Shown piece by piece: positions 1 to 64,000 of a stretch of DNA of 64,000 nucleotides. The position numbers were made by a program, and so were the translations under genes. A model generated the notes under the pieces. The model ran no database searches and had not been told where the DNA came from. It saw only the letters and a list, made by a program, of their open reading frames with translations. Source of the stretch: Actinomycetota bacterium (GTDB lineage: Bacteria > Actinomycetota > Thermoleophilia > RBG-16-64-13). Position 1 is the first letter of the stretch. Each line of letters begins with the position of its first letter. The stretch is taken from contig JAAYJE010000038.1 in NCBI GenBank assembly GCA_012523095.1, positions 40,244-104,243 on the forward strand. The letters are read 5' to 3'.

Positions 1-491
1 TGGACTATCGCCTGGATCTCAGGGACCGTGAGCGGCCGGATCATGTCTCGGTGGAAGTCGGCGGGAGTGGAGATGTTCACCGCGGACGCTCCTATGGGCG
101 GTCCCTCGTACGTAGCCGGATGGTTGTCGAACAGTGGGTTCTGCCAGGGACCGTCATGCTCCATCTGCAGGAATGTCGGGCACCCGTGGCTGTGGATCAT
201 GTCGACCAGGATCTTGATGCCGGGGATGTACTTATCGTCATCCATACGGTAGCGATAGTGCCAACGGCACCCCTGAGGGAAGTCCACCGTGGGAGCTTCA
301 ACCGAGATGATCCCCACCCCTCCGCGGGCCAGGGCATCGTAGAAGCCCATGGTGTTCTCGTTCATCGAGTCGTACTCGGTATCAAAGAACGTATGCATGC
401 CCGCGGCCGACTTGTAGAGACGATTGCGCGTCTTCACCTTACCGATCTGCCCTGGCTCGAGCAGCTTCGCGTACCTGCCTGGGTCGCTCAT
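1..491 (-). CDS. NADH:flavin oxidoreductase, Old Yellow Enzyme family; N-terminal part only, C-terminus beyond window start
   Basis: Minus-strand ATG at 489-491 preceded by GGAGGG. Manual translation MSDPGRYAKLLEPGQIGKVKTRNRLYKSAAGMHTFFDTEYDSMNENTMGFYDALARGGVGIISVE... matches the OYE TIM-barrel N-terminus. The frame runs off position 1, so it is absent from the ORF track. Confidence 0.6.
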   Translation of the reverse strand, partial: MSDPGRYAKLLEPGQIGKVKTRNRLYKSAAGMHTFFDTEYDSMNENTMGFYDALARGGVGIISVEAPTVDFPQGCRWHYRYRMDDDKYIPGIKILVDMIHSHGCPTFLQMEHDGPWQNPLFDNHPATYEGPPIGASAVNISTPADFHRDMIRPLTVPEIQAIV

Positions 492-574
492 ATGATCCGG
501 CCCTCCGTTCTTTCTGCTTTCGCGTGCCACTTCAGCGGCGCCGGCCTCCCGGCGTCATTTTTCCGTCCGGACCA

Positions 575-1516
575 TCAGACCGGCCCGAATGCTCCAATCT
601 CACTCAGATAGTCGAGCATCTTCAGGTACAGCTCATCGCGTTTCTTGAGGATCTCCACCTCGCTCCTGCCTTGATAATCGTAGATGCCACGCCCGCTCTT
701 GGCGCCGCAGTCCCCGCGTTCCACCCGCTCCTCCACGAACGAGTAGACCTTGCCCACGTTCTTCTGATAGGCCAGCAGCATGTCGAGGCCTTGGAAATCG
801 AAGGTCTGCATGACCCCGACGATCGGAAGCCGCACGCCCAGCGACGTCTTCACGGCCGTGTCGATCTCACCCGGCTCCACCAGACCTTCCTGGACCATGT
901 CCATGGCCGTCTCGCCAATGGCCCGCTGGATGCGGTTGACGATGAAGCCCGGGCCGAACTTCTTCATAGGCACCGGGCTCTTGCCGCAGACCTTCATGAG
1001 GGCCACGGTGAATTCCATGGTCTCGGGCGAGGTCCGCGGTCCCGGCACGACTTCGACCAGTGGGATGATGTGCGCCGGCGTGAAGAAGTGCGCGCACACG
1101 CCTCGAGGCTGCAATGCGTCCGGCAATAACTCGAAGATGTTGAGACTCGACGTGTTGCTGGCGATCACGGTCCGTTCAGGGCAGACGGCGGAGAGCTCAG
1201 CGTACAGTTCCCTCTTGGCGTCCTTGTTCTCGGCTATGGTCTCAAGGACGAAATCCGCATCCTTGGCGACATCCTTGACGTTCTGACTTGTCGTTATGCG
1301 GGCGATGGCCTCGTCTGCCACGGTTTGGGGGAGCGTGCCGTGTGCGACGAGAGTGGCGGAGTTGGCCCTCACCATCTTCATCGCCTTCTTCAACGTCTCC
1401 GCTTTGCGCGAGTACAGAGCCACCTCATACCCGGCGACGGCGAACATCTGAGCCACACCTGGGCCCATGGTGCCGGCGCCGAACACCGCTATCTTCTTGA
1501 CATCCTCGACTCTCAC
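575..1516 (-). CDS. 3-hydroxyacyl-CoA / 3-hydroxybutyryl-CoA dehydrogenase family protein (HBD-like), GTG start
   Basis: N-terminal Rossmann motif KKIAVFGAGTMGPGVAQ and C-terminal HCDH dimerisation region. AAAGGGG lies upstream of the GTG start. It is a paralog of 26931-27890. Confidence 0.8.
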   Translation of the reverse strand: MRVEDVKKIAVFGAGTMGPGVAQMFAVAGYEVALYSRKAETLKKAMKMVRANSATLVAHGTLPQTVADEAIARITTSQNVKDVAKDADFVLETIAENKDAKRELYAELSAVCPERTVIASNTSSLNIFELLPDALQPRGVCAHFFTPAHIIPLVEVVPGPRTSPETMEFTVALMKVCGKSPVPMKKFGPGFIVNRIQRAIGETAMDMVQEGLVEPGEIDTAVKTSLGVRLPIVGVMQTFDFQGLDMLLAYQKNVGKVYSFVEERVERGDCGAKSGRGIYDYQGRSEVEILKKRDELYLKMLDYLSEIGAFGPV

Positions 1517-1572
1517 CGACAGCCCCTTTCAGACCTCGCTTCTCCAGTCGCTCCCGTCCCGGGCAGCGGCGC

Positions 1573-2352
1573 CTAGGCCGTGCAGCTCCGGCCGCCGTCC
1601 ACATACACGACCTGCCCGGTCATGTAGTCAGAGGCCGCCGAGGCCAGGTAGATGCAGGTGCCCATGAGTTCCTCCGGCTCAGCGACCCGTCCGATGGGGT
1701 GCAGGGCGGTCGCCCCGGCCAGGACCTCGGGCGGCAGCGCGGCCTTCATGCCGGGGGTGAAGATCACCGACGGGCCGATGGCGTTGACGTTGACGCCGTG
1801 CTTGGCCCACTCGTACGCCAGCATGCGGGTGAGATTGCCGACGGCGGCTTTGCTGGCGCAGTAACCGACATTGCCCGCGAGCGGGACGCCGCGGTCGCCG
1901 GCCACCGAGCCGATGTTGATGATCTTGCCTTTCTTCTTCTCGAGCATGACCTTGCCGAATTCGCGACAGCAAAGCATGATGCTCTTCACATTGCTCTCGA
2001 AGAGCGTGTCCCAACTGCCTAAGGTCTGGTTCTCAAAGGGCTCTTTGATGTTCTGCCCCTGCGAGTTCACCAGGATGTCCACCGTGCCCATGGCCGCCAC
2101 GATCTCCCCGACCGCGTTCTTCACACCGGCCTCGTCGGTGGCGTCCATCCGGAAGGCCTTCACCTTCGTGGAGACTTCCGGATCGGCCGCAAGTTCACCG
2201 GCCACCACCTGCAGCTTCCCCAGATCGCGGCTGGCGAGAGCCACGTCCGCCCCTTGCCTGGCCAGCCCGAGCGCCAAGGCCTTTCCGATTCCTCCGCCTC
2301 CGCCGACGACCACTGCCACCTTGCCGTCGAGCCTGAAAAGGTCTCCCATCAT
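1573..2352 (-). CDS. SDR family oxidoreductase
   Basis: GKVAVVVGGGGGIGKA glycine-rich motif and YCASKAAV catalytic YxxxK. Start moved to the MMGDLFRL ATG at 2352; the track ORF extends to 2415 and would abut the upstream gene stop. Confidence 0.75.
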   Translation of the reverse strand: MMGDLFRLDGKVAVVVGGGGGIGKALALGLARQGADVALASRDLGKLQVVAGELAADPEVSTKVKAFRMDATDEAGVKNAVGEIVAAMGTVDILVNSQGQNIKEPFENQTLGSWDTLFESNVKSIMLCCREFGKVMLEKKKGKIINIGSVAGDRGVPLAGNVGYCASKAAVGNLTRMLAYEWAKHGVNVNAIGPSVIFTPGMKAALPPEVLAGATALHPIGRVAEPEELMGTCIYLASAASDYMTGQVVYVDGGRSCTA

Positions 2353-2416
2353 CGCCTCGTTTCGTCTTGCTCTGACATTCTCAGCTCCGTGCGCGGCTCG
2401 TTCCATCGTAGCCATC

Positions 2417-3661
2417 TCACCTGTAGGGCAACCAGCACTCCATCAACTCGTCGATGGGCCACAGGCTGAGCCGCTCGTAGCCGTCCTTGGTCACTAGGAT
2501 GTTCTCCTCCAGCCGCACACCGAACTTACCGCCCTTCTTGCCCGCGTAGGTCTCGACGGCCAGGCACATCCCTTCCCTGAAGGTCTGTTCGGGCACCCCG
2601 GCTACCTGGTTCATACGGTTGAAGAACGGCCGGTCGTGCAGAGTCAGACCCAGGCCGTGGCCGATGGCATAGGGGCCCACCTCAGCCCAGGTGTCGTGCC
2701 CCCAGTACTGGGGAGAGTCGGGCCACTTGTCGAGGAGCTGCCAGTCGGTCGAGCCGTCCTTGATGGTGCTCATGCCGTCATACAACATGGCCCGGCACTC
2801 CTCGTAGACGTCCTTCTGCTCTTGACTGGCCTTGCCCACGGAGAACGTACGGTAGACACACGACTTGTAGCCTTGGTAAGAGGCGCCGTCCACATCGATG
2901 TAGACCAAGTCGCCCACCTGCAGAGGCTTATCCGTGAACGACCACCCATAGGGGTTGGTATTGTGACCGGAACAGCAGACCAGGTCTTCGGTGTGGTCGT
3001 CCCCTTCCTCGTAGAGGGTCTTGATACCGATGGCGACCAGATCGCACTCCCGGATTCCCGGGCGGATGGCGTCCACGATCGCGGCAAAGGCCTTCTCGGA
3101 GTGTGCGCAGGTGATGCGCATCAATTCGATCTCATCCACCGTCTTGATCATGCGGGCAAGGTCCATGAAGGGTTTGGCGTGGACGACCTCCACGCCCCGC
3201 TTCTTGAAAGCCTCTGCGTAGATGTAGGAGAGCGTGGTGCCGTCGATGCCCAGCGGCTCCTTCTCCACGCCGTACTCCACCATGAAGCCGTAGATCTGGT
3301 CCACGACGTTCTGAACGACCTTGTCGTCGGGCGTGAAGGCCGCGATCTTCGCGATGCCGGCCGGAGCATGGATACGGCCCCCCATCCAGGGCATCCGCTG
3401 GATCAAGCCCTCTTGGTCGTTGCCTCCGATGATGTGCGGATCGCCGTTACGCGCACAGAAGCAGAACTGGGCCTCCAGAGGACGGTTGGGAGTGGTGATG
3501 TAGTAGCCCGTCATGTACCGGACATTGGCTTCGTCCCAGGTGACGATGGCTCCGAGCCCCGCCTTGTTGATCTCGGCCTTCGCACGCTGCAGGCGCTCCG
3601 CCCGTAGACGAGGATAGTTGACCCGTTCTTCGTAGTCGACCGCGTATTTTCCGAGTACCAT
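2417..3661 (-). CDS. M24 family metallohydrolase (creatinase/prolidase fold)
   Basis: Creatinase N-domain plus pita-bread catalytic domain with metal-ligand Asp/His/Glu pattern (..[18 protein letters not shown].., ..LHDRPFFNR..). ATG at 3661 follows GGAGGAG; the track start at 3664 is GTG. Confidence 0.75.
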
Positions 3662-3714
3662 CACTCCTCCTACCGTGTCGTCTATTCCGTCGTCTTAGGA
3701 CCCTGCGCGCGCTC

Positions 3715-4893
3715 CTACAGTCTTTCGAAGATCGCGGCGCACCCGATGCCGCCCGCCGCGCACATGCTGACCAATCCGTACCGGTTCTTGCGGCGTTTCA
3801 TCTCGTGCAACAGTGTCGCGGTGAGCTTGGCTCCGGTCGCACCCAGAGGATGGCCCAGAGCGATGGCTCCACCGTTCACGTTCAAGATCTCGCGGTCGAG
3901 GCCCAGTTCGCGCATGCAGTAGACAGACTGGCTGGCGAAGGCCTCGTTGAGCTCTATGAGCTCGATCTGGTCCATGGTGAGACCTGCGAGCTTCAGCACC
4001 TTCGGGATGGCGAACACCGGGCCGATGCCCATCACGGCCGGGTCGCAGCCGGCGGCGGCGAACGCTACGAAACGGGCCAGGGGCTCCAGCCCAAGCGACT
4101 CCGCCTTCTCCGCGCTCATCACGACCACGGCAGCGGCGCCGTCGCTGGTCTGCGACGAGTTGCCCGCCGTGACCGTGCCGTCCTTCTTGAAGACCGGCCT
4201 CAACTTGGAGAGGACTTCGACCGTGCTGCCCGGCCGCGGACCTTCGTCGGTGGTCGTTGTGGTGATCTTCTCGACCACCGTGCCGTCAGGGCCGGGGAGC
4301 CTGCGCTTGATCTCCACCGGCACGATCTCGTCGTCGAACGTGCCGTTCTCGATAGCCGCCAGAGCGCGGCGCTGGCTTTCGGCCGCGAACACATCCTGCT
4401 CTTCACGAGTGACGCTGAAGCGTTCGGCCACGTTCTCGGCCGTGATGCCCATACCGGCGTATACACCGGGGTTGACCTTCTGCATGTCCCAGCTGCTGAT
4501 CTGTTTGTTGCCGCCACCGGGCACCCGGGACATGCTCTCGATGCCCGCTGCAAGCACCACCTCGACCTGGCCCGACATGACGGCCTGGGCCGCATAAACG
4601 ACGGACTGCAGCCCGGAGGCGCAGAACCGAGTGAGGGTGACGCCCGGCACCGTGTCGGGGATGCCGGCGAGCAGGGCGTAGTTCCTCGCGCAGTTCAGCC
4701 CCTGTTCAGCCTCGGGGAAGGCGCAGCCCATGATGACGTCGTCTATCTCCGCCGGGTCGAGCCCGGGCGCGCGCTCCAGCGCCGCGCGGATGGACGTGAC
4801 CGAGAGGTGCTCCGGCTGGATGGTCCTGAACATCCCCCTCGGGGCTTTCCCGACCGGCGTACGTACCGCCGATACTACGACTGCTTCTATCAT
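3715..4893 (-). CDS. acetyl-CoA C-acetyltransferase (thiolase II)
   Basis: [13 protein letters not shown]-terminus, active-site Cys region [12 protein letters not shown] and C-terminal [21 protein letters not shown]. Confidence 0.85.
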
Positions 4894-4918
4894 GAAGGGT
4901 CTCCTTCGCTCCTCGCGC

Positions 4919-7297
4919 CTAGTTCCGGAGGGGCTTCCCGGTCCTCAGCATGTGTTGCATCCGCTCGATGCTCTTGGCCGTGCGGCACACCTCTAGGAAG
5001 GCCTTGCGCTCGAGGTCGAGGAGATACTGCTCGTCGACCTCTGCGTTGATCTCCACCTCGCCGCCCGACAGGACCCGGCCCACCATCATCGACAGATAGT
5101 GGTCGTGGTCGGAGATAAAGTCGCCGCTGCGGGCGTTATCGAGGATCCAACGGAAGTTCCCCATGCCGTCCACACCCATCACCTGCACCGTCACCGGCGC
5201 CGGCGTCTGCCAGCCCGACTCGAGCATCCCTAGGGCCACCTGCTTCGCCGCATGGATGAGGCCGTCGCGGTTCATAGTCACGCCGTCCCCGGGGCGAAGG
5301 TAACCGAGGTCGAACGCCTCCCAGGCCGAGGAGCTGACCTTAGCCATAGTGATGGCCTGGAATGAGCGCTGCATGATGAACCAGGCCCAGTTGACACCCT
5401 GAGCGGGGGCCGTGGTGCGGAACACCGCCTCCTTCATCCCTCCGGCCGCCGGCACAAGCCCTACGCCGGTCTCCACCAGCCCCATGTTGACGTCGGCGTG
5501 GGCCTGCACACGATGGCAATGCAGGCAGACCTCAAGGCCGCCGCCCAGTACCCTGCCGAACGGCGCCGCCACTATGGGGATAGGCGCGTACTTCATGGCC
5601 ATGCTCGTGCGTTGGGCCGTGCGGACCAGGTGCTCGATGCCGTCCCAGTCCTCAGCGGCGATCTTGTCGAGCATCAGCCTTATGTCTGCTCCGCCCGAGA
5701 AGTGTGCGCCTTGGTTACCGATGACCAGAGCGTCATAGGCGTCTCCGGCGTTCTCGATGGCCTTCAGAATGAAGAGCTGCACCCCTTCTCCCACGGTGTT
5801 GGCCTTGGTGTGGAACTCGATGCAGGCCACCCGGTCGCCCAGATCGACGAGACCGGCATGCTCGTTCTCCTCGAGCGTCCTGCCGTTCGCCTTGAGATCG
5901 GCGAGGTTGATCACACGCTTCCGCGCTGCAAGCGGCTTGTGTCCCTCCTGACCCGGTCCCCACACTTCGAGAGCGCCCGCCTCCTTCTTGTAGAACGAGG
6001 GAGCCTCGGTGGCCGCCAGCTGTAGCACCCATTCGGGAACGGCCCGGCCCTCCGCCTTCATCCGCTCGACGGTCTCCTTGACTCCGAGGGCGTCCCACAG
6101 CTCGAAGGGGCCCAGGTCCCAGGCATAGCCCCAACGCATGGACCGGTCGATCTGAGCGATGTCGGAGCAGATCTCGGGGATACGGTTGGCAGCGTAAACG
6201 AAGGTGGCGGCTAGAAGGTCCCACCCAAAACGAGCGGCCGCGTCGTCGAACGAGATGAACTTCCGCACGCGCGCTACCGGGTCGGAGATCTTGTTCGCCT
6301 CCGTGAGGCTCTCGTACTGCGGGTCCTGCCAGGGTCGGTATTCCAGCGTATTGGGATCGATGCACAGAGTGCGCTTCTCTCTGAAGAAGCTCCCGCCGGT
6401 CTTCTCGCCCAGATAGCCGCGGTCGACCATGTCCAGGATCCACTGAGGAAGCTTCCACTGCTCGCGCATCTCGTCGCCCACGGCGGTCTCGTAGTGGCTC
6501 TCGACCGCGTAGGCCAGCACATCGGTGCCGGCCAGGTTAGACGTGCCATAGGTGGCGGTCACCGAGCGGGCCAGGGCCCGGCCGCTGGCCGCGTCGACGT
6601 CCTCGATGGTGAGGCCGTACTTCTCCTGTTGATTGATCGCGTAAACGGTCGAGAAGATGCCGATGCGGTTGGCGACGAAGTTCGGGGTGTCCTCGCTCAG
6701 CACCACTCCCTTTCCCAGTCGAAGCTCGGCAAACTCCTGCAGACCTTTCACAACGGCCTTATCGGTATGACGGCCCGGGATCACTTCCAGGAGGTACATG
6801 AAGCGGGGCGGGAAGAAGAAGTGACTGCCCAGAAAACGCCTCTTCACGTCGTCGGGGAGGACCGATGCCATCGCGTTGACCGAAAGTCCTGAAGAGTTCG
6901 TCGACACGATAGTCTTAGGGCCGATGTACCCGGCCACCCGGCTCAGAAGGCTCTGTTTCACGTCGAGCCTCTCCACCACAGCTTCCACTACCCAATCCAC
7001 ATCCGCAAGCTTCGCCAGGTCGTCATCGAGGTTCCCCGGAGTGAGCAGATGGGCGCGGCTTGGGTGTGCGAAGGCGGCGGGGCGCCCCTTGAGAGCTGTG
7101 GAGATCGCAGCCTTGGCCAGACGGTTCCGCACGCCCGGGTCATCCAACCCCAGACCGAGCTTCTTCTCGTCGTCGTTCAGCTCCGTCGGAGCCAGATCGA
7201 GGAGCAGTGTGGGTATGCCGGCGTTCGCCAGATGGGCCGCAACCGCGGTACCCATGCGGCCCGCTCCGAGAACAGCCGCCCTTCGGATCACTAACAT
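4919..7297 (-). CDS. FadN-type bifunctional 3-hydroxyacyl-CoA dehydrogenase (N-terminal) / enoyl-CoA hydratase (C-terminal)
   Basis: N-terminal NAD-binding AVLGAGRMGTAVAAHLA followed by HCDH C-domains. C-terminal crotonase fold (..GGGLEVCLHCHRVQAHADVNMGLVETGVGLVPAAGG..). 792 aa with the same domain order as Bacillus FadN. GGAGG RBS overlaps the TetR stop. Confidence 0.85.
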   Translation of the reverse strand: MLVIRRAAVLGAGRMGTAVAAHLANAGIPTLLLDLAPTELNDDEKKLGLGLDDPGVRNRLAKAAISTALKGRPAAFAHPSRAHLLTPGNLDDDLAKLADVDWVVEAVVERLDVKQSLLSRVAGYIGPKTIVSTNSSGLSVNAMASVLPDDVKRRFLGSHFFFPPRFMYLLEVIPGRHTDKAVVKGLQEFAELRLGKGVVLSEDTPNFVANRIGIFSTVYAINQQEKYGLTIEDVDAASGRALARSVTATYGTSNLAGTDVLAYAVESHYETAVGDEMREQWKLPQWILDMVDRGYLGEKTGGSFFREKRTLCIDPNTLEYRPWQDPQYESLTEANKISDPVARVRKFISFDDAAARFGWDLLAATFVYAANRIPEICSDIAQIDRSMRWGYAWDLGPFELWDALGVKETVERMKAEGRAVPEWVLQLAATEAPSFYKKEAGALEVWGPGQEGHKPLAARKRVINLADLKANGRTLEENEHAGLVDLGDRVACIEFHTKANTVGEGVQLFILKAIENAGDAYDALVIGNQGAHFSGGADIRLMLDKIAAEDWDGIEHLVRTAQRTSMAMKYAPIPIVAAPFGRVLGGGLEVCLHCHRVQAHADVNMGLVETGVGLVPAAGGMKEAVFRTTAPAQGVNWAWFIMQRSFQAITMAKVSSSAWEAFDLGYLRPGDGVTMNRDGLIHAAKQVALGMLESGWQTPAPVTVQVMGVDGMGNFRWILDNARSGDFISDHDHYLSMMVGRVLSGGEVEINAEVDEQYLLDLERKAFLEVCRTAKSIERMQHMLRTGKPLRN

Positions 7298-7300
7298 ACT

Positions 7301-7992
7301 CTAGTCCTCCCCAGAATTATCTCCGCGATCCAGACCAAGACCCCGGAAGATGAAACCGATTAGAAACTCAACCGTCGACTCGACATCTTCGGGGCCGGAC
7401 AGCTTAAGGTTCCAGCCCCTAAGAACAAGGAATAGACACACGTACGAGACCAGATTCGCAGCCAACTCAGATTCCCGCCCCCGCAGCTGGTGTCCGGGGA
7501 TCAGCGAAAGAAGGTGCCGATAGAAGCCCACGACGTTCCGGTCGTCCAACTCGAGCACCTTTCGGAGGTGCTCCTTGTCGAGGTACTTGCTCTCGGTGAA
7601 TATGAACTGGTAGAGCTGCCGATTCGCGGAAAGATGCTTCATGGTGATCCGCAGCCCATGCTCCAACTTGGCCACAGGGTCGGTGATCTCCTCGATACCG
7701 GCGTCGACCAAACTCTGATTCCACAACTCCTGACTGTGACGGTGCATGAGGTACAGGATGTCGTCTTTTGAGGAGATGTAGTGGTACAGCTGACCCATGG
7801 ACATCCCGCACGCGGAGGCGATATCGCGGATGGAGGTCTTGCCGAAGCCCTTCTCGAAGAGCACGCTGCTCGCTCCTTCCACGATGATGCGCTGCTTCAT
7901 CTCGGTCAACTCGCGGTCGGTCGAGGCCGCCTGCAGAGATCCCTCCGCAACCCTCTGCAGCATCTCATCAAGCTGGTGTTTGGTGCTCGTCA
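7301..7992 (-). CDS. TetR/AcrR family transcriptional regulator
   Basis: HTH at ..KTSIRDIASACGMSMGQLYHYISSKDDIL.. The track ORF extends to 8287 but would overlap the SnoaL-like gene. The ATG at 7992 (MTSTKHQ...) gives a typical ~230 aa TetR. Confidence 0.75.
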
Positions 7993-8093
7993 TGAAGGTC
8001 GCGCACTCCTTGCGTCCGATATAGTGTTGTCCGCGGCCGGCCTCTCCCGGCCTGATGAACCGATCTGCCGGAAGAGCGGATGACCGCCTTCGA

Positions 8094-8142
8094 TAGAGCG
8101 CTCGCTCTAACCATTCTGGCAGGTATTCCGGCCCGGTGTCAA
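8094..8142 (-). promoter_or_regulatory. Predicted sigma70-type promoter (TTGACA-N17-CAGAAT on minus strand) with a 16-bp palindromic operator TAGAGCG-N2-CGCTCTA just downstream; copy 1
   Basis: Plus-strand tgtcaa 8137-8142 (-35), attctg 8113-8118 (-10), palindrome tagagcgctcgctcta 8094-8109. Near-identical architecture to copy 2 at 10740-10786. Confidence 0.45.
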
Positions 8143-8180
8143 GAGACATGCCGAGACGGACAGGCAACGCGTACCAATCC

Positions 8181-8687
8181 TCACCAGAGACCGCTTGGCG
8201 GGCCGCCACCCGGCAGTCCATGGATTTCGCTCCAACGCATGCAGGCGATCTTCCATCTGCCGTTCTCGCGTACAAAATCGTTGTCATAGCGGCCCTGGAC
8301 CCAGAACATCGACTGGCCGGTCCTCTTGTAGAAGTACATCATGAAGAGCATGAAGTCGCCCTTGGCGTTGTCTCCCTCAACGGTGATGATGGGATTCACG
8401 CAGACGTCGCCTTCATTGCCCGCGTGCGTCTGAGACAGCTCTTCTTTCAGCCATCGCCGGATATTCTCTTTGCCTCTCACAGGCTCATGCAGGTACACGT
8501 CCACCTGGGCGTCTTCGGCGAAGCACTCGGCGCACTCGTCCCACTCCATGAGCATGAGCGCATTGAGGTACCGGTACTGTACTTCCTGGATCTCCCTGAC
8601 ATCTGCGGTCTCGCGGGCAAGCGCCGACAGCCTGCCGACCCTCTCTTCGAGTTCGGCGATCCGCGCTTCCAATCCCGGCTTGTCCAT
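8181..8687 (-). CDS. SnoaL-like / NTF2-fold (ketosteroid-isomerase-like) protein
   Basis: 168 aa. ATG with AAGGAG RBS. NTF2-like pattern (..EDAQVDVYLHEPVRGKENIRRWL.. ..ITVEGDNAKGDFM..). Confidence 0.55.
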   Translation of the reverse strand: MDKPGLEARIAELEERVGRLSALARETADVREIQEVQYRYLNALMLMEWDECAECFAEDAQVDVYLHEPVRGKENIRRWLKEELSQTHAGNEGDVCVNPIITVEGDNAKGDFMLFMMYFYKRTGQSMFWVQGRYDNDFVRENGRWKIACMRWSEIHGLPGGGPPSGLW

Positions 8688-8857
8688 ACCCTGCTCCTTT
8701 TTCTCTCGGCATCACTTCTCGTACACGATCTCAGACCGGGGGCGCCTATATCGCAGAGCCGATCTTCCCCGGCTCCAACAGCTTCTCGTACTTGGCGCTC
8801 ATGCTCGACTGCGCTCCTCCGGGTCGCGCCTCGCTGCCGAGGCTCTGTACCGAGGTT

Positions 8858-9913
8858 CTACGTCGTCAGCAGTATTTTGACGGCCCCCTCGAGACGCTTG
8901 TCAAAGATCTCGTACGCCCGGATAACGTCGTCTAAGCTCATCCGATGGGTCACTACTGGGGAAACGTCGAGCTCTCCATCTTCGATCACCTTCACGAGCT
9001 TAGGCATGGCACCGAGATCACCCATGCCCATGGCCACCGTCACGTTCCTGGCCTGCATGCGGGGCGCGTTGATCTTGATAGGCGCTTGGAAGGCACCGAC
9101 CACAGCGACGACCCCACCTGGAGCAGCGACCCGGATGGCGTTCTCCAGGCTCTCCTCTTTGCCTACCGCTTCGACGATGTAGTCCGCGCCCCAGCCGTCC
9201 GTGTGTTGCCGCACCGCTTTGCGGACGTCTTCGGTTCCGGCGGCATCGATGGTCACGTCCGCGCCCAGCCTCTCGGCGAGGGCCAACCGCTCGGCGCGAT
9301 TGCCCACCGCGATGATTTTGGCGGGGCGGAACAGCTTGGCGGAGGCCACGGAGCAGAGACCCACCGGACCGAGGCCGAACACCACGACATGGTCCCCCTC
9401 ACGCACGCCGCGCCCGCCCGGAGAAAGCCCGGCAACCGCCGAATACCCGGTCGGGAGGATGTCTCCCGCGAAGATGATGCGATCGTCCGGTGCAGTGACA
9501 TGCTGCAGCGTGTTGTCGGCGAAGGGCACCCGCACGTAGTCGGCCTGCGCCCCAGGCAGATCGCCCAGTAGGGGCCCGTGGCCGAAGGTCGCTCCGCGCT
9601 CGCACGCGCTATAGAGGCCCCGCCTGCAGGCCCGACACCGGCCACACCAGACGGCCGCGGCACCCACCACCCGATCCCCCGGTTTGAACCTACCGACCGC
9701 CCCGCCCACCTCGTGCACCACACCACAGAACTCATGCCCGATGATCCGCCCGGGTTCCATCTTGGGAAGAAGGCCGTGCACGATATGGGTGTCGCTGCCG
9801 CAGATACTGGCCGTCGTGACCCGGACGACGGCGTCTTCGGGATCCTGGACGACCGGCTCCGGCACGTCCTCCAGCCGGATATCATTCGGGCCTTCGTATA
9901 CGACGGCTCTCAT
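8858..9913 (-). CDS. zinc-dependent alcohol dehydrogenase (MDR family)
   Basis: MRAVVYEGPNDIRL, CGSDTHIV, GHEFCGVVHEVG zinc motifs, and a Rossmann VVVFGLGPVGL segment. The ATG at 9913 overlaps the upstream SDR stop (ATGA). Confidence 0.8.
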   Translation of the reverse strand: MRAVVYEGPNDIRLEDVPEPVVQDPEDAVVRVTTASICGSDTHIVHGLLPKMEPGRIIGHEFCGVVHEVGGAVGRFKPGDRVVGAAAVWCGRCRACRRGLYSACERGATFGHGPLLGDLPGAQADYVRVPFADNTLQHVTAPDDRIIFAGDILPTGYSAVAGLSPGGRGVREGDHVVVFGLGPVGLCSVASAKLFRPAKIIAVGNRAERLALAERLGADVTIDAAGTEDVRKAVRQHTDGWGADYIVEAVGKEESLENAIRVAAPGGVVAVVGAFQAPIKINAPRMQARNVTVAMGMGDLGAMPKLVKVIEDGELDVSPVVTHRMSLDDVIRAYEIFDKRLEGAVKILLTT

Positions 9914-10683
9914 CCCTCTTCGACCTCGAGACCGTGCCAGCAAACGAGCTCGTCGTCAAAGGCCACGCAACCCGTGACCCCATTCGCATCCTGCTTGGCG
10001 AGGAACATGACGCATGTCACCATAGATGCCGGGGACTTCCAGCCGATCTGGTCCTCGGGCTTAGCCCACATCCGCATCCCCTCGGTGCTCACCACACCCC
10101 ACGGTTTGACGGCGTTGACTGCGATGTTGTTCTTGCCTTCTTCAGCCGCGAGCGCCCAGGTGAACCGGTCAAGACCCGCCTTTGAGACGGCATAGACGGC
10201 GCTGTAGCCCACGGTGCCGCTACCGCGTTCGGCGCCCGCGTTGGAGGCGATGTTGACGATGCTCCCGCCACCCTGCCCGCGCATGCTTGGTATGACCGCT
10301 TTGGAGCACAGGAAGGGTCCCGTCGTGTTGACTTTGAGCACGACCTCCCAACGTTTCAAGGGCATCTCAACGCACGGGAACGGGAAGTCGATGGCCGCGT
10401 TGTTCACCAGGATGTCGATGCGTCCCCACTTGGCCAGAGTCGCCTCGACCATGGCGTTGACACTCTCCTCGCTGGTCACGTCACAACGCACGGCGATGGC
10501 CTCGCCGCCCAGCTTCTCGATGTCGGCCACCGTCTCGCCGATGGTGCCCGGCAGCTTCTCGTGCGGCTGGACCTCGCTGCGGGCCGCCACGACCACCTTT
10601 ACACCCTCTCTCGCGAACCTCAGGGCAACAGCTTTTCCGATACCCCGGCTGGCTCCGGTGACGATAGCTACCTTGCCACGCAT
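9910..10683 (-). CDS. SDR family oxidoreductase
   Basis: MRGKVAIVTGASRGIGKA start, NNAA, and YAVSKAG catalytic motif. GGAGG RBS. Confidence 0.8.
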   Translation of the reverse strand: MRGKVAIVTGASRGIGKAVALRFAREGVKVVVAARSEVQPHEKLPGTIGETVADIEKLGGEAIAVRCDVTSEESVNAMVEATLAKWGRIDILVNNAAIDFPFPCVEMPLKRWEVVLKVNTTGPFLCSKAVIPSMRGQGGGSIVNIASNAGAERGSGTVGYSAVYAVSKAGLDRFTWALAAEEGKNNIAVNAVKPWGVVSTEGMRMWAKPEDQIGWKSPASMVTCVMFLAKQDANGVTGCVAFDDELVCWHGLEVEEG

Positions 10684-10739
10684 TCCTGCCTCCTCTTACT
10701 TGGAACCGGCATCACGCACCCGAAGCAGCAGACTTGGAT

Positions 10740-10786
10740 AGAGCGCTCGCTCTATCATTCTGGCAGAAGTCCGCTGCTTGTGTCAA
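10740..10786 (-). promoter_or_regulatory. Predicted promoter plus palindromic operator, copy 2 (same architecture as 8094-8142)
   Basis: Plus-strand tgtcaa 10781-10786, attctg 10758-10763, palindrome tagagcgctcgctcta 10740-10755. It sits 57-103 nt upstream of the SDR start at 10683. Confidence 0.45.
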
Positions 10787-10897
10787 GGACTGAAGAGCCG
10801 TAGTCTCAACCATGATGGACGCGCCGGACGCCGCGATGAGCATCGCTTTTCGGGTAGAATCCAGGCCACCGGCACTTCGACCACAGGTGAACACTCG

Positions 10898-11621
10898 CAT
10901 GAAGTACTACAACTACAGCATATCCCCAGGGATCTTCGCACGCTTCCCCGGTTACGTCCGCGGCGTGGTGATAGCCCACGAGGTCAAGAACGGCCCGTCC
11001 CCGGCCGAACTGGTGGAGATGATGCGCGAAGCGGAAGAGTCGGTGCGGGCGAGGGTCGATCCGGAACAGATCGCCGAGGAACCACGGATCAAGTCCTGGC
11101 GCGAGGCGTACCGAGCCTTCGGCGCCAAACCCTCAGAATTCCGCTCCTCAGTGGAGGCCATGGCAAGGCGGGCTCTGCGGGGCGACCGGCTTCCCAGCAT
11201 CAGTGCGCTGGTCGACCTCGGTAACGTCATGTCGCTGCGGCACCTGATACCGGCCGGGGCCCATGCCATCGACCTCTTGCAGGGAGACATAGAGCTCCGT
11301 TTTGCCAACGGCGATGAAGACTTCGTGGCCTTCGGCTCCGAGAAGTTGGAACACCCTCTACCGGGTGAGGTGGTCTTCGTCGAGGGCGGCACCAACACGG
11401 TGTTGACCAGACGCTGGACCTGGCGCCAGGGCAACCACACCCTGACCCTCCCCGACACAACCGCCATCGAGTTCAATGTCGACGGGTTACCGCCTGTCAC
11501 GCGCGAGGAGATCGAGGCCGCCTGCGCCGAAGTGGCGGAGTTGATCCGGCGGTTCTGCGGAGGTAGCAGCCGCATCGACTACCTGACGGCGGAGACCCCA
11601 CGCATCTCCCTGGCACCCTGA
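10898..11621 (+). CDS. B3/B4 tRNA-binding-domain protein (COG3382-like stand-alone PheT B3/4 domain)
   Basis: ATG at 10898 with AGGTGA RBS. Motifs MKYYNY...GVVIAHEVKN...KSWREAYRAFGAKPSEFRSSVEAMARR...LVDLGNV resemble stand-alone B3/4 proteins. Confidence 0.5.
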
Positions 11622-11662
11622 GCCGGCGGAGCCACTCGTTCCTACCGAACACCCGCCCGACG

Positions 11663-12859
11663 CTAAACCGCCTCCACCACCGTGGCGATGCCCTGGCCGC
11701 CGGCGATGCACAGCGTTGCCAGCCCGTAGCGCGTGCCCCGCTTCTGCATCTCATGGAGCAAGGTCGTGAACACCCTCGCCCCGGAGCAGCCTATAGGATG
11801 GCCGAGCGCGATGGCTCCTCCGTTGACGTTGAGGACGTCCATGCGGTCTCCGATGCCTAGCTCTTTGATGACCGCCAACGACTGCGCCGCGAACGCTTCG
11901 TTCAGTTCAATCAGACCCATATCGTCAAAGGTGAGGCCCGCGCGTTTCAGCGCCAAGCGCGAGGACGGCGCCGGCCCGAGACCCATGATCTCTGGAGGCA
12001 CGCCCGCGACGCCCATGCCTCGTATCGCCACCATGGGTTCGATACCGCGACGACCCGCCTCCTTGGCCGACATGACCACAGTGCAGCCGGCCCCGTCGTT
12101 GCGGCCCGAAGAATTGCCCGCGGTCACCTGCCCGTCCTTCTTGAAGACGGCCGGCAGTGCCGCCAGCCCCTCCAGAGTGCTCCTACGTGGATGCTCGTCG
12201 GTATCAAAGACGAGAGGATCCTTCTTCCGCTGCGGAACGTGTACCGCTACGATCTCGCCCTTGAAGCGACCTGACTCGATAGCGGCGAACGCCCGCTCCT
12301 GGCTCTGCAATGCGAAGGCATCCGATTCTTCGCGGGTGATGCCGTACTTCTCCCCCAGGTTCTCGGCCGTCAGCCCCATGGTCAGGTCGCCGTACACCTC
12401 GTAAGGTTGAGAGCGGGGCTGGCTTTCGGTGTTCGAGTCGAGCAGCACCGCGTTGCCGGCCCGGTACCCGTAGCGCGCGTCCCTGAGGTAGTAAGGAGCC
12501 CTGCTCATGCTCTCTACGCCACCCGCGACCACGATGTCGGCCTCGCCGATCATGATACTGGCCGCCGCGTTGTGGACAGATTGAAGACCCGAGCCACACT
12601 GCCGCATGACCGTGTAGGCGGGCACCTCCACAGGCAGCCCGGCCTTGAGCGCCGCCACACGCGCCAGATTGGCGGCGTCCGCACTCTGCTTGGCCTGGCC
12701 CATGATGACTTCGTCCACTTCGCCAGGTTCTACCTCGGCCCGTGCCAAGGCTTCCTGTATGACCAGCTTGGCGAGATCCTCGGGCTCCATGTCCTTGAGC
12801 CCTCCACCCAACCTGCCTACCGCCGTTCTCACGGCACTGACGATGACCACTTCGTCCAT
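11663..12859 (-). CDS. acetyl-CoA C-acyltransferase (thiolase)
   Basis: MDEVVIVSAVRTAVGR start, Cys region TVMRQCGSGLQS, and C-terminal GGQGIATVVE. ATG at 12859 with GGGAAGG RBS; the track start at 12895 is GTG. Confidence 0.85.
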   Translation of the reverse strand: MDEVVIVSAVRTAVGRLGGGLKDMEPEDLAKLVIQEALARAEVEPGEVDEVIMGQAKQSADAANLARVAALKAGLPVEVPAYTVMRQCGSGLQSVHNAAASIMIGEADIVVAGGVESMSRAPYYLRDARYGYRAGNAVLLDSNTESQPRSQPYEVYGDLTMGLTAENLGEKYGITREESDAFALQSQERAFAAIESGRFKGEIVAVHVPQRKKDPLVFDTDEHPRRSTLEGLAALPAVFKKDGQVTAGNSSGRNDGAGCTVVMSAKEAGRRGIEPMVAIRGMGVAGVPPEIMGLGPAPSSRLALKRAGLTFDDMGLIELNEAFAAQSLAVIKELGIGDRMDVLNVNGGAIALGHPIGCSGARVFTTLLHEMQKRGTRYGLATLCIAGGQGIATVVEAV

Positions 12860-13009
12860 GAGACCTTCCCTGTCTATCCGCCAAGAGTTCAACACGGCCG
12901 GCCGTAGAGGACTCCACCGCCGGCCGAGACCGCCCCGACCGTCAAAGGATCCCCGACGGCCGAGGCCATTCCAGCGGCCTGAGGATCGCTCCCCGACCGC
13001 TTCAGATCA

Positions 13010-13849
13010 TCAGTCGAACGGCTCCAGCACGATGCCGCCTAGATCGACGTCGGTATGCGTGAACACCTCGATGATCATCGACGCGTATCCGTCGCACTCG
13101 ATGTTCACACGGTAGTCCTTGTTCTTCTCCAAGCCGTCGAACTCGAAGTCCCCATAGTTGTCTGTGTGGGTCTCGAGCCTGATCCCCTCTCCCTCGAGAG
13201 TGACCCACACTCCTTCGGCGCACTCGTCAGGGACGTCACGCCGGATGACCTCACCGACCACGAAGCGTTTGGGGATGCCGACGTACTTGACCAGCGGAGA
13301 GGTATTGTACTCGGGATGAAGCGCCTCCGTATCGAGGGTCGCAACCAGCTTCGATATCTCGCTGTTCGGGTCGTCCAGGTCGCCGAAAACGAGAGCGCCG
13401 GTCGGACAGGCTTCTACGCACCGGGGTTGCTTCTCCCCCGCATCCAGCATGTGCGCACACAGGGTACATTTCTGGGGGATATCCAGTTCGGCGTTCCAGA
13501 AGACCACCCGGTAGGGACAAGCGTTCACTACCGCCTTCTGCCCCTTGGCCCTCACCGGGTCGATCATGACGACGCCGTCGTCGCGCCGGTATACGGCGTC
13601 GTCCAGGGCCACGGCGATACAAGGCGCCTCTTCGCAATGTAGGCACGGAATCGGCAGGTAGTCCACTTTAGGTTTGGGATAACTCCCGCGCTCGATCTCC
13701 TTGACCTGCATCCAGAACTGCCCCTCGAGAGGTTGGGGAGCCGAATAAGAGCCGTAGTCGTTGCCATAGTACTCGTCGCGGCACGCCAAGAAGCAGTTGT
13801 GGCAGCCACTGCACTTGGTCACGTCTATAAGCAAGCTAAGCCGCGCCAT
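13010..13849 (-). CDS. Molybdoenzyme small (beta) subunit of the pyrogallol-phloroglucinol transhydroxylase family, copy 1: three [4Fe-4S] motifs plus C-terminal beta-sandwich domain
   Basis: CSGCHNCFLAC, PCLHCEEAPC, CPYRVV and CTLCAH...CVEACPTGA Cys clusters. C-terminal ..NYGDFEFDGLEKNKDYRVNIECDGY...VDLGGIVL resembles the Pelobacter BthL C-domain. GGAGGG RBS inside the alpha gene end, 3-nt gap. Confidence 0.8.
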   Translation of the reverse strand: MARLSLLIDVTKCSGCHNCFLACRDEYYGNDYGSYSAPQPLEGQFWMQVKEIERGSYPKPKVDYLPIPCLHCEEAPCIAVALDDAVYRRDDGVVMIDPVRAKGQKAVVNACPYRVVFWNAELDIPQKCTLCAHMLDAGEKQPRCVEACPTGALVFGDLDDPNSEISKLVATLDTEALHPEYNTSPLVKYVGIPKRFVVGEVIRRDVPDECAEGVWVTLEGEGIRLETHTDNYGDFEFDGLEKNKDYRVNIECDGYASMIIEVFTHTDVDLGGIVLEPFD

Positions 13850-13852
13850 CTC

Positions 13853-16402
13853 TCAGCCCTCCCATTTCCCTATCTCGATGAGGCACGAGTTGGGCGTCAT
13901 CCCCGGCGCATTCTTGGACAGCATCCGAGACGGGGTCAGCATGCTGACACACCCGCCCCTGTCCGGGGAGTCAGGGTCGCCCGGCATCAACGGGTCGTAC
14001 AGGGCCGAAGAAGCGTAGCTGTGCACCGTCCCAGGACGGACCCGACCTGTGACGACGGCGATGCAGAGCACCGACGCTCTGTCGTTGTAGAGGCGGACGA
14101 TATCGCCACTGTTGATGCCCCTCTCAGCCGCGTCCTCCGGATTCAGCCGCGCCGGCCACCAAGGATAGCCGTCCTTCTTGATGCGATGCACCGGGATGTC
14201 GTTAAGCCAGTCGGTGTGCTTGTCGTAGTGGCAGTGGAACGAGAAACGTGGATGCGGAGACAAGAGCTGCAACGGGTATTTGTCATACAGTCCGGGCGTG
14301 CGATACCCCTCCCAGCTACGGAGATATCGGGGCACTACCGGCCGTTCCTCGTCATCGGGGAAGTACTGCTTCAGACTCTCCGAGGCGAACTCGATCTTGC
14401 CGCTGAAGGTTCCCAGCTCGTGGTTCGCCGCGGTCAGCCGCTTGGGATTGCCGACGTCGGGCGTATCGCAGGCCCGGCCCTCGTAGAACCAACGCAGCCC
14501 AGGCGTGGGTTCGTAGTCGTCCTTGATGTTGATGATGTGATAACCCTTACGGTTGAACTCTTCCCAGCTCACCTCTTTGGGCAGGTCGCAGGCGTCGAAG
14601 AAACCTTTGACCCAATCGACCTCGGTCTTGCCGCCATCGGTGTACTCATCGCGGAGACCCATCTTCTCGAAGATGAGAGCGAAGATCTCATAATCCGATT
14701 TGGAATCCCAAAGTGGTTCGATGCACTTCTGCTCACGGACCACCACCCGGTAGTTGCAACCGCTGCTGGCGTGCCAGGTGTAGCCGTTAACGGCGGCCCA
14801 CTCCCCGATGTCGTCACGTTCGAAGTTGGTGCAGGCGGGCAGGATGACGTCGGCCATGCGGGTCTCGCTGTTCCACCAGATGTCTTGGTTCACCACGAAC
14901 TCCAGCTTGGGGCTCTGATACATACGCGCCCACTTCGTGGTGTCGCTCATGGTGCCCATGAAGGAGCCGCCGTATCGGTACCACAGCTTGACCTCAGAGC
15001 ACCCCTCCGCCGGGTACTTGAAATGCATGAATTGCTGCTCGAGGCTCCTGCCGCAGAAGCCCTCGCCGTACCACTCCACCGGAGGGTCGAGGATAGCGTC
15101 GGGCACCGTCAAGCGCCAAAGCCGCTGGGGGTTCGAATTGACCGGGATGTAGTCCGCGACCTTGGGAGACATCGATATGCGACCGTTAGGCTCACCATAG
15201 GCGGGCACCCAGACCGTGGTGTCGTTCGGAGCCCCCATCGTCGTACCCCAGATGCTGCGGCCCGGTGCGCCCAACCCCTGCATCGCCTGCAGCAACACCA
15301 TCATGCGGGCCCACTCAGTGCCGTATGCCTCCCGGCAGGCGCCGCCCTCGCCGCCGCGAGACCCCCCGGAAAGGATGGTGCGCTTGGCCGCCCACTCTCG
15401 GGCCAGGGCGCGGATCACTCGAGCCTCCACGTCGCACTCTTCGGCGGCCCACTCGGGGGTTTTGGGCACTCCGTCGATATCCCCCAGTATGTACTCCTTG
15501 AACTCTTCGAAACCGATGGTACGGTCGGCGACATACTCTTTGTTGTAGGTGTCCTCGGTGATCCACACGAAGGCTATGGCCATAGCCATGGCTGCGTCGG
15601 TGCCCATGCGCGGAGTGATCCACTTGCCGCCCATAACAGCGTTCGTGTAGTTATAGAAGGGGTCGATGAAGACCATCTTGACACCCTTCTCCTTGAGCCA
15701 CTGGCGCCAGAGCGCAGAGTCTTGGCCCGAGTATGTTCCCCGGGTGCTGTCCGGATCGTTGGACCAGTAGACGATCATCTCGGCATTCTGTAACGCATCG
15801 CCCAACATGTCGTACGGTTCGGGCATCCCGAGACGCCAGTAGAACCCGTAGCTGTGCGTGGCTCCCCAGTGCCAGCCCTCCCAGCTGTCGGGGTTGTCGA
15901 GCACCGGGGTGCCTTCCATCATGTTGAGGAACCGCGCGAAGGGCCCCATCTTATAACCCACGATGCCCCAGTTGTGGTGCGACGAGGTCATGCCGCTGAT
16001 GGCTGAGCCGCCGTAAGCATCCTTCACTCTCGTCAGCTCGGAGCTCACCAGAGTAGCAGCCTCATCCCAAGAGATGTGCTCGTAGGGAGACCTGCCACGG
16101 TTCTGCGGATTTCGGCCCCCGGGCCCGGTGGAGCCTGGAGCACCATTCGCGTCGAAATCGACCCGCTTCATCGGGTACTTGATGCGCTCGTCGGAGTAGA
16201 TGCGGCGGCGTTCTGCGTGGGTATAAGGCGACAGCGTCACCTTCTTAGGGGGAGAGTACTCTTTGCCGCCGGCTTCGATGGTCCAAGGCTTGAAGTCCTT
16301 CTCATCGACCACCAGTGGACGAACCCGAACGATCTTCCCGTCTTTGACATAGACAGACACGGGCCCGCTGTTGGTACAGTTGGCGAACACCCTTTCGGCC
16401 AT
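13853..16402 (-). CDS. Molybdopterin-dependent large (alpha) subunit of the pyrogallol hydroxytransferase (transhydroxylase) family, copy 1
   Basis: 849 aa MopB-type protein without an N-terminal CxxCxxxC FeS motif and without a Tat signal. Blocks PDSWEGWHWG, MIVYWSNDP, GVPKTPEWAAEE, ILPACTNFERDDIGEW and SDYEIF are as in the Pelobacter acidigallici large subunit. Confidence 0.8.
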   Translation of the reverse strand: MAERVFANCTNSGPVSVYVKDGKIVRVRPLVVDEKDFKPWTIEAGGKEYSPPKKVTLSPYTHAERRRIYSDERIKYPMKRVDFDANGAPGSTGPGGRNPQNRGRSPYEHISWDEAATLVSSELTRVKDAYGGSAISGMTSSHHNWGIVGYKMGPFARFLNMMEGTPVLDNPDSWEGWHWGATHSYGFYWRLGMPEPYDMLGDALQNAEMIVYWSNDPDSTRGTYSGQDSALWRQWLKEKGVKMVFIDPFYNYTNAVMGGKWITPRMGTDAAMAMAIAFVWITEDTYNKEYVADRTIGFEEFKEYILGDIDGVPKTPEWAAEECDVEARVIRALAREWAAKRTILSGGSRGGEGGACREAYGTEWARMMVLLQAMQGLGAPGRSIWGTTMGAPNDTTVWVPAYGEPNGRISMSPKVADYIPVNSNPQRLWRLTVPDAILDPPVEWYGEGFCGRSLEQQFMHFKYPAEGCSEVKLWYRYGGSFMGTMSDTTKWARMYQSPKLEFVVNQDIWWNSETRMADVILPACTNFERDDIGEWAAVNGYTWHASSGCNYRVVVREQKCIEPLWDSKSDYEIFALIFEKMGLRDEYTDGGKTEVDWVKGFFDACDLPKEVSWEEFNRKGYHIINIKDDYEPTPGLRWFYEGRACDTPDVGNPKRLTAANHELGTFSGKIEFASESLKQYFPDDEERPVVPRYLRSWEGYRTPGLYDKYPLQLLSPHPRFSFHCHYDKHTDWLNDIPVHRIKKDGYPWWPARLNPEDAAERGINSGDIVRLYNDRASVLCIAVVTGRVRPGTVHSYASSALYDPLMPGDPDSPDRGGCVSMLTPSRMLSKNAPGMTPNSCLIEIGKWEG

Positions 16403-16453
16403 CAGTCATCAGCTCCCATGAGATTCCGTGGTGGGCGGCTTCAAGAGGTAAAA

Positions 16454-16492
16454 CGATATCTCGATATTATTGAGTAATACTGCTAGTATCGT
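16454..16492. promoter_or_regulatory. 39-bp conserved operator-like motif, copy A, in the divergent promoter region between the transhydroxylase-1 operon and IclR/transhydroxylase-2
   Basis: cgatatctcgatattattgagtaatactgctagtatcgt matches the reverse complement of 28095-28133 at 30/39 positions, including an identical 18-mer cgatattattgagtaata. Confidence 0.45.
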
Positions 16493-16501
16493 AGAGTAGG
16501 C

Positions 16502-17362
16502 ATGGTCCATTTGCAAGGCATGCGCTCGCCTGGAAGAGCGGCCCCGATCGACGGGAGAGATATGGCCGCGACGACAGCATCGCGAGATACCGATCCTTTC
16601 TCGGTCAGAGCGCTGGCCCGAGGCCTCTCCATTCTATGCCTTTTTGACGTGGACCACAGAGAGTGGACCATCGACGAGATGGTGGAGCGGACCGGGCTGG
16701 TTCGCATGACGGCCTACCGGATGGTGCGGACTCTGGAGTCCATGGCCTTCCTGGTGCGGGATTCCGCGACCAATCGCTACCGGCTCGGGCCGGCCATGTT
16801 GGCGCTCTGCTACGTCGCCGCCGATCAGTCGGAGTTCATCGCGGCGGCCCGACCTTTTCTCGAATCCCTCGTGGAGCAGACGGGAGAATCGGTCACTCTG
16901 GCCGTGGAGGTCGACGGGTTCCCCGTGTGTGTGGACATCATCAACACCACCCGTCCCTTCAAGCGCCAAACGGCCCCCGGCCGCATCCTCGGTGACATCG
17001 CGACGGTCCACGGAAAGATCTTCACCGCCTTCAAGTCGCCGGAGGAAAGAGAAGCGCTTCTCGCTCGGCCCCGCGCCAGGCGGACACCTCAGACCGTGAC
17101 CGACCGGGAGGTCATCCTGGCGGAGCTCGACCGGGTAGTCAAGGACGGCGTAGCCTACGATCTCGAAGGGTACTACCAGGGTCTGTGCGCGGTGGGCGCT
17201 CCGGTACGCGACCAGTTCGGAGCGGTCACGGCCTCAATCTCCGTGGTGGCTCCTGCGGGCCGCTTCGGTCCCGCCGAGAGCGCCGCTTTCGCGGAGGCCG
17301 TCACGGAGGCGGCCGGCGCCTTCTCCGCCTATCTGGGGTGGACCCCCCGAGCATCTACTTAG
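16502..17362 (+). CDS. IclR family transcriptional regulator
   Basis: N-terminal wHTH (..SVRALARGLSILCLFD...WTIDEMVERTGLVRMTAYRMVRTLESMAFL..) and C-terminal IclR effector domain. The start codon is uncertain; later Met at 16520 or 16562 are possible. Confidence 0.75.
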   Translation: MVHLQGMRSPGRAAPIDGRDMAATTASRDTDPFSVRALARGLSILCLFDVDHREWTIDEMVERTGLVRMTAYRMVRTLESMAFLVRDSATNRYRLGPAMLALCYVAADQSEFIAAARPFLESLVEQTGESVTLAVEVDGFPVCVDIINTTRPFKRQTAPGRILGDIATVHGKIFTAFKSPEEREALLARPRARRTPQTVTDREVILAELDRVVKDGVAYDLEGYYQGLCAVGAPVRDQFGAVTASISVVAPAGRFGPAESAAFAEAVTEAAGAFSAYLGWTPRAST

Positions 17363-17488
17363 GTAGTTTGGACCCCCGTTCTGCCGGGCAACTATTGACT
17401 GATCGCTCCCAGCAAGGTACAAAGGATTGGCCAATAATCTCAAACCCGAGGCGTCCATTCACCCCTCTTCGAAAGGACGACGATTGCT

Positions 17489-20140
17489 ATGGCCAAAGGG
17501 GAACGCGCAAAGGTCGACGTGAGTGTCGACAAAACAACGATCAAGAACCTCGCGATGGGGGGCCTTTTGGGAGGAGGCGGCGAGTGCTTCGTGGATGTCA
17601 AAGATGGGAAAGCGATCCGTATCAGACCCTTCAAATACGACTGGAAGTGCGACTACGACTCGCTCAGACCGTGGAAGATCGAGCGTAACGGCGAGACGCT
17701 GCAGCCGCTGCCCAAGGCCTTGCCGGCCCCGTTCTCTCTCGCGTACAAGAAGAGGACCTTTTCCCCCAACCGTATCAAGTTCCCTTTGAAGCGGGTGGAC
17801 TGGGACCCGAATGGAGCACCCGGGTCCACCGGGCCCGGCGGCCGCAACACCCAGAACCGTGGCAAGAGCAAGTTCGTGAGGATCTCGTGGGACGAAGCCA
17901 TTGACCTTGTCGCCTCGGAGGTCAAGCGCGTCCATAAGGAATACGGCCCGCTCGCCATCCTGGCGCAGGGTGACGGCCACGGAGAGTGCAAGACCATCCA
18001 CACACCGCACGGCCATCAGGCCCGCCTGCTCGATATGATGGGGGGCTTCACGCAGCAGGTGCGCAACCCCGACAGCTGGGAGGGCTGGTACTGGGGCGCG
18101 AAGCACGTGTGGGGGCAGGGCTTCCAAGGCATGATGTCACCGGCGGCCAACCTCACCAAGGACATCTCCGAACACTCCACCATGGTCCTCAAATGGGGCT
18201 GCGACGAAGAGACCACGCCCTGGGGTTTCACCGGCCAGTATGCTACCCGCATCTCGCAGTTCTGGACGCGGGCCGGCATCAAGCAGGTGTATATCTGCCC
18301 CGACCTCAACTACGCCGCCGCCGTCCACGCCGACAAATGGATCCCGGTGCTCCCTAACACAGACGCCGCGCTCCAGCTGGCCATCATCTACGTGTGGCTG
18401 ACCGAGGACACCTGGGACAGAGAGTACGTCGAGACGCACGCGGTAGGCATGGACAAGGTGGCCGCCTACGTGCTGGGCGAGGACCAGGAGGGTATCCCCA
18501 AGACGCCTGAATGGGCCTCGAAGAGGTGCGGCGTGCCGGAGTGGACCATCAAAGCCCTGGCCCGCCAGTTCGCCAAGAACACCACATCCATCATCCACTA
18601 TTTCGGCGGCTCGGCTTTCCGGGGTCCATACTCACATGAGCCCGGCCGTCTGGAGTGCATCCTTCTCGGCATGCAGGGGCTCGGCAGACCAGGCGTTCAC
18701 CAGTGCCAGATGACGTACTTCGGTATGCCCCGCGCGGAGGGGTTGGGCAGCATCCGTTTCTTCAACCCTGAGTTGCCCGAGCGGCTCACGAAGCCCTGCT
18801 GGACCACGGTGCATTCGTGGGGTCCACAGCTCATCCCCAAGACACTCATCCAGGACGCCATCCTCAAACCACCCCTGGTATTCCACGGCGCCGGCGGCCA
18901 GGAGAGCCCGACCGAGGAGCAGTTCGACCGCTACACTTATCCCATCGCGAAGGAAAAGGGCGGCGTCCCCATCCACATGATCTGGACCGACACGCCCTGC
19001 CGCATCACCTGCTGGAACCACGGCAACTGGACCATCGAAGCTTTCAAGGATCCCAGCATAGAGTGTGTGGTCGCACAGCACCCGTGGATGGAGAACGAAT
19101 GCCTCTACGCCGACATCGTGTTACCGGCCAACACCACCCTCGAGGTGGAGGACATCGTCACCACCACCCGGCAGGGACCTCACTTCGCAAGCGTCTCCAT
19201 CCAGGAGCAGTCCATTCTGCCGATCGGCGAGTCGAAGAGCGACTACGAGATCGTGGCCGCCATCGCTGAAGAGCTGGGCTACGGCGAAGAGTTCACTGGG
19301 GACATGAGCACGTACGATCTCCAGAAGCTCGTGTTCGACAGCATGCACCTGGACAAGCTCACCACGTGGGAGGACTTCTACGAGAAGAAGACCTACGTGT
19401 ACAAGACGGCTCCCGACTGGGAGGACGACCCGCCCGGCTTGCGCAAGTTCTACGAGGATCCCAAGAACAACCCGCTCCCGACTCCGAGCGGCCTTCTGGA
19501 GTTCTATTCCGCTCGACTGGCCGAGCACTTCCCTGACGATAAGGAGCGGCCGCCGTTACCGAAGTGGATCGAGAAGGGCGTCACTCACGACGAAGCCCTG
19601 TCGAGCGAACGGGCGGCCATGTTCCCGCTGCTTCTGATCTCCAACCATCCGCGCTGGCGCACACACGCCCAGGGTGACGACAACAGCTGGGCCCGGGAGA
19701 CCCCTACCGGCAAGGTGCTGGGCTTCGACGGCTACAAGTACGAGCCTATCTGGATCAACCCTGTTGATGCTGATGAGCGTGGCATCAACGACGGCGACGT
19801 GGTCAAGATCTTCAACGAGCGTGGCGTCGTACTCGTCGGCGCCCGCGTCTGGGAGCGGATCAAACCCGGCGTGGTTTATGTAGACCACGGCGCCCGGCAT
19901 GACCCGCTGGTGCCGGGCAAGGTATGCCGCGGAGGCGCCATCAACACTATCGCCCCCAATGGGATCACCTCCAAGAACGCCGTCGGCCAGGCCACAAGTG
20001 GTTACCTGGTCGACGTGCAGAAGGTGAAGAACGAGGAATGGGAGGAGTGGCGTAGGGACCATCCCGAAGCCTTCGCACGGGTCTACGACCCGGGTGCCGG
20101 TTTACGCTTCGACGCATGGATCGAAGGAGGCGACAAATGA
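17489..20140 (+). CDS. Molybdopterin-dependent large (alpha) subunit of the transhydroxylase family, copy 2
   Basis: 883 aa with no Cys4 N-motif and no Tat signal. It shares NGAPGSTGPGGRN.QNRG, PDSWEGWYWG, GIPKTPEWA, VLPANTTLEVEDI and SDYEIVAAIAEELG blocks with copy 1. Confidence 0.8.
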   Translation: MAKGERAKVDVSVDKTTIKNLAMGGLLGGGGECFVDVKDGKAIRIRPFKYDWKCDYDSLRPWKIERNGETLQPLPKALPAPFSLAYKKRTFSPNRIKFPLKRVDWDPNGAPGSTGPGGRNTQNRGKSKFVRISWDEAIDLVASEVKRVHKEYGPLAILAQGDGHGECKTIHTPHGHQARLLDMMGGFTQQVRNPDSWEGWYWGAKHVWGQGFQGMMSPAANLTKDISEHSTMVLKWGCDEETTPWGFTGQYATRISQFWTRAGIKQVYICPDLNYAAAVHADKWIPVLPNTDAALQLAIIYVWLTEDTWDREYVETHAVGMDKVAAYVLGEDQEGIPKTPEWASKRCGVPEWTIKALARQFAKNTTSIIHYFGGSAFRGPYSHEPGRLECILLGMQGLGRPGVHQCQMTYFGMPRAEGLGSIRFFNPELPERLTKPCWTTVHSWGPQLIPKTLIQDAILKPPLVFHGAGGQESPTEEQFDRYTYPIAKEKGGVPIHMIWTDTPCRITCWNHGNWTIEAFKDPSIECVVAQHPWMENECLYADIVLPANTTLEVEDIVTTTRQGPHFASVSIQEQSILPIGESKSDYEIVAAIAEELGYGEEFTGDMSTYDLQKLVFDSMHLDKLTTWEDFYEKKTYVYKTAPDWEDDPPGLRKFYEDPKNNPLPTPSGLLEFYSARLAEHFPDDKERPPLPKWIEKGVTHDEALSSERAAMFPLLLISNHPRWRTHAQGDDNSWARETPTGKVLGFDGYKYEPIWINPVDADERGINDGDVVKIFNERGVVLVGARVWERIKPGVVYVDHGARHDPLVPGKVCRGGAINTIAPNGITSKNAVGQATSGYLVDVQKVKNEEWEEWRRDHPEAFARVYDPGAGLRFDAWIEGGDK

Positions 20141-20955
20141 AGGTCTTCGTCATCGATGTCGGCCTTTGTGTAGGCTGCTACGCCTGCCAGTTCGTCTGCA
20201 AGGACGAGCACGTGGGCAACGACTGGTCGCCGATCGCCAAGCCCCAGCCCGACACCGGCCAGTTCTGGATGCGGCTGGACGAACACATCCGCGGCACGGT
20301 CCCCAAGGTGGAGATGCATTACGTGCCGAACCCCTGCATGCACTGTGACGAGGCCCCCTGCATCCCGCCCTGCCCCATCGAGGGAGCCATCTATAAGCGC
20401 GACGACGGGCTGGTGATCATCGACTCGATGAAGTGTACGGGGTGTAGGTTATGTGTCGACGCCTGCCCCTACGACGCCATCTACTTCAACGACGACTTGA
20501 ATCTGGCCCAGAAGTGTACAGGCTGCGCCCATCTCCTCGACGGCGGTGAATGGATGGTCCCGCGCTGCGTCGACGCCTGTCCCACTGAGGCCATCAAGTT
20601 CGGTGAAGAGAGCGAGTTCGCTGCCGAGATAGCGAAGGCCGAAGTGCTGAAGCCCGAGCTGGGCCACAAACCGCGCGTCTATTACCTCAACATCCCGAAG
20701 AAGTTCATCGCGGGCACCGTATACGATCCGGTTGCTAAGGAGATCATCGAGGGCGCCACCTGCACGCTCACGAACGGCAACGACAAGGCCCTCACCGCCA
20801 CGACCGACGGCTTCGGCGACTTCTGGTTCCGGGGGCTCCCCGACGACGCCTCTTACAAGCTGAGCGTCTCGGCCCCGGGCTTCAGAACCAAGACGATGGA
20901 GGACATCCGCACCGAGAAAGACGTCAATCTAGGCGACATAGCGCTTGCCAAGTAA
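20137..20955 (+). CDS. Transhydroxylase-family small (beta) FeS subunit, copy 2
   Basis: ATG at 20137 overlaps the alpha stop (ATGA) with GGAGG 6 nt upstream; the track ORF starts earlier at 20116. Motifs MKVFVIDVGLCVGCYACQFVC, PCMHCDEAPC, CTGCRLCVDACPY, CTGCAH...CVDACPTEA, plus C-terminal GFGDFWFRGL...VNLGDIAL domain. Confidence 0.8.
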   Translation: MKVFVIDVGLCVGCYACQFVCKDEHVGNDWSPIAKPQPDTGQFWMRLDEHIRGTVPKVEMHYVPNPCMHCDEAPCIPPCPIEGAIYKRDDGLVIIDSMKCTGCRLCVDACPYDAIYFNDDLNLAQKCTGCAHLLDGGEWMVPRCVDACPTEAIKFGEESEFAAEIAKAEVLKPELGHKPRVYYLNIPKKFIAGTVYDPVAKEIIEGATCTLTNGNDKALTATTDGFGDFWFRGLPDDASYKLSVSAPGFRTKTMEDIRTEKDVNLGDIALAK

Positions 20956-20992
20956 TGACCTGATCAGTCTCTCGCGCGGACGTCGAAACAAA

Positions 20993-21028
20993 GGCCCCCT
21001 GCCGCAGGTCACGGCAGGGGGCCTTTTT
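20993..21028. terminator. Rho-independent terminator hairpin (12-bp GC stem, 7-nt loop, T5 tail), probably bidirectional between convergent genes
   Basis: ggccccctgccg caggtca cggcagggggcc ttttt immediately after the 20955 stop. The minus-strand gene ends at 21086. Confidence 0.6.
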
Positions 21029-21085
21029 CTTCCCACGGTGGTCTCGCACGGGTTCCCCGTGAAAGGTCCGCTACAGCGAGATAGG

Positions 21086-22216
21086 TTACCTCGATCTTGC
21101 CGGGTCGGCGTCTATCAGGCCCTCGAGTCCGTGAGAGAGCTCCTGCAGCTTTCTGGCCTGCTCCTCCACCTCCCTGGTGGCTGCCACCGACTGCTTCTCC
21201 GCCTCGTTGATGCTGGACATGGCCTTGCCGATCTGCTCCACACCCGCCAGCTGTTGACCGCTCGCGGTGGAGATGTCCGTCGTCGCTTCGGCGGTCCTGG
21301 TCGCCGCCTCCATCCTCTCACTGATGTTCTCCAGAGCCTTGTTGGCTTCGAGCCTGCCCATCTCCACGGTCTCCCGACCCTGTTCCGCAGCCTGGACAAC
21401 CACGTCGCTGGCCTTCTGGATCTCGCCGAGGACCGCCCGCACCTGCGCGACCGCCTGTTTGGATTGCTCGGCCAGGCTCTTGACCTCTTGGGCGACCACG
21501 GTGAAGCCTTTGCCGGCCTCTCCGGCCTTGGCCGCTTCGATCGATGCGTTCACGGAGAGCAGATTGGATTGCTCGGCGATATCGTTGACCGTGGCGATTA
21601 CCTCTCCCACCGACTCGTTCTGCTCCTTCAGCCGATCTATGGCCTCCGCCACCACGCCCATATCGCGGTGTATCTGTTCGAAATGATCGAAGTTCCTTCT
21701 TGCCGACTCAGCACCGAATCTCGACTTCTCCACCACACTCTGTGAAACCTCCGAGGCCTCAGAAGCCTTCTCTCGGGTCAGCGCCGCCGTCTGCCTGACT
21801 TCTTCCACCGTGACCGTGGTCTCGTTCGTGGCTGTCGCCGTCTGCGCAGCCGCGGCCGCGACCTGCGACGAAACGGCCAGCAGTCCGGCCGCGGCCTCAG
21901 CGATACTGGTGACGGCGGCCCGAAGTCGGCGGCGGATCCCACGGCTGAGGGCCACGGTCCCCACGCCGCTCAGCGCCACCGCCACAGCCGCAAGAACAAC
22001 TATGGCGATCAAGAACACGGTGGCCGTGCCGTCCAGCGTGTCCAACATGCCTTGGAGTGTCTGATCCCCCGAGACTCCTGCCTGTCCGGCCGACTTGACG
22101 AAGTCCCCATGCCAAGACCTGACCCAGACCATGGCGCCGATGCCGACACCTGCCACCGCCAGCGTCAATACCAAGGGGCCGACCATCGCAGTCGTGATAC
22201 GCCGTCCGATCGTCAT
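21086..22216 (-). CDS. methyl-accepting chemotaxis protein (two TM helices, short periplasmic loop, MCP signalling domain)
   Basis: Conserved MCP signalling-domain core (..[32 protein letters not shown]..) and two hydrophobic segments near the N-terminus. ATG at 22216 with GGAGGA RBS; the track start at 22297 is rejected. Confidence 0.8.
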
Positions 22217-22417
22217 CTCACGTCCTCCCTCTCTTGCCCTCGACCCGCACCTTTGCTGGTCGTCAAGAGGCATGCCTCCTGCGTCTATTTCGTCCACGCA
22301 GGCCGATTTCCCCCAAGGACTTGCCTGCGCCCCAGGGTCCGGCCATCGAAACAGGTGCTGAAGACGACGAGGCGTCCGGAAGGAGTGATGCCTCTCCCCG
22401 TCCGTGTCGACGGACGT

Positions 22418-23233
22418 CTACCCCCAGCTTGAGCCGTATTGCCCGATCGCCGCCGCAAACGCGTCGATGAAGTGGACGCCTCCGTCGACGAGTATGGTGG
22501 ATCCGGTCATGAAGTTGGAGTCCTCACCGGCCAGGAATACGAACAACCCGGCGATATCAGTCGGAGTCGCGATGCGGTGCAGAGGCACGTGGCCGGCCAT
22601 GGTCGCGAAGACACCGTCCATGTCGGTGTTGAGGACCTCGGCCATCGGTTCGAAGTTGCTTTCAAGCATAGCCGTGCGCACCGGCCCCGGGCAGACCACG
22701 TTGCATCGCACGTTGTTCTTGCCGTAGTCGAGAGCCACCTGCTTGGTCAGATGGATCAGGCCGGCCTTGGTGGTGCAGTAGGCGGGTCCTCCGGGTACGG
22801 CCACCACTCCGGCCAGCGACGCCACGTTGATGATCGAGCCGCCTCCAGCCTTGGCCATCTCAGGGATGGCGGCCTTCATCATCAGGAAGGGGCCCGTCAG
22901 GTTCACCTCAAGCATCTGGCGCCAAGCCGCCGGGTCCATGTCGACAACCCCGGCGTTCATCTCGATAGCAGCGTTGTTGACCAAGATGTCGAGCCGCCCC
23001 GTGAAGCCGAGCGCCGCCTCGACCATCTTGCCGGCGTTGCCGTCCTCCGTCACGTCTCCGCAGAAGACCGTGACGCTGTCCGTGGGCAGTAACGCGGCCA
23101 CCTCGTCCAGCTTCTCTCTACGCCGACCCGTGATGACGATCTTGGCGCCTTCCTCCACGAAACGCTTCGCGACCCCCGCGCCGATGCCGGTGCCGCCGCC
23201 GGTGATGAGTGCGACCTTGTTTTCTAGTTGCAT
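22418..23233 (-). CDS. SDR family oxidoreductase
   Basis: NKVALITGGGTGIGAGVA, NNAA, YCTTKAG. ATG at 23233 with AAGGGGA RBS, 10 nt after the upstream MBL gene stop. Confidence 0.75.
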   Translation of the reverse strand: MQLENKVALITGGGTGIGAGVAKRFVEEGAKIVITGRRREKLDEVAALLPTDSVTVFCGDVTEDGNAGKMVEAALGFTGRLDILVNNAAIEMNAGVVDMDPAAWRQMLEVNLTGPFLMMKAAIPEMAKAGGGSIINVASLAGVVAVPGGPAYCTTKAGLIHLTKQVALDYGKNNVRCNVVCPGPVRTAMLESNFEPMAEVLNTDMDGVFATMAGHVPLHRIATPTDIAGLFVFLAGEDSNFMTGSTILVDGGVHFIDAFAAAIGQYGSSWG

Positions 23234-23243
23234 TGCCGTCCCC

Positions 23244-24170
23244 TTACTCTCTGGGCGGGTCACCGTCGAACCCGCCGTTTGGATTCAAGAATATCTTCCC
23301 AGGTTCGCCGGGAAGAGGGGTGAGCCAATCGGGGCTGCTGTGGGGAAAGAGCAACCTCGCCTGCCAGTGGATGGCAAAATCCTCCGCTTTCACGTCCCCA
23401 TAGTACCTCGCCATGCCCTCGACCAGGTCCGCCCCGGTCTTGGCGATGTTATACATCTCCTCGTAGACATCCAGGTAGCGCACCGACCAGTCGACGCAGT
23501 CGGTATAGGTGCGAGAGGTGTCCTCCTGCACATCCTCCAAGATGCGTAACTTGGCTTCGTCGCAGTGACCTGGGATGACGATGCGGGGGTCGAATTCCAG
23601 GAGCTTCTTGATAGAGGCCCTCCACTTGACCCGTCGCTCCACGTTGCTTTCGATGGGCCATAGGTGACAGTCGTGGAAGGCCACATCAGTCGCACACAGG
23701 ACCCGGATCGACGGCGCCCAGACCACGGAGTTGTTGACGCTGTCTCCCTCCCAGCCGTCCGACACCAGCAGTTCTTCGCCCTCCAGTTCGAGACGAGGCT
23801 CGTGCATGGGCATAGGGATGATGGTCTTCGGTGGAATATCCGGCCCAAAACGATCTATTGCCCACATATCCACCTTGTCGCTCGAGGTGAACACCACATC
23901 TCTCACCACGCTCGGCAGCGCCACGATCTTGGCGTGCGGGAACGCATGCGCAAGGACGCTCAGCCCGAAATGGTGGTCGGGATGGAAGTGAGAGACATAT
24001 ATATGGGTGAGGTTCTTCCTCATCGGGATGATCTCCGCGATCATCCTGTGGGTGTCGCTCAGCAATTGGGACGCGTCGACAAGGACGGCGTCGCGCTCCC
24101 CATAGAACAACGTGGAGTTGCTGTTGAAACCCAGGTAGCTGTGAAGAAACACGCGGTATTTCAGCGTCAC
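23244..24170 (-). CDS. MBL-fold metallo-hydrolase
   Basis: HxHxDH motif YVSHFHPDHHFG with downstream His/Asp ligands. GTG start with GGAAGGGG RBS. Confidence 0.7.
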   Translation of the reverse strand: MTLKYRVFLHSYLGFNSNSTLFYGERDAVLVDASQLLSDTHRMIAEIIPMRKNLTHIYVSHFHPDHHFGLSVLAHAFPHAKIVALPSVVRDVVFTSSDKVDMWAIDRFGPDIPPKTIIPMPMHEPRLELEGEELLVSDGWEGDSVNNSVVWAPSIRVLCATDVAFHDCHLWPIESNVERRVKWRASIKKLLEFDPRIVIPGHCDEAKLRILEDVQEDTSRTYTDCVDWSVRYLDVYEEMYNIAKTGADLVEGMARYYGDVKAEDFAIHWQARLLFPHSSPDWLTPLPGEPGKIFLNPNGGFDGDPPRE

Positions 24171-24321
24171 ATCAACCCCTTCCTATCGACAGGCTGCAAA
24201 TCTTCTCCAGACCACGAGTACTCCTTGAAGATGTCCAGCATGATACCGGTTGCCTTGAGCGCATGCTCCCTTGGAATCGCAGCCAAGAGCCTTCCCGACG
24301 CAGGTGAAGGACGAGTCGCTG

Positions 24322-25155
24322 CTACGTCGGGTCCAAGTCCCGTCGCGAGTAACCCAGAAAAGCCGAGAGGTCGGTGGCCGTGGATTTGATCGCCTCGGCG
24401 TACTCGCGCTTCTCGTCGGGCCCAAACCGTCCTGCGGGTACGATGAGGGAGATGGCGGCGATCACTTTGCCGAGTTGGTCGCGCACCGGGGCTGCGACGG
24501 CACAGGTGCCTACATTGCGCTCCTCGATGTCAAACGCCACTTCCTCGCGCGCCACCCGTCCCAACTCCTTGGCCAGGACCTTCGGGTCGGTGATGGTGTG
24601 GGGAGTGAGTCGAGGATGATCGCCGGCCAAGATCTCAGCCTTTTCGGCTTCGGTCTTGAAGGCCGCGAAGATCTTACCGTTTGCGCTGGCCGTATCGCCG
24701 ATGATGCGGCCCACGGCGACCTCCCGTCTGAGCGGCCGCGGCGTATCCACCATATCGACGCTCACCGCCACCCCGTCCAACTCGATGGCCAGCGTAGCCG
24801 CTTCGCCCGTTTGCTCGGTCAGGTCCACTAGGTAAGGCCGCACGATCGCCGCGAGCTCCGAGTAGCCGCCCGACAAGTACATGGTGGCCAGCAACGCAGG
24901 ACCCAGGTGATACCGGTTGGTCACGGGATCCCGTACCAAATAGCGCGAAGACTCCATGGTCCGGATCATCCGGTAGGCCGTCATCCTTGGAAGGCCGGCG
25001 CCCTCAGCGATCTCGTCCAACGTCCATTCTCGGTTCTCAGCGTCGAACAGGCCAAGGATAGTAAGACCCTTCGCCAGGGCCCTCACCAAGAAGGCCCCGT
25101 CCGCACCTTCCGCGGACCCCGCCCGCTGTTCAGGTTTTGCAGTCGATTTGGCCAC
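24322..25155 (-). CDS. IclR family transcriptional regulator (second copy)
   Basis: ..FLVRALAKGLTILGLFDAENREWTLDEIAEGAGLPRMTAYRMIRTMESSRYL.. and IclR C-domain. Paralog of 16502-17362. GTG start. Confidence 0.75.
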   Translation of the reverse strand: MAKSTAKPEQRAGSAEGADGAFLVRALAKGLTILGLFDAENREWTLDEIAEGAGLPRMTAYRMIRTMESSRYLVRDPVTNRYHLGPALLATMYLSGGYSELAAIVRPYLVDLTEQTGEAATLAIELDGVAVSVDMVDTPRPLRREVAVGRIIGDTASANGKIFAAFKTEAEKAEILAGDHPRLTPHTITDPKVLAKELGRVAREEVAFDIEERNVGTCAVAAPVRDQLGKVIAAISLIVPAGRFGPDEKREYAEAIKSTATDLSAFLGYSRRDLDPT

Positions 25156-25201
25156 TCTGGCTCACACCCCTTCAGGCTTCACCACTCACACCGAAGCTCT
25201 C

Positions 25202-25990
25202 TCACACAAAGGCCATAGTCCCGCCGTCAGGATACAAGATGGTCCCGGTCACGAAGTCCGACGCGGCCGAGGCCAAGAAGACGGTCGGGCCGATGAGGTC
25301 GGGCACTGTGCCCATGCGGCCCATGGGCACATTCACAAGCATCTTCTCATAGCGGTCGGCTTCTCTGCGAACACGCTCCTCGGTCATGGGTGTGACGGTG
25401 ATTATCGGGGCGATGGCGTTCACCATGACCTTCTTCGAAGCCAATTCAACCGCCAACTGCTTCGTGAGCATGTCAACCGCGCCCTTGCTGGCGCAGTAAG
25501 CGAGATTGCCGCCCAGTGCGGCGCGCGCCCCACGTATCGAAGACAGATTGATGATCTTACCACCCCCGTGCTCAACCATGTGCTTCGCGAAGTGCTTGCA
25601 GCAGAGCATCACACCGCGGACGTTCACGCTGAAAAGATTGTCCCAATCTTCGAGAGGGAACTCCGTGGCCGGCGCCTTCACATTGAAACCCTGCGCGTTG
25701 ACGCCCACATGAATGCGGCCCATGTCTTCGACGGCGGCCGCGATTATCTCTTCGACGTTCTTCTCCTGGTCTTGGCCCGTCACCACCGGGTAGGTGAACA
25801 CCCTCTGCCCCGTGGTCGCGTGGATCTCTTCCACCGCGCTGTCGATGGCGTCCAGGTTGATGTCGGCGATACCCACCCGAGCGCCGAACACGACTAAACC
25901 CTGCGCCAACCCGCGCCCGATCCCGCCGGCGCCGCCCACCACCACGACATTCTTGCCTTTCAGGGAGAACAGGTCAGGCGATATTTCCAT
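25202..25990 (-). CDS. SDR family oxidoreductase; candidate phloroglucinol reductase-type enzyme
   Basis: GKNVVVVGGAGGIGRG, NAQG, YCASKGAV. First gene upstream of the IclR regulator and last of the HBD-like / BKACE / SDR operon. Confidence 0.7.
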   Translation of the reverse strand: MEISPDLFSLKGKNVVVVGGAGGIGRGLAQGLVVFGARVGIADINLDAIDSAVEEIHATTGQRVFTYPVVTGQDQEKNVEEIIAAAVEDMGRIHVGVNAQGFNVKAPATEFPLEDWDNLFSVNVRGVMLCCKHFAKHMVEHGGGKIINLSSIRGARAALGGNLAYCASKGAVDMLTKQLAVELASKKVMVNAIAPIITVTPMTEERVRREADRYEKMLVNVPMGRMGTVPDLIGPTVFLASAASDFVTGTILYPDGGTMAFV

Positions 25991-26067
25991 GGCCCTGCCA
26001 CCATCCTTTTTCCGTCAGATCTCGTTGCGAGGTTCCTGATCTTGTGAACTGTTGCATGCCGCTCACG

Positions 26068-26922
26068 CTACCGCTTCACAATGCCCAGCATCTGCCGGAC
26101 CTCGTCAGGGGTGGTGGGCTCTATGTTGAGCTCTCGAGCGATGCGGACCGACCGCTCCACCAACTGAGCGTTACTCTTCGCCAGCACGCCCCGCGAGTAG
26201 TAGATGTTGTCCTCGAGCCCCACTCGGATGGCGCCGCCCCTGATCATCGCCATGGTGGTGATAGGGAGTTGCGCGGCCGACGTCGCACAGCAGTTGAAGT
26301 AGCAGCCTTCGGGCAGGAATTCGATCATCGAATTGAGACTCTCGGGCGTCGCCTCCACCGCACCTTGGTACATCATGCCGAGTACGATGTTGACGTAGTA
26401 CGGCGGTTTGATGAGTTCCTTCTTGATGAGGTTGCTCACGTCCCGATACATGCTCTGCGAGTAGCACTCCATCTCGGGCTTGATGTCGAGTTCCCGCATC
26501 TTGGTCGCCCAAGCCTCGATGTCCTTGGTGAGGTTCGAGAATGGAGTGCCGGCGAATTCGCCCGTCTGCCGCATGAGCGTCCCCATGTTGAGCGAGGCCG
26601 ATTCAGGTTTGGCGTCAAGGCAGCGCACCCGCTCCTCGATGGTGAGGTTGGCTCCCCCGCCGGTAGAGAACTGGATGATGATGTCGCCGCATCTGCCCCG
26701 GACCGCCGCCAGTATCTCTTCGAACTTCTCTTTGGTGCCGGTAGGCTTGCCCTTCTCATCGCGGGCGTGGATGTGCACTATGGAGGCCCCGGCGTTGTAG
26801 CATTCAAGCGCAGCCTGGGCAATCTCCGCCGGCTGTTCGGGGACGTTAGGGTTCATATCTTTGGTGACCATCGCCCCGTTCAGCGAAGCGGTGACGATGA
26901 CCTTGCCGGCGGGCAGTTTCAT
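26068..26922 (-). CDS. BKACE family (beta-keto acid cleavage enzyme, DUF849 TIM barrel) protein; candidate triacetate acetoacetate-lyase type
   Basis: KVIVTASLNGAMVTKDMNPNVPEQPAEIAQAALECYNAGASIVHIHARD and later GGGANLTIEER, RVGLEDNIYY blocks are typical of 3-keto-5-aminohexanoate-cleavage-enzyme-like proteins. AGGAG RBS. Confidence 0.75.
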   Translation of the reverse strand: MKLPAGKVIVTASLNGAMVTKDMNPNVPEQPAEIAQAALECYNAGASIVHIHARDEKGKPTGTKEKFEEILAAVRGRCGDIIIQFSTGGGANLTIEERVRCLDAKPESASLNMGTLMRQTGEFAGTPFSNLTKDIEAWATKMRELDIKPEMECYSQSMYRDVSNLIKKELIKPPYYVNIVLGMMYQGAVEATPESLNSMIEFLPEGCYFNCCATSAAQLPITTMAMIRGGAIRVGLEDNIYYSRGVLAKSNAQLVERSVRIARELNIEPTTPDEVRQMLGIVKR

Positions 26923-26930
26923 GGTTGCTC

Positions 26931-27890
26931 CTATATCTTCTCGTAGATGAGGTCTTTGACGTCCTCGAAGACCTTGATGAGTGCGGCGTCGCGTTCTCGT
27001 AGCACCTGCTCCAGGGGACGATCGGTGTAGTCGAAGAAACCCTTGCCCGTCTTCACGCCCAGGTCGCCCGCCTCCATGAGTTCTTTCAGACTCTTGGGCT
27101 GATTGTCGATGGGCGCCTCTACGAAGTCAGGGTTCTGTAGGTTCCCATAGCTGAGGTCGATGCCCGTGAAGTCGTATCGCTGGACGAATCCAAGCACCAT
27201 AGCCCGAGGAATGATGCTGGCCTTGACGGCGAGATCGAGTTGCTCGGCGGTCATGTACCCGTTGTCGAGGAGGAAGAAGATCTCTCGTCCTATGATGCGC
27301 AGAAAGCGGTTGATGCAGAATCCGGGAACGAACTTCTCGAGCACCGTGGGGACCCTCTCCACCTTCTTCAGGAATCCCACCACGAAATCGACAGTGGTCT
27401 GCGCCGTCTCCGGCCCCTTGACCACTTCGACGAGCGGCACTATGTGCGGAGGGGCGAACCAGTGGGCTATCAAGGTCCGGGGCAGACGCTTGACCGGCAT
27501 GATCTCGTAGATGTTGAGGTAGGAGGTATTGCTGGTGATTATGGTCCGCTCGGGACAGACGGCGTCGAGAGCCTCGTAGAGCTCCTTCTTCGCGTCCATA
27601 TTCTCGGCGATGGTCTCTATGACGAAATCGGCGTTCTCGCCCGCCTCTTCCACCGATTGGGTCGTCCTGACGCGGGCCAACACCCTCGGCACCGCGCTCT
27701 CAGCAAGGAGCTCGTTCTCGACGAAGGTCGCGAGATTTGCCTGGGCCACCCTCATCGCCTTGTCGAGAGTCTCAGCCTTGCGCGAATACATCGTCACGTC
27801 GTATCCAGCGGTGGCGAACACCTGAGCAAGGCCGGGACCCATAGTGCCGGCTCCAAAGATGGCAACTTCCTTCACGTCAGCCAGTTCCAC
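26931..27890 (-). CDS. 3-hydroxyacyl-CoA dehydrogenase family protein (HBD-like); candidate 3-hydroxy-5-oxohexanoate dehydrogenase type
   Basis: VKEVAIFGAGTMGPGLAQVFATAGYDV Rossmann start and HCDH C-domain. About 50 % identical by eye to 575-1516. GTG start with GGAGG RBS. Its stop overlaps the BKACE RBS. Confidence 0.75.
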   Translation of the reverse strand: MELADVKEVAIFGAGTMGPGLAQVFATAGYDVTMYSRKAETLDKAMRVAQANLATFVENELLAESAVPRVLARVRTTQSVEEAGENADFVIETIAENMDAKKELYEALDAVCPERTIITSNTSYLNIYEIMPVKRLPRTLIAHWFAPPHIVPLVEVVKGPETAQTTVDFVVGFLKKVERVPTVLEKFVPGFCINRFLRIIGREIFFLLDNGYMTAEQLDLAVKASIIPRAMVLGFVQRYDFTGIDLSYGNLQNPDFVEAPIDNQPKSLKELMEAGDLGVKTGKGFFDYTDRPLEQVLRERDAALIKVFEDVKDLIYEKI

Positions 27891-28094
27891 GCGAGTCCTC
27901 CCTGCCCTCGTCCTTCTCCAAGCTAAGTATGATCGGTCCTGGTATCAGTATACCGCGATACATAGATGAAATATCGAGTTTGGGAGATATGAGCGGCATC
28001 TCAGCCGTCTCTGGAGATCCCGCCGGCCCGGGGCATGCGGGCGTGGGTCCGTTGAAGACGCCGCCCATCTTGAAAATCGACCAGCCCTAGTCTA

Positions 28095-28133
28095 CGATAT
28101 CGCTGATATTACTCAATAATATCGCGATATCGT
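28095..28133. promoter_or_regulatory. 39-bp conserved operator-like motif, copy B, in the divergent promoter region between the phloroglucinol-type operon and the third molybdoenzyme operon
   Basis: acgatatcgctgatattactcaataatatcgcgatatcg is the reverse complement partner of 16454-16492. It contains the inverted repeat CGATATCGC...GCGATATCG. Confidence 0.45.
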
Positions 28134-28269
28134 AACTGTCTTTGTTTAGGCCTTTGCCGGTGTCGGCGATCTCAAGCTGGAGAAACGACGTCCGCACCGG
28201 CGACAATGAAAGGGGTGCCCTGATGGCAGCATCGAAGGCTTCTTGGCACAGCGAAGGGAGAACCGCATC

Positions 28270-29037
28270 ATGAGATGGGGGATGGTCATCAACCTCGCGA
28301 AGTGCACCCGGTGCCACGCATGCGTCGCCGCCTGCAGAATAGAGCATTTCCTGCCGCTCAGGATCACCTGGCCCAGACTGATCGCACTGGAGGTGGACGA
28401 CGGCGTCACGGTGGACGTCTCGACCTACCCGGTGCGCTGCAACCAGTGCCAAGAGGCGCCCTGCGTGGAGGTCTGCCCGACTGAGGCTTCATATAAGAGA
28501 GAGGACGGGATCGTCGCCATCGACTCCGACAAGTGCTTCGGATGCCGGTACTGCGTCATCGCGTGCCCTTATCAGAACCGCACGTATCTTTCCAGGAGAA
28601 GGAACGTCAACTACTTCCCCGAGCACGCCAAGACGAGCTTCGAGAAGAAGGGCAAGAAGCTCTATCCACACGTGGTGGGAACCACCGAGAAGTGCAACTT
28701 CTGTATGGAGCGTATCGACGCAGGCATGGCGAAGGGTCTGAGGCCGGGCATCGACCGCGAAGCAACCCCAGCCTGCGTGAACATCTGCCAGGCCAGGGCT
28801 CTGACTTTCGGCGATTTGGACGACCCTAACAGCAACGTTTCCGAACTGATCCGCGAGAAGAACGGGTTTGTGCTTCACGCTGAGTACGGCACGGAGCCTT
28901 CCGTCTATTACATCGATTACAAGATCGGTAGAGCTCCCTCGAACAAGGCTCCCATCGAGGCTCAGACGGGCAGCCACATACAGCACCTGAGCACTGTCTA
29001 CGGCCCGTCCAAAGAAAAACTCGCCAAGAAGTACTAG
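28270..29037 (+). CDS. 4Fe-4S ferredoxin-type electron-transfer (beta) subunit of a DMSO-reductase-family oxidoreductase (PsrB/TtrB/DmsB-like); no Tat signal
   Basis: Four Cys clusters: CTRCHACVAAC, CNQCQEAPCVEVCP, CFGCRYCVIACP, CNFC...C. ATG at 28270 with AAGGGAG RBS; the track start at 28243 is rejected. Confidence 0.8.
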   Translation: MRWGMVINLAKCTRCHACVAACRIEHFLPLRITWPRLIALEVDDGVTVDVSTYPVRCNQCQEAPCVEVCPTEASYKREDGIVAIDSDKCFGCRYCVIACPYQNRTYLSRRRNVNYFPEHAKTSFEKKGKKLYPHVVGTTEKCNFCMERIDAGMAKGLRPGIDREATPACVNICQARALTFGDLDDPNSNVSELIREKNGFVLHAEYGTEPSVYYIDYKIGRAPSNKAPIEAQTGSHIQHLSTVYGPSKEKLAKKY

Positions 29038-29055
29038 ACAGGGAGCGAAGAGAGC

Positions 29056-30012
29056 ATGAACGCAAGAACCTCACGTCAATGGATGGTCACCCACGAGTGG
29101 ATGGTCAAACCCATGGGCCAGGTCGAGTGGATCCAAGGGAAGGGTCTCCTGGTGTGGCTGGCGGAGGTCTTCTCCGCCCTAGGAACCGGTCTATACCTGG
29201 TGGCGCTCTTCTTTACCCAGTCGCATCCGCTCACCGCCTTCTGGGCCGGGCTCTTCGGCTGGATAGGGATCGCCATCTTCAAATTACCCTTACACTTCCT
29301 CTACCTCGGGAAGCCCTGGCGCTTCTGGAGAGCTTTTCCGCCGGTAAGTGGCGCATGGAGGACCTCGTGGTTCGCACGGGGCATCGTCTTCACAATGATC
29401 TTTTTGGCCTGCGGCGCCGTGCAATTGATAATGATCGGGCTGATGGGCTACGGCAAAGGTAACGTCAGCATAGAGGTGATCAACTGGATCTTCATGGTCT
29501 TGGCCGGCCTCACCGGCGTGGTCACCGCCATCTACTGCGGTTTCGCGATGAGTTACTGCAAGAGCGTGCCATTCTGGAACACCGGCCTGCTGCCGTTCGT
29601 GTTCCTTATCATGGGCGTCGCCGACGGTCTGGCACTGATCATGGGTGTCGCCCTCGGCACCGGCGAACAGCTCATCGCCACTGCGGAAGCGGCCACACGC
29701 ATCTTGCTCATCGTCAACGCGCTGCTGATCATCATGTACCTGGTGAATGCGAACTACCAGTCGAGCACGGCTGAGCTGTCGGCGCGAGAACTCGTGCGTG
29801 GACACATGGCCTGGGTCTTCTGGCTGGGGATCGTGGTGTTCGGCATCGTCATCCCCTTCGTGATCGCCGTGATCGGAGCCGCTACTCATGTGCCGACCGG
29901 GTTGCTGATCTTTGCCGTTGTCAGTCACACCATCGGAGCGTTCTCGCTGAAGTACGGCGTGCTCAAGGTAGGCATCTACAGGCCACTTCTTCCCAAGGCG
30001 CAGGCCTACTAG
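29056..30012 (+). CDS. NrfD/PsrC-type polytopic membrane anchor subunit
   Basis: 318 aa with eight or more hydrophobic helices. The position between the FeS and catalytic subunits matches Ttr/Srd-type B-C-A operons. Confidence 0.7.
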   Translation: MNARTSRQWMVTHEWMVKPMGQVEWIQGKGLLVWLAEVFSALGTGLYLVALFFTQSHPLTAFWAGLFGWIGIAIFKLPLHFLYLGKPWRFWRAFPPVSGAWRTSWFARGIVFTMIFLACGAVQLIMIGLMGYGKGNVSIEVINWIFMVLAGLTGVVTAIYCGFAMSYCKSVPFWNTGLLPFVFLIMGVADGLALIMGVALGTGEQLIATAEAATRILLIVNALLIIMYLVNANYQSSTAELSARELVRGHMAWVFWLGIVVFGIVIPFVIAVIGAATHVPTGLLIFAVVSHTIGAFSLKYGVLKVGIYRPLLPKAQAY

Positions 30013-30041
30013 GGCGCCCGGGTTAGGTTGAGGAGACACTG

Positions 30042-32282
30042 ATGGCAAGAGAAGTCATATATTCAACGTGTAAGAGCTGCCACGGCGGCTGCGGCGTCAA
30101 AGTCACCAAGGAAGACGGGGTCGTCATCCACATCGAGGGCAACCCCGACTCTCTAACTGCGGGCACCATGTGCTCGAAAGGTCTCTCGAGCATCCAGCAT
30201 ATCGATAACCCTTACCGCCTCAAGTACCCCATGAAACAGGTGGGCAAGAAGGGTCACGGCAAGTGGAAGAGGATCTCCTGGGACGAGGCGCTGGACACCA
30301 TCGCCGAGAAGATGAAGGAGGCGATCAAGGATCCGGGGCCTCACAGCATCGCCATCTCCCAAGGCACGGGGCGCGGTTACAACCGCTACACTATGCGCAT
30401 GGCGCGCTCCCTGGGCACCGGAAACGCGATCACGCCCGGTTATGTATGCCACAGCCCCCGCCTGGGCCTTTACGCCCTCGTGACCGGCTATGGCCGCCTC
30501 TACTGCGACTACCACGGCTGGGGCGGCGAGTTCCCCAAGACCCAGATCATGTGGGCGAAGCAGCTGGAGATATCGAGCGCCGACTCCGAGATGTGCTACT
30601 GGTACATGAACTCCCTCGACTACGTCAAGAACCTCATCATCATCGACCCGCGGGCCAGCGCCTACGCCACCCGCGCAGGTCTCTGGATCCAACCCCGGCC
30701 GGGCACCGACTGCGCTCTGGCCCTGGGCATGGGCCACGTCATCATCGAGGAAGAGTTGTGGGACAAGGACTTCGTTGAGAACTGGACCTTCGGCTTCGAC
30801 GACTACCGAGAATGCGTCAAGGAGTGGACGCCGGAGAAGGTCTCCGACGTCTGCTGGATACCCAAGGAACAGGTCATCGAGGCCGCCCGCATGTGGGCGA
30901 TCGACACGCCCGGCTGCATCCAGGTGGGTAGCTCGCTCGAGCGACAGGCCAACTGCGGTTACACGATCAGAGCAATCACCTGTCTCATGGGACTGGCCGG
31001 CAACATCGAACGGCCGGGTAGCATGATCAGCTGGGTACTGCCGGACACCGGCCTCATCGAAGACTTCAACCTCGAGCTCCCCATCACCGATGAGATGAAG
31101 GCCAAGATCATCGGCGGCGACCGGTTCAAGATGGGCGCAACCCGTACCTGCAACCCCGACACCATGGTCAAGGCCATCAACTCCGGCAATGCCCCCATCC
31201 GAGTCTGGTTCAGCGTGGGCGGGCAGCAGATCTTGCACATGGCCAACACCAAGGAAGTCGTGGAGGCCATCGAGAAGGTCGAATTCATGGCTCACGCCGA
31301 TCAGTTCATGGGTCCCATGGCCGAAGCCGCAGACATAGTGCTGCCGGCCGCCCACTGGCTGGAGCTGGACGACGTCTACGATATGCACCCCCGTTTCATG
31401 ATCGAAGCCCACAACAAGGTGGTCGACCCGCCGGGCGAGGCCAGATCCGACGCATGGATCTTCAACGAGATAGGTAAGAGGGTCGTGCCCGACAAGTGGT
31501 GGGACAGCGTGGATGACATGCTCGACTACCAGCTCAGACGCGGTGAGTCCAAAGACGGCGGCCCACTCAAGTGGAACGAGTTCGCCGAGAAACTGGTCAG
31601 CGGATGTTGGGGCCCCGACCAGGTGTACTACAAGTACAAGACCGACTTCTGGAAAGAGGGCGGCGGTTTCCCGACTCCGTCGGGCAAGTTCGAGTTCCGA
31701 TCCCAGCACCTGGAATCGCTGGGGTACGATGGGCTGCCGGTTTACAATGAGCCCGGAGAGAGCCCTTACTCGACTCCCGAGCTGTTCAAGGAATACCCTA
31801 TCGTGATGAGTAGCGGATTCCGGCAACCCTGGTACTTCCTCGGGCAGTATCGCAACATCCCCTGGCTCCGGAGTTTCATGGAGTTTCCAACCGCCCAGCT
31901 CCATCCGGAGACCGCTAAGCTGTACGATGTGGAAGACGGCGACATCATCTGGATCGAATCCCCCAGGGGCAGGATCCGACAGAAGCTCCGTTGCTTCCCA
32001 GGCATCAAGAAGGGTGTCCTGATGGCGACGGCCAACTGCTTCTATCCGGAGGAACCACCCGAAGGCTACCACGGCTTGTTCATCTCCAACCCGAACGTAC
32101 TCACCAGCAACGACCACCTCGACCCCATGTACGGGTCACCCGACCTCACCTGCCTGATCTGCAAGGTGTACAAGGCCAAGGATGAGGAACTGACCGAGGA
32201 GGTCTTCCGGAGCGAGGAGTACGGGTTCGTGCCGGAGAGCATCGGAGCGACCGAACCCAAGGTGAAGAAGGACGACGACTAG
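30042..32282 (+). CDS. molybdopterin (bis-MGD) oxidoreductase catalytic subunit with N-terminal [4Fe-4S] Cys motif; no twin-arginine signal
   Basis: N-terminus MAREVIYSTCKSCHGGCGVKV...C (CxxCxxxC...C MopB FeS-0 motif). 746 aa with molybdopterin-binding and C-terminal MopB_CT-like regions. GAGGAG RBS. Confidence 0.85.
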   Translation: MAREVIYSTCKSCHGGCGVKVTKEDGVVIHIEGNPDSLTAGTMCSKGLSSIQHIDNPYRLKYPMKQVGKKGHGKWKRISWDEALDTIAEKMKEAIKDPGPHSIAISQGTGRGYNRYTMRMARSLGTGNAITPGYVCHSPRLGLYALVTGYGRLYCDYHGWGGEFPKTQIMWAKQLEISSADSEMCYWYMNSLDYVKNLIIIDPRASAYATRAGLWIQPRPGTDCALALGMGHVIIEEELWDKDFVENWTFGFDDYRECVKEWTPEKVSDVCWIPKEQVIEAARMWAIDTPGCIQVGSSLERQANCGYTIRAITCLMGLAGNIERPGSMISWVLPDTGLIEDFNLELPITDEMKAKIIGGDRFKMGATRTCNPDTMVKAINSGNAPIRVWFSVGGQQILHMANTKEVVEAIEKVEFMAHADQFMGPMAEAADIVLPAAHWLELDDVYDMHPRFMIEAHNKVVDPPGEARSDAWIFNEIGKRVVPDKWWDSVDDMLDYQLRRGESKDGGPLKWNEFAEKLVSGCWGPDQVYYKYKTDFWKEGGGFPTPSGKFEFRSQHLESLGYDGLPVYNEPGESPYSTPELFKEYPIVMSSGFRQPWYFLGQYRNIPWLRSFMEFPTAQLHPETAKLYDVEDGDIIWIESPRGRIRQKLRCFPGIKKGVLMATANCFYPEEPPEGYHGLFISNPNVLTSNDHLDPMYGSPDLTCLICKVYKAKDEELTEEVFRSEEYGFVPESIGATEPKVKKDDD

Positions 32283-32375
32283 ACCCAGAGGCGCCTCGGC
32301 ACAACAGCCGAGGCGCCTCTGGGTGAACGAAGCCCCCGGCCGGCATCCGCCGACCGGGGGCTTTCTCTTTCTCTC
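32283..32375. terminator. Two tandem GC-rich hairpins (putative intrinsic terminators) between convergent genes
   Basis: cccagaggcgcctcgg-cacaaca-gccgaggcgcctctggg (32283-32322), then gcccccggccgg-catccg-ccgaccgggggc followed by ctttctctttctc. Confidence 0.5.
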
Positions 32376-32432
32376 CTTCTCTCCGTAAGACCTAGGAAGC
32401 CCTGGCGTGTACGGCGCACCCGGACCCGGCCG

Positions 32433-32738
32433 CTACTTCCTACCGTACTCCGTTGCGAAGAACATATCGTGGAACAGGATAGGCTTCGAGGGGTCGTTGA
32501 TCTTCTTGAAGTTGAGCGGGCAATGGTAAAGACCGGCAGGCACCGAGACGAACGTGGCTTGGGTGAACGTGAACTTCTCCATATGGTCTGCATCTTCCCC
32601 CAGCCAAAGCTCCACTTCGCCGCCCAGATCCATCATATTGGTGATGTCCCCCCCCACCAGCAGGATGAACTGATCGAAGTCGTGGGCGTGGCTTTCGGAG
32701 ATCATCTCAAAGGGCTCCGAGATGGGCCACCAGGTCAT
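32433..32738 (-). CDS. small cupin-fold protein of unknown function
   Basis: ~100 aa with His/Glu-rich beta-barrel-like pattern (..SHAHDFDQFILLVGGD...GEVELWLGED...VPAGLYHCP..). ATG at 32738 preferred over the TTG track start at 32786. Weak call. Confidence 0.4.
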   Translation of the reverse strand: MTWWPISEPFEMISESHAHDFDQFILLVGGDITNMMDLGGEVELWLGEDADHMEKFTFTQATFVSVPAGLYHCPLNFKKINDPSKPILFHDMFFATEYGRK

Positions 32739-32968
32739 ACGCACGTTCTTGTCCTCGGGGCCCCATCCATCGACACCGCTTCGCAAGGCCAGTCGAGGGC
32801 CGCTTACCTCAGGATGAGGGTTCTCACCGGCCTATCACCAGGCCGAAACGCTGTCAATAACCTGTGCGTCAGTGGGATTCCCCCGTCTGCCGACGCGTCG
32901 CAGCGCCGTGCGATGAGCCCTCGTCATCGCAAACGTCGATGCCGGCGTGATCGGGCCGGATGCTCACG

Positions 32969-34429
32969 CTACGCTTCTGTCTGGCGGCGTGCCTCATCAG
33001 GTGTGACGGGTGGTTTCGACGCCGTGCTGCGGTTGCACCTCTCGGCGGTCCATCCCGTCTCGCGGAGAAAAGCCGCCAGCACCGTCCCCACGAGAAACAC
33101 GCCGGCGGCCAGCAGGTAGGAGTACTTGAGCGAGCCGAAAGCATCGGCCATCAGACCGGCCGCGTACGGTCCGAGAACTTGCCCCACCCCTATGAAGATC
33201 GTGACGAAACCCAGAGAGGCGGAGGCTAGAACGGGACCGAACTGGTCGCCGCAGCCGGCTCCGACAATGCCGGGCACCGCGACTGCGGTGAGCCCACAAA
33301 GAACGGCCGAGATCATAAGTCCCGGCGTGGTCGGACACCAGGCGAAGAGGGCCGCCGAGACGGCCTGGAGCAGGCAACTGATGCCGATGGCCCGCCCTCG
33401 TCCGATGCGGTCGGAGATGCTGCCCCAGATGAAGCCGGCGGCGATGCTCATCACCCCCAGGGCAAGGAAGAACCTGCCCGCGGACTGAGCACTGAGGCCC
33501 AAGTCGACGGTAAGACGCCTTTGGAAGAACGTGAAGTAGATCATGTAGGCAAAGCCGAACATGAAGTAAACGAAGCCCATATGCCAGGCGTAGCGGGAGC
33601 GGTAGACTTTCCGCAGGTCAAACGGGATCGGCGCAGTCCGCGGCGCGGGCGCGGGCGCCGGCGACCAGCTCGCCAGCGTAGCCGCCAGGGCCACCTCGTT
33701 GCCCTTACCGGCCTCGCCTTTGGCCGTCTCGGCCTCCCAGATCGATCCCTTCATGACAGGAGTATGCGCCGAGCGGTCCGGACGATTACGCTGGATGATG
33801 AACGTCAGAACCCCCACGGCTAGAGTCAAGGCAGCGAAGAAGTACCAGGCAAGACGCCACCCCTCGGCTCCGCCGCCCTCTATGATGCGCGGAACGACAG
33901 GCCCCGTGATCACCAAGGCAAGTGACGAACCTGATGAGACCACACCCGAGGCCATGCCCCGCCGGCGGATATCGAACCATGCCGACATCAGCGCCACCGA
34001 GGGCACCAGCACCATGCCGCTGCCCACCCCGGTAAGGAGACGGGCCGCGGAAGCCGCCACCACGCCATTGGAGAGCCCTGTGGCCGCCATCCCCAGGGCC
34101 GCCACCACCGAACCCACCCCTACAACTATGCGGGGGCCGAACCTGGAAGCCAGGATACCCCCGACGGCCGCCATCAGTACGTACCCGCCCAGGTTCCAAG
34201 AAGCGAGCGAACCGGCGGCGGCGCTGCTGATACCCAGATCGTCCTGCATGGCCGGCAGGATGGCGCTGTAGCCGAAGCGACCGAAACCCAGTGCGCCGAA
34301 CACGGCCAAGAAACCCATGGCCAGCACCACCCATCGATACGAAGGGCGTTGGGTGAGCCGCCGCGATCCGGCGCGGGGGCCGCCGGCCGGAGGAGTCACC
34401 TTCGGAGACGAGTCAGCCGCTGTCAACAC
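32969..34429 (-). CDS. MFS transporter (oxalate/formate-antiporter-like subfamily)
   Basis: Twelve predicted helices and an MFS signature region. GTG start 3 nt after the IorB stop; the start is uncertain. Confidence 0.7.
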   Translation of the reverse strand: MLTAADSSPKVTPPAGGPRAGSRRLTQRPSYRWVVLAMGFLAVFGALGFGRFGYSAILPAMQDDLGISSAAAGSLASWNLGGYVLMAAVGGILASRFGPRIVVGVGSVVAALGMAATGLSNGVVAASAARLLTGVGSGMVLVPSVALMSAWFDIRRRGMASGVVSSGSSLALVITGPVVPRIIEGGGAEGWRLAWYFFAALTLAVGVLTFIIQRNRPDRSAHTPVMKGSIWEAETAKGEAGKGNEVALAATLASWSPAPAPAPRTAPIPFDLRKVYRSRYAWHMGFVYFMFGFAYMIYFTFFQRRLTVDLGLSAQSAGRFFLALGVMSIAAGFIWGSISDRIGRGRAIGISCLLQAVSAALFAWCPTTPGLMISAVLCGLTAVAVPGIVGAGCGDQFGPVLASASLGFVTIFIGVGQVLGPYAAGLMADAFGSLKYSYLLAAGVFLVGTVLAAFLRETGWTAERCNRSTASKPPVTPDEARRQTEA

Positions 34430-34432
34430 ACA

Positions 34433-35047
34433 CTACCGGGTAGAGCAATCCGTGTCGGATGTGGAGGCACCGGCGGCGCCCAGCCGGAAGGCTTCGAGGT
34501 TCACTTCGACGGTCTTGGGCGGCACCGCCTTACGGATCACCTCTTCCCAGGTTCCGAGCGCAAAGGGAAGAGTGGACGAGATGGCGCCCAGCATTGCTAC
34601 GTTGGCCGCCTTCACGGTACCCGCCTTGGCGGCCAACTCATTGGCGTTCACACACTTGGTGTTGGGCCAAGCCGCCCTGATGAGGCCGTCCACGTCGTCG
34701 GGATAGGAGGCGAGTCCGGCCGAGACCGGGCTGGGGTTGATGCGCAGGGCGTTATAGACGAGCACACCTCCCGGCTTCAGCCAATGTACATAGCGTAATC
34801 CTTCCAGAGCCTCGAAGGCCATGAGGAGATCAGCCGTACCCTCAGGCACCAACGGCGACCAGACTTTGTCGCCGAAGCGGAAGTGGCTGGTGACGCTACC
34901 ACCGCGCTGGGCCATGCCGTGCACCTCGCTCTGCTTCACATCGTAGCCCTCGCTCATGGCGACGTGGCTCAACACGAAACTGGCGAGGACGACTCCTTGA
35001 CCCCCAACGCCGGTGAGTAGTACGTTCATGGTCGGGCGGGCGGTCAT
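34433..35047 (-). CDS. iorB: indolepyruvate/2-oxoacid:ferredoxin oxidoreductase subunit beta (IorB-type)
   Basis: NVLLTGVGGQGVVLAS...SEVHGMAQRGGSV...GTADLLMAFE pattern. ATGA overlap with the IorA stop. Confidence 0.8.
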   Translation of the reverse strand: MTARPTMNVLLTGVGGQGVVLASFVLSHVAMSEGYDVKQSEVHGMAQRGGSVTSHFRFGDKVWSPLVPEGTADLLMAFEALEGLRYVHWLKPGGVLVYNALRINPSPVSAGLASYPDDVDGLIRAAWPNTKCVNANELAAKAGTVKAANVAMLGAISSTLPFALGTWEEVIRKAVPPKTVEVNLEAFRLGAAGASTSDTDCSTR

Positions 35048-36891
35048 CAGGATCCCTCCCCTTCAGCCGACACTGGTCGGACGATCGCATCTTGTCTGCA
35101 CAGTTGCGAACAGATCCCACAGCCGGCACATTCGGTCGCGCTGATCTCCACCTTGAGATCGTCGTCGGCGTCGGTGTAGAGGTTGAGCGCCCCACACCCC
35201 GCCTGGAGACAACGTTTGCACCCTATGCAGAGCTCGGAAACGACCTGATAGACAGGCTTGCGGATCTTGAATTGTAGAACGCACGGGGCTTTGGCGATCA
35301 CCACGGAGGCCTCGTCGGCGGCGAGTTCCTCACGGAGCACCCGCTCCGTCTCAGCCATGTCATAAGGGTCGATGGTCGTCACCCGCTTGATGCCGAGCGC
35401 AGCACACAAAGCGGGAATGTCCACCACCGCTGAGGGTTCGCCCAGCAGTGTCTTGCCCGTCCCTGGGTTCTCCTGACCTCCGGTCATGGCGGTCGTGCTG
35501 TTGTCGGCGATGATGCTGAGCGTCTTGCCGCCGTTGTAGGCCACATCCATGAGAGAGGTGATGCCCGAGTGGAAGAAGGTGCTATCGCCGATGACGCCGA
35601 CGATCTTCTTGCGGAGGTCGGGCTTGGCGTCCTCAGCCGGCGGCTCCAACACCTTGGCCATGCCGTGCGCCATGCTGATGCTGGCTCCCATGCAGGTGCT
35701 GCAATGCACCGCGTTGTACGGGGGCAACGCGCCCATGGTGTAGCACCCGATGTCGCCGCTCACGTAGACCCGCAGCTTCTTGAGCACTACAAACAGGCCT
35801 CGATGCGAACATCCGGGGCAGAATGTGGGAGGCCGGCCCGGCAGATCCGTCGCCTGCGGGCCCAGGTCGCCGAGAAGATCGGGGTTGACGCCCGGCAATC
35901 CTGCGCGGGCAAGCGACTGCGCAACCAGTCGAGCGTTCAGTTCGCCCTCCAGACTGTTCAGCTCCTTGCCTCCGTCGACCTTGATACCCATGAGCCTGAT
36001 GGCTTCTTCGAGGAAGGGGTCTAGCTCTTCGACCACATACAACTTATCCACCTTGGCCCGGAAGTCAGCGATAAGCTTTGCCGGCAGGGGGAAGATCATG
36101 CCTAGTTTGAGGTAGCTGGCGTCCGGAAGAGCCTCGCGCACGTAGCCGTAGATGGCTCCTGAAGTGATGATGCCCACACGGGTATCACCCATTTCCACCC
36201 GATTGAACGGGCAGGTCTCGGCGTACTCGGCCATATCCAGGACCCTCTGCTCGACCACCTGATGCCGTACGATGGCGTTTTGCGGCATCATGAGGTACTT
36301 GGTCCAGTCGCGGCGTACCGCGGCGACGGGCGCCGTCTCGACGCGTTCACCCATCGTCACCAGACTCTTCGAATGCGACGTCCGGGTGGTGGTGCGGAAC
36401 AGCACCGGGGTATCGAATCGCTCGGAAAGATCGTAGGCGGCAACCATGAACTCCTTGGCTTCGCCGCTGTCGGAAGGCTCCAACACGGGGACGCGCGCGA
36501 ACTTGGCATAGTTGCGATTATCCTGCTCATCCTGAGAACTGTGCATCCCCGGGTCGTCAGCGGACACCACGACCAGACCCGCCTCCACCCCCACGTAGGA
36601 GGATGAGAAGAAGGGGTCGGCGGCTACGTTCAATCCCACGTGTTTCATACACACGAGCGCCCGTCCACCGGCCATGGACGCTCCGACGCCCACCTCCATC
36701 GCCACCTTCTCGTTGGGCGACCACTCGCAGTAGACGCCCTCGTAGTCCACCATGGACTCGAGTATCTCTGTGCTAGGGGTACCTGGATAGGCCGCCGCCA
36801 GCCGGACACCGGCTTCCCATGCGCCTCGAGCGATCGCCTCGTTGCCCGAGAGGATCTCCACCGCTTCTGCCGTCTGAGTCTTACTCGTCAT
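35047..36891 (-). CDS. iorA: indolepyruvate/2-oxoacid:ferredoxin oxidoreductase subunit alpha (TPP-binding, two C-terminal [4Fe-4S] motifs)
   Basis: TPP-binding GDIGCYT / GDSTFFHSG regions and C-terminal CIGCKRCLQAGC...CAGCGICSQLC. ATG at 36891 follows GGAGGAGAT. The track start at 36945 would overlap the upstream gene by 43 nt. Confidence 0.8.
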   Translation of the reverse strand: MTSKTQTAEAVEILSGNEAIARGAWEAGVRLAAAYPGTPSTEILESMVDYEGVYCEWSPNEKVAMEVGVGASMAGGRALVCMKHVGLNVAADPFFSSSYVGVEAGLVVVSADDPGMHSSQDEQDNRNYAKFARVPVLEPSDSGEAKEFMVAAYDLSERFDTPVLFRTTTRTSHSKSLVTMGERVETAPVAAVRRDWTKYLMMPQNAIVRHQVVEQRVLDMAEYAETCPFNRVEMGDTRVGIITSGAIYGYVREALPDASYLKLGMIFPLPAKLIADFRAKVDKLYVVEELDPFLEEAIRLMGIKVDGGKELNSLEGELNARLVAQSLARAGLPGVNPDLLGDLGPQATDLPGRPPTFCPGCSHRGLFVVLKKLRVYVSGDIGCYTMGALPPYNAVHCSTCMGASISMAHGMAKVLEPPAEDAKPDLRKKIVGVIGDSTFFHSGITSLMDVAYNGGKTLSIIADNSTTAMTGGQENPGTGKTLLGEPSAVVDIPALCAALGIKRVTTIDPYDMAETERVLREELAADEASVVIAKAPCVLQFKIRKPVYQVVSELCIGCKRCLQAGCGALNLYTDADDDLKVEISATECAGCGICSQLCRQDAIVRPVSAEGEGS

Positions 36892-36902
36892 ATCTCCTCC
36901 GC

Positions 36903-39080
36903 CTATGAAAGGGGGTTGCGGTCGCACCGCCGAGTCGCGTACCACTCCATTCTATCGAGTGCCAGCGCCGCCGACCGGGGCGATGTGAGCACGATGGGGT
37001 GGTAGCGTCTGCCTCGATCGAACACCGAACCACGGATGGGGGTGTCGGGTACGTTGATTATAGGCTTGTCGGTCGTCTCCATCAGCTCGGCGATCAGGTC
37101 GATGAACTCCGTTTCCCAAGGACTGAGCCCCGCATATTCGCCGTCGTCGCAGGTGGGTCGCACGTTACTGCCGCTCGTGGGGATCCCCAATGTGGACAGC
37201 ACGACGACGGCGTCTACAGCGTCACACTCTGCGACAAGCCGGAGCACCCGCGGACCGACATCTCCGCCGGCCGCGGTCACCATGTCGAGCGGATTCTGTC
37301 TGCTCCAGTAGGGAGGCAGGATCTCGTCAAGAGCCTCGTACAACTCGGGCGGGAATTCGGCCAGCTGCAGCCCATGACGAGCCGCCTCGTCGGCCGCCAT
37401 CACGCCGGCACCACCACCGTTGGTGACTATCGCCACCCGGCGTCCTTTGGGCAGCGGGTTGTACGCAAGACAGGCGCCCAACTCTATTACGTCCTGAGAG
37501 CTGGTACAGGTCACTATCCCGGCCTGCCTTGCCGCCGCCTCCCACACCGCGGCGGAACCGGCCATGGCTCCGGTGTGTGACGCCGCAGCTCTGCTGCCGA
37601 ACTCGGTCAGACCGGCCCGGAGCACAACGACCGGCTTGACGGCGGTGGTGCGTCGCGCCGCTTCGAGGAAGCGCCGTCCATCATCGACGCCTTCAACATA
37701 CATCATGATGCACGTGGTGTTCGGATCGTCCCTCAGGTAGTCGAGGGCCTCGGTGACTCCTATCTGGGCTTCGTTGCCGACGCTCAGGAACTTGTCGATG
37801 CCTATGTTGCGCCGTTGGCAGAAGTTCGTGGTCTGGACCCCTATGTTGCCCGATTGCGATACAAAGCTGAGTGTCCCTTTGAGCGGGTGAAGAACAACGA
37901 ACCCGACGGCATGCAGGCTCACCTCGTTGGAGACCATCCCCATGCAGTTAGGTCCCATCAAGGTGACGCCGCCCTCGGACGCGATCCGGGCTATCTCCTG
38001 CTCGGCCTCCACGCCGGAAGCGCCGGTTTCGGAGAAACCGGCGGCGATGGCGATCGCGGCCTTGATACCCTTGCGCCCGCACTGTTCAAGCATCGCGGCC
38101 ACCTGGTGGCCGCCGACGGCGAGCAGAGCCAGATCGGGGGCCTCAGGCAGGTCTTCGATGCTCGTATAGGCCTTCAGACCGAAGAACTCGCCCCCTCTTG
38201 GGTTCACCGGATATACAGTCCCCGTGTAGCCGCCGTCGAGGATGTTCTTGAGGGCGGACCCTCCCCATTTGGTTATGTCTCCGGAAGCTCCGACAACCGC
38301 CATGGATCGCGGCGCCACCAACGGCTTGAGATCAGGGACAAACGCGCTCCGCCGCGGTTCCTTGGTCTGTTCACGAGCAAGGATGATCAGAGCGTCGGCG
38401 GCCACCGGCCGGCCGCCCTCCACCAAGACCGGATTAATATCAATCTCGGCGATCTCGGGATGGTCGAGCGCTATCTGCCCTACAGCCTGAAGGATCTTCC
38501 CGAGCTCAGCTCGGTCCACGGGTGGATAGCCACGGAAAACGCCTAACAGCCGCTTAGCTTTGATCAGATCCGGTAGTTCGGCCGCGTCCTGATCGTCGAG
38601 GGGAGCAAGGCCGAGCACCACGTCGCCAAGCGCCTCCGTGAGAACCCCGCCCAGTCCGAAAGCCACCACCGGCCCGAAGACGGAATCCCGCTTCATCCCC
38701 ACCATGAACTCTCGGTTACCGGCCACCATCTGCTCCACCAGCACCGCTTCGAGTGCGTCTCCGGCCCGCTCCTCCAACAAACGGTACGTCTCGGCCACCG
38801 CTTCCGCGCCTTCGACACCCAACACCACCAGCCCCGCTTCGGTCTTGTGATGGATCTCGCCGCCGACGCCCTTCATCACCACTTTGCCCCCGATGCGCAT
38901 AGCTGCCGCCACCGCCTCGGCTTCGCCCCTTACGAGAGCGCCCGCCGGCACCGGGATACCGTATGTCGCGAACACCTGCTTCGATTGTCGCTCGTCGAGG
39001 GCCGTGGCCCCGGATGCCAGAGCCGCCGATATCAGTTGCTGTACGGCTGCGAAGCCGAGCGCTTGTGATCGTGTGTCCAT
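36903..39080 (-). CDS. ADP-forming acyl-CoA synthetase (acetate--CoA ligase, NDP-forming); fused ATP-grasp (N-terminal) and CoA-binding/ligase-CoA (C-terminal) domains
   Basis: ATP-grasp block SKQVFATYGIPVPAG...GGKVVMKGVGGEIHHKTEAGLVVLGV; CoA-binding MAVVGASGDITKWGGSALKNILDGGYTGTVYPVNP; ..MGPNCMGM.. ATG at 39080 with AAAGGGG RBS. The track start at 39146 is not ATG. Confidence 0.8.
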   Translation of the reverse strand: MDTRSQALGFAAVQQLISAALASGATALDERQSKQVFATYGIPVPAGALVRGEAEAVAAAMRIGGKVVMKGVGGEIHHKTEAGLVVLGVEGAEAVAETYRLLEERAGDALEAVLVEQMVAGNREFMVGMKRDSVFGPVVAFGLGGVLTEALGDVVLGLAPLDDQDAAELPDLIKAKRLLGVFRGYPPVDRAELGKILQAVGQIALDHPEIAEIDINPVLVEGGRPVAADALIILAREQTKEPRRSAFVPDLKPLVAPRSMAVVGASGDITKWGGSALKNILDGGYTGTVYPVNPRGGEFFGLKAYTSIEDLPEAPDLALLAVGGHQVAAMLEQCGRKGIKAAIAIAAGFSETGASGVEAEQEIARIASEGGVTLMGPNCMGMVSNEVSLHAVGFVVLHPLKGTLSFVSQSGNIGVQTTNFCQRRNIGIDKFLSVGNEAQIGVTEALDYLRDDPNTTCIMMYVEGVDDGRRFLEAARRTTAVKPVVVLRAGLTEFGSRAAASHTGAMAGSAAVWEAAARQAGIVTCTSSQDVIELGACLAYNPLPKGRRVAIVTNGGGAGVMAADEAARHGLQLAEFPPELYEALDEILPPYWSRQNPLDMVTAAGGDVGPRVLRLVAECDAVDAVVVLSTLGIPTSGSNVRPTCDDGEYAGLSPWETEFIDLIAELMETTDKPIINVPDTPIRGSVFDRGRRYHPIVLTSPRSAALALDRMEWYATRRCDRNPLS

Positions 39081-39177
39081 GCAGTTACTCACACCCCTTT
39101 GGCTCCTCGCGGATCCCTCGTCGAGCCGGCCCTTTCGCACGCCCACGGCGATGCTAGGTTGTTTGAATGTCCATATG

Positions 39178-39189
39178 ATAACTCGTTAT
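39178..39189. promoter_or_regulatory. Perfect palindrome ATAAC-TC-GTTAT in the divergent promoter between the acyl-CoA synthetase/Ior operon and the GntR gene (candidate FadR-type operator)
   Basis: ataactcgttat at 39178-39189. A nearby direct repeat GTGATT...GTGATT is at 39214-39233. Confidence 0.35.
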
Positions 39190-39261
39190 ACCTTTACGTC
39201 AAGCCGCTATGGTGATTTGGTATAGTGATTATGCCAGTAACCTGCTCCGCAAGGGGAGAGC

Positions 39262-40026
39262 ATGCCCACGTGCAGACAACAGCCCGACGACCTGCAGGAG
39301 ATATCCCTCCTCCCTGAAACCGCGAGCGACAGCGCGGTGCGCTTCCTACGGGCCATGATCTTCTCCGGTGAGCTAGGGCCGGGCGACAAGCTGCCGCCCG
39401 AACGTGACCTCGGTGCGCGACTAGGTATCTCCCGCATGACACTCCGGCTGGCCTTGAAAGCGCTCGAAAGCACGGGCTATATCGTGACCACGCGTGGTTC
39501 GCACGGAGGTTCCCGAGTGGCCGACGCCGATTCCTTGATCCGGTGCTGGAATCAATGGATGTCTCTGCATGCGCAGGAATTGGCCGACATCTTCGAGTTC
39601 CGGACCACTGTGGAAGCGAGGCTTGCGGCTCTGGCCGCAGAGCGGCGCACAGAGGAGGACCTGCGAGCTATGCAGAGGGCGGTCGCCAAAGAACGACGAC
39701 CTCAGGATTGGTCGTCCCTATTCCGCGTCGATGTCGACATCCACAGAAGCATAGCGCGTGCGGCCCGCAGTCCGCGTTTGGAACGAGCCATGCTCTCGTC
39801 TCGAGAGGATTTCTTCGCCCCCGTCAACCTGGCCCATTTCGAAGAGCGGGAACATCAGGTCCACGCTTCACACAACGCCATACTGGAGGCCATCCGGCGC
39901 CGGGACGCCGCGGCGGCTGAAGAGGAGATGCGGCGACACATCCTAGTCATACGGATGCTCACCGATAAGGCTCTGAAGGCTGCGGGGATCGCGCTGCCGC
40001 CGGCCCTTCTCTCATCCCCGCGCTGA
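39262..40026 (+). CDS. GntR family transcriptional regulator (FadR/FCD subfamily)
   Basis: wHTH ..LPPERDLGARLGISRMTLRLALKALESTGYIVTTRGSHGGSRV.. and C-terminal all-helical FCD-like domain. AAGGGGAGAG RBS. Confidence 0.75.
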   Translation: MPTCRQQPDDLQEISLLPETASDSAVRFLRAMIFSGELGPGDKLPPERDLGARLGISRMTLRLALKALESTGYIVTTRGSHGGSRVADADSLIRCWNQWMSLHAQELADIFEFRTTVEARLAALAAERRTEEDLRAMQRAVAKERRPQDWSSLFRVDVDIHRSIARAARSPRLERAMLSSREDFFAPVNLAHFEEREHQVHASHNAILEAIRRRDAAAAEEEMRRHILVIRMLTDKALKAAGIALPPALLSSPR

Positions 40027-40135
40027 GAAGCAGCGCGGAGGCCACGAGCGGCGATCCTCTCCGCCGGCGCCAAGATCAGCGTCGTCTTTACCCGAGCCCA
40101 AGGATCCGACGAGAAGCAACAGGCGCATCTTGCCT

Positions 40136-40879
40136 CTAACGGATCGCGAAGAACACGCGGGTATCGTCACGCGCAAAGGCCTCTTCGACCATCAACGTGC
40201 CGCCGACGATCTGGTCTGACGTCACGGCAAAAAGCAGATTGCCGGCGACGGAGCCGCCCGGCAAGACTTCGCCTGAGTCGAGTATGGAGTCTGGGGCGAT
40301 CGCACCGCTCGGCTTCAATGCGGTCCCCCTTCCACCCACAAACTCATACAGCATATCCATCCAGAACGTGCTCGACTTCTCCCCGACGTAGACGGCTTCT
40401 ATGCTCACAAGGAGATACTGGCTGTCGGGAGCGGGCGGGTCGTTGAACATGTTCTCCTCGAGGACGGCCTGGGTCGCGTTCAGTGTCGTGCTCACAACCT
40501 TCACCCTCCAGCCGCCGACTTGGACTTCCCGGCCTACAGGGATGGGGTTCCGTCGGCCTCCTAACTCACCGATGGTCACGCTCGTCGTAGTCCTGCCCGG
40601 TCTGTCCTCGCTCGTGGTCGCGCTTCCGGTCGCCCCGTCGGCGACGACCGAATCGCCCTCGGTAGTCGTAGCGCCGGCGCCTCCTGTCCGCGCGGTCGAG
40701 GCCTCTGAGGTAGGCTCGCTCCCGGCGCCTCGCGCATCGCACCCTACCGCAGGGCAGACCACAACGACAGAGAGCAGGAACGCTATGACGAGGGCCAGTA
40801 GCGTACGGAGAGCGCCTTGGCCGATGCCATGGTGCTCGTCCGATGCGGCCTTTCCAGATGACCGGCCGGCTGGTAGCAA
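40136..40879 (-). CDS. DUF4352-domain (Ig-like) secreted/lipoprotein with Thr/Gly-rich linker
   Basis: C-terminal ..SQYLLVSIEAVYVGEKSSTFWMDM.. block is typical of DUF4352. Hydrophobic signal-anchor TLLALVIAFLLSVVVVCPAVGC. Start assigned to TTG at 40879 behind AGGAGGGG; the track ORF extends to 41005 with no convincing start. Confidence 0.45.
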   Translation of the reverse strand: MLPAGRSSGKAASDEHHGIGQGALRTLLALVIAFLLSVVVVCPAVGCDARGAGSEPTSEASTARTGGAGATTTEGDSVVADGATGSATTSEDRPGRTTTSVTIGELGGRRNPIPVGREVQVGGWRVKVVSTTLNATQAVLEENMFNDPPAPDSQYLLVSIEAVYVGEKSSTFWMDMLYEFVGGRGTALKPSGAIAPDSILDSGEVLPGGSVAGNLLFAVTSDQIVGGTLMVEEAFARDDTRVFFAIR

Positions 40880-41311
40880 TACCCCTCCTAACGATTCCGG
40901 CTTCTGACACTGGGAGAGTTTAGTGCCTACCGGGCATATAGGACCAGGGTGTAGACATACACGCTGCGCGGACTTACGGCTGCGGCGTGAAAGTGGCCGC
41001 CTCAAGCTCCATGATCGCCTCGGCGATGCCGGGTAGACCGGGGAGCCTGACCCCGCCCAACGAGCTGCCGGAGTCTGGAGTCGCCGTAGATGTAGTAGGA
41101 CGAGCGGGTCGGGGCGATTCGCCTTGATGAGGGCGGAGAACCGCCGCCGACTGTTCCCGAGGCCGCCCCACCCCAGGCTTCCATCATCGACGACGGATAC
41201 TCTGGACTCCGCCTCCTAATAGTCCATGCACGAGCCACGCAAGACGGCCTGTTCACTCCCGGGGCACGTGAAGAGCCCACGCGGCCGACGGTCCTCACGC
41301 CTCTTGCCTTG

Positions 41312-42490
41312 TCAGGCCAGCTGTTCTTGTGCGTGCTTCTGACTGATGGCGGCCGCCAGGTCCTCCAGAGCCTTCAGATCGGTCTCTCTCGGGAAGCCTT
41401 TGCAGATGACGGGATCGAGCACTTCTACCTTCAGATTGGGGATCATCCCGGAGAGAGTCTCCACCATCCTACCGCCCCACCCATACGAGCCCACGATGGA
41501 AAGGAAGCGCGCTTTGGGTTTGAGCGCGTTGGCCAGCAAGGTGGCATAGGCCGCCAACGGGTGTGGTCCCGCAAGAACAGTGCAGCTCCCCACTACCACG
41601 GTACAGGCGTCGAGGAGCACCATGGCCAGCTTGCCGATATCGGTCACGGCTAGATCGAACAGCTCCACCCGAACCCCCCGCTCTTCGAGAGCGGCGGCCA
41701 AGTGCTTCACCATGGTCTCGGTGCTGCCGTGCATGGAGACGTACGGTATGACCACCAGGTTCTTGGGGGGTGCCGACACCCACTCTTTGTACAGATCCAC
41801 GATGAATGCCGGTCGCTCGTAGATCTGCCCGTGACTGGGGGCGATCATTTGGATGTCGTATCCTTTGAGCTTCTCCAGGTTCTTCTCGATCTGAGGCCGG
41901 AACGGAGCCATGATCTCGGCGAAGTAGCGCTTAGCCGCCTCTTCCACCCTGCACTCGTCGGTCACGTAGAGGTCGGAGGCGGCGATGTGAGAGCCGAAGA
42001 AATCGCAACTGAAGAGGATGCGTTCTTCTTCCAGATAGGTGACCATGGTCTCCGGCCAATGGACCCACGGGGTGTGGATGAACGTGAGGGTCTTGCCGCC
42101 CAGCGATAGCTGCTCACCGTCTCCTACGGTGAGAAACGCCTCCTCTCGGATGGCAAGGGCGTCGATCAGCATGTCCTTGCCCCGGGGCGTGACTACCACC
42201 TTCGCGTCGGGATACTTCTCCAACACCATGCCGATGGAGCCGGAGTGATCCTGTTCGGCATGGTGGGAGACGATGTAGTCGATCCTGGGCACATCAGCCA
42301 ACTGACTCAGCAGGGTGGCGGCCTTGGGTGGATCGACCGTGTCTAACAGGGCCACCTTCTCTGTGCCTTCCAACAGATAGGCGTTGTAGGAAGTGCCGTC
42401 CGGGAGCGGGATGAGCGAATCGAAAAGACGCCTCTCCCAATCTACCGCCCCGAGCCACTGGACACCATCTCTGATCTTTCTACGATTCAT
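41312..42490 (-). CDS. FprA-family flavodiiron protein (MBL-like diiron domain plus flavodoxin domain)
   Basis: Diiron ligand motif SHHAEQDHSGS, MBL fold, and C-terminal flavodoxin region (..VIPYVSMHGSTETM..). ATG at 42490 with GGAGG RBS; the track start at 42805 is rejected. Confidence 0.8.
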   Translation of the reverse strand: MNRRKIRDGVQWLGAVDWERRLFDSLIPLPDGTSYNAYLLEGTEKVALLDTVDPPKAATLLSQLADVPRIDYIVSHHAEQDHSGSIGMVLEKYPDAKVVVTPRGKDMLIDALAIREEAFLTVGDGEQLSLGGKTLTFIHTPWVHWPETMVTYLEEERILFSCDFFGSHIAASDLYVTDECRVEEAAKRYFAEIMAPFRPQIEKNLEKLKGYDIQMIAPSHGQIYERPAFIVDLYKEWVSAPPKNLVVIPYVSMHGSTETMVKHLAAALEERGVRVELFDLAVTDIGKLAMVLLDACTVVVGSCTVLAGPHPLAAYATLLANALKPKARFLSIVGSYGWGGRMVETLSGMIPNLKVEVLDPVICKGFPRETDLKALEDLAAAISQKHAQEQLA

Positions 42491-42599
42491 ACTTGTACCT
42501 CCACAAGACTTACCCGGGCAACGCGGGAAGAGGCCCCACGGCCACGTCTCCGGCGCGCCGGTTCTGAGTATCTCTGCCCGATAGACTGCGAAAGAAAAC

Positions 42600-42635
42600 G
42601 TGCGACCACCTGTGCGACCACCTGTGCGACCACCG
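42600..42635. repeat. Three tandem 12-bp direct repeats (gtgcgaccacct x2, gtgcgaccaccg)
   Basis: Read directly at 42600-42635 in the intergenic region between divergent genes 41312-42490 (minus) and 42706-43929 (plus). Confidence 0.7.
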
Positions 42636-42705
42636 GGCAAGCCGGGCGCGTGTGAACGATTGTCGACCACCCGGGTTCTGAGCCCGTTGGTACAATGGAT
42701 GCGTA

Positions 42706-43929
42706 ATGGATTGGAAGACCATGCTCGTCGTCCACCTAGTGGTGGGAGCCCGGGTTCTACTGCCCCTCGTGATCCCTCGCTATCCCTTGTGGGGCATCCT
42801 CGCATGCATGATCCTCGACTCCGCCGATCAGAGCATCCTGGAAGCCTTTGGTGTCGTCTTCCCCCGTTACCAGAGCTACGACAAGGCCCTCGACATCTAC
42901 TACCTTGCGGTGGCGTACCTGGCCACTATGCGCAACTGGGAGAATCTCGCGGCCTTTCAGGTAGGCAGGGTTCTGTTTTATCTCCGTCTCCTCGGAGTGC
43001 TGGCGTTTGAGCTGACGGAAGCCCGCTGGCTTCTGTTCGTCTTTCCCAACGCGTTCGAGGCCTTCTTCGTCTACTACGAGATCGTCCGGCGCCGCGGCAA
43101 CCCGCGGCTCCTGACCCGCAACGCCCTGCTGGTTGTGGTGGCCGTCATCTGGTTCGTGCTCAAGCTTCCACATGAATGGTGGGTCCACATCGCGAAGCTC
43201 GATGCCACGGACTTCGTCAAGACTCACATCCTGGGCGCACCTCCGTCCACCTCTTTCTGGCGGGCGATCATAGAGGCCCCCGCCGTGACAGGGTCGCTGA
43301 CCCTCATCGCGGCGATTCTAGCGTTGGCCGCATGGCACTTCGCTAAGAAGAGAAAGCGCAGGACGGCCCTGAACAGGACCCTGCACGGCGCGACGGCGAA
43401 CGACGCCGGGAGCCTGTTGTCGACGACAGATTCCGATGTGGCTGCGGTCTCGGCGGGTCGGGCCCGGCGCACGCTACGGGTATCCCTCTTTCGTTACCAA
43501 GCCGCGTTCGGTCTGCGGGTCGGGGTCCTCGTGGAAAAGGTTGCGTTGGTAAGTGCCGTATCGGTGATCTTCGGACAGATCCTGCCCGGTATGGAGGCCA
43601 ACGGCATCCGCACGGCGTTCTTCGTCTCGCTGACGGTGGTCATCGGCGACTTCTTGCTCCGCTGGACGCTTCGGCGCTTCATGATCCTGGTGGGAACCTG
43701 GGTGGATGTCTCGATGATGGCCGTTCTCAACTTCTTCTTCGTGCTGCTGTTCCAGTTCATCATCCCGTACGCACCGCGGCACAACCTGGCGCCGGCCCTG
43801 ATCTTTGCTTCGCTCATCACCCTTTTCGTCGCCCTCTACGACGGCTGCCGGCCCATCTATGACGTGCGCGAAGCGGATACTCAGGTCGCCAAGCGTGGCG
43901 CAAGCGCGCCTTCAGCGAGAGGGTATTGA
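42706..43929 (+). CDS. hypothetical polytopic membrane protein
   Basis: 407 aa. Multiple hydrophobic helices at both ends, with a basic loop (KKRKRRTALNRT) in the middle. No recognisable family. Confidence 0.45.
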   Translation: MDWKTMLVVHLVVGARVLLPLVIPRYPLWGILACMILDSADQSILEAFGVVFPRYQSYDKALDIYYLAVAYLATMRNWENLAAFQVGRVLFYLRLLGVLAFELTEARWLLFVFPNAFEAFFVYYEIVRRRGNPRLLTRNALLVVVAVIWFVLKLPHEWWVHIAKLDATDFVKTHILGAPPSTSFWRAIIEAPAVTGSLTLIAAILALAAWHFAKKRKRRTALNRTLHGATANDAGSLLSTTDSDVAAVSAGRARRTLRVSLFRYQAAFGLRVGVLVEKVALVSAVSVIFGQILPGMEANGIRTAFFVSLTVVIGDFLLRWTLRRFMILVGTWVDVSMMAVLNFFFVLLFQFIIPYAPRHNLAPALIFASLITLFVALYDGCRPIYDVREADTQVAKRGASAPSARGY

Positions 43930-44109
43930 TCGCCTGTGTAGATCGCCGCCACCTCCGAGGCGGCCCAGTTCTGCCCAGCCCAGGTCGACGGCAAGTGGGG
44001 ATCCACCAGCCTCTTTCGAAGTCATCGCCCGCGGAGTCTCACTTACGGAGTCTTTATCGACTTGTTCGTATGCTGGACGAGCATCCCCACTCGTGAAGGA
44101 ACAATGACC

Positions 44110-45693
44110 ATGAGAAGATCATCACACGTCGGCAGAACGTTGCAGGTGCTGGCAGTCGCGGTTCTCCTTGGTTCAGCAGGCCTAGCCGCAACAGGATGCG
44201 GGTCAGGTGCAGCAGCCGATACCACTATTGCCACCGACCGGACCGTGTCCTCGGCGACCTCGACACCCGTCACCTCTTCGGCAGGTGTTTATGACGCGGC
44301 CGGCTTGTTCGACGACTCTGTGGTCCACCAGATCAGCGTCTCCTTCTCCCAAGACGATTACGACGCGATGATCGAGACTTACAAGAACAGCGATACCAAA
44401 GATTGGATCGAGGCCACGGTCACCATCGACGGTGCCACCTACCAGGACGTCGGTATCCGCCTCAAAGGCAACTCGTCCCTTAGCGGACTCAGGAACGGCC
44501 GCGGCGGAGGCCCGAGTGGCGACATCTCGGCCGACGAGCCCGAGGGGCTGCCTTGGCTCGTGCGTCTCGACAAGTTCGTAGACGGACAGAACCACGATGG
44601 AGTAAAAGAGTTGGTCGTGCGCTCCAACACCTCTGAGACGGCGCTGAACGAGGCCGTCGCGACCGAGCTCCTCGCACTTGCCGGCCTGGCCTCACAGAAG
44701 GCGATCGCCGTCAGTTTCAGCGTCAACGAGAGCGAAGCCGTCCTGCGGCTGGTCATCGAGCATCCGGACGATGTGTGGATGGCGGCCAACTTCAGCATCC
44801 AGGGAGCCCTCTACAAGGCGGAGAGCACCGGGGACTACAGCTACCGCGGCGCCGACCCCGAATCTTACGACGAGGTGTTCGACCAGGAGGCGGGCAAGAA
44901 GAACGCCGATCTGACGCCGCTGATCGACTTCCTGGATTTCCTCAACAACTCCGACGACGTCACCTTCTATTCCACGCTGGTCGAGAGACTGGATGTGGAA
45001 TCGTTCGCCACTTATTTGGCAATGCAGGAACTCATAGCGAACTCCGACGACATCGACGGTCCGGGCAACAACTCCTACTTGTACTACGACCCGGAGAGCG
45101 GCCGGTTCACCGTCGTCGCCTGGGATCACAATCTGGCCTTCGGAGCCATGTCGGAGATGGGCCCGGGCGCGATGGCCCCGGGTGCGGGTGGGAACATCCC
45201 GGACTGGGGAGGCAGCCCCCCTGATGCAGGAGGGGATCTTTCGGATACAGGCGAGATTTTCCCAGAAGCCGGTGCTCGGAACCGAGATGATACCGACCGC
45301 GGCGGCCGTAACCGCGGCGGTCGCGACACCGGCAGTGCACCTCCCGGCGATATGGTCCCCGGCGACATGCCTCCCGGCGGCATGACCCCGGAAGATATGC
45401 CTCCCGGCGACGCACGCACCGACCCTCGGAACGGGGGCTTCGGCGGCAAGAGCAACAAGCTGGTGGAACGATTCCACGCCGACAGCGAGCTGCAGGCACT
45501 CTATGAGGAACGGCTTGCCACTCTGAAAGCGCAGCTGTTCGACTCCGGCGTCGCAGCCGACGTCCTCGCCCGCTGGGTCTCGCTCCTCGAGACCCAAGCT
45601 TCGGATCTGGTCGATGCAGCCACCGTCCAGAGTGAAGCAGCGAAGATCAGCAGCTATTTCACCGGCGACCAGACGACGGGTGGAAAGCCGTGA
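44110..45693 (+). CDS. CotH kinase-family protein, predicted lipoprotein
   Basis: Lipobox LAATGC after the MRRSSHVGRTLQVLAVAVLL signal. CotH-type blocks (..ETALNEAVATELLALAGL.., ..NNSYLYYDPESGRFTVVAWDHNLAFG..). Pro/Gly/Asp-rich C-terminal region. GAAGGA RBS before the ATG at 44110. Confidence 0.7.
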   Translation: MRRSSHVGRTLQVLAVAVLLGSAGLAATGCGSGAAADTTIATDRTVSSATSTPVTSSAGVYDAAGLFDDSVVHQISVSFSQDDYDAMIETYKNSDTKDWIEATVTIDGATYQDVGIRLKGNSSLSGLRNGRGGGPSGDISADEPEGLPWLVRLDKFVDGQNHDGVKELVVRSNTSETALNEAVATELLALAGLASQKAIAVSFSVNESEAVLRLVIEHPDDVWMAANFSIQGALYKAESTGDYSYRGADPESYDEVFDQEAGKKNADLTPLIDFLDFLNNSDDVTFYSTLVERLDVESFATYLAMQELIANSDDIDGPGNNSYLYYDPESGRFTVVAWDHNLAFGAMSEMGPGAMAPGAGGNIPDWGGSPPDAGGDLSDTGEIFPEAGARNRDDTDRGGRNRGGRDTGSAPPGDMVPGDMPPGGMTPEDMPPGDARTDPRNGGFGGKSNKLVERFHADSELQALYEERLATLKAQLFDSGVAADVLARWVSLLETQASDLVDAATVQSEAAKISSYFTGDQTTGGKP

Positions 45694-46778
45694 GAAGACG
45701 ATCGCTCAAACACAGTACCGTGACGGCGGATGACCTACGACGCAGCCCCTGCGAGACCGGGGCAGGAGGGCCGCCCAACCTCCATATCAGTGTCACCAGC
45801 AGTGCGTCGACCGCCCCCCGGCTGCGCGAGCGCGTGGAGCAGAAGTTCTTCATCAGACCGGAGCGCATAGCCATCACGCTCGCCCTTCTCTCAAGGACCT
45901 GCAGACCTGATGGCCTGCACCCCGCCGACCAGGTGAACAGTCTCTACTTCGACACGATCGATCTCGACGAGTACCGCAGGTCGGATGCAGGCGATTCCGC
46001 CAAAGACAAGATCCGCATCCGGTGGTACGGCCGAGACCCCGACCCCAATCTTCGCACCGATGTCGGCGCCGCGCCGGACCACTGGGGGGCGGCGCCGACA
46101 CGCGTGCCGCTGGGACGCGTGCCGCTGGGACGCGTGTCATTAGAAGCCCTCTCTGCAGAAGGCGCCCCCTTCCCAGTCGTCGCGGTGTGGCTTGAGCGCA
46201 AGACCCGTCGCGGTTTCGTTTCGACCAAACAGCGCCGGCCCTTGGAGGTCCCCTCCCCCTCGCTGGAGTTCGCCCGGCTCGGACGGGGGATCGTGCCTCC
46301 TACCCTGCTCGTGAGCACCATGGCCGATTTCGGTCTCTTCGTGCGCGGACGGATGTGTCCGGTGATAGCCATATCCTATTGGCGCTACCGCTTCGTGGAG
46401 CCTTTCACCGGCTTCCGCATCTCCCTGGATTCCCGCGTACGTTCGTCGGTGGTGATGCCGGGGTTCGGCCGAGGAGAACGAGGCCTGGAGCTACCCGGAG
46501 CGGTGGTCGAAGTGAAGGGACCCGTCTTCGCTCTACCGGCCCCTCTTGGGCCGTTGCTCGACATCGGGTCTTCCTGGACCCGGTATTCGAAATACGCATC
46601 CAGCCTCGATGCCCATGCGGCCGACCTGGGTGGCGTGTCGAGAGCCTGGCCCTCTGGGTCTATAGCGAGAGACCTCGGGATCCATTCGCGGGTGACCGAG
46701 CAGACTCCCGTGCTCGGAAGACTCCCCGAGCCGGGGCAGGCGACCGAGCGTGCACTGGAGACCCTGAGCAAGTACTAG
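45690..46778 (+). CDS. VTC-domain (CYTH-like, polyphosphate-polymerase-type) protein
   Basis: ..ERVEQKFFIRPERIAITLALL...VNSLYFDTIDLDEYRRS...DKIRIRWYG.. resembles the bacterial VTC domain. GTGA overlap with the CotH stop. The true start may be the internal GTG near 45835. Contains a 2x15-bp tandem repeat at 46101-46130. Confidence 0.55.
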   Translation: MRRRSLKHSTVTADDLRRSPCETGAGGPPNLHISVTSSASTAPRLRERVEQKFFIRPERIAITLALLSRTCRPDGLHPADQVNSLYFDTIDLDEYRRSDAGDSAKDKIRIRWYGRDPDPNLRTDVGAAPDHWGAAPTRVPLGRVPLGRVSLEALSAEGAPFPVVAVWLERKTRRGFVSTKQRRPLEVPSPSLEFARLGRGIVPPTLLVSTMADFGLFVRGRMCPVIAISYWRYRFVEPFTGFRISLDSRVRSSVVMPGFGRGERGLELPGAVVEVKGPVFALPAPLGPLLDIGSSWTRYSKYASSLDAHAADLGGVSRAWPSGSIARDLGIHSRVTEQTPVLGRLPEPGQATERALETLSKY

Positions 46779-46805
46779 AGAACAGATCGAAAGGACCGCA
46801 AGAGA

Positions 46806-47477
46806 ATGTGGCAAGACATCGTATCGGTGTGGCAGGGGATGCAGTCGTCGCTGGGTTGGACGGAGGCGCTCATAGCCATCGGATTCTCAGTGGTGTTCTC
46901 ACTGATCGTCTACTTCATGTACCAACTGTTCTACGGCTCCAGGCACATCGGCGCCGGGGTGAACCGCATGTTCCTCATGGGCGGGCCTGCCATCACCGTG
47001 CTGTTCTTGGGCATCCAGACATCCATCCCCTTGTCCCTGGGTCTGTTGGGAGCCCTCTCCTTCGTGCGCTTCCGTACTCCCGTCAAGGATCCGGCCGAGA
47101 TCGGCTTCCTCCTCCTGCTCATCGCCTGCTCCATCGGCGCCTCGTCGGGCAACTTCATGGTCACGGCTCTGCTGCTGGTGGGGGTGTTCATTATCCTCGG
47201 CGTCAAATGGCTACTGCGTGATCGGGCGGCGCTCGGAGCGCGGGGGAGCATGATGCTGTCTCTCGACCAGGCCGCCTTCGACGCCGTCGAGAGCAGGGTG
47301 AAAGGAGTGCTGGCGGCCAAGTTCAGGGGTCTGAACCTCGAATCGATGTCGGTGGTCGACGGCCGGGTCAATCTGCAATACCAGTTCAAACAGAAGGCGG
47401 GTTTCGACTGGACGGCTTTCGCCTCCGAGATGAACCGGACGACCGCCCCGGCGACGGTGGAGATATTCGTAGGATGA
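46806..47477 (+). CDS. DUF4956-domain membrane protein
   Basis: Four hydrophobic helices then a soluble C-terminal domain. Its position directly after CotH and VTC matches the known CotH/VTC/DUF4956 neighbourhood. Confidence 0.6.
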   Translation: MWQDIVSVWQGMQSSLGWTEALIAIGFSVVFSLIVYFMYQLFYGSRHIGAGVNRMFLMGGPAITVLFLGIQTSIPLSLGLLGALSFVRFRTPVKDPAEIGFLLLLIACSIGASSGNFMVTALLLVGVFIILGVKWLLRDRAALGARGSMMLSLDQAAFDAVESRVKGVLAAKFRGLNLESMSVVDGRVNLQYQFKQKAGFDWTAFASEMNRTTAPATVEIFVG

Positions 47478-49156
47478 GTGACATTCGTACAGCAAGAAGA
47501 ATCGCTCGGTCGACGCTCGCTGTGACGGTGGCCGCCGTCGTGCTGTTCGGGGCCTTCGGCTGCGGGGACCGAACGGAGCCGACGACCACCACGTCTGTAG
47601 CCACCGCCGGCGACGACAAGACGACGGCAACGACTGTGACCGCCGTGACGGCAATCGCCTCAGAACCCACGTTCGCCGCTTTCGCTGAAGAAGACCTGAG
47701 CGACACCTGGGACTCTGCCACGGCTTCCTTGGTCATCCTGGCCGGCGACTCGATCCGGTTCGAAGGCAGAGGCGCCACGGTGGCCGGGAGCAGGCTCACC
47801 ATCACGTCCCCCGGCACCTACGTGATCAGCGGCGTCCTCGATGGCGGACAGATCCTGGTGGAATCGGAAGACAAGGGTAGCGTCAGGCTGGTGCTGAAGG
47901 GAGCGGACATCTCGTGCTCCACCAGCGCCCCCATCCACGTACTGAGCGCCGGTAAGACCATCATCACCCTTGCCGAGGGGACCGAGAACCGGGTGAGCGA
48001 TGACGCTTCCGGCAGACCCGAGGAGGCCGGATCAGATGATCCCAACGCAGCCATCTTCAGCAAGGACGACCTGACGATCAACGGTTCCGGCTCGCTCACG
48101 GTCTCGGCCCGCTACAACAACGGCATCGCCACCAAGGACGACCTCAGGATCGCCGGTGGCTCCATCACGGTGGAGGCGGCCAACGACGCCCTCAAGGGAC
48201 GGGACAGCATCGGAGTGCGCGCGGGGACCATCACCGTGGATGCCGGCGGAGACGGCCTCCAGGCGAACAACAGTGACGACCTGAACAAGGGCTATGTCTC
48301 CATCGAAGGCGGCGTCTTCGACATCATCGCCGGCTCCGACGGCATCCAGGCCGAGACCACACTGGTCGTCAGCGGTGGCGACCTCAGCATCTCGACCGGC
48401 GGGACCACAGCGGACGACTCCACCAGCGCCAAGGGGCTCAAAGCCGGCACCGGAGTGTTCGTGACGGGCGGCGCCTTCGTCATCGACTCATCCGACGATG
48501 CCGTTCATTCTGACGGTGTCGTGAAGATCGATGGAGGGATCCTCGAGATCGCGTCCGGCGATGATGGGATCCACGCCGACAAGACGCTCGAGATCAACGG
48601 CGGCTACATCACGATAGATTCGGGTGGCGACGGCTTGGATTGCAACGGACCCGTCTTCATGACCGGTGGCACGGTCATCATCAACGGTCCGGCCGACGAC
48701 CGTGACGGCGCCCTCGACTATCTGAGTGAGTTCACAATCACCGGTGGATACTTGGTGGCGGTGGGCAGTTCGGGCATGGCCGAGACGCCCAGCGAGACGT
48801 CCGGTCAGCACTCCATCATGGTGAATCTCGACCAGGCCCAGAAGGCCGGGACCCTCATCCACATCGAGAGCACCATGGACGAGGACATCCTGACCATGGC
48901 TCCCACCAAGCAGTTCCAGTCGGTGGTGCTCTCTTCCCCGGCCATCGAAGCCGGCGAGACCTACAAAGTCTATCTGGGCGGCACTTCGACCGGCACGGTC
49001 ACCGACACCGTCTATTCCGACGGGACGTACACGCCCGGCACTGAATATGTCAGCCTCACCATCGAGGGGATGGTCACCGTCGTCGGCGCGGGCGGAGGCA
49101 TGGATCGCGGTGGGCGGCCCGACGGCGGTGGGCGGTCGAGCGGCGGGCGCCCGTGA
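47474..49156 (+). CDS. beta-helix repeat carbohydrate-binding-domain lipoprotein (Cthe_2159/PF14262-like)
   Basis: Lipobox FGAFGC, Thr-rich linker, then many ~22-aa repeats with DGIxA / GGD motifs and a Gly/Arg-rich tail. ATGA overlap with the upstream gene. Confidence 0.5.
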   Translation: MSDIRTARRIARSTLAVTVAAVVLFGAFGCGDRTEPTTTTSVATAGDDKTTATTVTAVTAIASEPTFAAFAEEDLSDTWDSATASLVILAGDSIRFEGRGATVAGSRLTITSPGTYVISGVLDGGQILVESEDKGSVRLVLKGADISCSTSAPIHVLSAGKTIITLAEGTENRVSDDASGRPEEAGSDDPNAAIFSKDDLTINGSGSLTVSARYNNGIATKDDLRIAGGSITVEAANDALKGRDSIGVRAGTITVDAGGDGLQANNSDDLNKGYVSIEGGVFDIIAGSDGIQAETTLVVSGGDLSISTGGTTADDSTSAKGLKAGTGVFVTGGAFVIDSSDDAVHSDGVVKIDGGILEIASGDDGIHADKTLEINGGYITIDSGGDGLDCNGPVFMTGGTVIINGPADDRDGALDYLSEFTITGGYLVAVGSSGMAETPSETSGQHSIMVNLDQAQKAGTLIHIESTMDEDILTMAPTKQFQSVVLSSPAIEAGETYKVYLGGTSTGTVTDTVYSDGTYTPGTEYVSLTIEGMVTVVGAGGGMDRGGRPDGGGRSSGGRP

Positions 49157-49210
49157 TCGGCAAGGCGGAGCGCCTGACGCGGGTGCGCAGCGTGCGCCGC
49201 CGCCGGCCGT

Positions 49211-50011
49211 TCACCACGGCGGCAGCCCCTGCTCCATGAGGGCGCGAAGATCGAACATACTCCGCTGGCTCACCGTGATGACACCGCGGTAGGGACGGTC
49301 GAAGTCCATGATGACGAAAAGGACGACCGCTACCACCGCCGCAAGGATCAGTGTGGCGGTCAACGAGCGCCCCCCGGTGATGCCCGATAGGTAGCCGATG
49401 ATGCCCATCACGGCGAAGGATACGACCATGATCATGTACAGAACTGACTCAGGCACATGGTTGCGAAGTCCGGCGTCCCGGCGGGCGGCCGAATCGTTCA
49501 TCTCGTTCAACGCCTCAAGGTAGAGGCCGGCGGTCACCGCCCCCGGGTCATCCTGAGCGGTCCTCACACCGAGAGACCACAACTCGTGCCGCAGGGGGAC
49601 CTCCTTCTTCGCCATCTCAGACAGACCCTTCAGATACCAGTCGGGACGGGCCAGTTCCAGGCGCACGTCCAGATACTCTTGGAACACGTCCACCGCGTGC
49701 GCCTGTTCGGATTCCGGCAGAAGCGCGGCCCGCAGGAAGGCGGTGCCGATGGCGTTGGATTCGTCCGTCACCGCGGCTTGACGGTCCTCGAAGCGGGAGA
49801 CGGCCATCGAGACGGTGAAGGCAAGAAGTAGGCCGAGCAGGGCGGCCACCATGGCCTGGACATAGACGTAGTGGTCCTTGCGGCGACTGCCCGCGACCGC
49901 ACGGCGGCGGCTCAGTCGATAGGCCCCCTCCGCCACGGCAAAACAGACCACCATGAAGACCAGGGCAACGACCCAGCTTTTGGTCCCGAACAAGAAAGTG
50001 AAAGAATCCAT
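49211..50011 (-). CDS. hypothetical membrane protein (two N-terminal and two C-terminal TM helices; DUF4239-like topology)
   Basis: ATG at 50011 (MDSFTFLF...) chosen; the track start at 50095 is rejected. Family recalled from topology only. Confidence 0.4.
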   Translation of the reverse strand: MDSFTFLFGTKSWVVALVFMVVCFAVAEGAYRLSRRRAVAGSRRKDHYVYVQAMVAALLGLLLAFTVSMAVSRFEDRQAAVTDESNAIGTAFLRAALLPESEQAHAVDVFQEYLDVRLELARPDWYLKGLSEMAKKEVPLRHELWSLGVRTAQDDPGAVTAGLYLEALNEMNDSAARRDAGLRNHVPESVLYMIMVVSFAVMGIIGYLSGITGGRSLTATLILAAVVAVVLFVIMDFDRPYRGVITVSQRSMFDLRALMEQGLPPW

Positions 50012-50217
50012 GACCTTCGTCCCTTCGCAGCCTCCCGCGCCCTCCACTCGAGGGCGTCCGCGGTTCTTCTTATGCCCGCTGCGCAGCCTGTTCACACGGG
50101 ACTGCGAGATTCACACGGGCGGCCGGGCTCGGATCGTACCCCTGGACGGACCGATGATCCCGATCAGGCCCGGAAAGTGGTATGATTTTATCAATCGAGC
50201 GATTCATCGATGGGAGC

Positions 50218-50529
50218 ATGGAAGTCGTGGAACATGTGCTGAGCGCCACAGAGGCACGCGTCCGTTTCGGCGAGTTGCTACGGCGCGTGACCGAACAGAA
50301 CGAGACGGTGGTGGTCGAACGCGGGGGCGTCCCCCAGGCGGTGGTGATGAGCATGGCCGAGTACCAGCGGCTCTCCGTGAAGCAGACCCCTGGAGGTTGG
50401 CGCAGCCTCGCACGCACAGCCCATGACAAGGCCATGAAGGAGCTGAGAGGCAGACCCGCTCACCGACCTGAAGACATGCTCGAACAAGCACGCAAAGAAC
50501 GCGATGGTCGACTCAGTAGTCTGCGTTGA
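50218..50529 (+). CDS. Phd/YefM family type II antitoxin
   Basis: MEVVEHVLSATEARVRFGELLRRVTEQNETVVVERGGVPQAVVMSMAEYQRL fits the Phd/YefM N-terminal fold. The start is ambiguous (50182, 50218 or 50230). Confidence 0.55.
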   Translation: MEVVEHVLSATEARVRFGELLRRVTEQNETVVVERGGVPQAVVMSMAEYQRLSVKQTPGGWRSLARTAHDKAMKELRGRPAHRPEDMLEQARKERDGRLSSLR

Positions 50530-50956
50530 TGCCTGCCTGATCGCCCGCCTGTTCGTCGGACCAGACGATGCCCGCACCTGGGAGCTCTTCGACACCTGGA
50601 CCGCACAGGGGACACTCATATGCGCCCCTTCGCTATTGGTCTACGAACTCACTGACGCCTTATACCGGTACCACAGGGCCGGTCTGCTGAGCCAAGCGAC
50701 CCTGCAGCTCGTGATCGACGCGGTGGAAAGCCTCCCTCTCGCGCTCGAGCCCTTCACCACCTTGGTGAAGCCGGCCGTCCGCCTCGCTTCGACCCTTGGG
50801 CTTAGCTCCACCTACGATGCGTACTACTTGGCGCTCGCAGAGCGGCTGGACACCGAGCTTTGGACGGCCGCTGCCCGACTCAAACAACGAGTGGGCGACC
50901 GAGGTCCCCGTATCCGGCTGGTGAGTGAGACGGCGGCTCCACACCGAAGACCCTAG
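50504..50956 (+). CDS. PIN-domain toxin (VapC-like)
   Basis: N-terminal VVCVDACLIARLF with conserved acidic residues later (..YDAYYLALAERLD..). It overlaps the antitoxin 3' end. Confidence 0.55.
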   Translation: MVDSVVCVDACLIARLFVGPDDARTWELFDTWTAQGTLICAPSLLVYELTDALYRYHRAGLLSQATLQLVIDAVESLPLALEPFTTLVKPAVRLASTLGLSSTYDAYYLALAERLDTELWTAAARLKQRVGDRGPRIRLVSETAAPHRRP

Positions 50957-51075
50957 CCGTCCACTCCCGACGGCTCAGACACGCAGCCAGGGCCACGAGC
51001 GTCCCCACGTCGAGGGCTCCCTGGATGATCTGAGCATCCTGCCACCACCGCCGCCTTCCGAGGCGCCGGGCCTGG

Positions 51076-51510
51076 TCAGTCCTCCTGCAGCGGCTCTATG
51101 GCGGCGAAGAAGTCCCGCAACTGCCGGAGTCGCTCGTCGGAGAGACCGTCCAGCAGCTTCATCCCCTTGGCGAGTACGATGCCGCCCAGCTCATCGACCA
51201 ACGCGTGACCGGCATCGGTGGGGGTGAGCAACCGTATCCGCCGGTCATCAGGGTTTTCCCGGCGGTCGATCAAACCTCGGTCGACGAGCCGCTGGGTGAT
51301 GCCCGTGGCCACGTTGGGCCTGATGTCCAGCGCCTCCGCCACCCTGCTAACGGGTGTCTCCTGCTGGGCGAAGATGAACGCGAACGCGCGGATCTGCTGG
51401 ATGGTGAGTTCGTAATCGAGCAGCGACGAAGTCTGCTCCGGCAGACTCACCGCCAGCAGGCGGAGCCAGACGGCGCCGATCTCCTGCTTCAGTCGGTCCC
51501 GCTCGGTCAT
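51076..51510 (-). CDS. MarR family transcriptional regulator
   Basis: wHTH ..PVSRVAEALDIRPNVATGITQRLVDRGLIDRRENPDDRRIRLLTPTDAG.. Confidence 0.8.
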   Translation of the reverse strand: MTERDRLKQEIGAVWLRLLAVSLPEQTSSLLDYELTIQQIRAFAFIFAQQETPVSRVAEALDIRPNVATGITQRLVDRGLIDRRENPDDRRIRLLTPTDAGHALVDELGGIVLAKGMKLLDGLSDERLRQLRDFFAAIEPLQED

Positions 51511-51745
51511 GGCCCAAGTGCCTCCTGGTCGGCGCCGGCAGCATCTCCCTCGGCTGCATGCCTACGTACTTTTATACACCTCAGATAGACAGTACACTAC
51601 TATGATATGAACTGCGGGTAGCGATGGTGTCGTGATGTCGTCGCCTCGACGGCGCTTTGACGCTCCCACAGGGCATCACATCGATGATAGCAGCAAGGTG
51701 CCGCGCTCCGGCGATGAGCTACCGAACGACCAAGGAGCAGCCAGG

Positions 51746-53989
51746 ATGAGGGTCACCGAACGGATAGGCAGGATCGTCGAACGCCACGCGTTGGCCATCC
51801 TCATCGTCGTCGTGGTCCTTTCAGCGTTGGCGGCGTGGGGCGTGAGCAGGATATCGGTCATCACCACGCAGGACACCTTCCTTTCGCCGAAGAGCGAGGC
51901 CTTCCAGGGACACAAAGCCTACGAGGAGACCTTCGGCGGCGACTCCATGCTGATACTCGTCCCGGGGTCGCCTTTGCAGCTGGCCACCCCAGAAGCCCTG
52001 CAGAGCTTCACCGAACTCGAAGCGACACTCGAAGCCGATCCGAAGATCCTCTCGGTGCTGAGCCCGCTCACGCTCCTGGAAGGAGCCTCCGCACAGGCCG
52101 ATCTGGATCTCAGCGACCCCGCCGCCCTTCTCGAGGCCGCCTTCGCCGACGAGTCTCTACTCACGCAACTCGAGCGCTTCTTCCGCAACAACCACGCCCT
52201 TGTCGTGGTGCGCTTGGCCGGCGGTCTGACCACCGACGAACAGTCTGAGGCCGTGCGCTCCATCCAGGCCGCCGTCGATGCCGCTCCCTTCGCTGCCGAC
52301 GCCATCGTGGCCGGCAACCCCCGGATGATCTCAGACATAACTTCAGCCATCTTCTCCGGTCTCATCCAGACCGGGGTGATCGCGGTCGTACTCATGGTGC
52401 TCATCCTCTTCATAGCCTTCCCCGCCCGCTGGCGCCTGCTGTCACTCCCCCTGGTGCTGCTGGGCGTACTCTGGACCTTCGGCGTCGCCTCCGGCGCGGG
52501 TGTCCCCCTGACCTTGGTGACCCTGGCCGGCCTGCCGGTACTGATCGGCCTGGGAGTCGACTTCGGCATCCAGTTCCACAACCGCTACGAAGAAGAGATG
52601 CGGCGGGGACAAGCACCTGCCGAGGCCCTCAAGACCTCCGTCTCGCGCATCGCCCCCACCATGGGAGTGGCTGTGACGGTGATGGTGTTGGGCTTCATGA
52701 CTCTCCTCATCTCGACCATCCCTGCCGTGAAGGATTTCGGCGTGCTGCTGGCTATCGGAGCGGCGGTGCTTTACGTCGTATCCCTGTTCGTTCTGAACGC
52801 CTTCCTCTATCGGTTCGATCGTCGGCCGCGGATCGTCACCGTCAAGGCGGACGTAGGTCTTGCCCGCAGACTGCTCGCTAAGGATTGGTTGTGTCTGGGG
52901 AGGGCCCTCCCTGCGGTCGCGCGCTGGTCCCGGCGCCGGGCCGTCTGGGTGATATTGGTGGCCGTGGCCTTGGCCGCCTTCGGTTTCGCCATCGACAGAG
53001 ACCTCGACGTCCAGGCCGACATCGAGAAGCTCATCCCTACAGACACGCCGGGGGTCGTGGCCCTCAACCAGGCCCGCCAGGTAGTCGGCAGCGGCATCGA
53101 CCTCCCGGTTCTCATCCAGGCCCCGGACGTCACTGCGCCGTCGTTCTTGGAATGGCTGGTCCGCTTCCAGACCGAGGCACTGACGTCCCACCCGGAGGTC
53201 GTCTCGGCCGACAGTGTGGTCGGGGTACTCGGCCTTGAGCCGGGGGAGCCGGCCCCACCCGCGGACGAAGTGGCCGCGGCCCTCGACATGCTGCCCCAAG
53301 AGATGCGCGACGGCTTGGTGAGTGCGGATGGGACCAAAGCCTCTTTCACTTTCACCATGGCTGACATGGAGATGGCCACGCTGAACGACCTGATAGACGA
53401 TCTCACCACCGCGGCCGACCTGCCTGCCGGAGTGAGCCTGACGACCGGAGGCGCCGCCACCCTGACCGCGCGGACGGTAGAAGCCTTCGCCCAGAATCGA
53501 GGACTGGTGACGGCGATGGGCATCCTCGTCGTACTCTTGGGGCTGCTCGCCATCTACCGCAACTGGCGGCGCGCCGTCATCGCGGTGGTCCCCATAGTGC
53601 TGGTGACGGGCTGGTCTTCGGCCCTCATGTGGGTGGCGGGCATAGACCTCAGTCCGCTCACCGCCGTGCTCGGAGCCCTTGTCATCGCCATCGGGACGGA
53701 GTTCACGGTCCTCCTCCTCAGTCGTTATTGGGAAGAAAGGGGCAAAGGCAACGGACACGCCCTCGCCATGGAGGAAGCCGTGGCCAAGGTGGGCCGGGCC
53801 ATCACCGCCTCGGCCCTCACCGTGGCCGCCGGCTTCGGAGCCCTCATCGCCTCGTCGTTCCCCGCCCTGCGCGACTTCGGCATCGTGACTGTGGTGGATG
53901 TGGTCTTCGCCCTCATAGTGACGTTGACCGTGGTGCCCGCGTTGGTGCGCTGGCTCGACCGGGAGAAGACCCCGACGTCGGCAGGATGA
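51746..53989 (+). CDS. MMPL/RND-superfamily (HAE3-type) transporter
   Basis: Two 6-TM bundles, each followed by a large loop; RND-type. ATG at 51746 with AAGGAG RBS; the track start at 51632 is rejected. Divergent from the MarR gene. Confidence 0.8.
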   Translation: MRVTERIGRIVERHALAILIVVVVLSALAAWGVSRISVITTQDTFLSPKSEAFQGHKAYEETFGGDSMLILVPGSPLQLATPEALQSFTELEATLEADPKILSVLSPLTLLEGASAQADLDLSDPAALLEAAFADESLLTQLERFFRNNHALVVVRLAGGLTTDEQSEAVRSIQAAVDAAPFAADAIVAGNPRMISDITSAIFSGLIQTGVIAVVLMVLILFIAFPARWRLLSLPLVLLGVLWTFGVASGAGVPLTLVTLAGLPVLIGLGVDFGIQFHNRYEEEMRRGQAPAEALKTSVSRIAPTMGVAVTVMVLGFMTLLISTIPAVKDFGVLLAIGAAVLYVVSLFVLNAFLYRFDRRPRIVTVKADVGLARRLLAKDWLCLGRALPAVARWSRRRAVWVILVAVALAAFGFAIDRDLDVQADIEKLIPTDTPGVVALNQARQVVGSGIDLPVLIQAPDVTAPSFLEWLVRFQTEALTSHPEVVSADSVVGVLGLEPGEPAPPADEVAAALDMLPQEMRDGLVSADGTKASFTFTMADMEMATLNDLIDDLTTAADLPAGVSLTTGGAATLTARTVEAFAQNRGLVTAMGILVVLLGLLAIYRNWRRAVIAVVPIVLVTGWSSALMWVAGIDLSPLTAVLGALVIAIGTEFTVLLLSRYWEERGKGNGHALAMEEAVAKVGRAITASALTVAAGFGALIASSFPALRDFGIVTVVDVVFALIVTLTVVPALVRWLDREKTPTSAG

Positions 53990-54049
53990 GCGGCCGGTCG
54001 GAAGTTGTGAACGTGAACCTTTCCGCCCTCTTGAACGTTCTATTGGTAG

Positions 54050-54610
54050 GTGACAGACGACAAGGGAGGCGCTACGGAGCAAAGCGAAGACACCAGGGGC
54101 CTCATTGTGGAGGGGACCGACCGTCGCGGACACGACGAGAGCTTCGAGTCGCTTTTCCGGCGGTATTATCCCCGCGTGGTCCAGGTTCTCTGTCTCACCA
54201 CCCTGGATAGAGAAACAGCCGCGGATGCTGCCCAGGAGGCCTTCCTCCAGCTGCATCTCGATTGGGAACGAGTGTCCCAGTACGGGAACCCGGCCGGCTG
54301 GATCTATCGCGTGGCCCTCAACCGCTCTCGTGACTACAGGCGCCGTGCGGTGAAGACTCTGAAATTTCGCCAGAGCCAAGCCGGAGGTGCAACCGATCCC
54401 CAGGAAGTCGTCTGGGAGCCGCAACTGAGCTTTCTCGAGGCATTGAAGGCACTGCCCGAACGACAGCGACAGGCGGCGGCCCTTCATTACGTCGCGGGAT
54501 TCTCGCAAAAGGAGACCGCCGAAGCCATGGGTCTGTCTGAAGGCACCGTCAAGAGCCATCTGTTTCGAGCGCGAGACACACTGCGCAGGAAGATCGAGGT
54601 GGAATCATGA
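54050..54610 (+). CDS. ECF (sigma-70 family) RNA polymerase sigma factor
   Basis: Region 2 (..FESLFRRYYPRVVQVLCLTT..AQEAFLQLH..WIYRVALNRSRDYRRR..) and region 4 (..ALPERQRQAAALHYVAGFSQKETAEAMGLSEGTVKSHLFRAR..). The start is uncertain: GTG at 54050 or GTG at about 54109. Confidence 0.8.
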   Translation: MTDDKGGATEQSEDTRGLIVEGTDRRGHDESFESLFRRYYPRVVQVLCLTTLDRETAADAAQEAFLQLHLDWERVSQYGNPAGWIYRVALNRSRDYRRRAVKTLKFRQSQAGGATDPQEVVWEPQLSFLEALKALPERQRQAAALHYVAGFSQKETAEAMGLSEGTVKSHLFRARDTLRRKIEVES

Positions 54611-56124
54611 AGCAGACGGAGATGAACGACGAGCAATTGCAGCAGGAGTTTCAGAAGAACCTGCCCAGGGTCGACGCCCAGCAGGGATGGAGGCGGTTGC
54701 AGGCAAGGCTCGCAGATAAACGGTCACCCGGGTTGAGAAGATTCAAGCAACGCCGGCCACGCGTGATCATCACCGCAGTTACCGTCGGTGCCGCTGCAAT
54801 AGTGATCATTCTGGTTGCCGCCACAGTTCTCGGGGTCTTCGGTGACGGTACCGAGGTAGCTTCAGTAGACGTGACAACCGGGTCGACCGGCGGTGGACCT
54901 GCGACCGTCACGACAACATCCCCCGGTCCCGTGAGGCCGACCACAGACGGTCCATCCGGAGCCGGATCGGTGTTGACCACGTCTCCCTGGGCTGACTCCT
55001 GGCCGTCTGTGGGAGCGTCCGAAGCGGCGAAGTCGGCCATATCGGCTTGGCCGGCAGGCATCGAGTTCCTCGTGCTCAGTACGGGGTACGAAGTCTACGT
55101 AGTGGACCACGATGGCATCAGGTGGAGCCAGGAGATACAGGCGCGCCCCGAGAACACGAGCCTTGCACCTTCCACTCCCTTCGACGGTGTGGCCGTTAGC
55201 AAAAACCAACAGTTCCTCGCCTACGTCGATCATGCGAAGGAGGTGGTTGTCCGCTCGATCAGTGACGGAGCCGAGGTCGGTCGCGTCCCGTATCGGGCCG
55301 AAAGTGAGACGCAACTGCGCTGCCTGTCCTCCGACGGGAACTTGGTTGCGCTTGCCTCGGTGTCTCCGGACCTGCCCAAGGGGACGGTCGGCTCCCGGTT
55401 GCCGTGGAAGGTCATAATCTTGAACCTGCACACCGGCGAGACCTTCATCGAGCAGCCGCTTGAGGACCTGGTCAAGGAACGGACCGCCACGGACTCCAAA
55501 GCCGCCTTCACGCTCTATTCACTGCATTGGCTGTCGGAAGGACGACTTCTCGTCCAGTACAGCGGGTCGGGGCAGACTGCCTATGTCTATGACATCCAAA
55601 CGGACAGCATGGTGCCCATCCCCGGCCTGAGCATGGTCTCCGCCGTCGGCGATGACGACACCGTCTATGGGTGGGGGGATGACCCGAAGGGTCCTCGCCC
55701 GGTGATCTGGGACGGCGGTGCGATCAAAGCACTCGAGCTCGATGCCGATTCGGCCTACGCCGGCTCGGGAGCCTTCAATCAGGCGGGGGATGCTCTTGTG
55801 GTCCAAGTGCTGTCCTCCACCCATCAGGCCCGGGGATGGCAGCTCTACCGCCTCACCGAGGGGCACTGGGAACGCTCCGGCCCCGTCTCGGAGATCTCAT
55901 GGATGAAGGCAGGCCCCCGTGTCCTGAGTGCTGACGGCACCTCCGCTTATACCGCTCTGGAAGGGGGCCGCCAATGGGAGAGCGGTCAGTACGCCGCACT
56001 TCTCTCCCATGACTTTCAAACGGGAGCATGGCAGGAGTGGCTGGGGCCGGAGGACCTTCTCGTCGACTTCGGCCAATACCCCTTCGTGGCGATCGTTCCT
56101 ACGGCTGCGCCGATAGGCGGATAG
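54607..56124 (+). CDS. ECF-sigma-associated single-pass membrane protein with large extracytoplasmic beta-propeller-like domain (putative anti-sigma factor)
   Basis: ATGA overlap with the sigma gene. Short cytoplasmic N-region, one TM (VIITAVTVGAAAIVIILVAATVLGV), then a Thr/Pro linker and ~380 aa beta-rich domain. No zinc-finger anti-sigma motif. Confidence 0.45.
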   Translation: MKQTEMNDEQLQQEFQKNLPRVDAQQGWRRLQARLADKRSPGLRRFKQRRPRVIITAVTVGAAAIVIILVAATVLGVFGDGTEVASVDVTTGSTGGGPATVTTTSPGPVRPTTDGPSGAGSVLTTSPWADSWPSVGASEAAKSAISAWPAGIEFLVLSTGYEVYVVDHDGIRWSQEIQARPENTSLAPSTPFDGVAVSKNQQFLAYVDHAKEVVVRSISDGAEVGRVPYRAESETQLRCLSSDGNLVALASVSPDLPKGTVGSRLPWKVIILNLHTGETFIEQPLEDLVKERTATDSKAAFTLYSLHWLSEGRLLVQYSGSGQTAYVYDIQTDSMVPIPGLSMVSAVGDDDTVYGWGDDPKGPRPVIWDGGAIKALELDADSAYAGSGAFNQAGDALVVQVLSSTHQARGWQLYRLTEGHWERSGPVSEISWMKAGPRVLSADGTSAYTALEGGRQWESGQYAALLSHDFQTGAWQEWLGPEDLLVDFGQYPFVAIVPTAAPIGG

Positions 56125-56125
56125 C

Positions 56126-56157
56126 GGCGTCATCCGACGGAGGCGTCATCCGACGGA
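56126..56157. repeat. Two tandem 16-bp direct repeats (ggcgtcatccgacgga)
   Basis: Read directly, immediately after the 56124 stop codon, at the start of a 487-nt noncoding stretch. Confidence 0.6.
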
Positions 56158-56611
56158 GTCGCCGTCCCCGTGGCTCTCGTCGTATTCGTCGCTGCTAAGT
56201 GGGTCGCTGAATCGCCGGGCGACCCGTTGTGCCTCGACGCCTTTGGGGGCGGGCGCGCCCCGAGCCGCGACGCGCCCCAAGCCGCAGGTCCACTTGAATC
56301 CGTCGGCCAAGTCCCCTAGAGTGAGTGGCTGCGCACTCCGTGCGCTCGTGGCCGTTGCGTTACACGGAACGCGGCGGCTTCCTTGCGAAGCAGAGAGGAG
56401 GGCAGAGATGACACGTTATCGGACTTGATCCTGGGCAGCGGCATGTACGGGTTGCATGTGCGTCACAACTAGTCAATCGCGCCCAGGTTCTCGCTCTCCC
56501 CTTCGCAGTCTGCCCTCGTCGGACCCGGGGTCTCCTGACTCCAGACGAACGAGGTCGGTCTAGATACTGAGGAAGAGGTGTTCGGCCTGGGCCCGGCTCA
56601 AGGAAAGGCTC

Positions 56612-57742
56612 ATGGCCAAGAACACCAGTAGGACTTCACTCATAGGACTCAAGAGTTTTTTCACATCCCGATGGGGCCCGATTGTGACAGGGGCGATCAT
56701 CGGCATCCTAGCGCCCCTCCTCGTATTCTGGGGCAACCCCGGCAACATGGGCATCTGCGTGGCCTGTTTCACACGGGATATCGCAGGAGCCCTCGGGATG
56801 CACCGAGCAGGCGTGGTCCAATATATACGTCCCGAGATCATCGGAATCGTGCTCGGAGCACTGGCCGCGGGTCTGTTGTTCAAGGAGTTCAAGGCGAAGG
56901 GAGGCTCGGCCCCGCTCGTCCGCTTCATCCTCGGTTTCTTCGCCATGGTCGGTGCCCTGGTTTTCTTGGGCTGTCCTTGGCGGGCTTATCTTCGCCTCGC
57001 CGGTGGTGACCTGAACGCGCTGTTCGGGATCCTGGGACTCATAATCGGCATCGGCATAGGGGTCGTCTTCCTGCGCAGGGGCTTCTCGCTCGGTCGTGCC
57101 CGGCCCGCATCCGCGGCAGTCGGTTGGATCATGCCCATCGCCATGATCGCCCTCTTGGTCTTGCTCTTGGTCGCCCCTCTGTTCGGGCGCGATGCGGACG
57201 GCAACCCGGTCGGCCCCATCTTCTTCTCTGAGAGCGGTCCGGGCAGTCAGTACGCCTTCTGGGTCATCGCTCTGGTGGTGGGTCTGGTAATCGGTTTCCT
57301 GGCGCAGCGGAGCCGCTTCTGCACGGTGGGGGGCATCAGAGACGTGATGCTGATGCGCGATCGACATCTGCTGAACGGGATCATCGCTCTGGTCGTGTTC
57401 GCATTCATCACCAACCTCATACTCGGCCAGTTCCACTTAGGCATCGCCGACCAGCCTGTGGCCCACACCGACCAGTGGTGGAACGTCCTGGGGATGGTGC
57501 TCGCAGGATTCGCCTTCACCCTCTCTGGAGGATGTCCGGGCCGTCATCTGGTCATGTCCGGCGAAGGTAACGCCGACTCGGGCATGTTCGTGATCGGGAT
57601 GCTTGTCGGGGCCGGGTTCGCCCACCAGTTCTCGATGGCCAGCTCAGGAGCCGGAGCGGGAGCTTTCGGCCCCATGGCCGTCGGTATCGGCTTGGCGGTG
57701 TGCCTGGCCATAGGACTGACGATGAAACAAAAGGCCTCCTGA
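56612..57742 (+). CDS. YeeE/YedE family membrane transporter (thiosulfate / sulfur-selenium compound uptake, TsuA-like)
   Basis: Conserved Cys-containing loops GICVACF, FCTVGG and GGCPGRH, with two internally repeated halves. AAGGAAAGG RBS. Confidence 0.8.
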   Translation: MAKNTSRTSLIGLKSFFTSRWGPIVTGAIIGILAPLLVFWGNPGNMGICVACFTRDIAGALGMHRAGVVQYIRPEIIGIVLGALAAGLLFKEFKAKGGSAPLVRFILGFFAMVGALVFLGCPWRAYLRLAGGDLNALFGILGLIIGIGIGVVFLRRGFSLGRARPASAAVGWIMPIAMIALLVLLLVAPLFGRDADGNPVGPIFFSESGPGSQYAFWVIALVVGLVIGFLAQRSRFCTVGGIRDVMLMRDRHLLNGIIALVVFAFITNLILGQFHLGIADQPVAHTDQWWNVLGMVLAGFAFTLSGGCPGRHLVMSGEGNADSGMFVIGMLVGAGFAHQFSMASSGAGAGAFGPMAVGIGLAVCLAIGLTMKQKAS

Positions 57743-57832
57743 GGAAGGCCTTCTGACGAGGGCCTCTTGAGACCGCCGCGATAGCCCCCAAGACCGGCAC
57801 GGATATCTGACGACACAGAAGGAGTACAAGAC

Positions 57833-58075
57833 ATGAGCGACACGACCAACATGGCCGACGACCGATTGACAATCGACTGCAGCGGCCTCTCCTGTCCTGA
57901 GCCCGCGTTCACAGCTAAGAAGGTCCTCACGTCGACCGATGCGAAGACCGTGGAGATACTGGTCGACTCGGCCACCTCCCAGAACAACGTGCTGCGCGCC
58001 GGCGAAAAAGCAGGCTGGACCGGTGAGGCGGAAGAGCGTGACGACGGGGGATTCCGAGTGGTCTTCCGAAGGTGA
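57833..58075 (+). CDS. TusA-like sulfurtransferase (TsuB/YedF-like)
   Basis: 80 aa with the CPxP motif LTIDCSGLSCPEPA. AAGGAG RBS. Confidence 0.75.
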   Translation: MSDTTNMADDRLTIDCSGLSCPEPAFTAKKVLTSTDAKTVEILVDSATSQNNVLRAGEKAGWTGEAEERDDGGFRVVFRR

Positions 58076-58083
58076 TATGACGC

Positions 58084-58638
58084 ATGCGGCTGTTCAAGAG
58101 AAAAGATAAGACCGGCGAAACCTCGACAGACGAGGCCCTTGGGCTCTTCTTGTTCGACGAGGTGCCCGACGCCTTGGCGGCCGAACAAGCACTCAAGGCG
58201 GCCGGGTATCAGGTCTCACTCGTCTCTCCCCCGCCGGAGCTCCGGGCCGGCTGCGACTTGGCCGTAGTCCTGCCGCGGGTGGAACAGGTCGGAGCCCAAA
58301 GGGTGCTTGCAGACTCCGACGTCCACGTACGCGACTGGGTCGACGACACCGAGCGGAGCAGCGCCGTCACCGATCTGGTCACCACGGTGGATCTCGGCGA
58401 CTGGCTGATGGTCCGAGCGGGCAACATGAAGATCGTGGTAGACAAGAAGACCACGGAGATCGTCAATACATCCGGCGGCGGCTGTCCCGATATCCCCTAC
58501 CTCAACCTGCATTATGTGGGAAAGCGCCTGGCGGACGCCCAGCGCCCGAAGAACGTCGGGTTCACCCTGTGCGGACTCATGCTCGATCGCGCCTATCTTG
58601 AGGCCTGCGCGCTCCTCGACAACGGAGCCGGATCATGA
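58084..58638 (+). CDS. DUF3343-domain (putative S/Se carrier) protein with an extra C-terminal Cys-containing domain
   Basis: N-terminal ~75 aa (..LFLFDEVPDALAAEQALKAAGYQVSLVSPPPELRAGCDLAVVL..) resembles DUF3343. The C-terminal ~100 aa carries GGGCPD and TLCGLM cysteines and belongs to no family I recognise. Confidence 0.5.
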   Translation: MRLFKRKDKTGETSTDEALGLFLFDEVPDALAAEQALKAAGYQVSLVSPPPELRAGCDLAVVLPRVEQVGAQRVLADSDVHVRDWVDDTERSSAVTDLVTTVDLGDWLMVRAGNMKIVVDKKTTEIVNTSGGGCPDIPYLNLHYVGKRLADAQRPKNVGFTLCGLMLDRAYLEACALLDNGAGS

Positions 58639-59573
58639 GTCTGCTCGTGGTGGCCACTTATCCTGTCGAGGGCGGTCGGGTGCTGGATGGAGCGGCCGAG
58701 CTCACAGAAGACGGCCGCCTGACCATCGACGGGTCGCCTCTACCGGCCTCCCAAGGCACCTACGCGCTTCTCGCAGCCGCCTGCCGGACCGCCTCGTTCC
58801 TCGATGCGCCGTCACCCCACGCCTTGATCGCCGGCGACATCGGCCGTGGCGACGGGACTCGGGCTGCATTCAAGCAGCTGGTCGAGACGGTGTCACGCAT
58901 CAGACCGGCCGTGGTGGTCTTCCACTATATGCAACCGATCATGGCGCTGATGAGGCACGCGCTCGCTGAACTAGCGGGCGCGTGCCCCGACGCCCTCCTT
59001 GTGGCCGACGCCGGCGGGATGTACGCGGCGAAGGCCGCAGGGCTTGCACCCCGTTTCGAGCTCATGACCCCGGATATCGGCGAGATCGGTTTTCTGGCCG
59101 ATCCCAAGGTCAGCCATCCTGCATATGTGGGCCACCACCTTCTCGGCGGCGCTGACTTCGACCCGGCCGCGCTGGCGCGGGAGGCTCACGAAAACGGTGG
59201 TTCTTCACGAGTTCTGCTCATCAAGGGTGCCGTCGACCACGTCGTAGAGGAGGGGGCGGTCACGGCCGTCATCGACGAACCGAACGTACCTGCCCTGGAA
59301 GCCATCGGGGGCACGGGAGACACCATCACCGGGCTCGCCTCGGCCTTCATGGCAGCCGGGTTAGACACGGTGGGTGCCGCCATCTGCGCCGCCCGCGCCA
59401 ATCGGGAGGCCGGTGTCCTCATGCAGGCCACGCCGGCCATGAGCGCCGCAGATCTTGTCGACAGACTCCCAGAGGTGCTCGTGAACCACCTCGAACATGC
59501 CGGCAACGATCGAAGCAGGTCCCGGCGAAGCCGACGCGGGGAATCGAACCCCGGACCTGCTCATTACGAGTGA
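58635..59573 (+). CDS. ribokinase-fold carbohydrate-kinase-domain protein (YjeF-C / ThiM-like), function unknown
   Basis: ..LLIKGAVDHVVEEGAVTAVIDEPNVPALEAIGGTGDTITGLASAFMAAGL.. matches the GxGD anion-hole region of YjeF-C/hydroxyethylthiazole-kinase-type proteins. ATGA overlap with the upstream gene. The last 45 nt overlap the antisense tRNA-Thr. Confidence 0.5.
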   Translation: MSLLVVATYPVEGGRVLDGAAELTEDGRLTIDGSPLPASQGTYALLAAACRTASFLDAPSPHALIAGDIGRGDGTRAAFKQLVETVSRIRPAVVVFHYMQPIMALMRHALAELAGACPDALLVADAGGMYAAKAAGLAPRFELMTPDIGEIGFLADPKVSHPAYVGHHLLGGADFDPAALAREAHENGGSSRVLLIKGAVDHVVEEGAVTAVIDEPNVPALEAIGGTGDTITGLASAFMAAGLDTVGAAICAARANREAGVLMQATPAMSAADLVDRLPEVLVNHLEHAGNDRSRSRRSRRGESNPGPAHYE

Positions 59574-59601
59574 GCCGCTCTGCCATCTGAGCTACGTCGG
59601 C
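59529..59601 (-). tRNA. tRNA-Thr (anticodon CGT)
   Basis: Manual cloverleaf: acceptor GCCGACG/CGUCGGC, D arm GCUC-AGAUGGCA-GAGC, anticodon arm GCUCA-CUCGUAA-UGAGC, variable AGGUC, T arm CGGGG-UUCGAUU-CCCCG, discriminator U. No encoded CCA. Confidence 0.9.
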
Positions 59602-59670
59602 AAAATGCAACTTTTGGCTGCAATATCCCCTGCTACGCCACACTCCGAGTTGTGCTATGTTTAGTGTTGG

Positions 59671-60922
59671 TTGGTGTGTATTAATCGGTCTTTTTATGAC
59701 GCCACTGTGACGCGAAAAACACACCTGACCAGACGCATGCTCGACAGCCTGGAACCCAGAGGGGGCCAGTATACCGTGTGGGATGATGAGCTGCCCGGGT
59801 TTGGCGTCCGGGTAACACGGGCAGGCACCATTTCGTTCGTTCTCGATTACATCACCCGGAGCAGCATCCGGCACCGCCAAACCATCGGGCGCTACGGAGC
59901 CATCACTGTCGACCAGGCGCGTGATGAGGCGATGAAGATACTCGGACAGGTCGCCGCCGGACTCGATCCTCTCGATATCAAACGGAAGGCGCGCGAAGGT
60001 CAGACAATCCGGGAGTTCGCTGCAGAATACCTGGCTCACGCGAAGGGCTACAAGAAGCCGGCTTCGATCCGCGCCGACACCTATGCACTTGACGCTGTGA
60101 TCGTGAAGAAACAGGATAGTCGACGGCTAGACGCAGTGACACGCGAAGATGTGGCACGCCTCCATCGTAGTCTTCAAGCACGTCCTCACCAGGCGAACCG
60201 GATCCTCGCCACTTTCAGCCACCTATACACCGTGGCCGCCGCCTGGGGCAGAGTGCCCGAAGGCTTCAACCCTTGCCGACACGTGGCCAAGTTCCAGGAA
60301 ACGAAACGCAAGCGTTTCCTCGACACCGACGAACTGGCCCGCCTTGGTGAAACACTTGTCGCTCTTGAGCCGGATCACCCTTACGAGGTACGCGTCGTCC
60401 GCCTGCTCCTGCTCACGGGCTGCCGCTTGAACGAGATCTTGTCGTTCGCCTGGGCAGATGTCGACCTTGAGCACGCCGTCCGACGTCTCCGCGACGCCAA
60501 GGCCGGGCCGCGGGATGTTCCTTTGGGTGCTGCGGCCATCGATGTGCTGCAACCGCTCGCCCGAGAGTCCGAGTGGGTGATCCCCAGTCGCAGCCGCAAG
60601 GGCAGGCACTTGGTGAATCTCTCCACTTTCTGGCATCGGGACGTGATCACGGCCGCCGAACTGCCAGGTGTCCCGCTTGCATGATCTACGCCATACCGTT
60701 GGAGGCGCGGGTGCCAGTGCGGGTCTCTCTATGCTGGAGATACAGGCCATTCTTGGCCACAGCCAGGTTTCCACCACCGAGCGCTATTCTCATCTGTCTA
60801 GAAGCGCGGCCCACGAAGCTGCAGACAAGGTCTCCGGGGATATCGCCGCCGCTCTTGCGACACCTACCCGAAGCGCTGACATCATCGACATGCGGGAGCG
60901 GCGGCGACAGAAGGCGAAGTAG
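59671..60922 (+). pseudogene. Tyrosine-type site-specific integrase (P4-like, with N-terminal arm-binding DUF4102-type domain), interrupted by a 1-nt frameshift near 60668-60685
   Basis: N-ORF 59671-60684 carries ..YTVWDDELPGFGVRVTRAGTISFVLDY.. and the core-binding domain. The catalytic HDLRHT...LGHSQVSTTERYSHL (His and Tyr nucleophile) continue in the next frame as ORF 60668-60922. The frameshift falls in a ggtgtcccgc C-run. Confidence 0.75.
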
Positions 60923-61437
60923 TGGATGCTGGAAAGGGGGCGGTGATGAGCGGCACGGATTGGGAACCTGAGCGGCCCGGCTGGTGGTCACGGCAGGGCT
61001 ATGCGACCAAAGTGGTCATCGTCATCGTCGTTGTCATGGTTGTCGGAGGCATAGTAGCCATCGCCACACATGATCGCGAGGAAGAAGCCGTGACCTACTA
61101 CACTTATTCAGCCACCGATCGTCCCACCACCACGGTGCGTAGCCCGACCAAGCAGGTGGAGCTGGTGAGCGAGACGCTGCAAGTGAGCCACGAGCGCAAG
61201 TACATGAGGTTCACGGGGAAGGTCAAGAACACCGGCACTCGGGCGCTCAAGTTCGTCAAAGTCCGTGGCTATGCCCTTACCGACCGCGGCGCCACGGTGA
61301 ACACCGACTATGCGTACATCGACAGCGACATCCTCGCCCCCCGCGCGACGGCCACCTTCACGATCATCATCGATGACCCTCACAATGAGGCCACTCGGGG
61401 CAGATTCGAAGTGATGGAGGCGCGTTACGCCGACTAA
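60922..61437 (+). CDS. hypothetical membrane-anchored protein
   Basis: One TM (VVIVIVVVMVVGGIVAIA) then a ~120-aa beta-rich extracytoplasmic domain. No family recognised. Confidence 0.35.
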   Translation: MDAGKGAVMSGTDWEPERPGWWSRQGYATKVVIVIVVVMVVGGIVAIATHDREEEAVTYYTYSATDRPTTTVRSPTKQVELVSETLQVSHERKYMRFTGKVKNTGTRALKFVKVRGYALTDRGATVNTDYAYIDSDILAPRATATFTIIIDDPHNEATRGRFEVMEARYAD

Positions 61438-61469
61438 CCGGGACAGCAGATGGCCATGACGCAGCGAGC

Positions 61470-62291
61470 TCACTGCGGCGGCTTACACACTTTGCAGGGC
61501 TCATATCCCTGGGCCATGGCATCAGCGAGGCTAATGGGGATCTTGCTCTTCTTGAGGTGCCGGCAACCAGCGCGATGGTATTTTTCGCCCGTGTTTGTGA
61601 TGTAGACGGTGGGGCCGTCACTTTTCTCCGAGCTAACGGTGGTGGTCGGTGCTTCCGTCGTTGTGGTGGTTGGGGTTTCCGTCGTTGTGGTGGCGGCTCC
61701 CCATAGACCTGCGTCGGCATTGCGAGCTGCCTCTTGCGCCGATTGGAAGGTCTCTACGTATTTCACGTTGGGAGGATAGGTGGCTATCTGCGCATAGCCA
61801 TCAAGGACCAGACGGTGGTTAATGCAGGTGTCGCCCGCCCAGACGTAAGCCAAGAGGCGGCCGTAACGATCGTGCTCGTCAACATCGAGCTCCAACGACA
61901 GTGGACCCAAACACAATAGTTGCTCGTTGTAGGCTGTGGCCATAGCGCCGTATTCGTCGTCGTCCGTCTCCGGGCAGTCGACACCGATGTAACGGACTCT
62001 TTCGTTGCTGCCGTCGGGCATCTGCACCTCAATGGTGTCGCCATCGATGATGCGCACTAGTTCGACGGCGATCCTGCCCAGGGTAGTGGTGGTCGAGGGG
62101 ATGGTGGTGGTCGAGGGGATGGTGGTAGTGGTGTATTCTGTGGTGGCAGGTGCTGTTGTAGTGGGTGCCGTGATGGTGGTTGACTCCCCTGTCACGACTG
62201 TGACGAGAGCTTCATTGTCTCCGCAGGAGGTGGCGGTAACAGCCAGCGCGAGACATACGCAAAGTGTCGCGATCACCCGGTAGATTCTCAT
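61470..62291 (-). CDS. thermonuclease (staphylococcal-nuclease SNase-fold) family lipoprotein with Thr-rich linkers and a C-terminal Cys/His zinc-ribbon-like tail
   Basis: Signal and lipobox MRIYRVIATLCVCLALAVTATSCG. SNase core ..IIDGDTIEVQMPDGSNERVRYIGVDCPE...YGRLLAYVW...NHRLVLDGYA.. Tail ..YHRAGCRHL...CKVCKPPQ. Contains an 18-bp x2 tandem repeat at 62088-62123. Confidence 0.75.
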   Translation of the reverse strand: MRIYRVIATLCVCLALAVTATSCGDNEALVTVVTGESTTITAPTTTAPATTEYTTTTIPSTTTIPSTTTTLGRIAVELVRIIDGDTIEVQMPDGSNERVRYIGVDCPETDDDEYGAMATAYNEQLLCLGPLSLELDVDEHDRYGRLLAYVWAGDTCINHRLVLDGYAQIATYPPNVKYVETFQSAQEAARNADAGLWGAATTTTETPTTTTTEAPTTTVSSEKSDGPTVYITNTGEKYHRAGCRHLKKSKIPISLADAMAQGYEPCKVCKPPQ

Positions 62292-62407
62292 TTACGCCCC
62301 CAACGTTTTATGAGCATCTGAAGCACAGGCGGCACGCATCTATACTAACAGTTGGTCAAGAATGGTGGTCCCGCGGGATATTGTGTTCCAAAGACGGGCA
62401 AAGTACC

Positions 62408-62662
62408 ATGGCCCTCATGGGAAAACAGGACCTGCCAGGCGAACTGAATCCGGGAATATTGGTCGACTTCGCAAAGTCGAGGGGCTTCACTCTTGATAAG
62501 TCAGAGGGCAGTCACATGCTATACCGCAAGCCTGGTTGGGGCCACGTATCGATACCGAATAAGCCGATCCCGACGCGGCGAAACAGCTGGACCTTCAAGA
62601 ACATCCTTACAGCCTGCGGAGCTACGCGCAAGGAATTCACTGAGTGGCTGCGCGCCCACTAA
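62408..62662 (+). CDS. HicA-family toxin (YcfA-like mRNA interferase)
   Basis: ..FTLDKSEGSHMLYRKPGWGHVSIPNKPIPTRRNSWTFKNILTACG.. has the HicA G-SH motif and C-terminal pattern. ATG at 62408; the track start at 62264 is rejected. Confidence 0.6.
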   Translation: MALMGKQDLPGELNPGILVDFAKSRGFTLDKSEGSHMLYRKPGWGHVSIPNKPIPTRRNSWTFKNILTACGATRKEFTEWLRAH

Positions 62663-62665
62663 TTT

Positions 62666-62986
62666 CTAGTGGGCCCAGGCCTCCAGGTCTTGGATGAACG
62701 GCATCGAGCGCCCATCCGTTCCCGGCCTGTTGCCGGGCGAAAGCCTGGACAGGCACTTCAATACACGGAACTTGATTCTCAGCCGTAGAGGAGCCGGACG
62801 TCTAAGTTCTCCCAGCGTCCTGCCCAATTTGCGGCCTTCTTCGATGTAGGCCTCAGCCATCCAGATGGAACTCTTGATGGCTTCATCCGACGTGTCGCCG
62901 GTGCCGACGACGTTGTAGTCCAAAACGATGGATGCCCAGTACTCCCCTTCGCGCCGGACGATGCCGCGCATCTTTACGGCGTCCAT
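62666..62986 (-). CDS. HicB-family antitoxin-like protein (UPF0150 fold)
   Basis: ..MRGIVRREGEYWASIVLDYNVVGTGDTSDEAIKSSIWMAEAYIEEGRKLG.. fits the HicB N-domain. Convergent to the HicA gene with a 3-nt gap. Start ambiguous (62986 or 62971). Confidence 0.5.
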   Translation of the reverse strand: MDAVKMRGIVRREGEYWASIVLDYNVVGTGDTSDEAIKSSIWMAEAYIEEGRKLGRTLGELRRPAPLRLRIKFRVLKCLSRLSPGNRPGTDGRSMPFIQDLEAWAH

Positions 62987-63136
62987 GCTGTGCAATCTCC
63001 TGTAATGGTCGTCTCCCTCCGTGCCCTCATCTTATACCCAGTATCTGCATCGTGTCCACATTCAGCAACATAATCCTGAACTCCTCTATTAGAGACGCGG
63101 AAAGCCCCGCCCCCTCGAAAGGGGACGAGGCGAAGG

Positions 63137-63207
63137 TAGCGCCGGTGGGAATCGAACCCACGTCTGCGGGATATGAACCCGCCGAGAAACCTCTCCTCTA
63201 CGGCGCG
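63137..63207 (-). tRNA. tRNA-Met (anticodon CAT), initiator-like features
   Basis: Manual fold: acceptor CGCGCCG/CGGCGCU with 1:72 C:U mismatch, D arm GAGG-AGAGGUU-UCUC (A11:U24), anticodon arm GCGGG-UUCAUAU-CCCGC with three consecutive G:C pairs, short variable loop, T arm GUGGG-UUCGAUU-CCCAC, discriminator A followed by CC. Confidence 0.6.
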
Positions 63208-63255
63208 ACGGGACCCGACCTGCAAGGGGTCGGGTGGGTCATCAGTCAGGTGGGA

Positions 63256-63576
63256 CTATTCTTCAGGCGGCGCCTTGCGTTGTCCGAGCAGCGGCACCTT
63301 CAGGTCTTCCGCACTCTTCGCCTTGATGACCGCAAGCGCCACGATGCTCCCGTTGATGAGCGCCGCCACGTACGCCGCCGGATCCTCGGGTCTAGCGAGC
63401 GCGGTACCGAGCTCGACCAACCCGGTCGCAATCACGAGCGTGGCGATCCGATTGACGATATCGGTCCAGTACTCGGGAACCGCGAAGCGGAAAGCCGAGA
63501 TCAGGATGTAGACGATGGCGGCCGCGAGCGGGACGGTCAGGTTCTTGAGCGTTTCGAGCGTGATGAATTCATCCAT
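63256..63576 (-). CDS. small two-TM membrane protein (holin-like)
   Basis: 106 aa from the ATG at 63576 (MDEFITLETLKNLTVPLAAAIVYILISAF...) with GAGAGGA RBS. Two hydrophobic helices and a charged C-terminus. Family not recognised. Confidence 0.35.
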   Translation of the reverse strand: MDEFITLETLKNLTVPLAAAIVYILISAFRFAVPEYWTDIVNRIATLVIATGLVELGTALARPEDPAAYVAALINGSIVALAVIKAKSAEDLKVPLLGQRKAPPEE

Positions 63577-63811
63577 CTGTGTCCTCTCTTTCGTTCTTCT
63601 CTTTGCGCATGGCTCGCCAGTCAAGCGCCCCCTCGACGAGCAGGAAGGCGGGAACCACCACTTCGATGATGCGTGTCGTCGTCTCCCCCAGGGGGTGCCC
63701 GCACACGTCGAGCACAACGCCGACGATGACGGCCCCGGCCGCGAGCCCCCACTTGCGACTGAGAAGCTTGTTCTGCGTCCAGGTCCCGCAGATCCCTCCC
63801 CACAGCTTCAT
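63569..63811 (-). CDS. small two-TM membrane protein
   Basis: 80 aa overlapping the downstream holin-like start. Coupled (ATGA) to the upstream HTH gene. Weak call. Confidence 0.3.
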   Translation of the reverse strand: MKLWGGICGTWTQNKLLSRKWGLAAGAVIVGVVLDVCGHPLGETTTRIIEVVVPAFLLVEGALDWRAMRKEKNEREDTDG

Positions 63812-63993
63812 AGGCGTCTCCTTACTTCGAGTTCGAACAGGCGCAGGAAGCGACGGGTCTGGGCTTGCTCGAAGGCTTCCACCTCAGTGAGCGAGTACCG
63901 TACGGCCCGGCCGAACTTACGGAAACAGGGGCCGTAGCCAGTCTTACGCCAGGCTCTGACGGTGTTCACGCTGATGACAAGGCGGACGGCCAC
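63808..63993 (-). CDS. AlpA/excisionase-family helix-turn-helix DNA-binding protein (HTH_17-like)
   Basis: 61 aa; ..VRLVISVNTVRAWRKTGYGPCFRKFGRAVRYSLTEVEAF.. matches the phage excisionase/AlpA pattern. Confidence 0.55.
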   Translation of the reverse strand: MAVRLVISVNTVRAWRKTGYGPCFRKFGRAVRYSLTEVEAFEQAQTRRFLRLFELEVRRRL

Positions 63994-64000
63994 CTGGTGT

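Follow-up and report, generated by a model that had tools for sequence, protein, structure and literature searches.

Gene content of the window and its left part

The window, a stretch of 64 kb, comes from an uncultured Actinomycetota bacterium of anaerobic-digester metagenomes. The two thiolases, FadN-like protein, ADP-forming acyl-CoA synthetase and MFS transporter listed in the original prediction were all present, as were its regulators (TetR, two IclR, GntR) and its chemoreceptor (MCP). It had not mentioned the genes for IorA, IorB, a SnoaL_4 protein, a Zn-dependent alcohol dehydrogenase, a B3_4-domain protein and a 117-aa ORF, nor that an operon is cut at position 1.

At the window edge, this operon includes the 5' part (1-491, − strand) of a gene for an OYE-like FMN/FAD reductase, which has 702 aa in full. 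According to the gene tables of loci L088 and L089, it extends at least 10 kb beyond the left edge, where it comprises genes for SnoaL_4, an HpaB/AbfD-like protein, a second ADP-forming acyl-CoA synthetase and a Liv-type ABC transporter. The left 10.7 kb of the window also contained thiolase 1 (3715-4893, −), the FadN-like 3-hydroxyacyl-CoA dehydrogenase/enoyl-CoA hydratase (4919-7297, −), the TetR-family regulator (7301-7990, −; the mechanical ORF runs to 8287, while public gene calls give 230 aa), the SnoaL_4 (NTF2-fold) protein (8181-8687, −), the Zn-dependent alcohol dehydrogenase family protein (8858-9943, −) and SDR2 (9910-10683, −). The original prediction of two duplicated operator-like motifs proved to be right. 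One of them, motif 2, is the palindrome GATAGAGCGCTCGCTCTA, found at 8092-8109 upstream of the TetR-FadN genes, with a TTGACA-like box nearby, and at 10737-10754 upstream of SDR2-ADH-SnoaL. The HpaB-like gene beyond the left edge was preceded by a third copy. Motif 2 is plausibly a TetR operator, in front of the operons of the left 10.7 kb, and this part is a separate regulon, plausibly TetR-controlled, the island containing at least two regulons. A different upstream substrate is indicated by its genes for OYE-like, SnoaL and HpaB/AbfD-like proteins, and it may act on an upstream polyphenol. In at least two genera this unit was found together with the core.

Transhydroxylase-family enzymes and the Mo3 module

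Between the left part and the core lay the gene for the B3_4-domain protein (10812-11621, +), which also adjoins thiolase 2 in Actinomycetota relatives. Thiolase 2 (11663-12895, −) is the final gene of a unit with BthL1 (13010-13849, −), a transhydroxylase-type beta subunit with Fe-S dicluster domains and a C-terminal CarboxypepD_reg-like domain, and AthL1 (13853-16402, −), a transhydroxylase-family Mo-bisPGD alpha subunit. The second pair consisted of AthL2 (17489-20140, +), a divergent alpha subunit of the same family, and the beta subunit BthL2 (20116-20955, +). A GC-rich hairpin followed by a T-run (20993-21031), terminator-like on direct reading of the sequence, separated BthL2 from the convergent MCP gene (21086-22297, −). 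The MCP has 2 TM helices with only ~36 residues between them and was found only in contigs of the source species.

Both pairs belong to the transhydroxylase family, as originally proposed. Pfam AhtL-like_1st was present in both alpha subunits, the top PDB match of which was 4v4c_A (868 bits for AthL1, 403 bits for AthL2), and a profile built from BthL1 and BthL2 matched 4v4c_B over its full length with 243 bits. AthL1 shared 50% identity with Pelobacter acidigallici AthL, kept the active-site residues His144, Asp174, Ser175, Trp176, Tyr404, Phe468 and Tyr560, and carried R153K and W354E; no TAT signal was found in AthL1. AthL2 was 36% identical to AthL and retained His144, Asp174, Ser175 and Trp176, without the Tyr404 and Tyr560 segments. 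To call AthL1 an orthologue of the Pelobacter transhydroxylase would be an overstatement, because the characterized P. acidigallici enzyme was only 46-51% identical to all of 92 AthL1-type proteins. It was closer (57%) to a third subfamily, which the window does not have. The substrate of AthL1 could therefore differ from that of the Pelobacter enzyme. The R153K and W354E replacements count against the best reading given below, and the retained active-site residues for it.

Of the AthL1 loci, 34 were flanked by 9 kb or more on each side; 18 of these had an AthL2-type paralogue near AthL1, 16 a PGR-like SDR and 5 a BKACE. The operons that contain AthL1 orthologues in other phyla also encode PGR-like SDRs, cyclase-type hydrolases, HBD, BKACE and thiolase. 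AthL1-BthL1 was accompanied by BKACE and HBD in L053, L056, L070 and L084; of these, all except L053 had a PGR-like SDR and all except L070 a thiolase, and in L070 and L084 a cyclase gene was found as well.

The predicted third molybdoenzyme does have three subunits: FeS3 (28243-29037, +), a ferredoxin subunit of the four-cluster type that lacks a signal peptide; NrfD3 (29056-30012, +), a quinone-interacting membrane anchor of the NrfD family for which 7 or more TM helices are predicted; and Mo3 (30042-32282, +), the catalytic subunit, which has a Cys-ligated Mo/W-bisPGD and a 4Fe-4S motif at its N terminus. The nearest solved relative of Mo3 was acetylene hydratase (285 bits); the thiosulfate/polysulfide reductase 2vpw scored 156 bits. 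No start codon lies between the preceding stop and the start of the Mo3 ORF, so that an N-terminal extension and a TAT signal are impossible. The Cys that ligates the metal and those of the 4Fe-4S cluster were invariant across 115-117 homologues, and FeS and NrfD genes preceded Mo3 in every locus with the upstream region present, forming a constant triplet. The enzyme had been described as an extra. It is instead the conserved partner of AthL2, the second of the two transhydroxylase paralogues, since AthL2/BthL2 lay within 600 bp of FeS-NrfD-Mo3 in 15 of the 22 loci informative on both sides; they were next to each other also in L090, L054 and L058. The existence of many AthL2 loci without Mo3 within 10 kb counts against our best reading, given below. 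Judged from their sequences, AthL2/BthL2 and FeS3-NrfD3-Mo3 are a conserved membrane-anchored molybdoenzyme pair, predicted to face the cytoplasm.

Motif 1, an AT-rich 27-mer, occurred as ACGATATCTCGATATTATTGAGTAATA (16453-16479, +) in front of AthL1 and at 28107-28133 (−) in front of FeS3, in the same orientation relative to each gene, while none of 100 shuffles gave two matches. Fifteen related Actinomycetota loci had it at the same position upstream of AthL1, and it was also found upstream of FeS3 in L097, L098 and L123. A promoter-like TTGAAA-17-TACGAT directly preceded the second copy. AthL1-BthL1-thiolase and FeS-NrfD-Mo3 have this promoter/operator-like element in common, plausibly an IclR operator; the regulators IclR1 (16502-17362, +) and IclR2 (24322-25155, −) are 55% identical.

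Mo3 was followed by a conserved 117-aa ORF (32433-32786, −) with no Pfam match, which was 93% identical in three other contigs, likewise after Mo3. Further on were the MFS transporter (32969-34429, −), the beta subunit IorB (34433-35047, −) and the TPP- and Fe-S-containing alpha subunit IorA (35047-36945, −) of indolepyruvate:ferredoxin oxidoreductase, both above the NCBIfam equivalog cut-off, the fused ADP-forming acyl-CoA synthetase (36903-39146, −) and the GntR/FCD regulator (39262-40026, +), with the palindrome ATAACTCGTTAT (39178-39189) in the divergent intergenic region of its gene. GntR-ACS-IorAB is a conserved neighbour, often flanking genes of the AthL2/Mo3 module: it adjoined Mo3 or AthL1 in L027, L087, L107, L109, L130, L131, L136 and L137.

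Candidates for ring reduction, ring opening and side-chain cleavage

Two short-chain reductases were PGR-like: SDR1 (1573-2415, −), with a GGGGGIG glycine motif, an NADP-type ASRD motif and a true start that probably lies inside the ORF (public gene calls give 258 aa), and SDR4 (25202-25990, −), with an NAD-type ADIN motif. GG(A/G)GGIG was common to both and to the SDRs syntenic with AthL1 elsewhere, the Ser-Arg NADP motif of which was also present in SDR1. That no solved SDR was closer to SDR1 and SDR4 than gluconate 5-dehydrogenases counts against a role in ring reduction.

Published DPGC belongs to the cyclase family (PMC10470551). A tblastn search with four cyclase proteins from related loci found no cyclase DPGC in the 64-kb window, which also held a single BKACE, and the claim of two complete sets of published phloroglucinol enzymes fails for these reasons. 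Nor were the ring-opening hydrolases of the published type. The candidates were an M24/creatinase-like metallohydrolase (2417-3664, −), with an invariant Cys269 at the presumed position of the canonical second Asp metal ligand, and an MBL-fold metallohydrolase (23244-24170, −), which carries an HFHPDH motif, is not close to any solved structure and is co-transcribed with SDR3 (22418-23263, −; 271 aa in public gene calls). We know of no C-C hydrolase among M24 or MBL enzymes. Homologues of the M24 protein (64% identity) were encoded by the first gene of cassettes with a TetR gene and M24-(DUF362)-HBD-BKACE-CoA-transferase, and a Thermoleophilia island retained the M24 but not the MBL gene. Against this, the M24 cassettes of L156 and L157 had no SDR, and in L158 the gene was near lysine-fermentation genes. 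The MBL-fold protein could be a lactonase instead. We favour the M24/creatinase-like protein as the ring-opening hydrolase, with the MBL-fold protein as the alternative.

HBD1 (575-1516, −), of the 3-hydroxyacyl-CoA-dehydrogenase family, and HBD2 (26931-27890, −) were 45% identical TfD-like candidates for the 3-hydroxy-acid dehydrogenase, and BKACE (26068-26922, −) was the candidate triacetate acetoacetate-lyase (TAL). BKACE orthologues with 55-59% identity were found within AthL1 operons elsewhere. Its top model, however, was lysine-pathway Kce (292 bits, below the 382-bit cut-off), and it scored only 209 bits with the 3,5-dioxohexanoate model (cut-off 430), both of which count against this assignment.

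Proposed route and comparison with known systems

The island of ~40 kb most likely serves to degrade plant-derived trihydroxybenzenes without oxygen. No oxygenase domain was found in any scanned ORF, in line with the claimed lack of aerobic ring-cleavage oxygenases. The idea of a large island gained support from a Thermoleophilia MAG, in which the same gene sets are linked in a different order. The originally proposed oxygen-independent route gained support for the core (~11.6-40 kb), the genes of which are best read as converting trihydroxybenzenes to acetyl-CoA/acetate, in view of the catalytic residues kept by the transhydroxylase-like AthL1 and of the operons of other phyla; the left 10.7 kb is a separately regulated unit. 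We infer the route from family memberships, retained catalytic residues, synteny across phyla and common cis-elements.

In the first step, a Mo-dependent hydroxyl transfer by AthL1/BthL1 would isomerize pyrogallol, or a compound closely similar to it, to phloroglucinol, and SDR4 (with NADH) and/or SDR1 (with NADPH) would reduce phloroglucinol to dihydrophloroglucinol. The metallohydrolase that would then open the ring, presumably the M24/creatinase-like one, is not of the published cyclase family. HBD2 or HBD1 would oxidize 3-hydroxy-5-oxohexanoate to triacetate, which the single BKACE would cleave with acetyl-CoA. The thiolases would complete the conversion to acetyl-CoA, and the ADP-forming acyl-CoA synthetase would conserve ATP. 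The AthL2/BthL2 and Mo3 module may feed another hydroxybenzene into the phloroglucinol route, or provide the co-substrate 1,2,3,5-tetrahydroxybenzene; AthL2 might carry out a hydroxylation that depends on water and Mo3 a dehydroxylation by reduction, with electrons passing via the Fe-S subunits and through the quinone pool. On balance, we lean towards an oxygen-independent pyrogallol/phloroglucinol route to acetyl-CoA, together with a hydroxybenzene-converting two-molybdoenzyme module.

The published phloroglucinol pathway has no step for the indolepyruvate oxidoreductase activity of IorAB, which counts against this reading. As to the claimed novelty of the island, several transhydroxylase copies per single MAG had previously been reported (PMC3971608, PMC4959651); no description of the AthL2-BthL2 and FeS-NrfD-Mo3 module was found in the literature that could be searched. 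The main surprise was the linkage, in many lineages, of a second transhydroxylase-like Mo enzyme to a membrane-anchored, acetylene-hydratase-like one. The Pelobacter transhydroxylase falls outside the AthL1 orthogroup, although AthL1 keeps most of its active-site residues.

Gene content and operator-like motifs of the island

Long open reading frames of the first 40 kb (1-40 kb) were scanned against Pfam and NCBIfam. An OYE-like gene truncated by the left edge (1-491, minus strand) starts a run of minus-strand genes that comprises, from the left, HBD1, SDR1, an M24/creatinase-like gene, thiolase 1, a FadN-like gene, TetR, SnoaL_4, a Zn-ADH and SDR2. A gene for a B3_4-domain protein (10812-11621, plus) lies between SDR2 and thiolase 2, which is followed by BthL1 and AthL1, the beta and alpha subunits of a first transhydroxylase-family pair (all minus). 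Next come IclR1 and the second pair, AthL2 and BthL2 (plus), the chemoreceptor MCP, SDR3, the MBL protein, IclR2, SDR4, BKACE and HBD2 (minus), and, 3' of HBD2 in map order, FeS3, NrfD3 and the catalytic subunit Mo3 of a third molybdoenzyme (plus). A conserved 117-aa ORF, an MFS transporter, IorB and IorA (indolepyruvate:ferredoxin oxidoreductase) and an ADP-forming acyl-CoA synthetase (ACS) follow on the minus strand, and GntR on the plus strand. These ORF scans mostly bore out the gene list of the original prediction. The list erred on the number of BKACE genes (the window encodes one only, not two BKACE-containing enzyme sets) and on ring-opening hydrolases of the published type, and it overlooked IorAB.

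The window has a G+C content of about 62%, and its composition runs without a sharp break. Anaerobic-digester metagenomes and a JGI contig of about 143 kb contain the same DNA, and an identical AthL1 protein sequence is found at NCBI (MAG protein, Actinobacteria bacterium).

The original prediction had also described two operator-like motifs, each duplicated, and both proved to be real, far beyond chance. Motif 1 is a 27-mer with a ATATCGAGATAT-type palindrome, located 51 nt before the AthL1 start. Its second copy stands 110 nt before FeS3, is oriented alike with respect to transcription and directly follows a TTGAAA-17-TACGAT box; it lies within the region divergent from HBD2-BKACE-SDR4 and points to FeS3. 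The motif is also kept before AthL1 in 15 loci of Actinomycetota, and L097, L098 and L123 have it before FeS3 (L-numbers denote homologous loci from other genomes or metagenomes). Thus, the AthL1-BthL1-thiolase unit is tied to the FeS3-NrfD3-Mo3 unit by a common motif, which is probably bound by an IclR regulator.

Motif 2, the palindrome GATAGAGCGCTCGCTCTA, precedes both the operon TetR-FadN-thiolase-M24-SDR1-HBD1 and onward and the SDR2-ADH-SnoaL unit. A third copy of this TetR-type palindrome, with one mismatch, was found left of the window (L088, 10520-10537), before an HpaB/AbfD-like gene, indicating that the TetR regulon spans at least three promoters and runs at least 10 kb past the window. 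Past position 1, the left operon continues with the OYE-like reductase, SnoaL_4, an HpaB-like protein, a second ADP-forming synthetase and an ABC transporter. Another palindrome, ATAACTCGTTAT, is located at 39178-39189 in the divergent intergenic region between GntR and ACS-IorAB, and fits the general operator pattern of the GntR family.

Several other features were noted. The 117-aa ORF (32433-32786, minus) has no Pfam match; it is 93% identical in L093, L123 and L152, always directly after Mo3, has weaker homologues (34-38%) in L104, L135, L138 and L139, and is probably a real unannotated small gene ending the ACS-IorAB-MFS unit. The stand-alone B3_4 protein (10812-11621), whose domain occurs elsewhere in phenylalanyl-tRNA synthetase beta subunits, is kept at 72-93% identity beside thiolase 2 and BthL1 in Actinomycetota relatives. 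The MCP was dropped as a polyphenol sensor and kept out of the conserved system, since it lacks a genuine periplasmic domain and relatives do not have it. Hairpins 3' of BthL2 and Mo3 were read directly from the sequence; a consensus terminator scan listed neither. An Rfam scan of the window for a Moco riboswitch or other regulatory RNAs returned two tRNAs only, a tRNA-Met (63135-63207) and a tRNA-Thr (59529-59601). The latter adjoins a tyrosine integrase (59671-60684, with Arm-DNA-binding and Phage_integrase domains), and this site, about 20 kb rightward of the island, resembles the boundary of an integrated element. A flavodiiron-type protein with ODP/MBL and flavodoxin domains is encoded just outside the island (41312-42805, minus), which is consistent with an oxygen-sensitive lifestyle. 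Genes for CotH kinase-like, VTC-domain, DUF4956 and Cthe_2159 carbohydrate-binding-domain proteins (44062-49156, plus) are unrelated to the island.

Transhydroxylase paralogues and the Mo3 complex

Among solved proteins, AthL1 matched the large subunit of the Pelobacter acidigallici transhydroxylase (AthL) with 868 bits, the next protein reaching 257 bits, and it is 50% identical to AthL. The substrate pocket of the latter, which we take to comprise His144, Arg153, Asp174, Tyr404 and Tyr560 (Messerschmidt et al. 2004), is represented in AthL1 by His144, Asp174, Tyr404 and Tyr560; AthL1 also keeps the Mo ligand Ser175, Trp176 and Phe468, and departs from AthL by R153K and W354E. AthL2 (403 bits, 36% identity) retains His144, Asp174, Ser175 and Trp176, and the segments carrying Tyr404 and Tyr560 are deleted. 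Ser175 is aligned and conserved in both proteins, as in the Ser-ligated branch of the DMSO reductases, both contain the AhtL-like first domain (PF21423; 80.8 bits for AthL1, 35.8 bits for AthL2), and inspection of both N-termini disclosed no twin-arginine (TAT) signal. AthL1 and AthL2 thus have the AhtL-like domain, the Ser ligand and the absence of an Fe-S cluster and TAT signal that characterise transhydroxylase alpha subunits. BthL1 and BthL2 each contain Fer4_11 and CarboxypepD_reg domains, and their profile matched 4v4c_B over its full length (243 bits, residues 5-273); both have the Fe-S clusters and C-terminal beta-barrel domain of a beta subunit.

Identity comparison placed neither the AthL1 nor the AthL2 type in the same subfamily as the characterised enzyme. 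The 92 AthL1-type genes in the fetched loci are at least 64% identical to the AthL1 of the window across phyla; against P. acidigallici AthL their identity is 46-51%, and that of AthL2-type proteins 32-36%. Since P. acidigallici AthL lies outside the AthL1 orthogroup, AthL1 is transhydroxylase-like and not a demonstrated orthologue. A third subfamily, absent from the window, is 57% identical to P. acidigallici AthL. Its genes, usually directly after Mo3, are found in L101 (4305-6875), L104 (9460-12024), L107 (12431-15004), L128 (5176-7737) and L043 (about 6357).

The closest solved protein to Mo3 was acetylene hydratase (2e7z_A, 285 bits), followed by FdhF (174 bits) and thiosulfate reductase (156 bits). 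A respiratory (Psr/Ttr/Arr-type) function was rejected for Mo3 on this ground as well as for its missing TAT signal and its kept synteny with AthL2; a grouping with Psr/Ttr had been named beforehand as evidence against the original prediction. Mo3 has an N-terminal 4Fe-4S motif from residue 10 and a conserved metal ligand, Cys136, and its His14, at the position of acetylene hydratase Asp13, is invariant in 115 homologues. Despite the conserved Cys, Mo3 does not have the combination of Cys141 ligand, Asp13 and soluble monomeric state of acetylene hydratase, and this function was rejected in view of the invariant His and the three-subunit context. As the Mo3 ORF uses the first start codon that follows a stop, a TAT signal is impossible; no signal peptide was seen at the N-terminus of FeS3, and NrfD3 has at least seven predicted transmembrane helices. 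These features indicate a membrane-anchored complex facing the cytoplasm. In another locus (L092, 14026-18311), genes for a UbiA prenyltransferase, two radical-SAM proteins and a UbiE-type methyltransferase are found downstream of FeS-NrfD-Mo3. They look like menaquinone biosynthesis genes, which would fit a quinone-linked Mo3 complex.

We compared 80 species-representative genome loci anchored on AthL1 and 63 metagenome loci anchored on Mo3, onto which the proteins of the window were mapped by tblastn. AthL1-BthL1 is widespread (Actinomycetota, Desulfobacterota, SAR324, Bacillota, Acidobacteriota and others). Of 34 AthL1 loci flanked by 9 kb or more in both directions, 18 contain an AthL2-type pair, 16 a PGR-like SDR and 5 BKACE. 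FeS3-NrfD3-Mo3 always forms a triplet, and AthL2-BthL2 is located within 600 bp of it in 15 of the 22 loci informative on both sides, either upstream (L099, L100, L102-L105, L107-L109) or downstream (L090, L110, L112-L119, L127). Seven loci are exceptions, and four of these (L095, L098, L123, L132) are high-identity Actinomycetota-type loci; L098 and L123 share the layout of the window, with the SDR3-MBL-IclR2-SDR4-BKACE-HBD2 block upstream of FeS3. The converse does not hold, many AthL2 loci having no Mo3 within 10 kb. GntR-ACS-IorA-IorB abuts Mo3 or AthL1 in eight loci (L027, L087, L107, L109, L130, L131, L136, L137). The most compact arrangement is that of L107, with BthL1 and AthL1 leftward, IclR, AthL2, BthL2, FeS3, NrfD3, Mo3 and a third AthL rightward, GntR leftward, and ACS, IorA and IorB rightward.

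We know of no explanation for the cellular origin of 1,2,3,5-tetrahydroxybenzene, the co-substrate of transhydroxylase. We tentatively propose a joint reading, unlikely in our estimate, in which AthL2/BthL2 and FeS3-NrfD3-Mo3 form a two-molybdoenzyme machine and an M24 enzyme with a Cys-containing site replaces the cyclase-type DPGC (see next section). The cytoplasm-facing, membrane-anchored machine would shift ring hydroxyls by redox coupling, with water-dependent hydroxylation at one Mo site and reductive dehydroxylation at the acetylene-hydratase/dehydroxylase-like site; electrons would be shuttled via the Fe-S subunits with menaquinone as a buffer. Such a machine could convert hydroxyhydroquinone or pyrogallol to phloroglucinol without co-substrate, or make the tetrahydroxybenzene co-substrate. 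Hydroxylation coupled to dehydroxylation through common Fe-S subunits and quinone, with hydroxyhydroquinone, pyrogallol or tetrahydroxybenzene as substrate, is in itself part of our preferred model. It is proposed because resorcinol hydroxylase is, like transhydroxylase, a member of the RhL/PgtL family (PMC10100899), because catechol dehydroxylases form an acetylene-hydratase-like clade, and because of the tight synteny and common operator.

The family membership of resorcinol hydroxylase would also suit an oxidative hydroxyhydroquinone-type pathway, analogous to RehLS/BtdLS/BqdLMS of Aromatoleum anaerobium. AthL2/BthL2, and perhaps AthL1, would then be water-dependent hydroxylases like resorcinol hydroxylase; FeS3-NrfD3-Mo3 would pass electrons to menaquinone or oxidise a triol with it, and IorAB would cleave a hydroxyquinone or a 2-oxo compound to an acyl-CoA, from which the ADP-forming synthetase would make ATP. 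The gene order AthL2-BthL2-FeS3-NrfD3-Mo3, GntR, ACS-IorA-IorB (L107, L109, L027) mirrors the known logic of a TH-like hydroxylase, a membrane-bound dehydrogenase and a TPP-dependent ring-cleaving dehydrogenase (PMC10084136), and the loss from AthL2 of the pocket segments with Tyr404 and Tyr560 points the same way. However, neither BtdLS (a DoxX-type pair) nor BqdLMS (PDH-like) has a homologue here, so that the parallel is one of analogy only, and the window contains no terminal oxidant system. Both subunits of IorAB scored above the equivalog cut-offs for arylpyruvate oxidoreductase (IorA, TIGR03336, 682.1 against 650.9; IorB, NF005322, 253.8 against 237), and acetyl-CoA assimilation or arylpyruvate metabolism would be equally possible roles of the enzyme. 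The PGR-like SDR, HBD and BKACE genes travelling with AthL1 point, furthermore, to a reductive phloroglucinol route, and we consider the oxidative pathway improbable.

A further alternative is that Mo3-FeS3-NrfD3 is a reductive dehydroxylase of the catechol/pyrogallol type, converting for instance pyrogallol or gallate to resorcinol or 3,5-dihydroxybenzoate, and that it serves as a respiratory electron sink functionally independent of ring degradation. Mo3, a bis-MGD enzyme nearer to acetylene hydratase than to other characterised Mo enzymes, falls within the limits that have been drawn for catechol dehydroxylases in this way (PMC7028382). Like Dadh, Cadh and Hcdh, it is accompanied by a 4Fe-4S partner and a membrane anchor, an MFS transporter is adjacent, as with the Gordonibacter enzymes, and His at the Asp13 position sets it apart from acetylene hydratase. 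On the other hand, the likeness of Mo3 to Dadh, Cldh and Dodh is drawn from published descriptions, and the membrane-bound Eggerthella enzymes are TAT-signalled and outward-facing (PMC7028382), while Mo3 and FeS3 lack the export signal of such three-subunit dehydroxylases. The tight synteny with AthL2/BthL2 and the operator shared with AthL1 argue for a role inside the catabolic route, and an independent dehydroxylase appears to us distinctly unlikely.

Reduction, ring opening and cleavage in a proposed phloroglucinol route

The strongest argument that the product of AthL1 enters the phloroglucinol route is provided by AthL1 operons that contain phloroglucinol genes. L053, L056, L070 and L084 contain AthL1-BthL1 together with BKACE and HBD, most of them also a PGR-like SDR and a thiolase, and L070 and L084 were found to encode a cyclase as well; jointly, these loci cover the published enzyme set (PGR, DPGC, TfD, TAL). 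In the window, the steps of this route are putatively assigned from family membership and synteny.

SDR1 and SDR4, which are 42% identical to each other, are candidates for PGR by context. They are 39-54% identical to the SDRs found after AthL1-BthL1 in other phyla and share a GG(A/G)GGIG motif with them. Searches against the PDB gave generic SDR matches only for both proteins, including about 115 bits to 5g4k, presumably a Clostridium PGR, on which the literature searched yielded nothing. At the cofactor motif SDR1 has ASRD and SDR4 has ADIN, and the AthL1-syntenic SDRs elsewhere have (A/S)SR(N/S). The Ser-Arg motif of SDR1 and the syntenic SDRs resembles the TR(S/N) NADPH motif of published PGR, while SDR4 and its actinobacterial orthologues carry the Asp of the NAD type. 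HBD1 and HBD2 belong to the HBD family by domain scan, as does the published TfD, which lacks the CoA-binding residues Lys56 and Asn221 (PMC10470551). BKACE matched PF05853 with 308 bits and remained below the NCBIfam cut-offs, with 292 of 382 for the Kce model and 209 of 430 for 3,5-dioxohexanoate transferase; its synteny with AthL1 elsewhere supports a function as TAL.

The published DPGC, a Mn-dependent dihydrophloroglucinol cyclohydrolase, is a cyclase-family enzyme (PMC10470551). Ring-opening hydrolases of this type had been predicted here, and we found none: no scanned ORF matched the cyclase family (PF04199), and tblastn with four cyclase proteins from related loci gave nothing in the window at E<=1e-3. 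The same four queries matched many non-actinobacterial AthL1 loci, and no match was obtained within the fetched flanks of Actinomycetota-type loci, including L098 and L123. According to a preprint on SAR116 (doi 10.64898/2026.07.17.739263), pgthAB and PGR occur there without any DPGC, an independent observation of the same absence, suggesting that a non-cyclase hydrolase may be a general gap in the pathway. Tandem cyclase-family genes (267 and 260 aa) accompany AthL1 in L086 (3169-4810) and L087 (1241-2855), and also in L021, L029, L030, L040, L048, L069, L077, L078, L115 and L119; the pair is 70-90% identical across Desulfobacterota and Bacillota. In other loci a separate, single cyclase gene directly follows BthL1, its product being about 42-44% identical to CycB (35% in L070).

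As a candidate for the ring-opening step we favoured the M24 protein over the MBL protein. The M24/creatinase-fold enzyme, with its Cys-containing metal site, would be a non-homologous stand-in for the cyclase-type dihydrophloroglucinol hydrolase. The family is kept at 60-92% identity across phyla. In the window its gene is located between SDR1, which HBD1 adjoins, and thiolase 1, and it is retained in the Thermoleophilia island. In L156 and L157, M24 heads cassettes of the type TetR, M24-(DUF362)-HBD-BKACE-CoA-transferase, the logic of which may be likened to that of DPGC-TfD-TAL-CtfAB. The canonical metal ligands of M24 enzymes are, we assume, D, D, H, E and E at the motif positions. Asp257/259, His336, Glu371 and Glu386 are near-invariant and Cys269 is invariant; the latter presumably occupies the position of the canonical second Asp ligand, and the metal site looks non-canonical. 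All NCBIfam scores of M24 were far below the cut-offs. The cassettes in question (L156, 8937-14919; L157, 9076-16207) come from unrelated genomes, encode an M24 protein 64% identical to that of the window and two CoA-transferase subunits, and contain no SDR or molybdoenzyme; in L158, an M24-DUF362 pair is found near lysine-fermentation genes. An M24 gene near AthL1 in L046 (Rhodospirillaceae) was discarded as support, being only 34% identical and in a different gene context.

The MBL protein, which carries an HFHPDH motif and resembles no solved structure closely, travels with SDR3 in close relatives only. It could equally be a lactonase, for instance for triacetic acid lactone, which is speculation. 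In a Thermoleophilia relative (L160), a gene for an aldehyde:ferredoxin oxidoreductase (AFOR, 2294-4165) and an AlaDH/PNT-like gene (1174-2283) take the place of MBL between IclR2 and SDR3.

HBD, BKACE, M24 and the whole TetR regulon might instead serve an unrelated beta-keto-acid/CoA-ester pathway that merely adjoins the transhydroxylase genes, such as a lysine- or carnitine-type cleavage, or the degradation of alicyclic or aromatic acids or flavonoids via OYE-type reductases. The best score of BKACE on the Kce model and the proximity of the M24 homologue to KDD, lysine aminomutase and BKACE genes in L158 would fit this, as would the fact that the TetR regulon has its own operator, is not conserved beside AthL1 in most relatives, and includes OYE-like, SnoaL, HpaB/AbfD-like, FadN, ACS and ABC transporter genes with no role in the published phloroglucinol route. 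Lysine fermentation had been named beforehand as one of the findings that would speak against the original prediction; it was rejected for the BKACE and HBD genes, as no KDD, aminomutase or Kal gene is present in the 64-kb window. Moreover, BKACE-HBD-SDR units with 55-59% identity lie inside AthL1 operons of Desulfobacterota, Acidobacteriota and Pseudomonadota, and the second 27-nt AthL1 element is placed between HBD2-BKACE-SDR4 and FeS3, oriented to FeS3. The TetR regulon is also still linked to the island, though rearranged, in a Thermoleophilia MAG (81-83% protein identity), where it stands directly beside GntR-ACS-IorAB-MFS-Mo3-NrfD-FeS-HBD2-BKACE-SDR4-IclR2. That this linkage survived rearrangement suggests a shared role of the TetR regulon and the island, perhaps for a polyphenol further upstream. 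We regard an unrelated pathway as very improbable.

Relation to known systems

The pathway type is already known. Its enzymology comes from very few organisms: transhydroxylase has been characterised in Pelobacter, and the conversion of phloroglucinol onward in Clostridium scatologenes. At least three transhydroxylase subfamilies are distributed over widespread uncultured lineages (Actinomycetota, Desulfobacterota, SAR324 and Chloroflexi-type). The abundant ones are all poorly represented by the characterised enzyme, and one subfamily is coupled to a membrane-anchored, acetylene-hydratase-like molybdoenzyme. Within the flanks examined, the ring-opening enzyme of the published type is missing throughout an actinobacterial clade. 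Judged by genomic inference only, the island yields specific, clonable candidates that bear on where the tetrahydroxybenzene co-substrate comes from, how hydroxyhydroquinone enters the pathway and what other C-C hydrolase may be at work. The anaerobic breakdown of phenols derived from tannins and flavonoids bears on carbon storage in peat and sediments, digester performance and polyphenol metabolism in the gut.

In the literature that we searched, we found no description of the five-gene two-molybdoenzyme unit, of its operator shared with AthL1 or its linkage to ACS-IorAB, or of M24 or MBL replacing DPGC. The sediment Chloroflexi MAGs RBG-2, RBG-1351 and DEH-C11 contain two to three AthL/BthL-like pairs per genome, and 'acetylene hydratase-like' genes were noted on their scaffolds, with IOR and ADP-forming ACS (PMC3971608, PMC4959651). 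In contrast to the present analysis, these reports list genes and describe no conserved AthL2-BthL2-FeS-NrfD-Mo3 unit, ACS-IorAB link or common operators.

Mo3 resembles the catechol dehydroxylases (Dadh, Cadh, Hcdh, Cldh, Dodh; PMC7028382) and acetylene hydratase (2e7z) in its Cys-ligated bis-PGD and its 4Fe-4S cluster, and the former, by description, in its ferredoxin partner, membrane anchor and MFS neighbour. It differs from acetylene hydratase by the His that replaces the catalytic Asp13, from the Eggerthella and Gordonibacter enzymes by its orientation towards the cytoplasm without TAT signal, and from catechol dehydroxylases generally by its conservation beside a transhydroxylase paralogue. 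With the oxidative pathway of A. anaerobium (RehLS, BtdLS, BqdLMS; PMC10084136), the island has in common a TH-family Mo enzyme, a membrane redox module and a TPP enzyme yielding acyl-CoA. Homology is, however, limited to the first enzyme, the membrane module being FeS/NrfD/Mo and not of the DoxX type, and the TPP enzyme a ferredoxin-dependent IorAB and not a PDH-like complex.

Like P. acidigallici AthL/BthL (PDB 4v4c, 4v4d, 4v4e), the proteins encoded here are predicted heterodimers of an alpha subunit without Fe-S cluster or TAT signal and a beta subunit with Fe-S clusters and a C-terminal beta-barrel-like domain; they differ by R153K and W354E in AthL1 and, in AthL2, by an identity of only 36% and the missing Tyr404/Tyr560 segments. 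Finally, the phloroglucinol cluster of C. scatologenes (PMC10470551) shares with the island an SDR, an HBD-family protein, BKACE, a thiolase, an MFS transporter and a local regulator, HBD2-BKACE-SDR4 forming one unit here. In the island, M24 and/or MBL stand in the place of the cyclase-family DPGC, a FadN-like protein and an ADP-forming synthetase are found instead of CoA transferase and Pta/Ack, SDR4 has an NAD-type motif where PGR has the TR(S/N) NADPH motif, and the whole is fused with three molybdoenzymes.

Follow-up and report, generated by a model that had tools for sequence, protein, structure and literature searches.

The window, by which we mean the whole stretch of 64,000 nucleotides analysed, comes from an uncultured member of the Actinomycetota that is apparently anaerobic and of Gaiellales/Thermoleophilia-like affiliation. 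Pfam and NCBIfam profiles recovered at positions 1-7993 all seven minus-strand genes listed by an earlier sequence-only reading, with the family labels given there: TetR, FadN-like, thiolase, M24, short-chain dehydrogenase/reductase (SDR), HBD-like and a truncated Old Yellow Enzyme (OYE). These genes, their flanks and a second gene set of the window are the following.

3-491 (1-491), minus strand: OYE/FadH-type flavoenzyme, N-terminal 163 aa, running off the left edge (PF00724, 33 bits, cut-off 27)
537-556: GC-rich 8-bp hairpin in the 83-nt HBD-like/OYE spacer
575-1516, minus strand: HBD-like dehydrogenase HBD1, 313 aa, GTG start (PF02737, PF00725)
1573-2415 (280 aa) or 1573-2352 (259 aa, internal ATG), minus strand: classical SDR, SDR1 (PF13561, PF00106)
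2417-3664, minus strand: M24/creatinase-fold protein, 414 aa from the ATG at 3661 (PF00557, 128 bits; PF01321, 37 bits)
3715-4893, minus strand: thiolase, 392 aa (PF00108, PF02803)
4919-7297, minus strand: FadN-type bifunctional enzyme, 792 aa (PF02737, PF00725, PF00378/PF16113)
7301-7993, minus strand: TetR-family regulator, 230 aa (PF00440)
about 8094-8109: palindrome TAGAGCG-AG-CGCTCTA, just downstream of the putative -10 hexamer
8142-8113, minus strand: promoter-like TTGACA-18-CAGAAT (one match in 9 kb, 1.6 expected from shuffled sequence)
8181-8687, minus strand: SnoaL_4 (NTF2-like) protein (PF13577, 83 bits)
8858-9943, minus strand: Zn-dependent alcohol dehydrogenase (ADH), upstream part of the conserved block
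9910-10683, minus strand: SDR, upstream part of the conserved block
22418-27890, minus strand: cluster B, with HBD-like 26931-27890, BKACE 26068-26922, SDR 25202-25990, IclR 24322-25155, MBL-fold hydrolase 23244-24170 and SDR 22418-23263

Organization of the locus and of its flanks

The intergenic gaps measure 3, 25, 53, 64 (or 1), 56 and 83 nt rather than the 3 to 60 nt claimed earlier. The TetR stop codon lies 3 nt ahead of the FadN start, the TetR start stands in an AAGGAG-N-ATG context, and in other phyla, too, most loci have a TetR gene ahead of M24. As to the signals proposed upstream, the promoter hexamers at 8113-8142 are present but a match of this kind is no commoner than chance, and the palindrome at 8094-8109 does exist and is a possible TetR operator, at which the regulator would probably repress the operon. 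The hairpin in the last spacer scored as terminator-like on the plus strand only, and on the coding (minus) strand no T-run follows it.

The seven genes had been taken as a whole unit; the conserved block is in fact larger, reaching upstream as far as 10683 and running on beyond the left edge. The SnoaL_4 family is found ahead of TetR also in the related loci L001, L002 and L007, the SDR-ADH pair holds the same position in L001 and L002, and the upstream SDR at 9910-10683 is 65-77% identical to the corresponding SDRs of L006, L009 and L013. At the other end, relatives carry past the OYE gene, in turn, a SnoaL_4 protein, an HpaB-family protein and an ADP-forming acyl-CoA synthetase, the synthetase lying just beyond the position of the window's left edge. 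Over 157 aa the OYE fragment shares 81% identity with its 704-aa counterpart in L007, whose motifs include CxxCxxC...C at residue 384 and GGGPAG at 427, and the orthologues of L002 (701-702 aa) have FMN and Pyr_redox_2 domains. An FMN TIM-barrel, a 4Fe-4S motif and an FAD/NAD(P) domain are all present in the L007 orthologue and likewise in the L002 copies. In the loci of the closest relatives the gene at this position is complete (about 704 aa), and the L007 copy carries the Fe-S and FAD/NAD(P) motifs about which the sequence-only reading had asked.

The thiolase passes TIGR01930 (474 bits, curated cut-off 240.55). The FadN-type protein has the FadN/FadB-type architecture of about 790 aa with both domains in one chain, the 3-hydroxyacyl-CoA dehydrogenase being N-terminal and the enoyl-CoA hydratase (crotonase) C-terminal; it matches NF052272 'Staph_FadB' over its full length with 524 bits against a cut-off of 999, and therefore shares the architecture of that model without being the equivalog. 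For SDR1 the 259-aa version agrees with the length of its homologues. The protein is 84-85% identical to the M24-adjacent SDRs of relatives, 47-49% to those of Firmicutes and 42% to the window's SDR at 25202-25990, to which the Firmicute proteins are 51-55% identical. HBD1 is 35% identical to the (S)-3-hydroxy-5-oxohexanoate dehydrogenase TfD of Clostridium scatologenes (CsTfD; identities to it are approximate, its sequence having been taken by OCR from the supplement of the paper) and 36% to Hbd. It carries the S-x-G-x-R-L-P insertion of TfD enzymes, which is missing from Hbd 4KUH, and its probable substrate is a beta-hydroxy acid, not an acyl-CoA.

The placement of the operon in an island of the anaerobic phloroglucinol/trihydroxybenzene type finds support in two pyrogallol-transhydroxylase-like Mo enzymes and in the HBD-BKACE-SDR set of cluster B, which does contain the second GTG-initiated HBD-like gene (26931-27890). 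A cyclase-type ring hydrolase is absent from cluster B (22418-27890), and the PF04199 cyclase gene lying directly upstream in L087 and L090, the loci of its nearest BKACE relatives, is missing there. The M24 gene is, as noted earlier, the sole gene of a hydrolase family within 1-7993. Elsewhere in the window, an MBL-fold hydrolase is encoded at 23244-24170.

An M24 subfamily with an altered metal site

The M24 protein has the M24B layout, with a pita-bread catalytic domain and a creatinase-type N-terminal domain, and belongs to a tight subfamily of 414 aa (51-93% identity) that spans Actinomycetota, Desulfobacterota, Spirochaetota, Firmicutes and also Asgard archaea. The search yielded 1,280 matches at E<=1e-20, the best 120 of them at 61-92% identity. 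Instead of the canonical ligand set Asp, Asp, His, Glu, Glu, the window protein has D257, C269, H336, E371 and E386, the Cys aligning with the second Asp ligand (D220 of 1PV9) and the other four ligands being kept. This site is retained in 176-180 of 180 homologues, with Cys at position 269 in 179 and E386 in 176 of them.

The AF2 model (pLDDT 88.5) matched prolidases, DddP, DoeA and creatinase with a Foldseek probability of 1.00. All NCBIfam equivalogs remained far under their cut-offs, the best being that of the DMSP lyase DddP (NF043017, 95 vs 600 bits); PepQ, for example, gave 89 bits (cut-off 630). The comparison with ectoine hydrolase and creatinase, proposed by the sequence-only reading, gave 56 vs 613 and 36 vs 575 bits with TIGR02993 and NF038259, respectively, and TM scores of 0.67-0.74 at 16-18% identity. 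Assignment of the protein as a DddP, creatinase or DoeA equivalog was consequently rejected. DddP (PDB 4RZY/4S01, 4B28) is both the top whole-length NCBIfam match and the structure most similar over the full length (query-normalised TM 0.82); it shares the two-domain arrangement of creatinase-N and pita-bread folds, and it acts on small molecules rather than peptides, as is predicted for the window protein. On the other hand, identity to DddP is only 21-22%, Cys in place of the second Asp ligand characterises the window subfamily, and the habitats of the latter (soil and sediment anaerobes) and its neighbourhoods are without a DMSP link. The best sequence match of the catalytic domain is prolidase/Xaa-Pro dipeptidase (Pyrococcus furiosus 1PV9, 98-118 bits), with which D257, H336, E371, E386 and the second His (H343) align; unlike prolidase, the window protein has Cys269 for the bridging Asp and a Tyr for the substrate-binding 'PHG' His, its N-terminal domain aligns poorly, and its neighbours are catabolic enzymes instead of housekeeping genes.

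These data bear on the possibility of a plain Xaa-Pro peptidase, or of an amidino/amidohydrolase of the creatinase/ectoine-hydrolase type, which happens to neighbour an operon for the beta-oxidation of fatty acids (TetR/FadR-like regulator, FadN, thiolase, Hbd). Source annotations do read Xaa-Pro aminopeptidase or dipeptidase, the HxxxxxxH(D/E) motif is preserved along with four of the five metal ligands, and TetR, FadN and thiolase taken by themselves look like a generic beta-oxidation operon. Nevertheless, the low scores with every peptidase, creatinase and DoeA model, together with the Asp to Cys and His to Tyr replacements, make this very improbable. In addition, L003 contains a distinct 358-aa M24 gene beside efp which looks like the housekeeping peptidase. 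An alternative version in which the substrate contains nitrogen, and a beta-keto acid is cleaved by a Kce-like BKACE, is consistent with the M24-linked BKACEs scoring higher on the Kce (3-keto-5-aminohexanoate cleavage) model than on the model of the TAL-type BKACE (3,5-dioxohexanoate:acetyl-CoA transferase); however, the M24 neighbourhoods examined show no recurrent gene for an aminotransferase, an ammonia-lyase or a urease-type enzyme, and these neighbourhoods have specific parts in common with a genuine phloroglucinol cluster, as described below.

M24 neighbourhoods and the dihydrophloroglucinol cyclohydrolase cluster

The published dihydrophloroglucinol cyclohydrolase (DPGC) of C. scatologenes is a Mn2+-dependent enzyme of the 'cyclase' family PF04199 that sits in a PGR-DPGC-TfD-TAL pathway and acts on dihydrophloroglucinol with a kcat of about 1 per s and a KM of about 0.2 mM (PMC10470551), the product being (S)-3-hydroxy-5-oxohexanoate. 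The comparison of the window protein with this enzyme, as the sequence-only reading had proposed, sets against each other two unrelated families, PF00557/PF01321 and PF04199; the M24 protein matches only the former two profiles and was rejected as a DPGC homologue, and a tblastn search with CsDPGC over the whole window (E<=1e-3) retrieved no PF04199 homologue. Given the family of DPGC, the M24 protein could at most be its analogue, not a relative. The idea of a DPGC-type ring opener is supported as far as the genomic slot is concerned, and fails in what concerns homology to the published enzyme.

The slot was defined in a survey of 79 genome loci. The immediate neighbour of M24 is a DUF362 gene in about 40 of them and an SDR of the window type in about 17, both together only once (the second copy in L064), and the two neighbour types are interleaved on the M24 tree. 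HBD-like dehydrogenase, BKACE, thiolase or CoA-transferase genes often come further along; among the 54 loci flanked on either side by 3 kb or more we counted 29 with HBD-like genes, 10 with BKACE and 16 with thiolase, and many loci have a gene of the HBD1 type no more than 1.5 kb from M24. Speaking against the reading favoured below, many M24-DUF362 pairs, including those of Asgard archaea and of several deltaproteobacterial loci, are without HBD, BKACE and thiolase within 7 kb, most of these loci having 10 kb of flank. The window itself shows the DPGC-type context, with the order thiolase-M24-SDR-HBD. The Firmicute loci L079 and L082 read cupin-SDR-M24-HBD-BKACE-thiolase, and minimal operons elsewhere consist of TetR-M24-DUF362-HBD-BKACE-CoA-transferase. 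M24 had been thought to be swapped for BKACE, which is at odds with the presence of both in the same operons of other genomes; there is no BKACE in 1-7993, and its stand-in in the window operon, if anything, would be FadN plus thiolase.

Locus L165 is a genuine DPGC cluster of the order SDR-DPGC-cupin-TfD-BKACE. Its DPGC is 81.7% identical to CsDPGC and its TfD 49.5% to CsTfD; on NF053538, the TAL model, its BKACE reaches 417 bits (cut-off 430). The partners of this DPGC and those of M24 are related, with 43-45% identity for the SDRs (43% for SDR1), 62% for the cupins and 55-62% for the DUF362 proteins. SDR1 and the L165 SDR further have the same PDB match profile, with 1VL8 on top and 5G4K, which we take to be a PGR structure, at 115-128 bits. 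The position of the SDR in L165 is the sole basis on which SDR1 is put forward, by analogy, as a putative phloroglucinol reductase. Judged by gene order, the Firmicute M24 appears in the very slot that DPGC holds in L165. As in the case of DPGC, the M24 gene lies beside or between SDR and HBD-family dehydrogenase genes, with BKACE, thiolase and CoA-transferase downstream. This comparative evidence puts M24 in the position of a ring hydrolase and speaks against a housekeeping peptidase.

The M24 clusters also differ from the DPGC cluster in their partners: the window operon has FadN and thiolase where BKACE stands, the M24-linked BKACE is paralogous, not orthologous, to TAL, and the M24-linked dehydrogenase probably bears the same relation to TfD. 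HBD1 is 35% identical to CsTfD, and the BKACE scores on NF053538 are 209 bits for cluster B and 179-240 bits for the BKACEs next to M24 in other loci. TfD-like genes 47-51% identical to CsTfD are nonetheless found 1.4-3.3 kb from M24 in L064, L066, L068 and L069, directly adjoining DUF362-M24 in L068, and about 9 kb off in L055, and AthL-like transhydroxylase genes lie about 3-10 kb from M24 in L018, L057, L064, L082 and the window.

Since M24 takes the place of DPGC in some other genomes, it may be a second, unrelated ring-opening enzyme of the anaerobic breakdown of phloroglucinol (plant polyphenols). Our literature search retrieved no paper tying M24 or DUF362 to the phloroglucinol pathway. 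The metagenome-assembled genome (MAG) LaPlata bin-3933 combines a window-type M24 cluster (L014, 88% identical) with a genuine DPGC 70.7% identical to CsDPGC, the latter in locus L057, where an M24 paralogue and a DUF362 gene stand 6 kb away. This coexistence suggests that the two families are possibly non-redundant and that the M24 substrate may be a related dione, not dihydrophloroglucinol itself.

A tentative route and its alternatives

Directly established are the families of the genes, the changes at the metal site, the conservation of the neighbourhoods and the parts in common with the genuine DPGC cluster; the substrate and chemistry of the M24 protein are inferred. Our best explanation, a tentative one, is that 1-7993 is the TetR-headed core of a larger phloroglucinol-type catabolic block in which the M24 protein, the candidate ring-opening hydrolase, would open a reduced cyclic 1,3-dione. 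The block would be part of a gene pool that serves the anaerobic degradation of phloroglucinol-type trihydroxybenzenes, every step of the pathway being deduced as follows. The SDR would reduce the keto tautomer of a phloroglucinol-type phenol to a 5-hydroxy-cyclohexane-1,3-dione. The modified centre of M24 (Asp, Cys, His, Glu, Glu) would then supply a metal-bound hydroxide for attack on a carbonyl followed by retro-Claisen C-C hydrolysis, as in DPGC, yielding a 3-hydroxy-5-oxo acid that would be oxidised by the HBD-like enzyme to a beta-keto acid. Once activated with CoA, the product would be cut by the FadN-type enzyme and the thiolase to acetoacetyl-CoA and acetyl-CoA, a route of the Pelobacter-style thiolytic kind instead of one through BKACE. 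The OYE/FadH-type enzyme and the SnoaL proteins would likely act on an enone, either ahead of this route or on a branch of it.

It is conceivable, although we consider it rather unlikely, that the same hydrolytic chemistry serves another substrate, dihydrophloroglucinol being left to a canonical DPGC elsewhere in the genome. M24, together with the SDR, the DUF362 partner or the OYE, would then take a related ring such as dihydroresorcinol (1,3-cyclohexanedione), reduced hydroxyhydroquinone or a substituted or carboxylated phloroglucinol, and the HpaB-family protein, FadN and thiolase would beta-oxidise the oxo-acid; in the dihydroresorcinol version the OYE/FadH-type enzyme would be a resorcinol reductase. 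The reductive resorcinol route comprises a reductase step and then hydrolytic ring cleavage, with no genes named (PMC10470551), nor were genes assigned to it in the other literature searched. The M24 and DPGC of L057, the distinct subfamilies of the HBD and BKACE partners, and the recurrence of OYE-FAD and HpaB-family genes near M24 in Actinomycetota and Firmicutes would all fit such a substrate, as would a FadL/TodX-type channel in L084 and the TRAP transporter in the operon of one locus, L086, which suggests a carboxylate. Against this, the M24-adjacent beta-hydroxy-acid dehydrogenase suits, on chemical reasoning, a 5-hydroxy-1,3-dione, whereas hydrolysis of 1,3-cyclohexanedione or reduced hydroxyhydroquinone would give products lacking the 3-hydroxyl; the Firmicute M24 in exactly the DPGC slot and the TfD-like genes near M24 in five loci argue in the same direction.

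M24 could also perform another hydrolysis of the same pathway, such as acylphloroglucinol/dihydrochalcone cleavage (as an analogue of phloretin hydrolase) or reopening of a lactone (triacetic acid lactone), the ring being opened by the MBL-fold hydrolase, the cupin or an unlinked cyclase. In flavonoid degraders, enoate reductase and isomerase steps come ahead of phloretin hydrolysis (Fig. S1, PMC10470551), and the OYE-FAD and SnoaL pairs flanking the operon in relatives recall these steps; homologues of the MBL-fold protein at 23244-24170 (66-69% identical) moreover lie a few kb from M24 paralogues in L064 and L068. Yet M24 is the only candidate hydrolase in the minimal operons, no OYE or SnoaL gene separates SDR from HBD in the Firmicute operons, and the cupin is excluded as a DPGC replacement because both occur in L165, so that we regard this possibility as improbable.

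Returning to the ring-opening role for M24, a further parallel, drawn on enzyme logic only, is the phloroglucinol pathway of Pelobacter acidigallici, which, as far as it is relayed in PMC10470551, passes via triacetic acid (Brune & Schink 1992, cited therein). We found none of the genes of that pathway in the literature searched, and Pelobacter was not among the 80 listed of the 111 relatives confirmed in the genome scan. Brune and Schink reportedly described in 1992 steps of CoA transfer and thiolysis in this organism. The sequence of reduction, hydrolytic opening, oxidation, CoA activation and thiolysis would correspond to SDR, hydrolase, HBD-like enzyme, CoA ligase or transferase and thiolase, and the pyrogallol-transhydroxylase-like enzymes of the window would also suit it.

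The minus-strand operon and its extent

The seven minus-strand genes that the sequence-only reading had joined in one operon are real, as judged from open reading frames and family profile matches, and occupy 1-7993 as follows.

3-491, minus: OYE-type flavoenzyme, of which the first 163 aa lie in the window
575-1516, minus: HBD-family dehydrogenase with a GTG start (HBD1)
1573-2415, minus: classical SDR (SDR1), or 1573-2352 from an internal ATG that fits homologue length
2417-3661, minus: two-domain creatinase-N/M24 protein (hereafter M24)
3715-4893, minus: thiolase
4919-7297, minus: FadN-type fusion of 3-hydroxyacyl-CoA dehydrogenase and crotonase, 792 aa
7301-7993, minus: TetR regulator

The genes are closely spaced, but the gaps measure 3, 25, 53, 64 (or 1), 56 and 83 nt and not 3-60 nt as first read; purine-rich ribosome-binding sites occur at most gene starts. 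The spacer of 83 nt between the HBD-like and OYE genes is unusually long and contains a GC-rich 8-bp hairpin (537-556) without a T-run on the coding strand. Upstream of the TetR gene, the promoter placed at 8142-8113 corresponds to a TTGACA-18-CAGAAT match, and the palindrome TAGAGCG-AG-CGCTCTA follows these hexamers; such matches are, however, no commoner than in shuffled sequence (1 found against 1.6 expected over 9 kb), which leaves the promoter no more than plausible. The extent of the operon had been drawn too small, the conserved block reaching further through same-strand upstream genes:

8181-8687, minus: SnoaL_4 protein
up to 10683, minus: Zn-ADH and a further SDR

In close relatives the OYE gene is followed by genes for a SnoaL_4 protein, an HpaB-family protein, an ADP-forming acyl-CoA synthetase and an ABC permease. 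Whether the OYE has an Fe-S/FAD extension had been raised as a question; in the same relatives the enzymes have 701-704 aa, and the copy in the related locus L007 carries a CxxCxxC...C pattern and a GGGPAG FAD/NAD(P) motif.

The M24 protein and its genomic partners

An exact-sequence look-up of the window M24 returned no record, and relatives of 86-91% identity were taken in its place for locus comparison. The subfamily to which the protein belongs is tight, its members measuring about 414 aa, and a search gave 1,280 matches at E<=1e-20, the best 120 of which are 61-92% identical and labelled generically as Xaa-Pro peptidase. Among the loci listed, the subfamily is represented in Actinomycetota, Desulfobacterota, Spirochaetota, Candidatus Stahlbacteria, Promethearchaeota (Asgard), Moorellaceae, Clostridium caldaquaticum and gut Oscillospiraceae/Eubacterium MAGs. 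The closest relatives among the matches listed (86-93% identity) come from MAGs of uncultured Actinomycetota, Gaiellales and Thermoleophilia, an affinity that fits the 62% G+C of the window.

Aligned with prolidase structures, M24 retains four of the five metal ligands (D257, H336, E371, E386) together with H343; the second Asp ligand of the fold is replaced by Cys269, which is found in 179 of 180 homologues, and the substrate-binding His of the prolidase 'PHG' motif by Tyr. Curated peptidase, creatinase, DoeA and DddP models all scored far under their cut-offs. The top one, DddP (95 bits vs. 600), is also the nearest by full-length fold, matching an AlphaFold model of M24 (pLDDT 88.5) with a TM score of 0.82, the values for DoeA, prolidases and creatinase being 0.73-0.74, 0.61-0.73 and 0.67-0.69. 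The neighbourhood of efp is the usual place of the housekeeping M24 peptidase, and in the relative L003 a separate 358-aa M24 gene adjoins efp. Taken together, the altered metal site, the sub-cut-off scores, the DddP-like predicted fold and the separate efp-linked gene point to an enzyme that acts on small molecules, not as a peptidase, at a modified metal site; that the protein would after all be an unrelated peptidase or amidohydrolase is very improbable.

Neighbour types were counted in 79 genome loci and co-occurrence was assessed by tblastn. The most conserved pair is formed by M24 and a DUF362 protein (PF04015, about 420-440 aa, with C-terminal Cys motifs), which adjoin in about 40 of the 79 loci; in about 17 the direct neighbour is instead an SDR of the type of SDR1 or of cluster B, the second minus-strand set of the window. 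Genome and metagenome relatives with the pair include L019-L053, L062-L068, L072-L073, L077, L080, L084-L086 and others. It is present on Promethearchaeota contigs, often with nothing else conserved nearby, and many pairs have no HBD, BKACE or thiolase gene within 7 kb, most of these loci having a flank of 10 kb. Both partners occur as immediate neighbours in a single case (a second copy in L064), and SDR- and DUF362-linked genes interleave on a neighbour-joining tree of M24, where the window clade has DUF362-linked L019/L020 and SDR-linked L030/L038 as its sister group, and SDR-linked L079/L082 have DUF362-linked L072 as theirs. Therefore, the two partners look interchangeable in these gene neighbourhoods.

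In the 54 loci flanked on either side by 3 kb or more, genes within 6 kb of M24 encode HBD-like dehydrogenases (29/54), HpaB-family proteins (16/54), thiolases (16/54), OYE-FAD enzymes (15/54), FadN (13/54) and BKACE (10/54). One typical operon reads TetR-M24-DUF362-HBD-BKACE-CoA-transferase A/B, to which L084 adds a FadL/TodX channel and L086 a TRAP transporter; another, shared by Neomoorella sulfitireducens and a Moorellaceae MAG, reads cupin-SDR-M24-HBD-BKACE-thiolase. On the flanks of the latter lie genes for a glycyl-radical enzyme and its activase, OYE-FAD, crotonase, Hbd and an HpaB-family protein, joined in Neomoorella by one for a transhydroxylase-like enzyme. The idea that M24 stands in for BKACE had to be given up because both genes occur in the same operons. 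The Neomoorella glycyl-radical enzyme is of dehydratase type and lies with its activase (L082:3525-6964) about 3 kb upstream of the operon; it scores 686 bits on TIGR01774 and falls under all substrate-specific equivalogs. Homologous ORFs hold the same position in the Moorellaceae MAG (L079:3270-6649). A role in carnitine metabolism was considered and rejected, as the Firmicute HBDs resemble carnitine or gulonate dehydrogenases yet score 174-209 bits where the cut-off is 414, and betaine-handling genes are absent.

Relation to the phloroglucinol pathway

According to PMC10470551, the pathway of Clostridium scatologenes runs through PGR (an SDR), the dihydrophloroglucinol cyclohydrolase CsDPGC, TfD (HBD family) and TAL (a BKACE), CsDPGC being a Mn2+-dependent member of the 'cyclase' family and kin of isatin hydrolase. 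M24 had been proposed as a ring opener of this cyclohydrolase type; the published enzyme belongs to another, unrelated family (PF04199), and therefore an analogous role alone can be argued, which is backed by comparative genomics, M24 sitting in the slot of DPGC in Firmicute operons.

A genuine DPGC cluster was recovered in L165 by a metagenome scan seeded with BKACE; M24 was found in 0 of 80 BKACE-seeded loci. The gene order in L165 (3302-20901) is DUF362, HpaB-like, SDR, DPGC, cupin, TfD, BKACE, TatD-like and two transhydroxylase-like Mo enzymes. Its DPGC shares 81.7% identity with CsDPGC and its TfD 49.5% with CsTfD, and the BKACE reaches 417 bits on the TAL model (cut-off 430). Its SDR (43-45% identity), cupin (62%) and DUF362 protein (55-62%) are shared with M24 clusters, and by this comparison the two kinds of cluster therefore draw on one common set of parts. 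The presence of both DUF362 and SDR in L165 weakens the idea of DUF362 as a mere SDR replacement for phloroglucinol reductase. No mention of the accessory genes (DUF362, HpaB-family, small cupin, TatD-like hydrolase, two Mo enzymes) was found in the accessible part of PMC10470551. Among the PDB entries matched by the SDRs none is labelled PGR; 5G4K, a putative PGR, was a mid-ranking match for all SDRs tried, including the one beside genuine DPGC. That the window operon is part of the phloroglucinol/trihydroxybenzene gene pool is very probable, and much more secure than any reading of its mechanism.

HBD1 shows 35% identity to CsTfD, and on the TAL model the M24-linked BKACEs reach 179-240 bits; they come closer to the Kce model but stay under every cut-off. 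Judged by these values, the relation of M24-linked HBDs and BKACEs to TfD and TAL is probably one of paralogy and not of orthology. TfD-like genes with 47-51% identity to CsTfD are found near M24, at a distance of 1.4-3.3 kb in L064, L066, L068 and L069 and of about 9 kb in L055. The MAG LaPlata bin-3933 carries a window-type M24 cluster (L014, 88% identity) and, on another contig, an 11-kb region (L057:6018-17035) with an MFS-M24 paralogue, CitMHS-DUF362-TetR-thiolase and, in divergent orientation, a genuine DPGC gene (70.7% identity to CsDPGC) and a transhydroxylase-like gene; in C. caldaquaticum a divergent cyclase gene lies 5 kb from M24. Such coexistence argues for related but distinct substrates of M24 and DPGC in at least some lineages. 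It also favours the alternative that M24 performs the same chemistry on a different dione, which we nonetheless consider unlikely; dihydrophloroglucinol itself may not be the substrate. Another hydrolytic step of the same pathway is an improbable role for M24.

In the mechanism as proposed, the SDR (DUF362 in other lineages) would supply a reduced ring, a dihydrophloroglucinol-type 5-hydroxy-cyclohexane-1,3-dione, possibly substituted. A ring carbonyl would be attacked by a metal-bound hydroxide of M24, giving a tetrahedral intermediate that would collapse with C-C cleavage, the logic also put forward for DPGC. HBD1 carries a TfD-type Arg-containing insertion; this Arg is assumed to bind the free carboxylate, and the HBD-like enzyme would oxidise the 3-hydroxy acid. 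The actinobacterial version would proceed by CoA activation, with FadN and thiolase in place of BKACE; a thiolytic route has reportedly been described in Pelobacter, and resembles this proposal in CoA activation and thiolysis. For the OYE/FadH-type enzyme and the SnoaL proteins a part in the reduction of an enone, e.g. a resorcinol keto tautomer or chalcone, is possible. M24 as opener of a reduced phloroglucinol-type dione in this way is a tentative proposal, held with slightly less than even confidence.

It is tempting to speculate further on an unrecognised, widespread two-enzyme module, in which a reductase (DUF362 or SDR, Fe-S/ferredoxin-linked or NAD(P)H-linked) would yield a cyclic 1,3-dione and an Asp-Cys-His-Glu-Glu pita-bread enzyme would cut the C-C bond, opening phenolic rings in Actinomycetota, Desulfobacterota, Spirochaetota, gut Firmicutes and Asgard archaea; we regard this as rather doubtful. 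Such a module could explain a second phloroglucinol route and, in part, the reductive routes for resorcinol and hydroxyhydroquinone, to which the searchable literature was found to assign no genes. Apart from the statement that DUF362 and the LarA family DUF2088 fall in one Pfam clan, the searchable literature (subscription-only sources lying outside its scope) gave no function for the M24 subfamily or DUF362, nor any link of M24, DUF362 or a cyclohexanedione hydrolase to phloroglucinol; phmmer found no solved-structure relative of DUF362 in the PDB (E<=1). To our knowledge, this family is functionally uncharacterised. The pathway type is known already; the Cys-containing M24 subfamily, its DUF362 partner and their placement in the ring-hydrolase slot appear undescribed. 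Phloroglucinol is a funnel intermediate in anaerobic flavonoid and tannin breakdown, and genome surveys recognise the capacity by PGR-DPGC-TfD-TAL genes. If M24 were a second, non-homologous ring opener, surveys would miss many degraders, among which could be Actinomycetota of soil and sediment, sulfate reducers, Oscillospiraceae of the gut and possibly Asgard archaea; C-C hydrolysis at a metal site that contains Cys would be a reaction type new to the pita-bread M24 fold, and DUF362 would obtain its first functional handle.

Further catabolic genes of the window

Other catabolic genes extend across 8-32 kb, including IclR regulators:

13010-16402, minus, and 17489-20955, plus: two paralogous pyrogallol-hydroxytransferase-like molybdoenzymes (849 and 883 aa, AhtL-like first domain), each with a Fer4_11/CarboxypepD_reg beta (Fe-S) subunit, divergent around an IclR gene at 16502-17362
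22418-23263, minus: cluster B, second SDR
23244-24170, minus: cluster B, MBL-fold hydrolase (weak 'Vmh family' match)
between this gene and the next, minus: cluster B, IclR
25202-25990, minus: cluster B, SDR
26068-26922, minus: cluster B, BKACE
26931-27890, minus: cluster B, HBD-like

The MBL-fold hydrolase has 66-69% identical homologues a few kb from M24 paralogues in L064 and L068 and is another candidate pathway hydrolase. The nearest relatives of the cluster B BKACE (54-58% identity) lie in L087 and L090 in the order PF04199 cyclase-BKACE-SDR, continued in L090 by cupin-HBD-CoA-transferase; cluster B lacks this cyclase, and tblastn with CsDPGC found no PF04199 homologue anywhere in the window. 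An arylsulfotransferase (ASST) gene just upstream of the L087 cluster (L087:3403-4821) hints at sulfated phenols as a feed for that pathway.

The stretch from the operon block to the Mo enzymes holds genes for a B3/4-domain protein (10812-11621, plus) and a second thiolase (11663-12895, minus, 410 aa), the latter 50-54% identical to thiolases adjoining M24 paralogues in L057, L064, L066 and L069. Adjoining cluster B, 28243-32282 (plus) encodes a Psr/Phs-like membrane-bound complex of a Fer4 protein, an NrfD-type membrane subunit and a molybdopterin oxidoreductase of 746 aa. The set at 32969-39146 (minus), typical of strict anaerobes, comprises an MFS transporter, a POR gamma-like subunit, a TPP-dependent 2-oxoacid:ferredoxin oxidoreductase of the indolepyruvate type (632 aa) and an ADP-forming acyl-CoA synthetase; the synthetase encoded downstream of the OYE gene in relatives belongs to the family of this last enzyme. 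Finally, the CotH kinase-like, VTC-domain and Cthe_2159 carbohydrate-binding-domain proteins at 44062-49156 (plus) are unrelated to the aromatic island.

Follow-up and report, generated by a model that had tools for sequence, protein, structure and literature searches.

The 16-18-bp inverted repeat TAGAGCG-AG-CGCTCTA(TC), which occurs twice in the 64-kb stretch of Actinomycetota DNA analyzed here (the window), is very probably the operator of the TetR-family regulator encoded at 7301-7993, within an autoregulated regulon. This assignment, made by sequence comparison, rests on the joint architecture of promoter and palindrome together with comparative data, not on the repetition of a 16-mer alone; the architecture of the sites, their conservation and their co-occurrence with the regulator are direct observations. 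The original prediction, a duplicated promoter with a TetR operator ahead of both operons, is supported by phylogenetic footprinting from two directions, starting either from the regulator or from the motif.

The 16-mer TAGAGCGCTCGCTCTA is present in exactly two copies in the window, at 8094-8109 and 10739-10754, with no further site there at up to 3 mismatches, and none of 100 dinucleotide shuffles reached this count; a search of the window with the 18-mer at up to 5 mismatches yielded nothing above chance. A consensus scan of positions 7000-12000 picked out two sigma-70-like promoters and no others; both are on the minus strand, score 10/12 and carry TG ahead of the -10 hexamer (TGn extended -10). 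These are promoters predicted by consensus matching only. By exact match and scan, the two proposed cassettes with identical -35, -10 and 16-mer are real. The spacers are, as suggested, equal in length, but TTGACA and CAGAAT are separated by 18 nt in either copy rather than by 17 nt. Likewise, the palindrome is located just downstream of the -10, with a gap of 3 nt at site 1 and 2 nt at site 2, implying a 1-nt indel between the two. The copies are identical in three blocks, CTTGACAC, CTGCCAGAATG and TAGAGCGAGCGCTCTATC.AAG, whereas the remainder is near random.

The promoter elements, operators and cluster genes given with coordinates below are on the minus strand. The predicted operator of the tetR promoter, O(tetR), is an exact match to TAGAGCGAGCGCTCTATC at 8092..8109, with the 7-N2-7 inverted repeat at 8094-8109 and the conserved TC next to it; the same 18-mer is found ahead of Actinomycetota TetR orthologs and, in metagenomes, at 24 sites. 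The -10 region of P(tetR), TGc-CAGAAT, an extended -10, occupies 8113..8121 (hexamer CAGAAT at 8118-8113; consensus scan and conserved block), and the -35 hexamer TTGACA occupies 8137..8142 (scan and conservation). The second predicted operator, O(SDR2), again matches TAGAGCGAGCGCTCTATC exactly at 10737..10754, and here the arms of the inverted repeat reach 9 bp (GATAGAGCG-CT-CGCTCTATC, over 10737-10756); the site also stands ahead of SDR2 orthologs in most Actinomycetota loci and at 21 metagenome sites. Its promoter, P(SDR2), comprises a TGc-CAGAAT -10 region at 10757..10765 (hexamer at 10762-10757) and a TTGACA -35 hexamer at 10781..10786, both identified by scan and conservation. From the usual 7-nt distance, the +1 of P(tetR) is predicted near 8106, within the operator, and that of P(SDR2) near 10750. 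Thus, at both sites, an inverted-repeat operator overlaps the predicted core promoter, the layout characteristic of a TetR-repressor system.

The proposed repressor (230 aa, PF00440; 7301..7993) is encoded by the first gene of the downstream operon, as originally predicted, although with the gene end at 7993 instead of 7992. Some gene callers stretch the TetR open reading frame across its own promoter and operator, which calls for caution with annotations. The genes that follow tetR are tightly packed over 1..7297, in an order kept in relatives, and were assigned from Pfam and the gene table of the source contig: a FadN-like 3HCDH+ECH protein (4919-7297), a thiolase (3715-4893), an M24/creatinase-like hydrolase (2417-3664), an SDR (1573-2415), a 3-hydroxyacyl-CoA dehydrogenase-like protein (HBD, 575-1516) and an OYE/FAD oxidoreductase cut by the window start (1-491). 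The upstream operon under P(SDR2), at 8181..10683, encompasses SDR2 (9910-10683), a Zn-ADH (8858-9913) and a SnoaL-like protein of the SnoaL_4 family (8181-8687), and the SDR2-ADH-SnoaL order is conserved. Pfam confirmed the earlier calls for TetR, FadN-like, thiolase, M24, SDR, HBD, OYE, SDR2 and Zn-ADH. Searches of solved structures with the M24 protein and the SDR returned generic prolidases and gluconate 5-dehydrogenase only, which is uninformative on the substrate. In relatives, SDR2-ADH-SnoaL is often directly followed by TetR, with no second promoter, and about one third of them lack a separate promoter for TetR. No terminator-like site was detected in 8000-11000, the region of both cassettes, including the interval between the SnoaL gene and P(tetR), so that read-through into tetR is likely.

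A third cassette, with a 15/16 match, lies ~2.4 kb past the window start in the source contig, ahead of HpaB-like, acyl-CoA synthetase (ADP-forming) and ABC-transporter genes; its site reads TGGAGCGAGCGCTCTA. Hence, the two operons named at the outset do belong to the putative regulon, but its extent was drawn incompletely, missing the SnoaL_4 gene and this third cassette outside the window. Pyrogallol-transhydroxylase-like molybdoenzyme genes are also encoded nearby in the source contig.

That the palindrome is a generic dispersed repeat of the REP/MITE kind, a recent local duplication or a product of chance has practically no probability left, the comparative data having already refuted this reading. 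Finding one 16-mer twice in 64 kb is indeed not improbable in itself (by our own estimate, ~0.5 such pairs are expected by chance). However, the 64 kb contain only two copies and the 142-kb contig region examined only three, nothing like the many copies in unrelated contexts of a dispersed repeat, and in ~100 independent loci the element is always intergenic, in a promoter context, and ahead of the same few gene families. The blockwise identity excludes recent duplication and, with conservation among relatives limited to the -35, the -10 and the palindrome, bears out the earlier argument for selection. Because the central AG has the same orientation in 30/30 Actinomycetota sites, both cassettes probably derive from one ancestral cassette.

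Starting from TetR orthologs, with one genome per species, we found that each of the 20 full-length Actinomycetota loci, where the TetRs are 59-76% identical, has the cassette, placed before either tetR itself or the leading gene of the operon that includes it. Among the Actinomycetota sites, 28 of 30 match the 16-mer perfectly (16/16), and the information content is ~2 bits in the -35, the TGn/-10 and the operator only, and ~0 in the spacer and flanks. All 30 aligned sites contain TTGAC[A/T/G] at 17-18 nt from the -10 and a conserved cTGc(c/g)A(g/c)AAT block, and the geometry of the operator relative to the -10 is kept in all of them as well as in most Desulfobacterota sites. The -10 hexamer starts with C or G, not T, a point against the operator model. 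In Desulfobacterota (TetR 43-58% identical), the element takes the form TAGAGC[G/A]AGCGCTCGA, just past a TTGACA-N17 -10, and in Desulfitobacterium and Sporomusa (TetR ~40% identical), it is TAGAGCGAGCGTTCNA; variant palindromes accordingly go with the 40-58%-identical TetRs of Desulfobacterota and Bacillota. The motif was not found with TetRs at 26-27% identity, which have a different recognition helix, nor within 8 kb upstream in one Actinomycetota locus (L069) in which TetR is cut by the contig end, and ~1/3 of the Desulfobacterota and Bacillota loci contain no recognizable motif.

The alignment also bears on the possibility, which we consider unlikely, that the promoter or the mode of control is misassigned, that is, that the hexamers are non-functional and transcription starts elsewhere, or that TetR acts as an activator or a roadblock rather than by promoter occlusion. 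The imperfect -10 (CAGAAT), the reliance of the scan on consensus matching only, and some Desulfobacterota operators that lie 35-37 nt from the -35, clearly downstream of +1, are compatible with this alternative. Nevertheless, 30/30 Actinomycetota sites retain the TTGAC[A/T/G], a spacer of 17-18 nt and an ANNAT -10 preceded by TGn while the sequence in between varies, and TTGAC occurs 25-30 nt upstream, at the same distance, at 62 of the 84 metagenome sites described below. Moreover, for TetR-family regulators, an operator that directly follows the -10 is in the usual place for repression.

In the reverse, motif-first search, the exact 18-mer was retrieved from metagenomes at 84 sites, of which 61 (61 of the 77 that could be evaluated) immediately precede a gene of one of four types from the cluster: TetR (24), SDR2 (21, and 1 more with a weak match), HpaB-like (8) and crotonase-like (8). 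Of the remaining sites, 7 are at contig ends and ~15 are unrelated. The window itself derives from an anaerobic digester; metagenomes from many other environments also yielded related sites. Operator and regulator thus co-occur across genomes whichever of the two is taken as the starting point.

This co-occurrence makes it very unlikely that the palindrome is the operator of another regulator, with TetR acting elsewhere. An IclR-type gene (~16562-17362) is located on the same contig ~6 kb away, and either this protein or an unlinked factor could be invoked given that the binding of TetR to the palindrome is deduced from sequence. Against this, no regulator other than TetR accompanies the motif throughout Actinomycetota, Desulfobacterota and Bacillota, TetR is the most common directly downstream gene in the motif-first scan, the motif variants follow the divergence of TetR, and the IclR and B3_4 neighbors are not conserved in related loci.

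The near-total invariance of all 16 bases, greater than in most TetR operators, may be a sign that something besides the binding of one dimer constrains the sequence. It could mirror a second constraint at the level of RNA, and the leader RNA can form a 6-8-bp stem with a GAGC loop; still, there is scant probability that the palindrome, operator or not, is maintained mainly as a 5'-terminal stem-loop for stability or translation. Leader folding energies are no better than those of shuffles (z -0.55 to +0.07), and transcription from the predicted +1, which falls within the 5' arm, would yield only part of the hairpin. Furthermore, the differences between phyla are non-compensatory, with Desulfobacterota sites combining one TCGAGC half with one TAGAGC half; it is the sequence rather than the pairing that is conserved, and in Desulfobacterota the element is inverted relative to transcription. 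There was no match to any Rfam family at E <= 1, and neither an Rfam model nor covariation marks the element as a known cis-regulatory RNA.

The regulator itself has the features expected of a TetR-family repressor. The TetR_N helix-turn-helix (PF00440) was recognized at residues 37-80 with 42.6 bits against a cut-off of 24, and the AF2 model (pLDDT 85.2, pTM 0.80) is all-helical, with 11 helices; together with the PDB matches, it indicates an all-alpha two-domain fold with a C-terminal ligand/dimerization domain. There were 309 PDB matches at E <= 0.001, the best 50 of the 309 all belonging to the TetR family, and 748 homologs were found. The recognition helix MSMGQLYHYISSKDD is invariant across the motif-bearing lineages, which is partly an ascertainment effect because those peptides served as search patterns. 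The best sequence matches are 3vpr (E 5.9e-11, residues 32-219) and 5k7f (2.7e-10), and the closest neighbors by both sequence and fold are the acyl-CoA-sensing TetR regulators PfmR, AibR, FasR and FadR, at 18-28% identity and TM 0.55-0.65, values near those of any two TetR-family proteins. No named equivalog and no closely related solved structure emerged from a search for them, which yielded only these distant acyl-CoA sensors, and the NCBIfam FadR model gave 30.3 bits against a cut-off of 200. By analogy, these structural neighbors, along with the CoA ligases, thiolases and crotonases of the putative regulon, suggest that the effector is an acyl-CoA or another CoA thioester.

From these observations, we infer how the switch would operate. 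The operator is located 2-3 nt past the extended -10 (TTGACA-N18-TGcCAGAAT) and therefore spans ~-3 to +13 of the predicted start, where a TetR dimer, once bound, would prevent either the formation of an open complex or escape from the promoter. Of the two cassettes in the window, one would drive SDR2-ADH-SnoaL and the other tetR-FadN-thiolase-M24-SDR-HBD-OYE-SnoaL, and the third would drive the HpaB-like, ADP-forming acyl-CoA synthetase and ABC-transporter genes. Given that all three have the same direction, we propose that the cluster of ~20 genes forms a single autoregulated regulon. Binding of a pathway metabolite, with a CoA thioester as the best guess, to the C-terminal domain would lift the repression.

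More tentatively, and with the odds somewhat against it, the TetR and its near-invariant operator might mark a widespread, still uncharacterized anaerobic catabolic regulon shared by Thermoleophilia-like Actinomycetota, Desulfobacterota and Bacillota. The conserved core of such a regulon would consist of an SDR, an enzyme resembling HpaB/4-hydroxybutyryl-CoA dehydratase, a CoA ligase and a reductase of the OYE type. In Actinomycetota, it would further include the very highly conserved M24 "pita-bread" hydrolase, which might act by opening the ring of a cyclic dione or one of polyphenol origin. As a switch, this is textbook TetR, and its value is practical: if the regulon exists, the operator is a ready-made probe for all pathway genes and for the inducing metabolite. 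As a precise cross-phylum cis-element, TAGAGCGAGCGCTCTATC would, with its repressor, delimit a ~20-gene regulon for an unknown anaerobic degradation route. It could be used to list pathway genes in metagenomes and to pick cultured carriers, such as Sporomusa acidovorans, S. silvacetica and Desulfitobacterium sp. Sab5, and the inducing metabolite, hence the substrate, could be reached by in vitro derepression with this element. No paper containing the operator sequence was found with four strings matched anywhere in searchable papers.

Several known systems invite comparison. The acyl-CoA-responsive TetRs PfmR (Thermus thermophilus, 3vpr), AibR (5k7f/5k7h/5k7z), FadR (Bacillus, S. acidocaldarius) and FasR (6o6n) control beta-oxidation-type genes (thiolases, 3-hydroxyacyl-CoA dehydrogenases, crotonases), as the TetR described here would; however, identity to these proteins is 18-28%, no NCBIfam equivalog model is reached, and the cluster also includes M24 hydrolase, OYE, SnoaL and HpaB/AbfD-like genes, which are atypical of fatty-acid regulons. 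JGI labels some homologs of this TetR KstR or KstR2. The KstR/KstR2 cholesterol repressors are likewise TetR-family proteins that recognize a short palindrome and control multi-operon catabolic regulons in Actinomycetota, and the outer bases of the KstR motif, TnnAACnnGTTnnA, are TAGA...TCTA-like, as in the present operator. Yet KstR2 resembles this TetR in the helix-turn-helix only (E ~6e-5, residues 36-85), the operator core is GCG-AG-CGC (GCGAGCGC) rather than AAC-nn-GTT, and the gene content is not steroid-specific, so that a KstR-type cholesterol regulator was rejected.

The anaerobic phloroglucinol cluster of Clostridium scatologenes consists of PGR, DPGC, TfD and TAL, and its characterized dihydrophloroglucinol cyclohydrolase (DPGC) belongs to the "cyclase" family, not to M24 (PMC10470551). 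Both clusters contain an SDR and a gene resembling 3-hydroxyacyl-CoA dehydrogenase, and both have a transcriptional regulator linked to them, but the genes annotated here are otherwise M24, thiolases, FadN-like, OYE, SnoaL and HpaB-like, and neither of the two enzyme families taken from that paper as characteristic of the clostridial cluster was seen among them. Because DPGC is a cyclase-family enzyme, the phloroglucinol label was dropped for this cluster, and the proposal that phloroglucinol-pathway intermediates are the ligands is unsupported; a literature search for a link between phloroglucinol degradation and a TetR regulator or an M24 hydrolase found nothing relevant.

More generally, the arrangement resembles autoregulated TetR repressor/operator systems, such as TetR-tetO and QacR, which similarly combine an N-terminal TetR_N helix-turn-helix and an all-helical ligand domain with a ~16-18-bp palindromic operator over the core promoter, and in which the regulator gene lies inside the regulated cluster with its own operator ahead. 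Unlike in those systems, the regulator gene here heads a long catabolic operon and shares its direction rather than diverging from a single target, up to three cassettes are arranged in tandem on one strand over ~20 genes, and the operator is unusually invariant (28/30 exact across species). Judging from the sequences, this is an ordinary TetR switch placed over an uncharacterized gene cluster for anaerobic degradation.

The palindrome TAGAGCGCTCGCTCTA, a 7-N2-7 inverted repeat, is duplicated in the window as originally predicted, with exact minus-strand copies at 8094-8109 (site 1) and 10739-10754 (site 2) found both by direct reading of 7200-11400 and by pattern search. Allowing up to 3 mismatches, the 64-kb window contains no further copy; 0.44 matches were expected from shuffles, and the 4 observed strand-matches were reached in 0 of 100. 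The 18-mer, that is, the palindrome with its conserved 3' TC, gave no matches above chance level in the window with up to 5 mismatches. A promoter scan of 7000-12000 identified exactly two sigma-70-like promoters, both on the minus strand and both scoring 10/12: P(tetR), with -35 TTGACA at 8142-8137 and -10 CAGAAT at 8118-8113, and P(SDR2), with the same elements at 10786-10781 and 10762-10757. In both, a TG lies two bases ahead of the -10, and the spacer is 18 nt rather than the 17 nt initially claimed. At site 1, the palindrome follows the -10 after a gap of 3 nt; at site 2, this gap is 2 nt and the inverted-repeat arms reach 9 bp. Pairwise alignment of the two cassettes shows blockwise identity (CTTGACAC, CTGCCAGAATG, TAGAGCGAGCGCTCTATC.AAG), with nearly random sequence between the blocks.

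Pfam and the source-contig gene table place, all on the minus strand, the short-chain dehydrogenase SDR2 (9910-10683), Zn-ADH (8858-9913) and a SnoaL_4 (NTF2-like) protein (8181-8687) ahead of P(tetR), followed by the 230-aa TetR (7301-7993), FadN-like 3HCDH+ECH (4919-7297), thiolase (3715-4893), an M24/creatinase-like protein (2417-3664), SDR (1573-2415), 3HCDH (575-1516) and an OYE/FAD oxidoreductase that continues past the window start. The original prediction listed these genes correctly except that it left out the SnoaL_4 gene at 8181-8687; a second SnoaL_4 gene, just beyond the window, is the last of the tetR operon. The stretch separating the SnoaL gene from P(tetR) has no terminator-like site, so that transcripts from P(SDR2) probably read into tetR. 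The source contig corresponds to the 142-kb JGI 3300038805 Ga0239563_000076, and anaerobic-digester assemblies contain identical sequence.

Several features of these genes deserve mention. Ahead of the real ATG at 7993, the TetR frame continues without a stop codon for another 294 nt (7994-8287, minus strand), which is why some gene callers produce a 306-aa TetR (P0001; L077:1416-2336) engulfing P(tetR) and the operator; alignments with orthologues begin at residue 1 of the 230-aa version. Two independent Logan assemblies (SRR8925751 and SRR3166066; position 1 of L002 and L003) break at the same base of the P(tetR) spacer, around 8130, unlike the JGI and ENA assemblies, which are unbroken there; strain heterogeneity upstream of tetR may account for the shared break. 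Conservation within the cluster is by far highest for the M24/creatinase-like protein, with identity across Actinomycetota species mostly of 83-95% (two outliers, 69% and 74%) compared to 60-85% for its neighbours. Among named models, DddP, prolidases and ectoine hydrolase come nearest to it, all with scores far under their cut-offs; the protein may be a ring-opening hydrolase.

Among 748 TetR homologues (E <= 1e-10), a profile built from 25 yielded 71 loci in one-genome-per-species contigs, which were scanned for the palindrome and annotated by tblastn with the cluster proteins. The cassette is present in all 20 full-length Actinomycetota loci (Thermoleophilia, Gaiellales and other 'Actinomycetes' MAGs; TetR 59-76% identical). 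The one exception in this group is L069, whose TetR is cut by the contig end and which has no site within 8 kb upstream. Counting the source contig, the palindrome is 16/16 in 28 of 30 Actinomycetota sites, and all 30 have a central AG on the coding strand, TTGAC[A/T/G], a 17-18-nt spacer and a (c/g)A(g/c)AAT-type -10 after cTGc, with the operator 2-6 nt (mostly 3) further on. The information per alignment column amounts to about 2 bits within the operator, stays high within the -35 and -10, and drops to about 0 at all other positions, in agreement with the proposed confinement of conservation to functional elements. Because the AG centre and 3' TC face the same way with respect to the promoter in 30/30 sites, the paralogous cassettes most likely derive from one ancestral promoter-operator unit of which the functional blocks alone were kept, consistent with the suggestion of selection rather than recent duplication.

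The arrangement of sites varies among these loci. A site precedes an SDR2-led operon in 13 of the 20 (in L016, the SDR is only 37% identical); in 7 of these (L005, 6, 8, 11, 12, 16, 23), a second site lies immediately before tetR, and the other 6 (L007, 9, 10, 13, 15, 18) are without one and have a SnoaL-tetR gap of only ~50-165 nt, so that tetR there is just one of the distal genes of a single operon. L004, 17, 19 and 21 have the tetR-proximal site only, and in L014, L020 and L022, the cassette is followed by a crotonase-like or HpaB-like gene and then tetR. On the source contig, a third cassette (TTGACA-N17-AAGAAT-aca-TGGAGCGAGCGCTCTA; palindrome 15/16) lies ~2.4 kb before window position 1 (L001:20384-20399, L075:10520-10535), between the second SnoaL gene and an operon encoding an HpaB-like protein (496 aa), an ADP-forming acyl-CoA synthetase (723 aa) and a Liv-type ABC transporter; this position is filled in eight metagenome loci too.

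In Desulfobacterota (TetR 43-58% identical), we found the variant TAGAGC[G/A]AGCGCTCGA, inverted relative to tetR and located 26-28 nt (in some cases, 35-37 nt) past TTGACA, that is, again directly after the -10. Desulfitobacterium and Sporomusa (TetR ~40% identical) carry TAGAGCGAGCGTTCNA, and a relaxed core search yields more operator variants. No such motif was found with TetRs that are 26-27% identical and have another recognition helix (INLSQLYNY...); the helix MSMGQLYHYISSKDD is invariant among the motif-bearing groups, although the use of those peptides as search seeds accounts for part of this invariance. The comparison suggests that the core regulon is conserved across other phyla. 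Behind operator variants lie SDR2, HpaB-like and AMP-forming CoA ligase genes in a Desulfobacterota MAG (L024) and in Desulfitobacterium sp. Sab5 and Sporomusa spp. (L063, L065, L066), and, in Desulfitobacterium, also ETF genes with a CCG Fe-S oxidoreductase gene after them; the same clusters include a TRAP transporter in L024 and, in L063, an OYE-like gene. Some of these carriers are cultured organisms usable experimentally.

Scanning metagenome contigs for exact TAGAGCGAGCGCTCTATC produced 92 stretches. From these, we examined 84 sites in 80 loci, oriented them by the motif, annotated them and recorded the first gene downstream. This gene encoded a TetR orthologue at 24 sites, SDR2 at 21 (plus 1 weak), an HpaB-like protein at 8, a 329-aa crotonase-like protein (ECH_1) at 8 and an unrelated product at 15, with 7 not evaluable at contig ends. 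TTGAC lies 25-30 nt upstream of 62/84 sites and is missing from most of the 15 unrelated ones; about 15 chance 18-mer matches would be expected, a rough estimate because the collection size is not given. Thus, the motif is not a generic repeat, nor can it be put down to chance. The conserved ECH_1 protein (L014:6953-7942; L087, L104, L111, L122, L133) has no copy in the window, and its gene is often divergent from two SDR genes in the eight loci where the operator precedes it.

The usual distance from the -10 to +1 is 7 nt, and with the -10 ending at 8113 and 10757, the predicted starts would be ~8106 and ~10750. Both would lie within the operator, whose extent would then be approximately -3 to +13. 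Occlusion of RNA polymerase is to be expected from a TetR dimer bound there; TetR-family repressors typically have their operator over this part of the promoter, and its placement after the -10 is conserved across three phyla. It is formally possible that the palindrome acts instead as a 5' RNA hairpin, given that a 6-8-bp stem with a GAGC loop can form, but this is disfavoured: leader folding is no better than in shuffles, the 5' arm would be cut short by the predicted +1, the between-phyla variants do not compensate for one another, and Desulfobacterota carry the element in inverted orientation. The region matched no known RNA family. Binding by another regulator, such as the nearby IclR, is countered by the lack of conservation of IclR alongside the motif. 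We infer TetR binding, the transcription starts and repression from sequence, and the strong comparative evidence, both TetR-first and motif-first, supports the original reading of the palindrome as the operator of the adjacent TetR.

The originally suggested phloroglucinol pathway is not supported: the characterized dihydrophloroglucinol cyclohydrolase is a cyclase-family rather than an M24 enzyme (PMC10470551). The regulon operons instead hold M24 hydrolase, thiolase, OYE, SnoaL and HpaB-like genes, and no description of such a cluster, its regulator or the operator sequence was found in the literature. Pyrogallol-transhydroxylase-like molybdopterin oxidoreductases (AhtL-like first domain), an Fe-S subunit and the IclR regulator flank the regulon (13853-16402 and 13010-13849 on the minus strand, 17489-20140 and 16562-17362 on the plus strand); the operator precedes none of these genes, and the nearby molybdoenzymes keep a polyphenol link possible. 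A short conserved block (repeat family D1) occurs at 11748, 17882, 30273 and 42440.

TetR matched no NCBIfam equivalog, and the JGI label 'cholesterol catabolism regulator' on some homologues is not supported. Among solved structures, PfmR (3vpr, E 5.9e-11) and AibR (5k7f) are its best relatives; the nearest folds to its AF2 model (pLDDT 85) are PfmR, AibR, FasR and FadRs, but with TM of only 0.55-0.65. Characterized members of this group are acyl-CoA sensors, and CoA chemistry features prominently in the regulon (CoA synthetases or ligases, thiolases, crotonases, HpaB/AbfD-like enzymes), with TRAP transporters and ETF added in other phyla; hence, a CoA thioester is our best, albeit low-confidence, guess for the effector. 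The system is more useful as a handle on a widespread, uncharacterized anaerobic catabolic regulon; as a TetR/operator pair, it belongs to a well-known kind.
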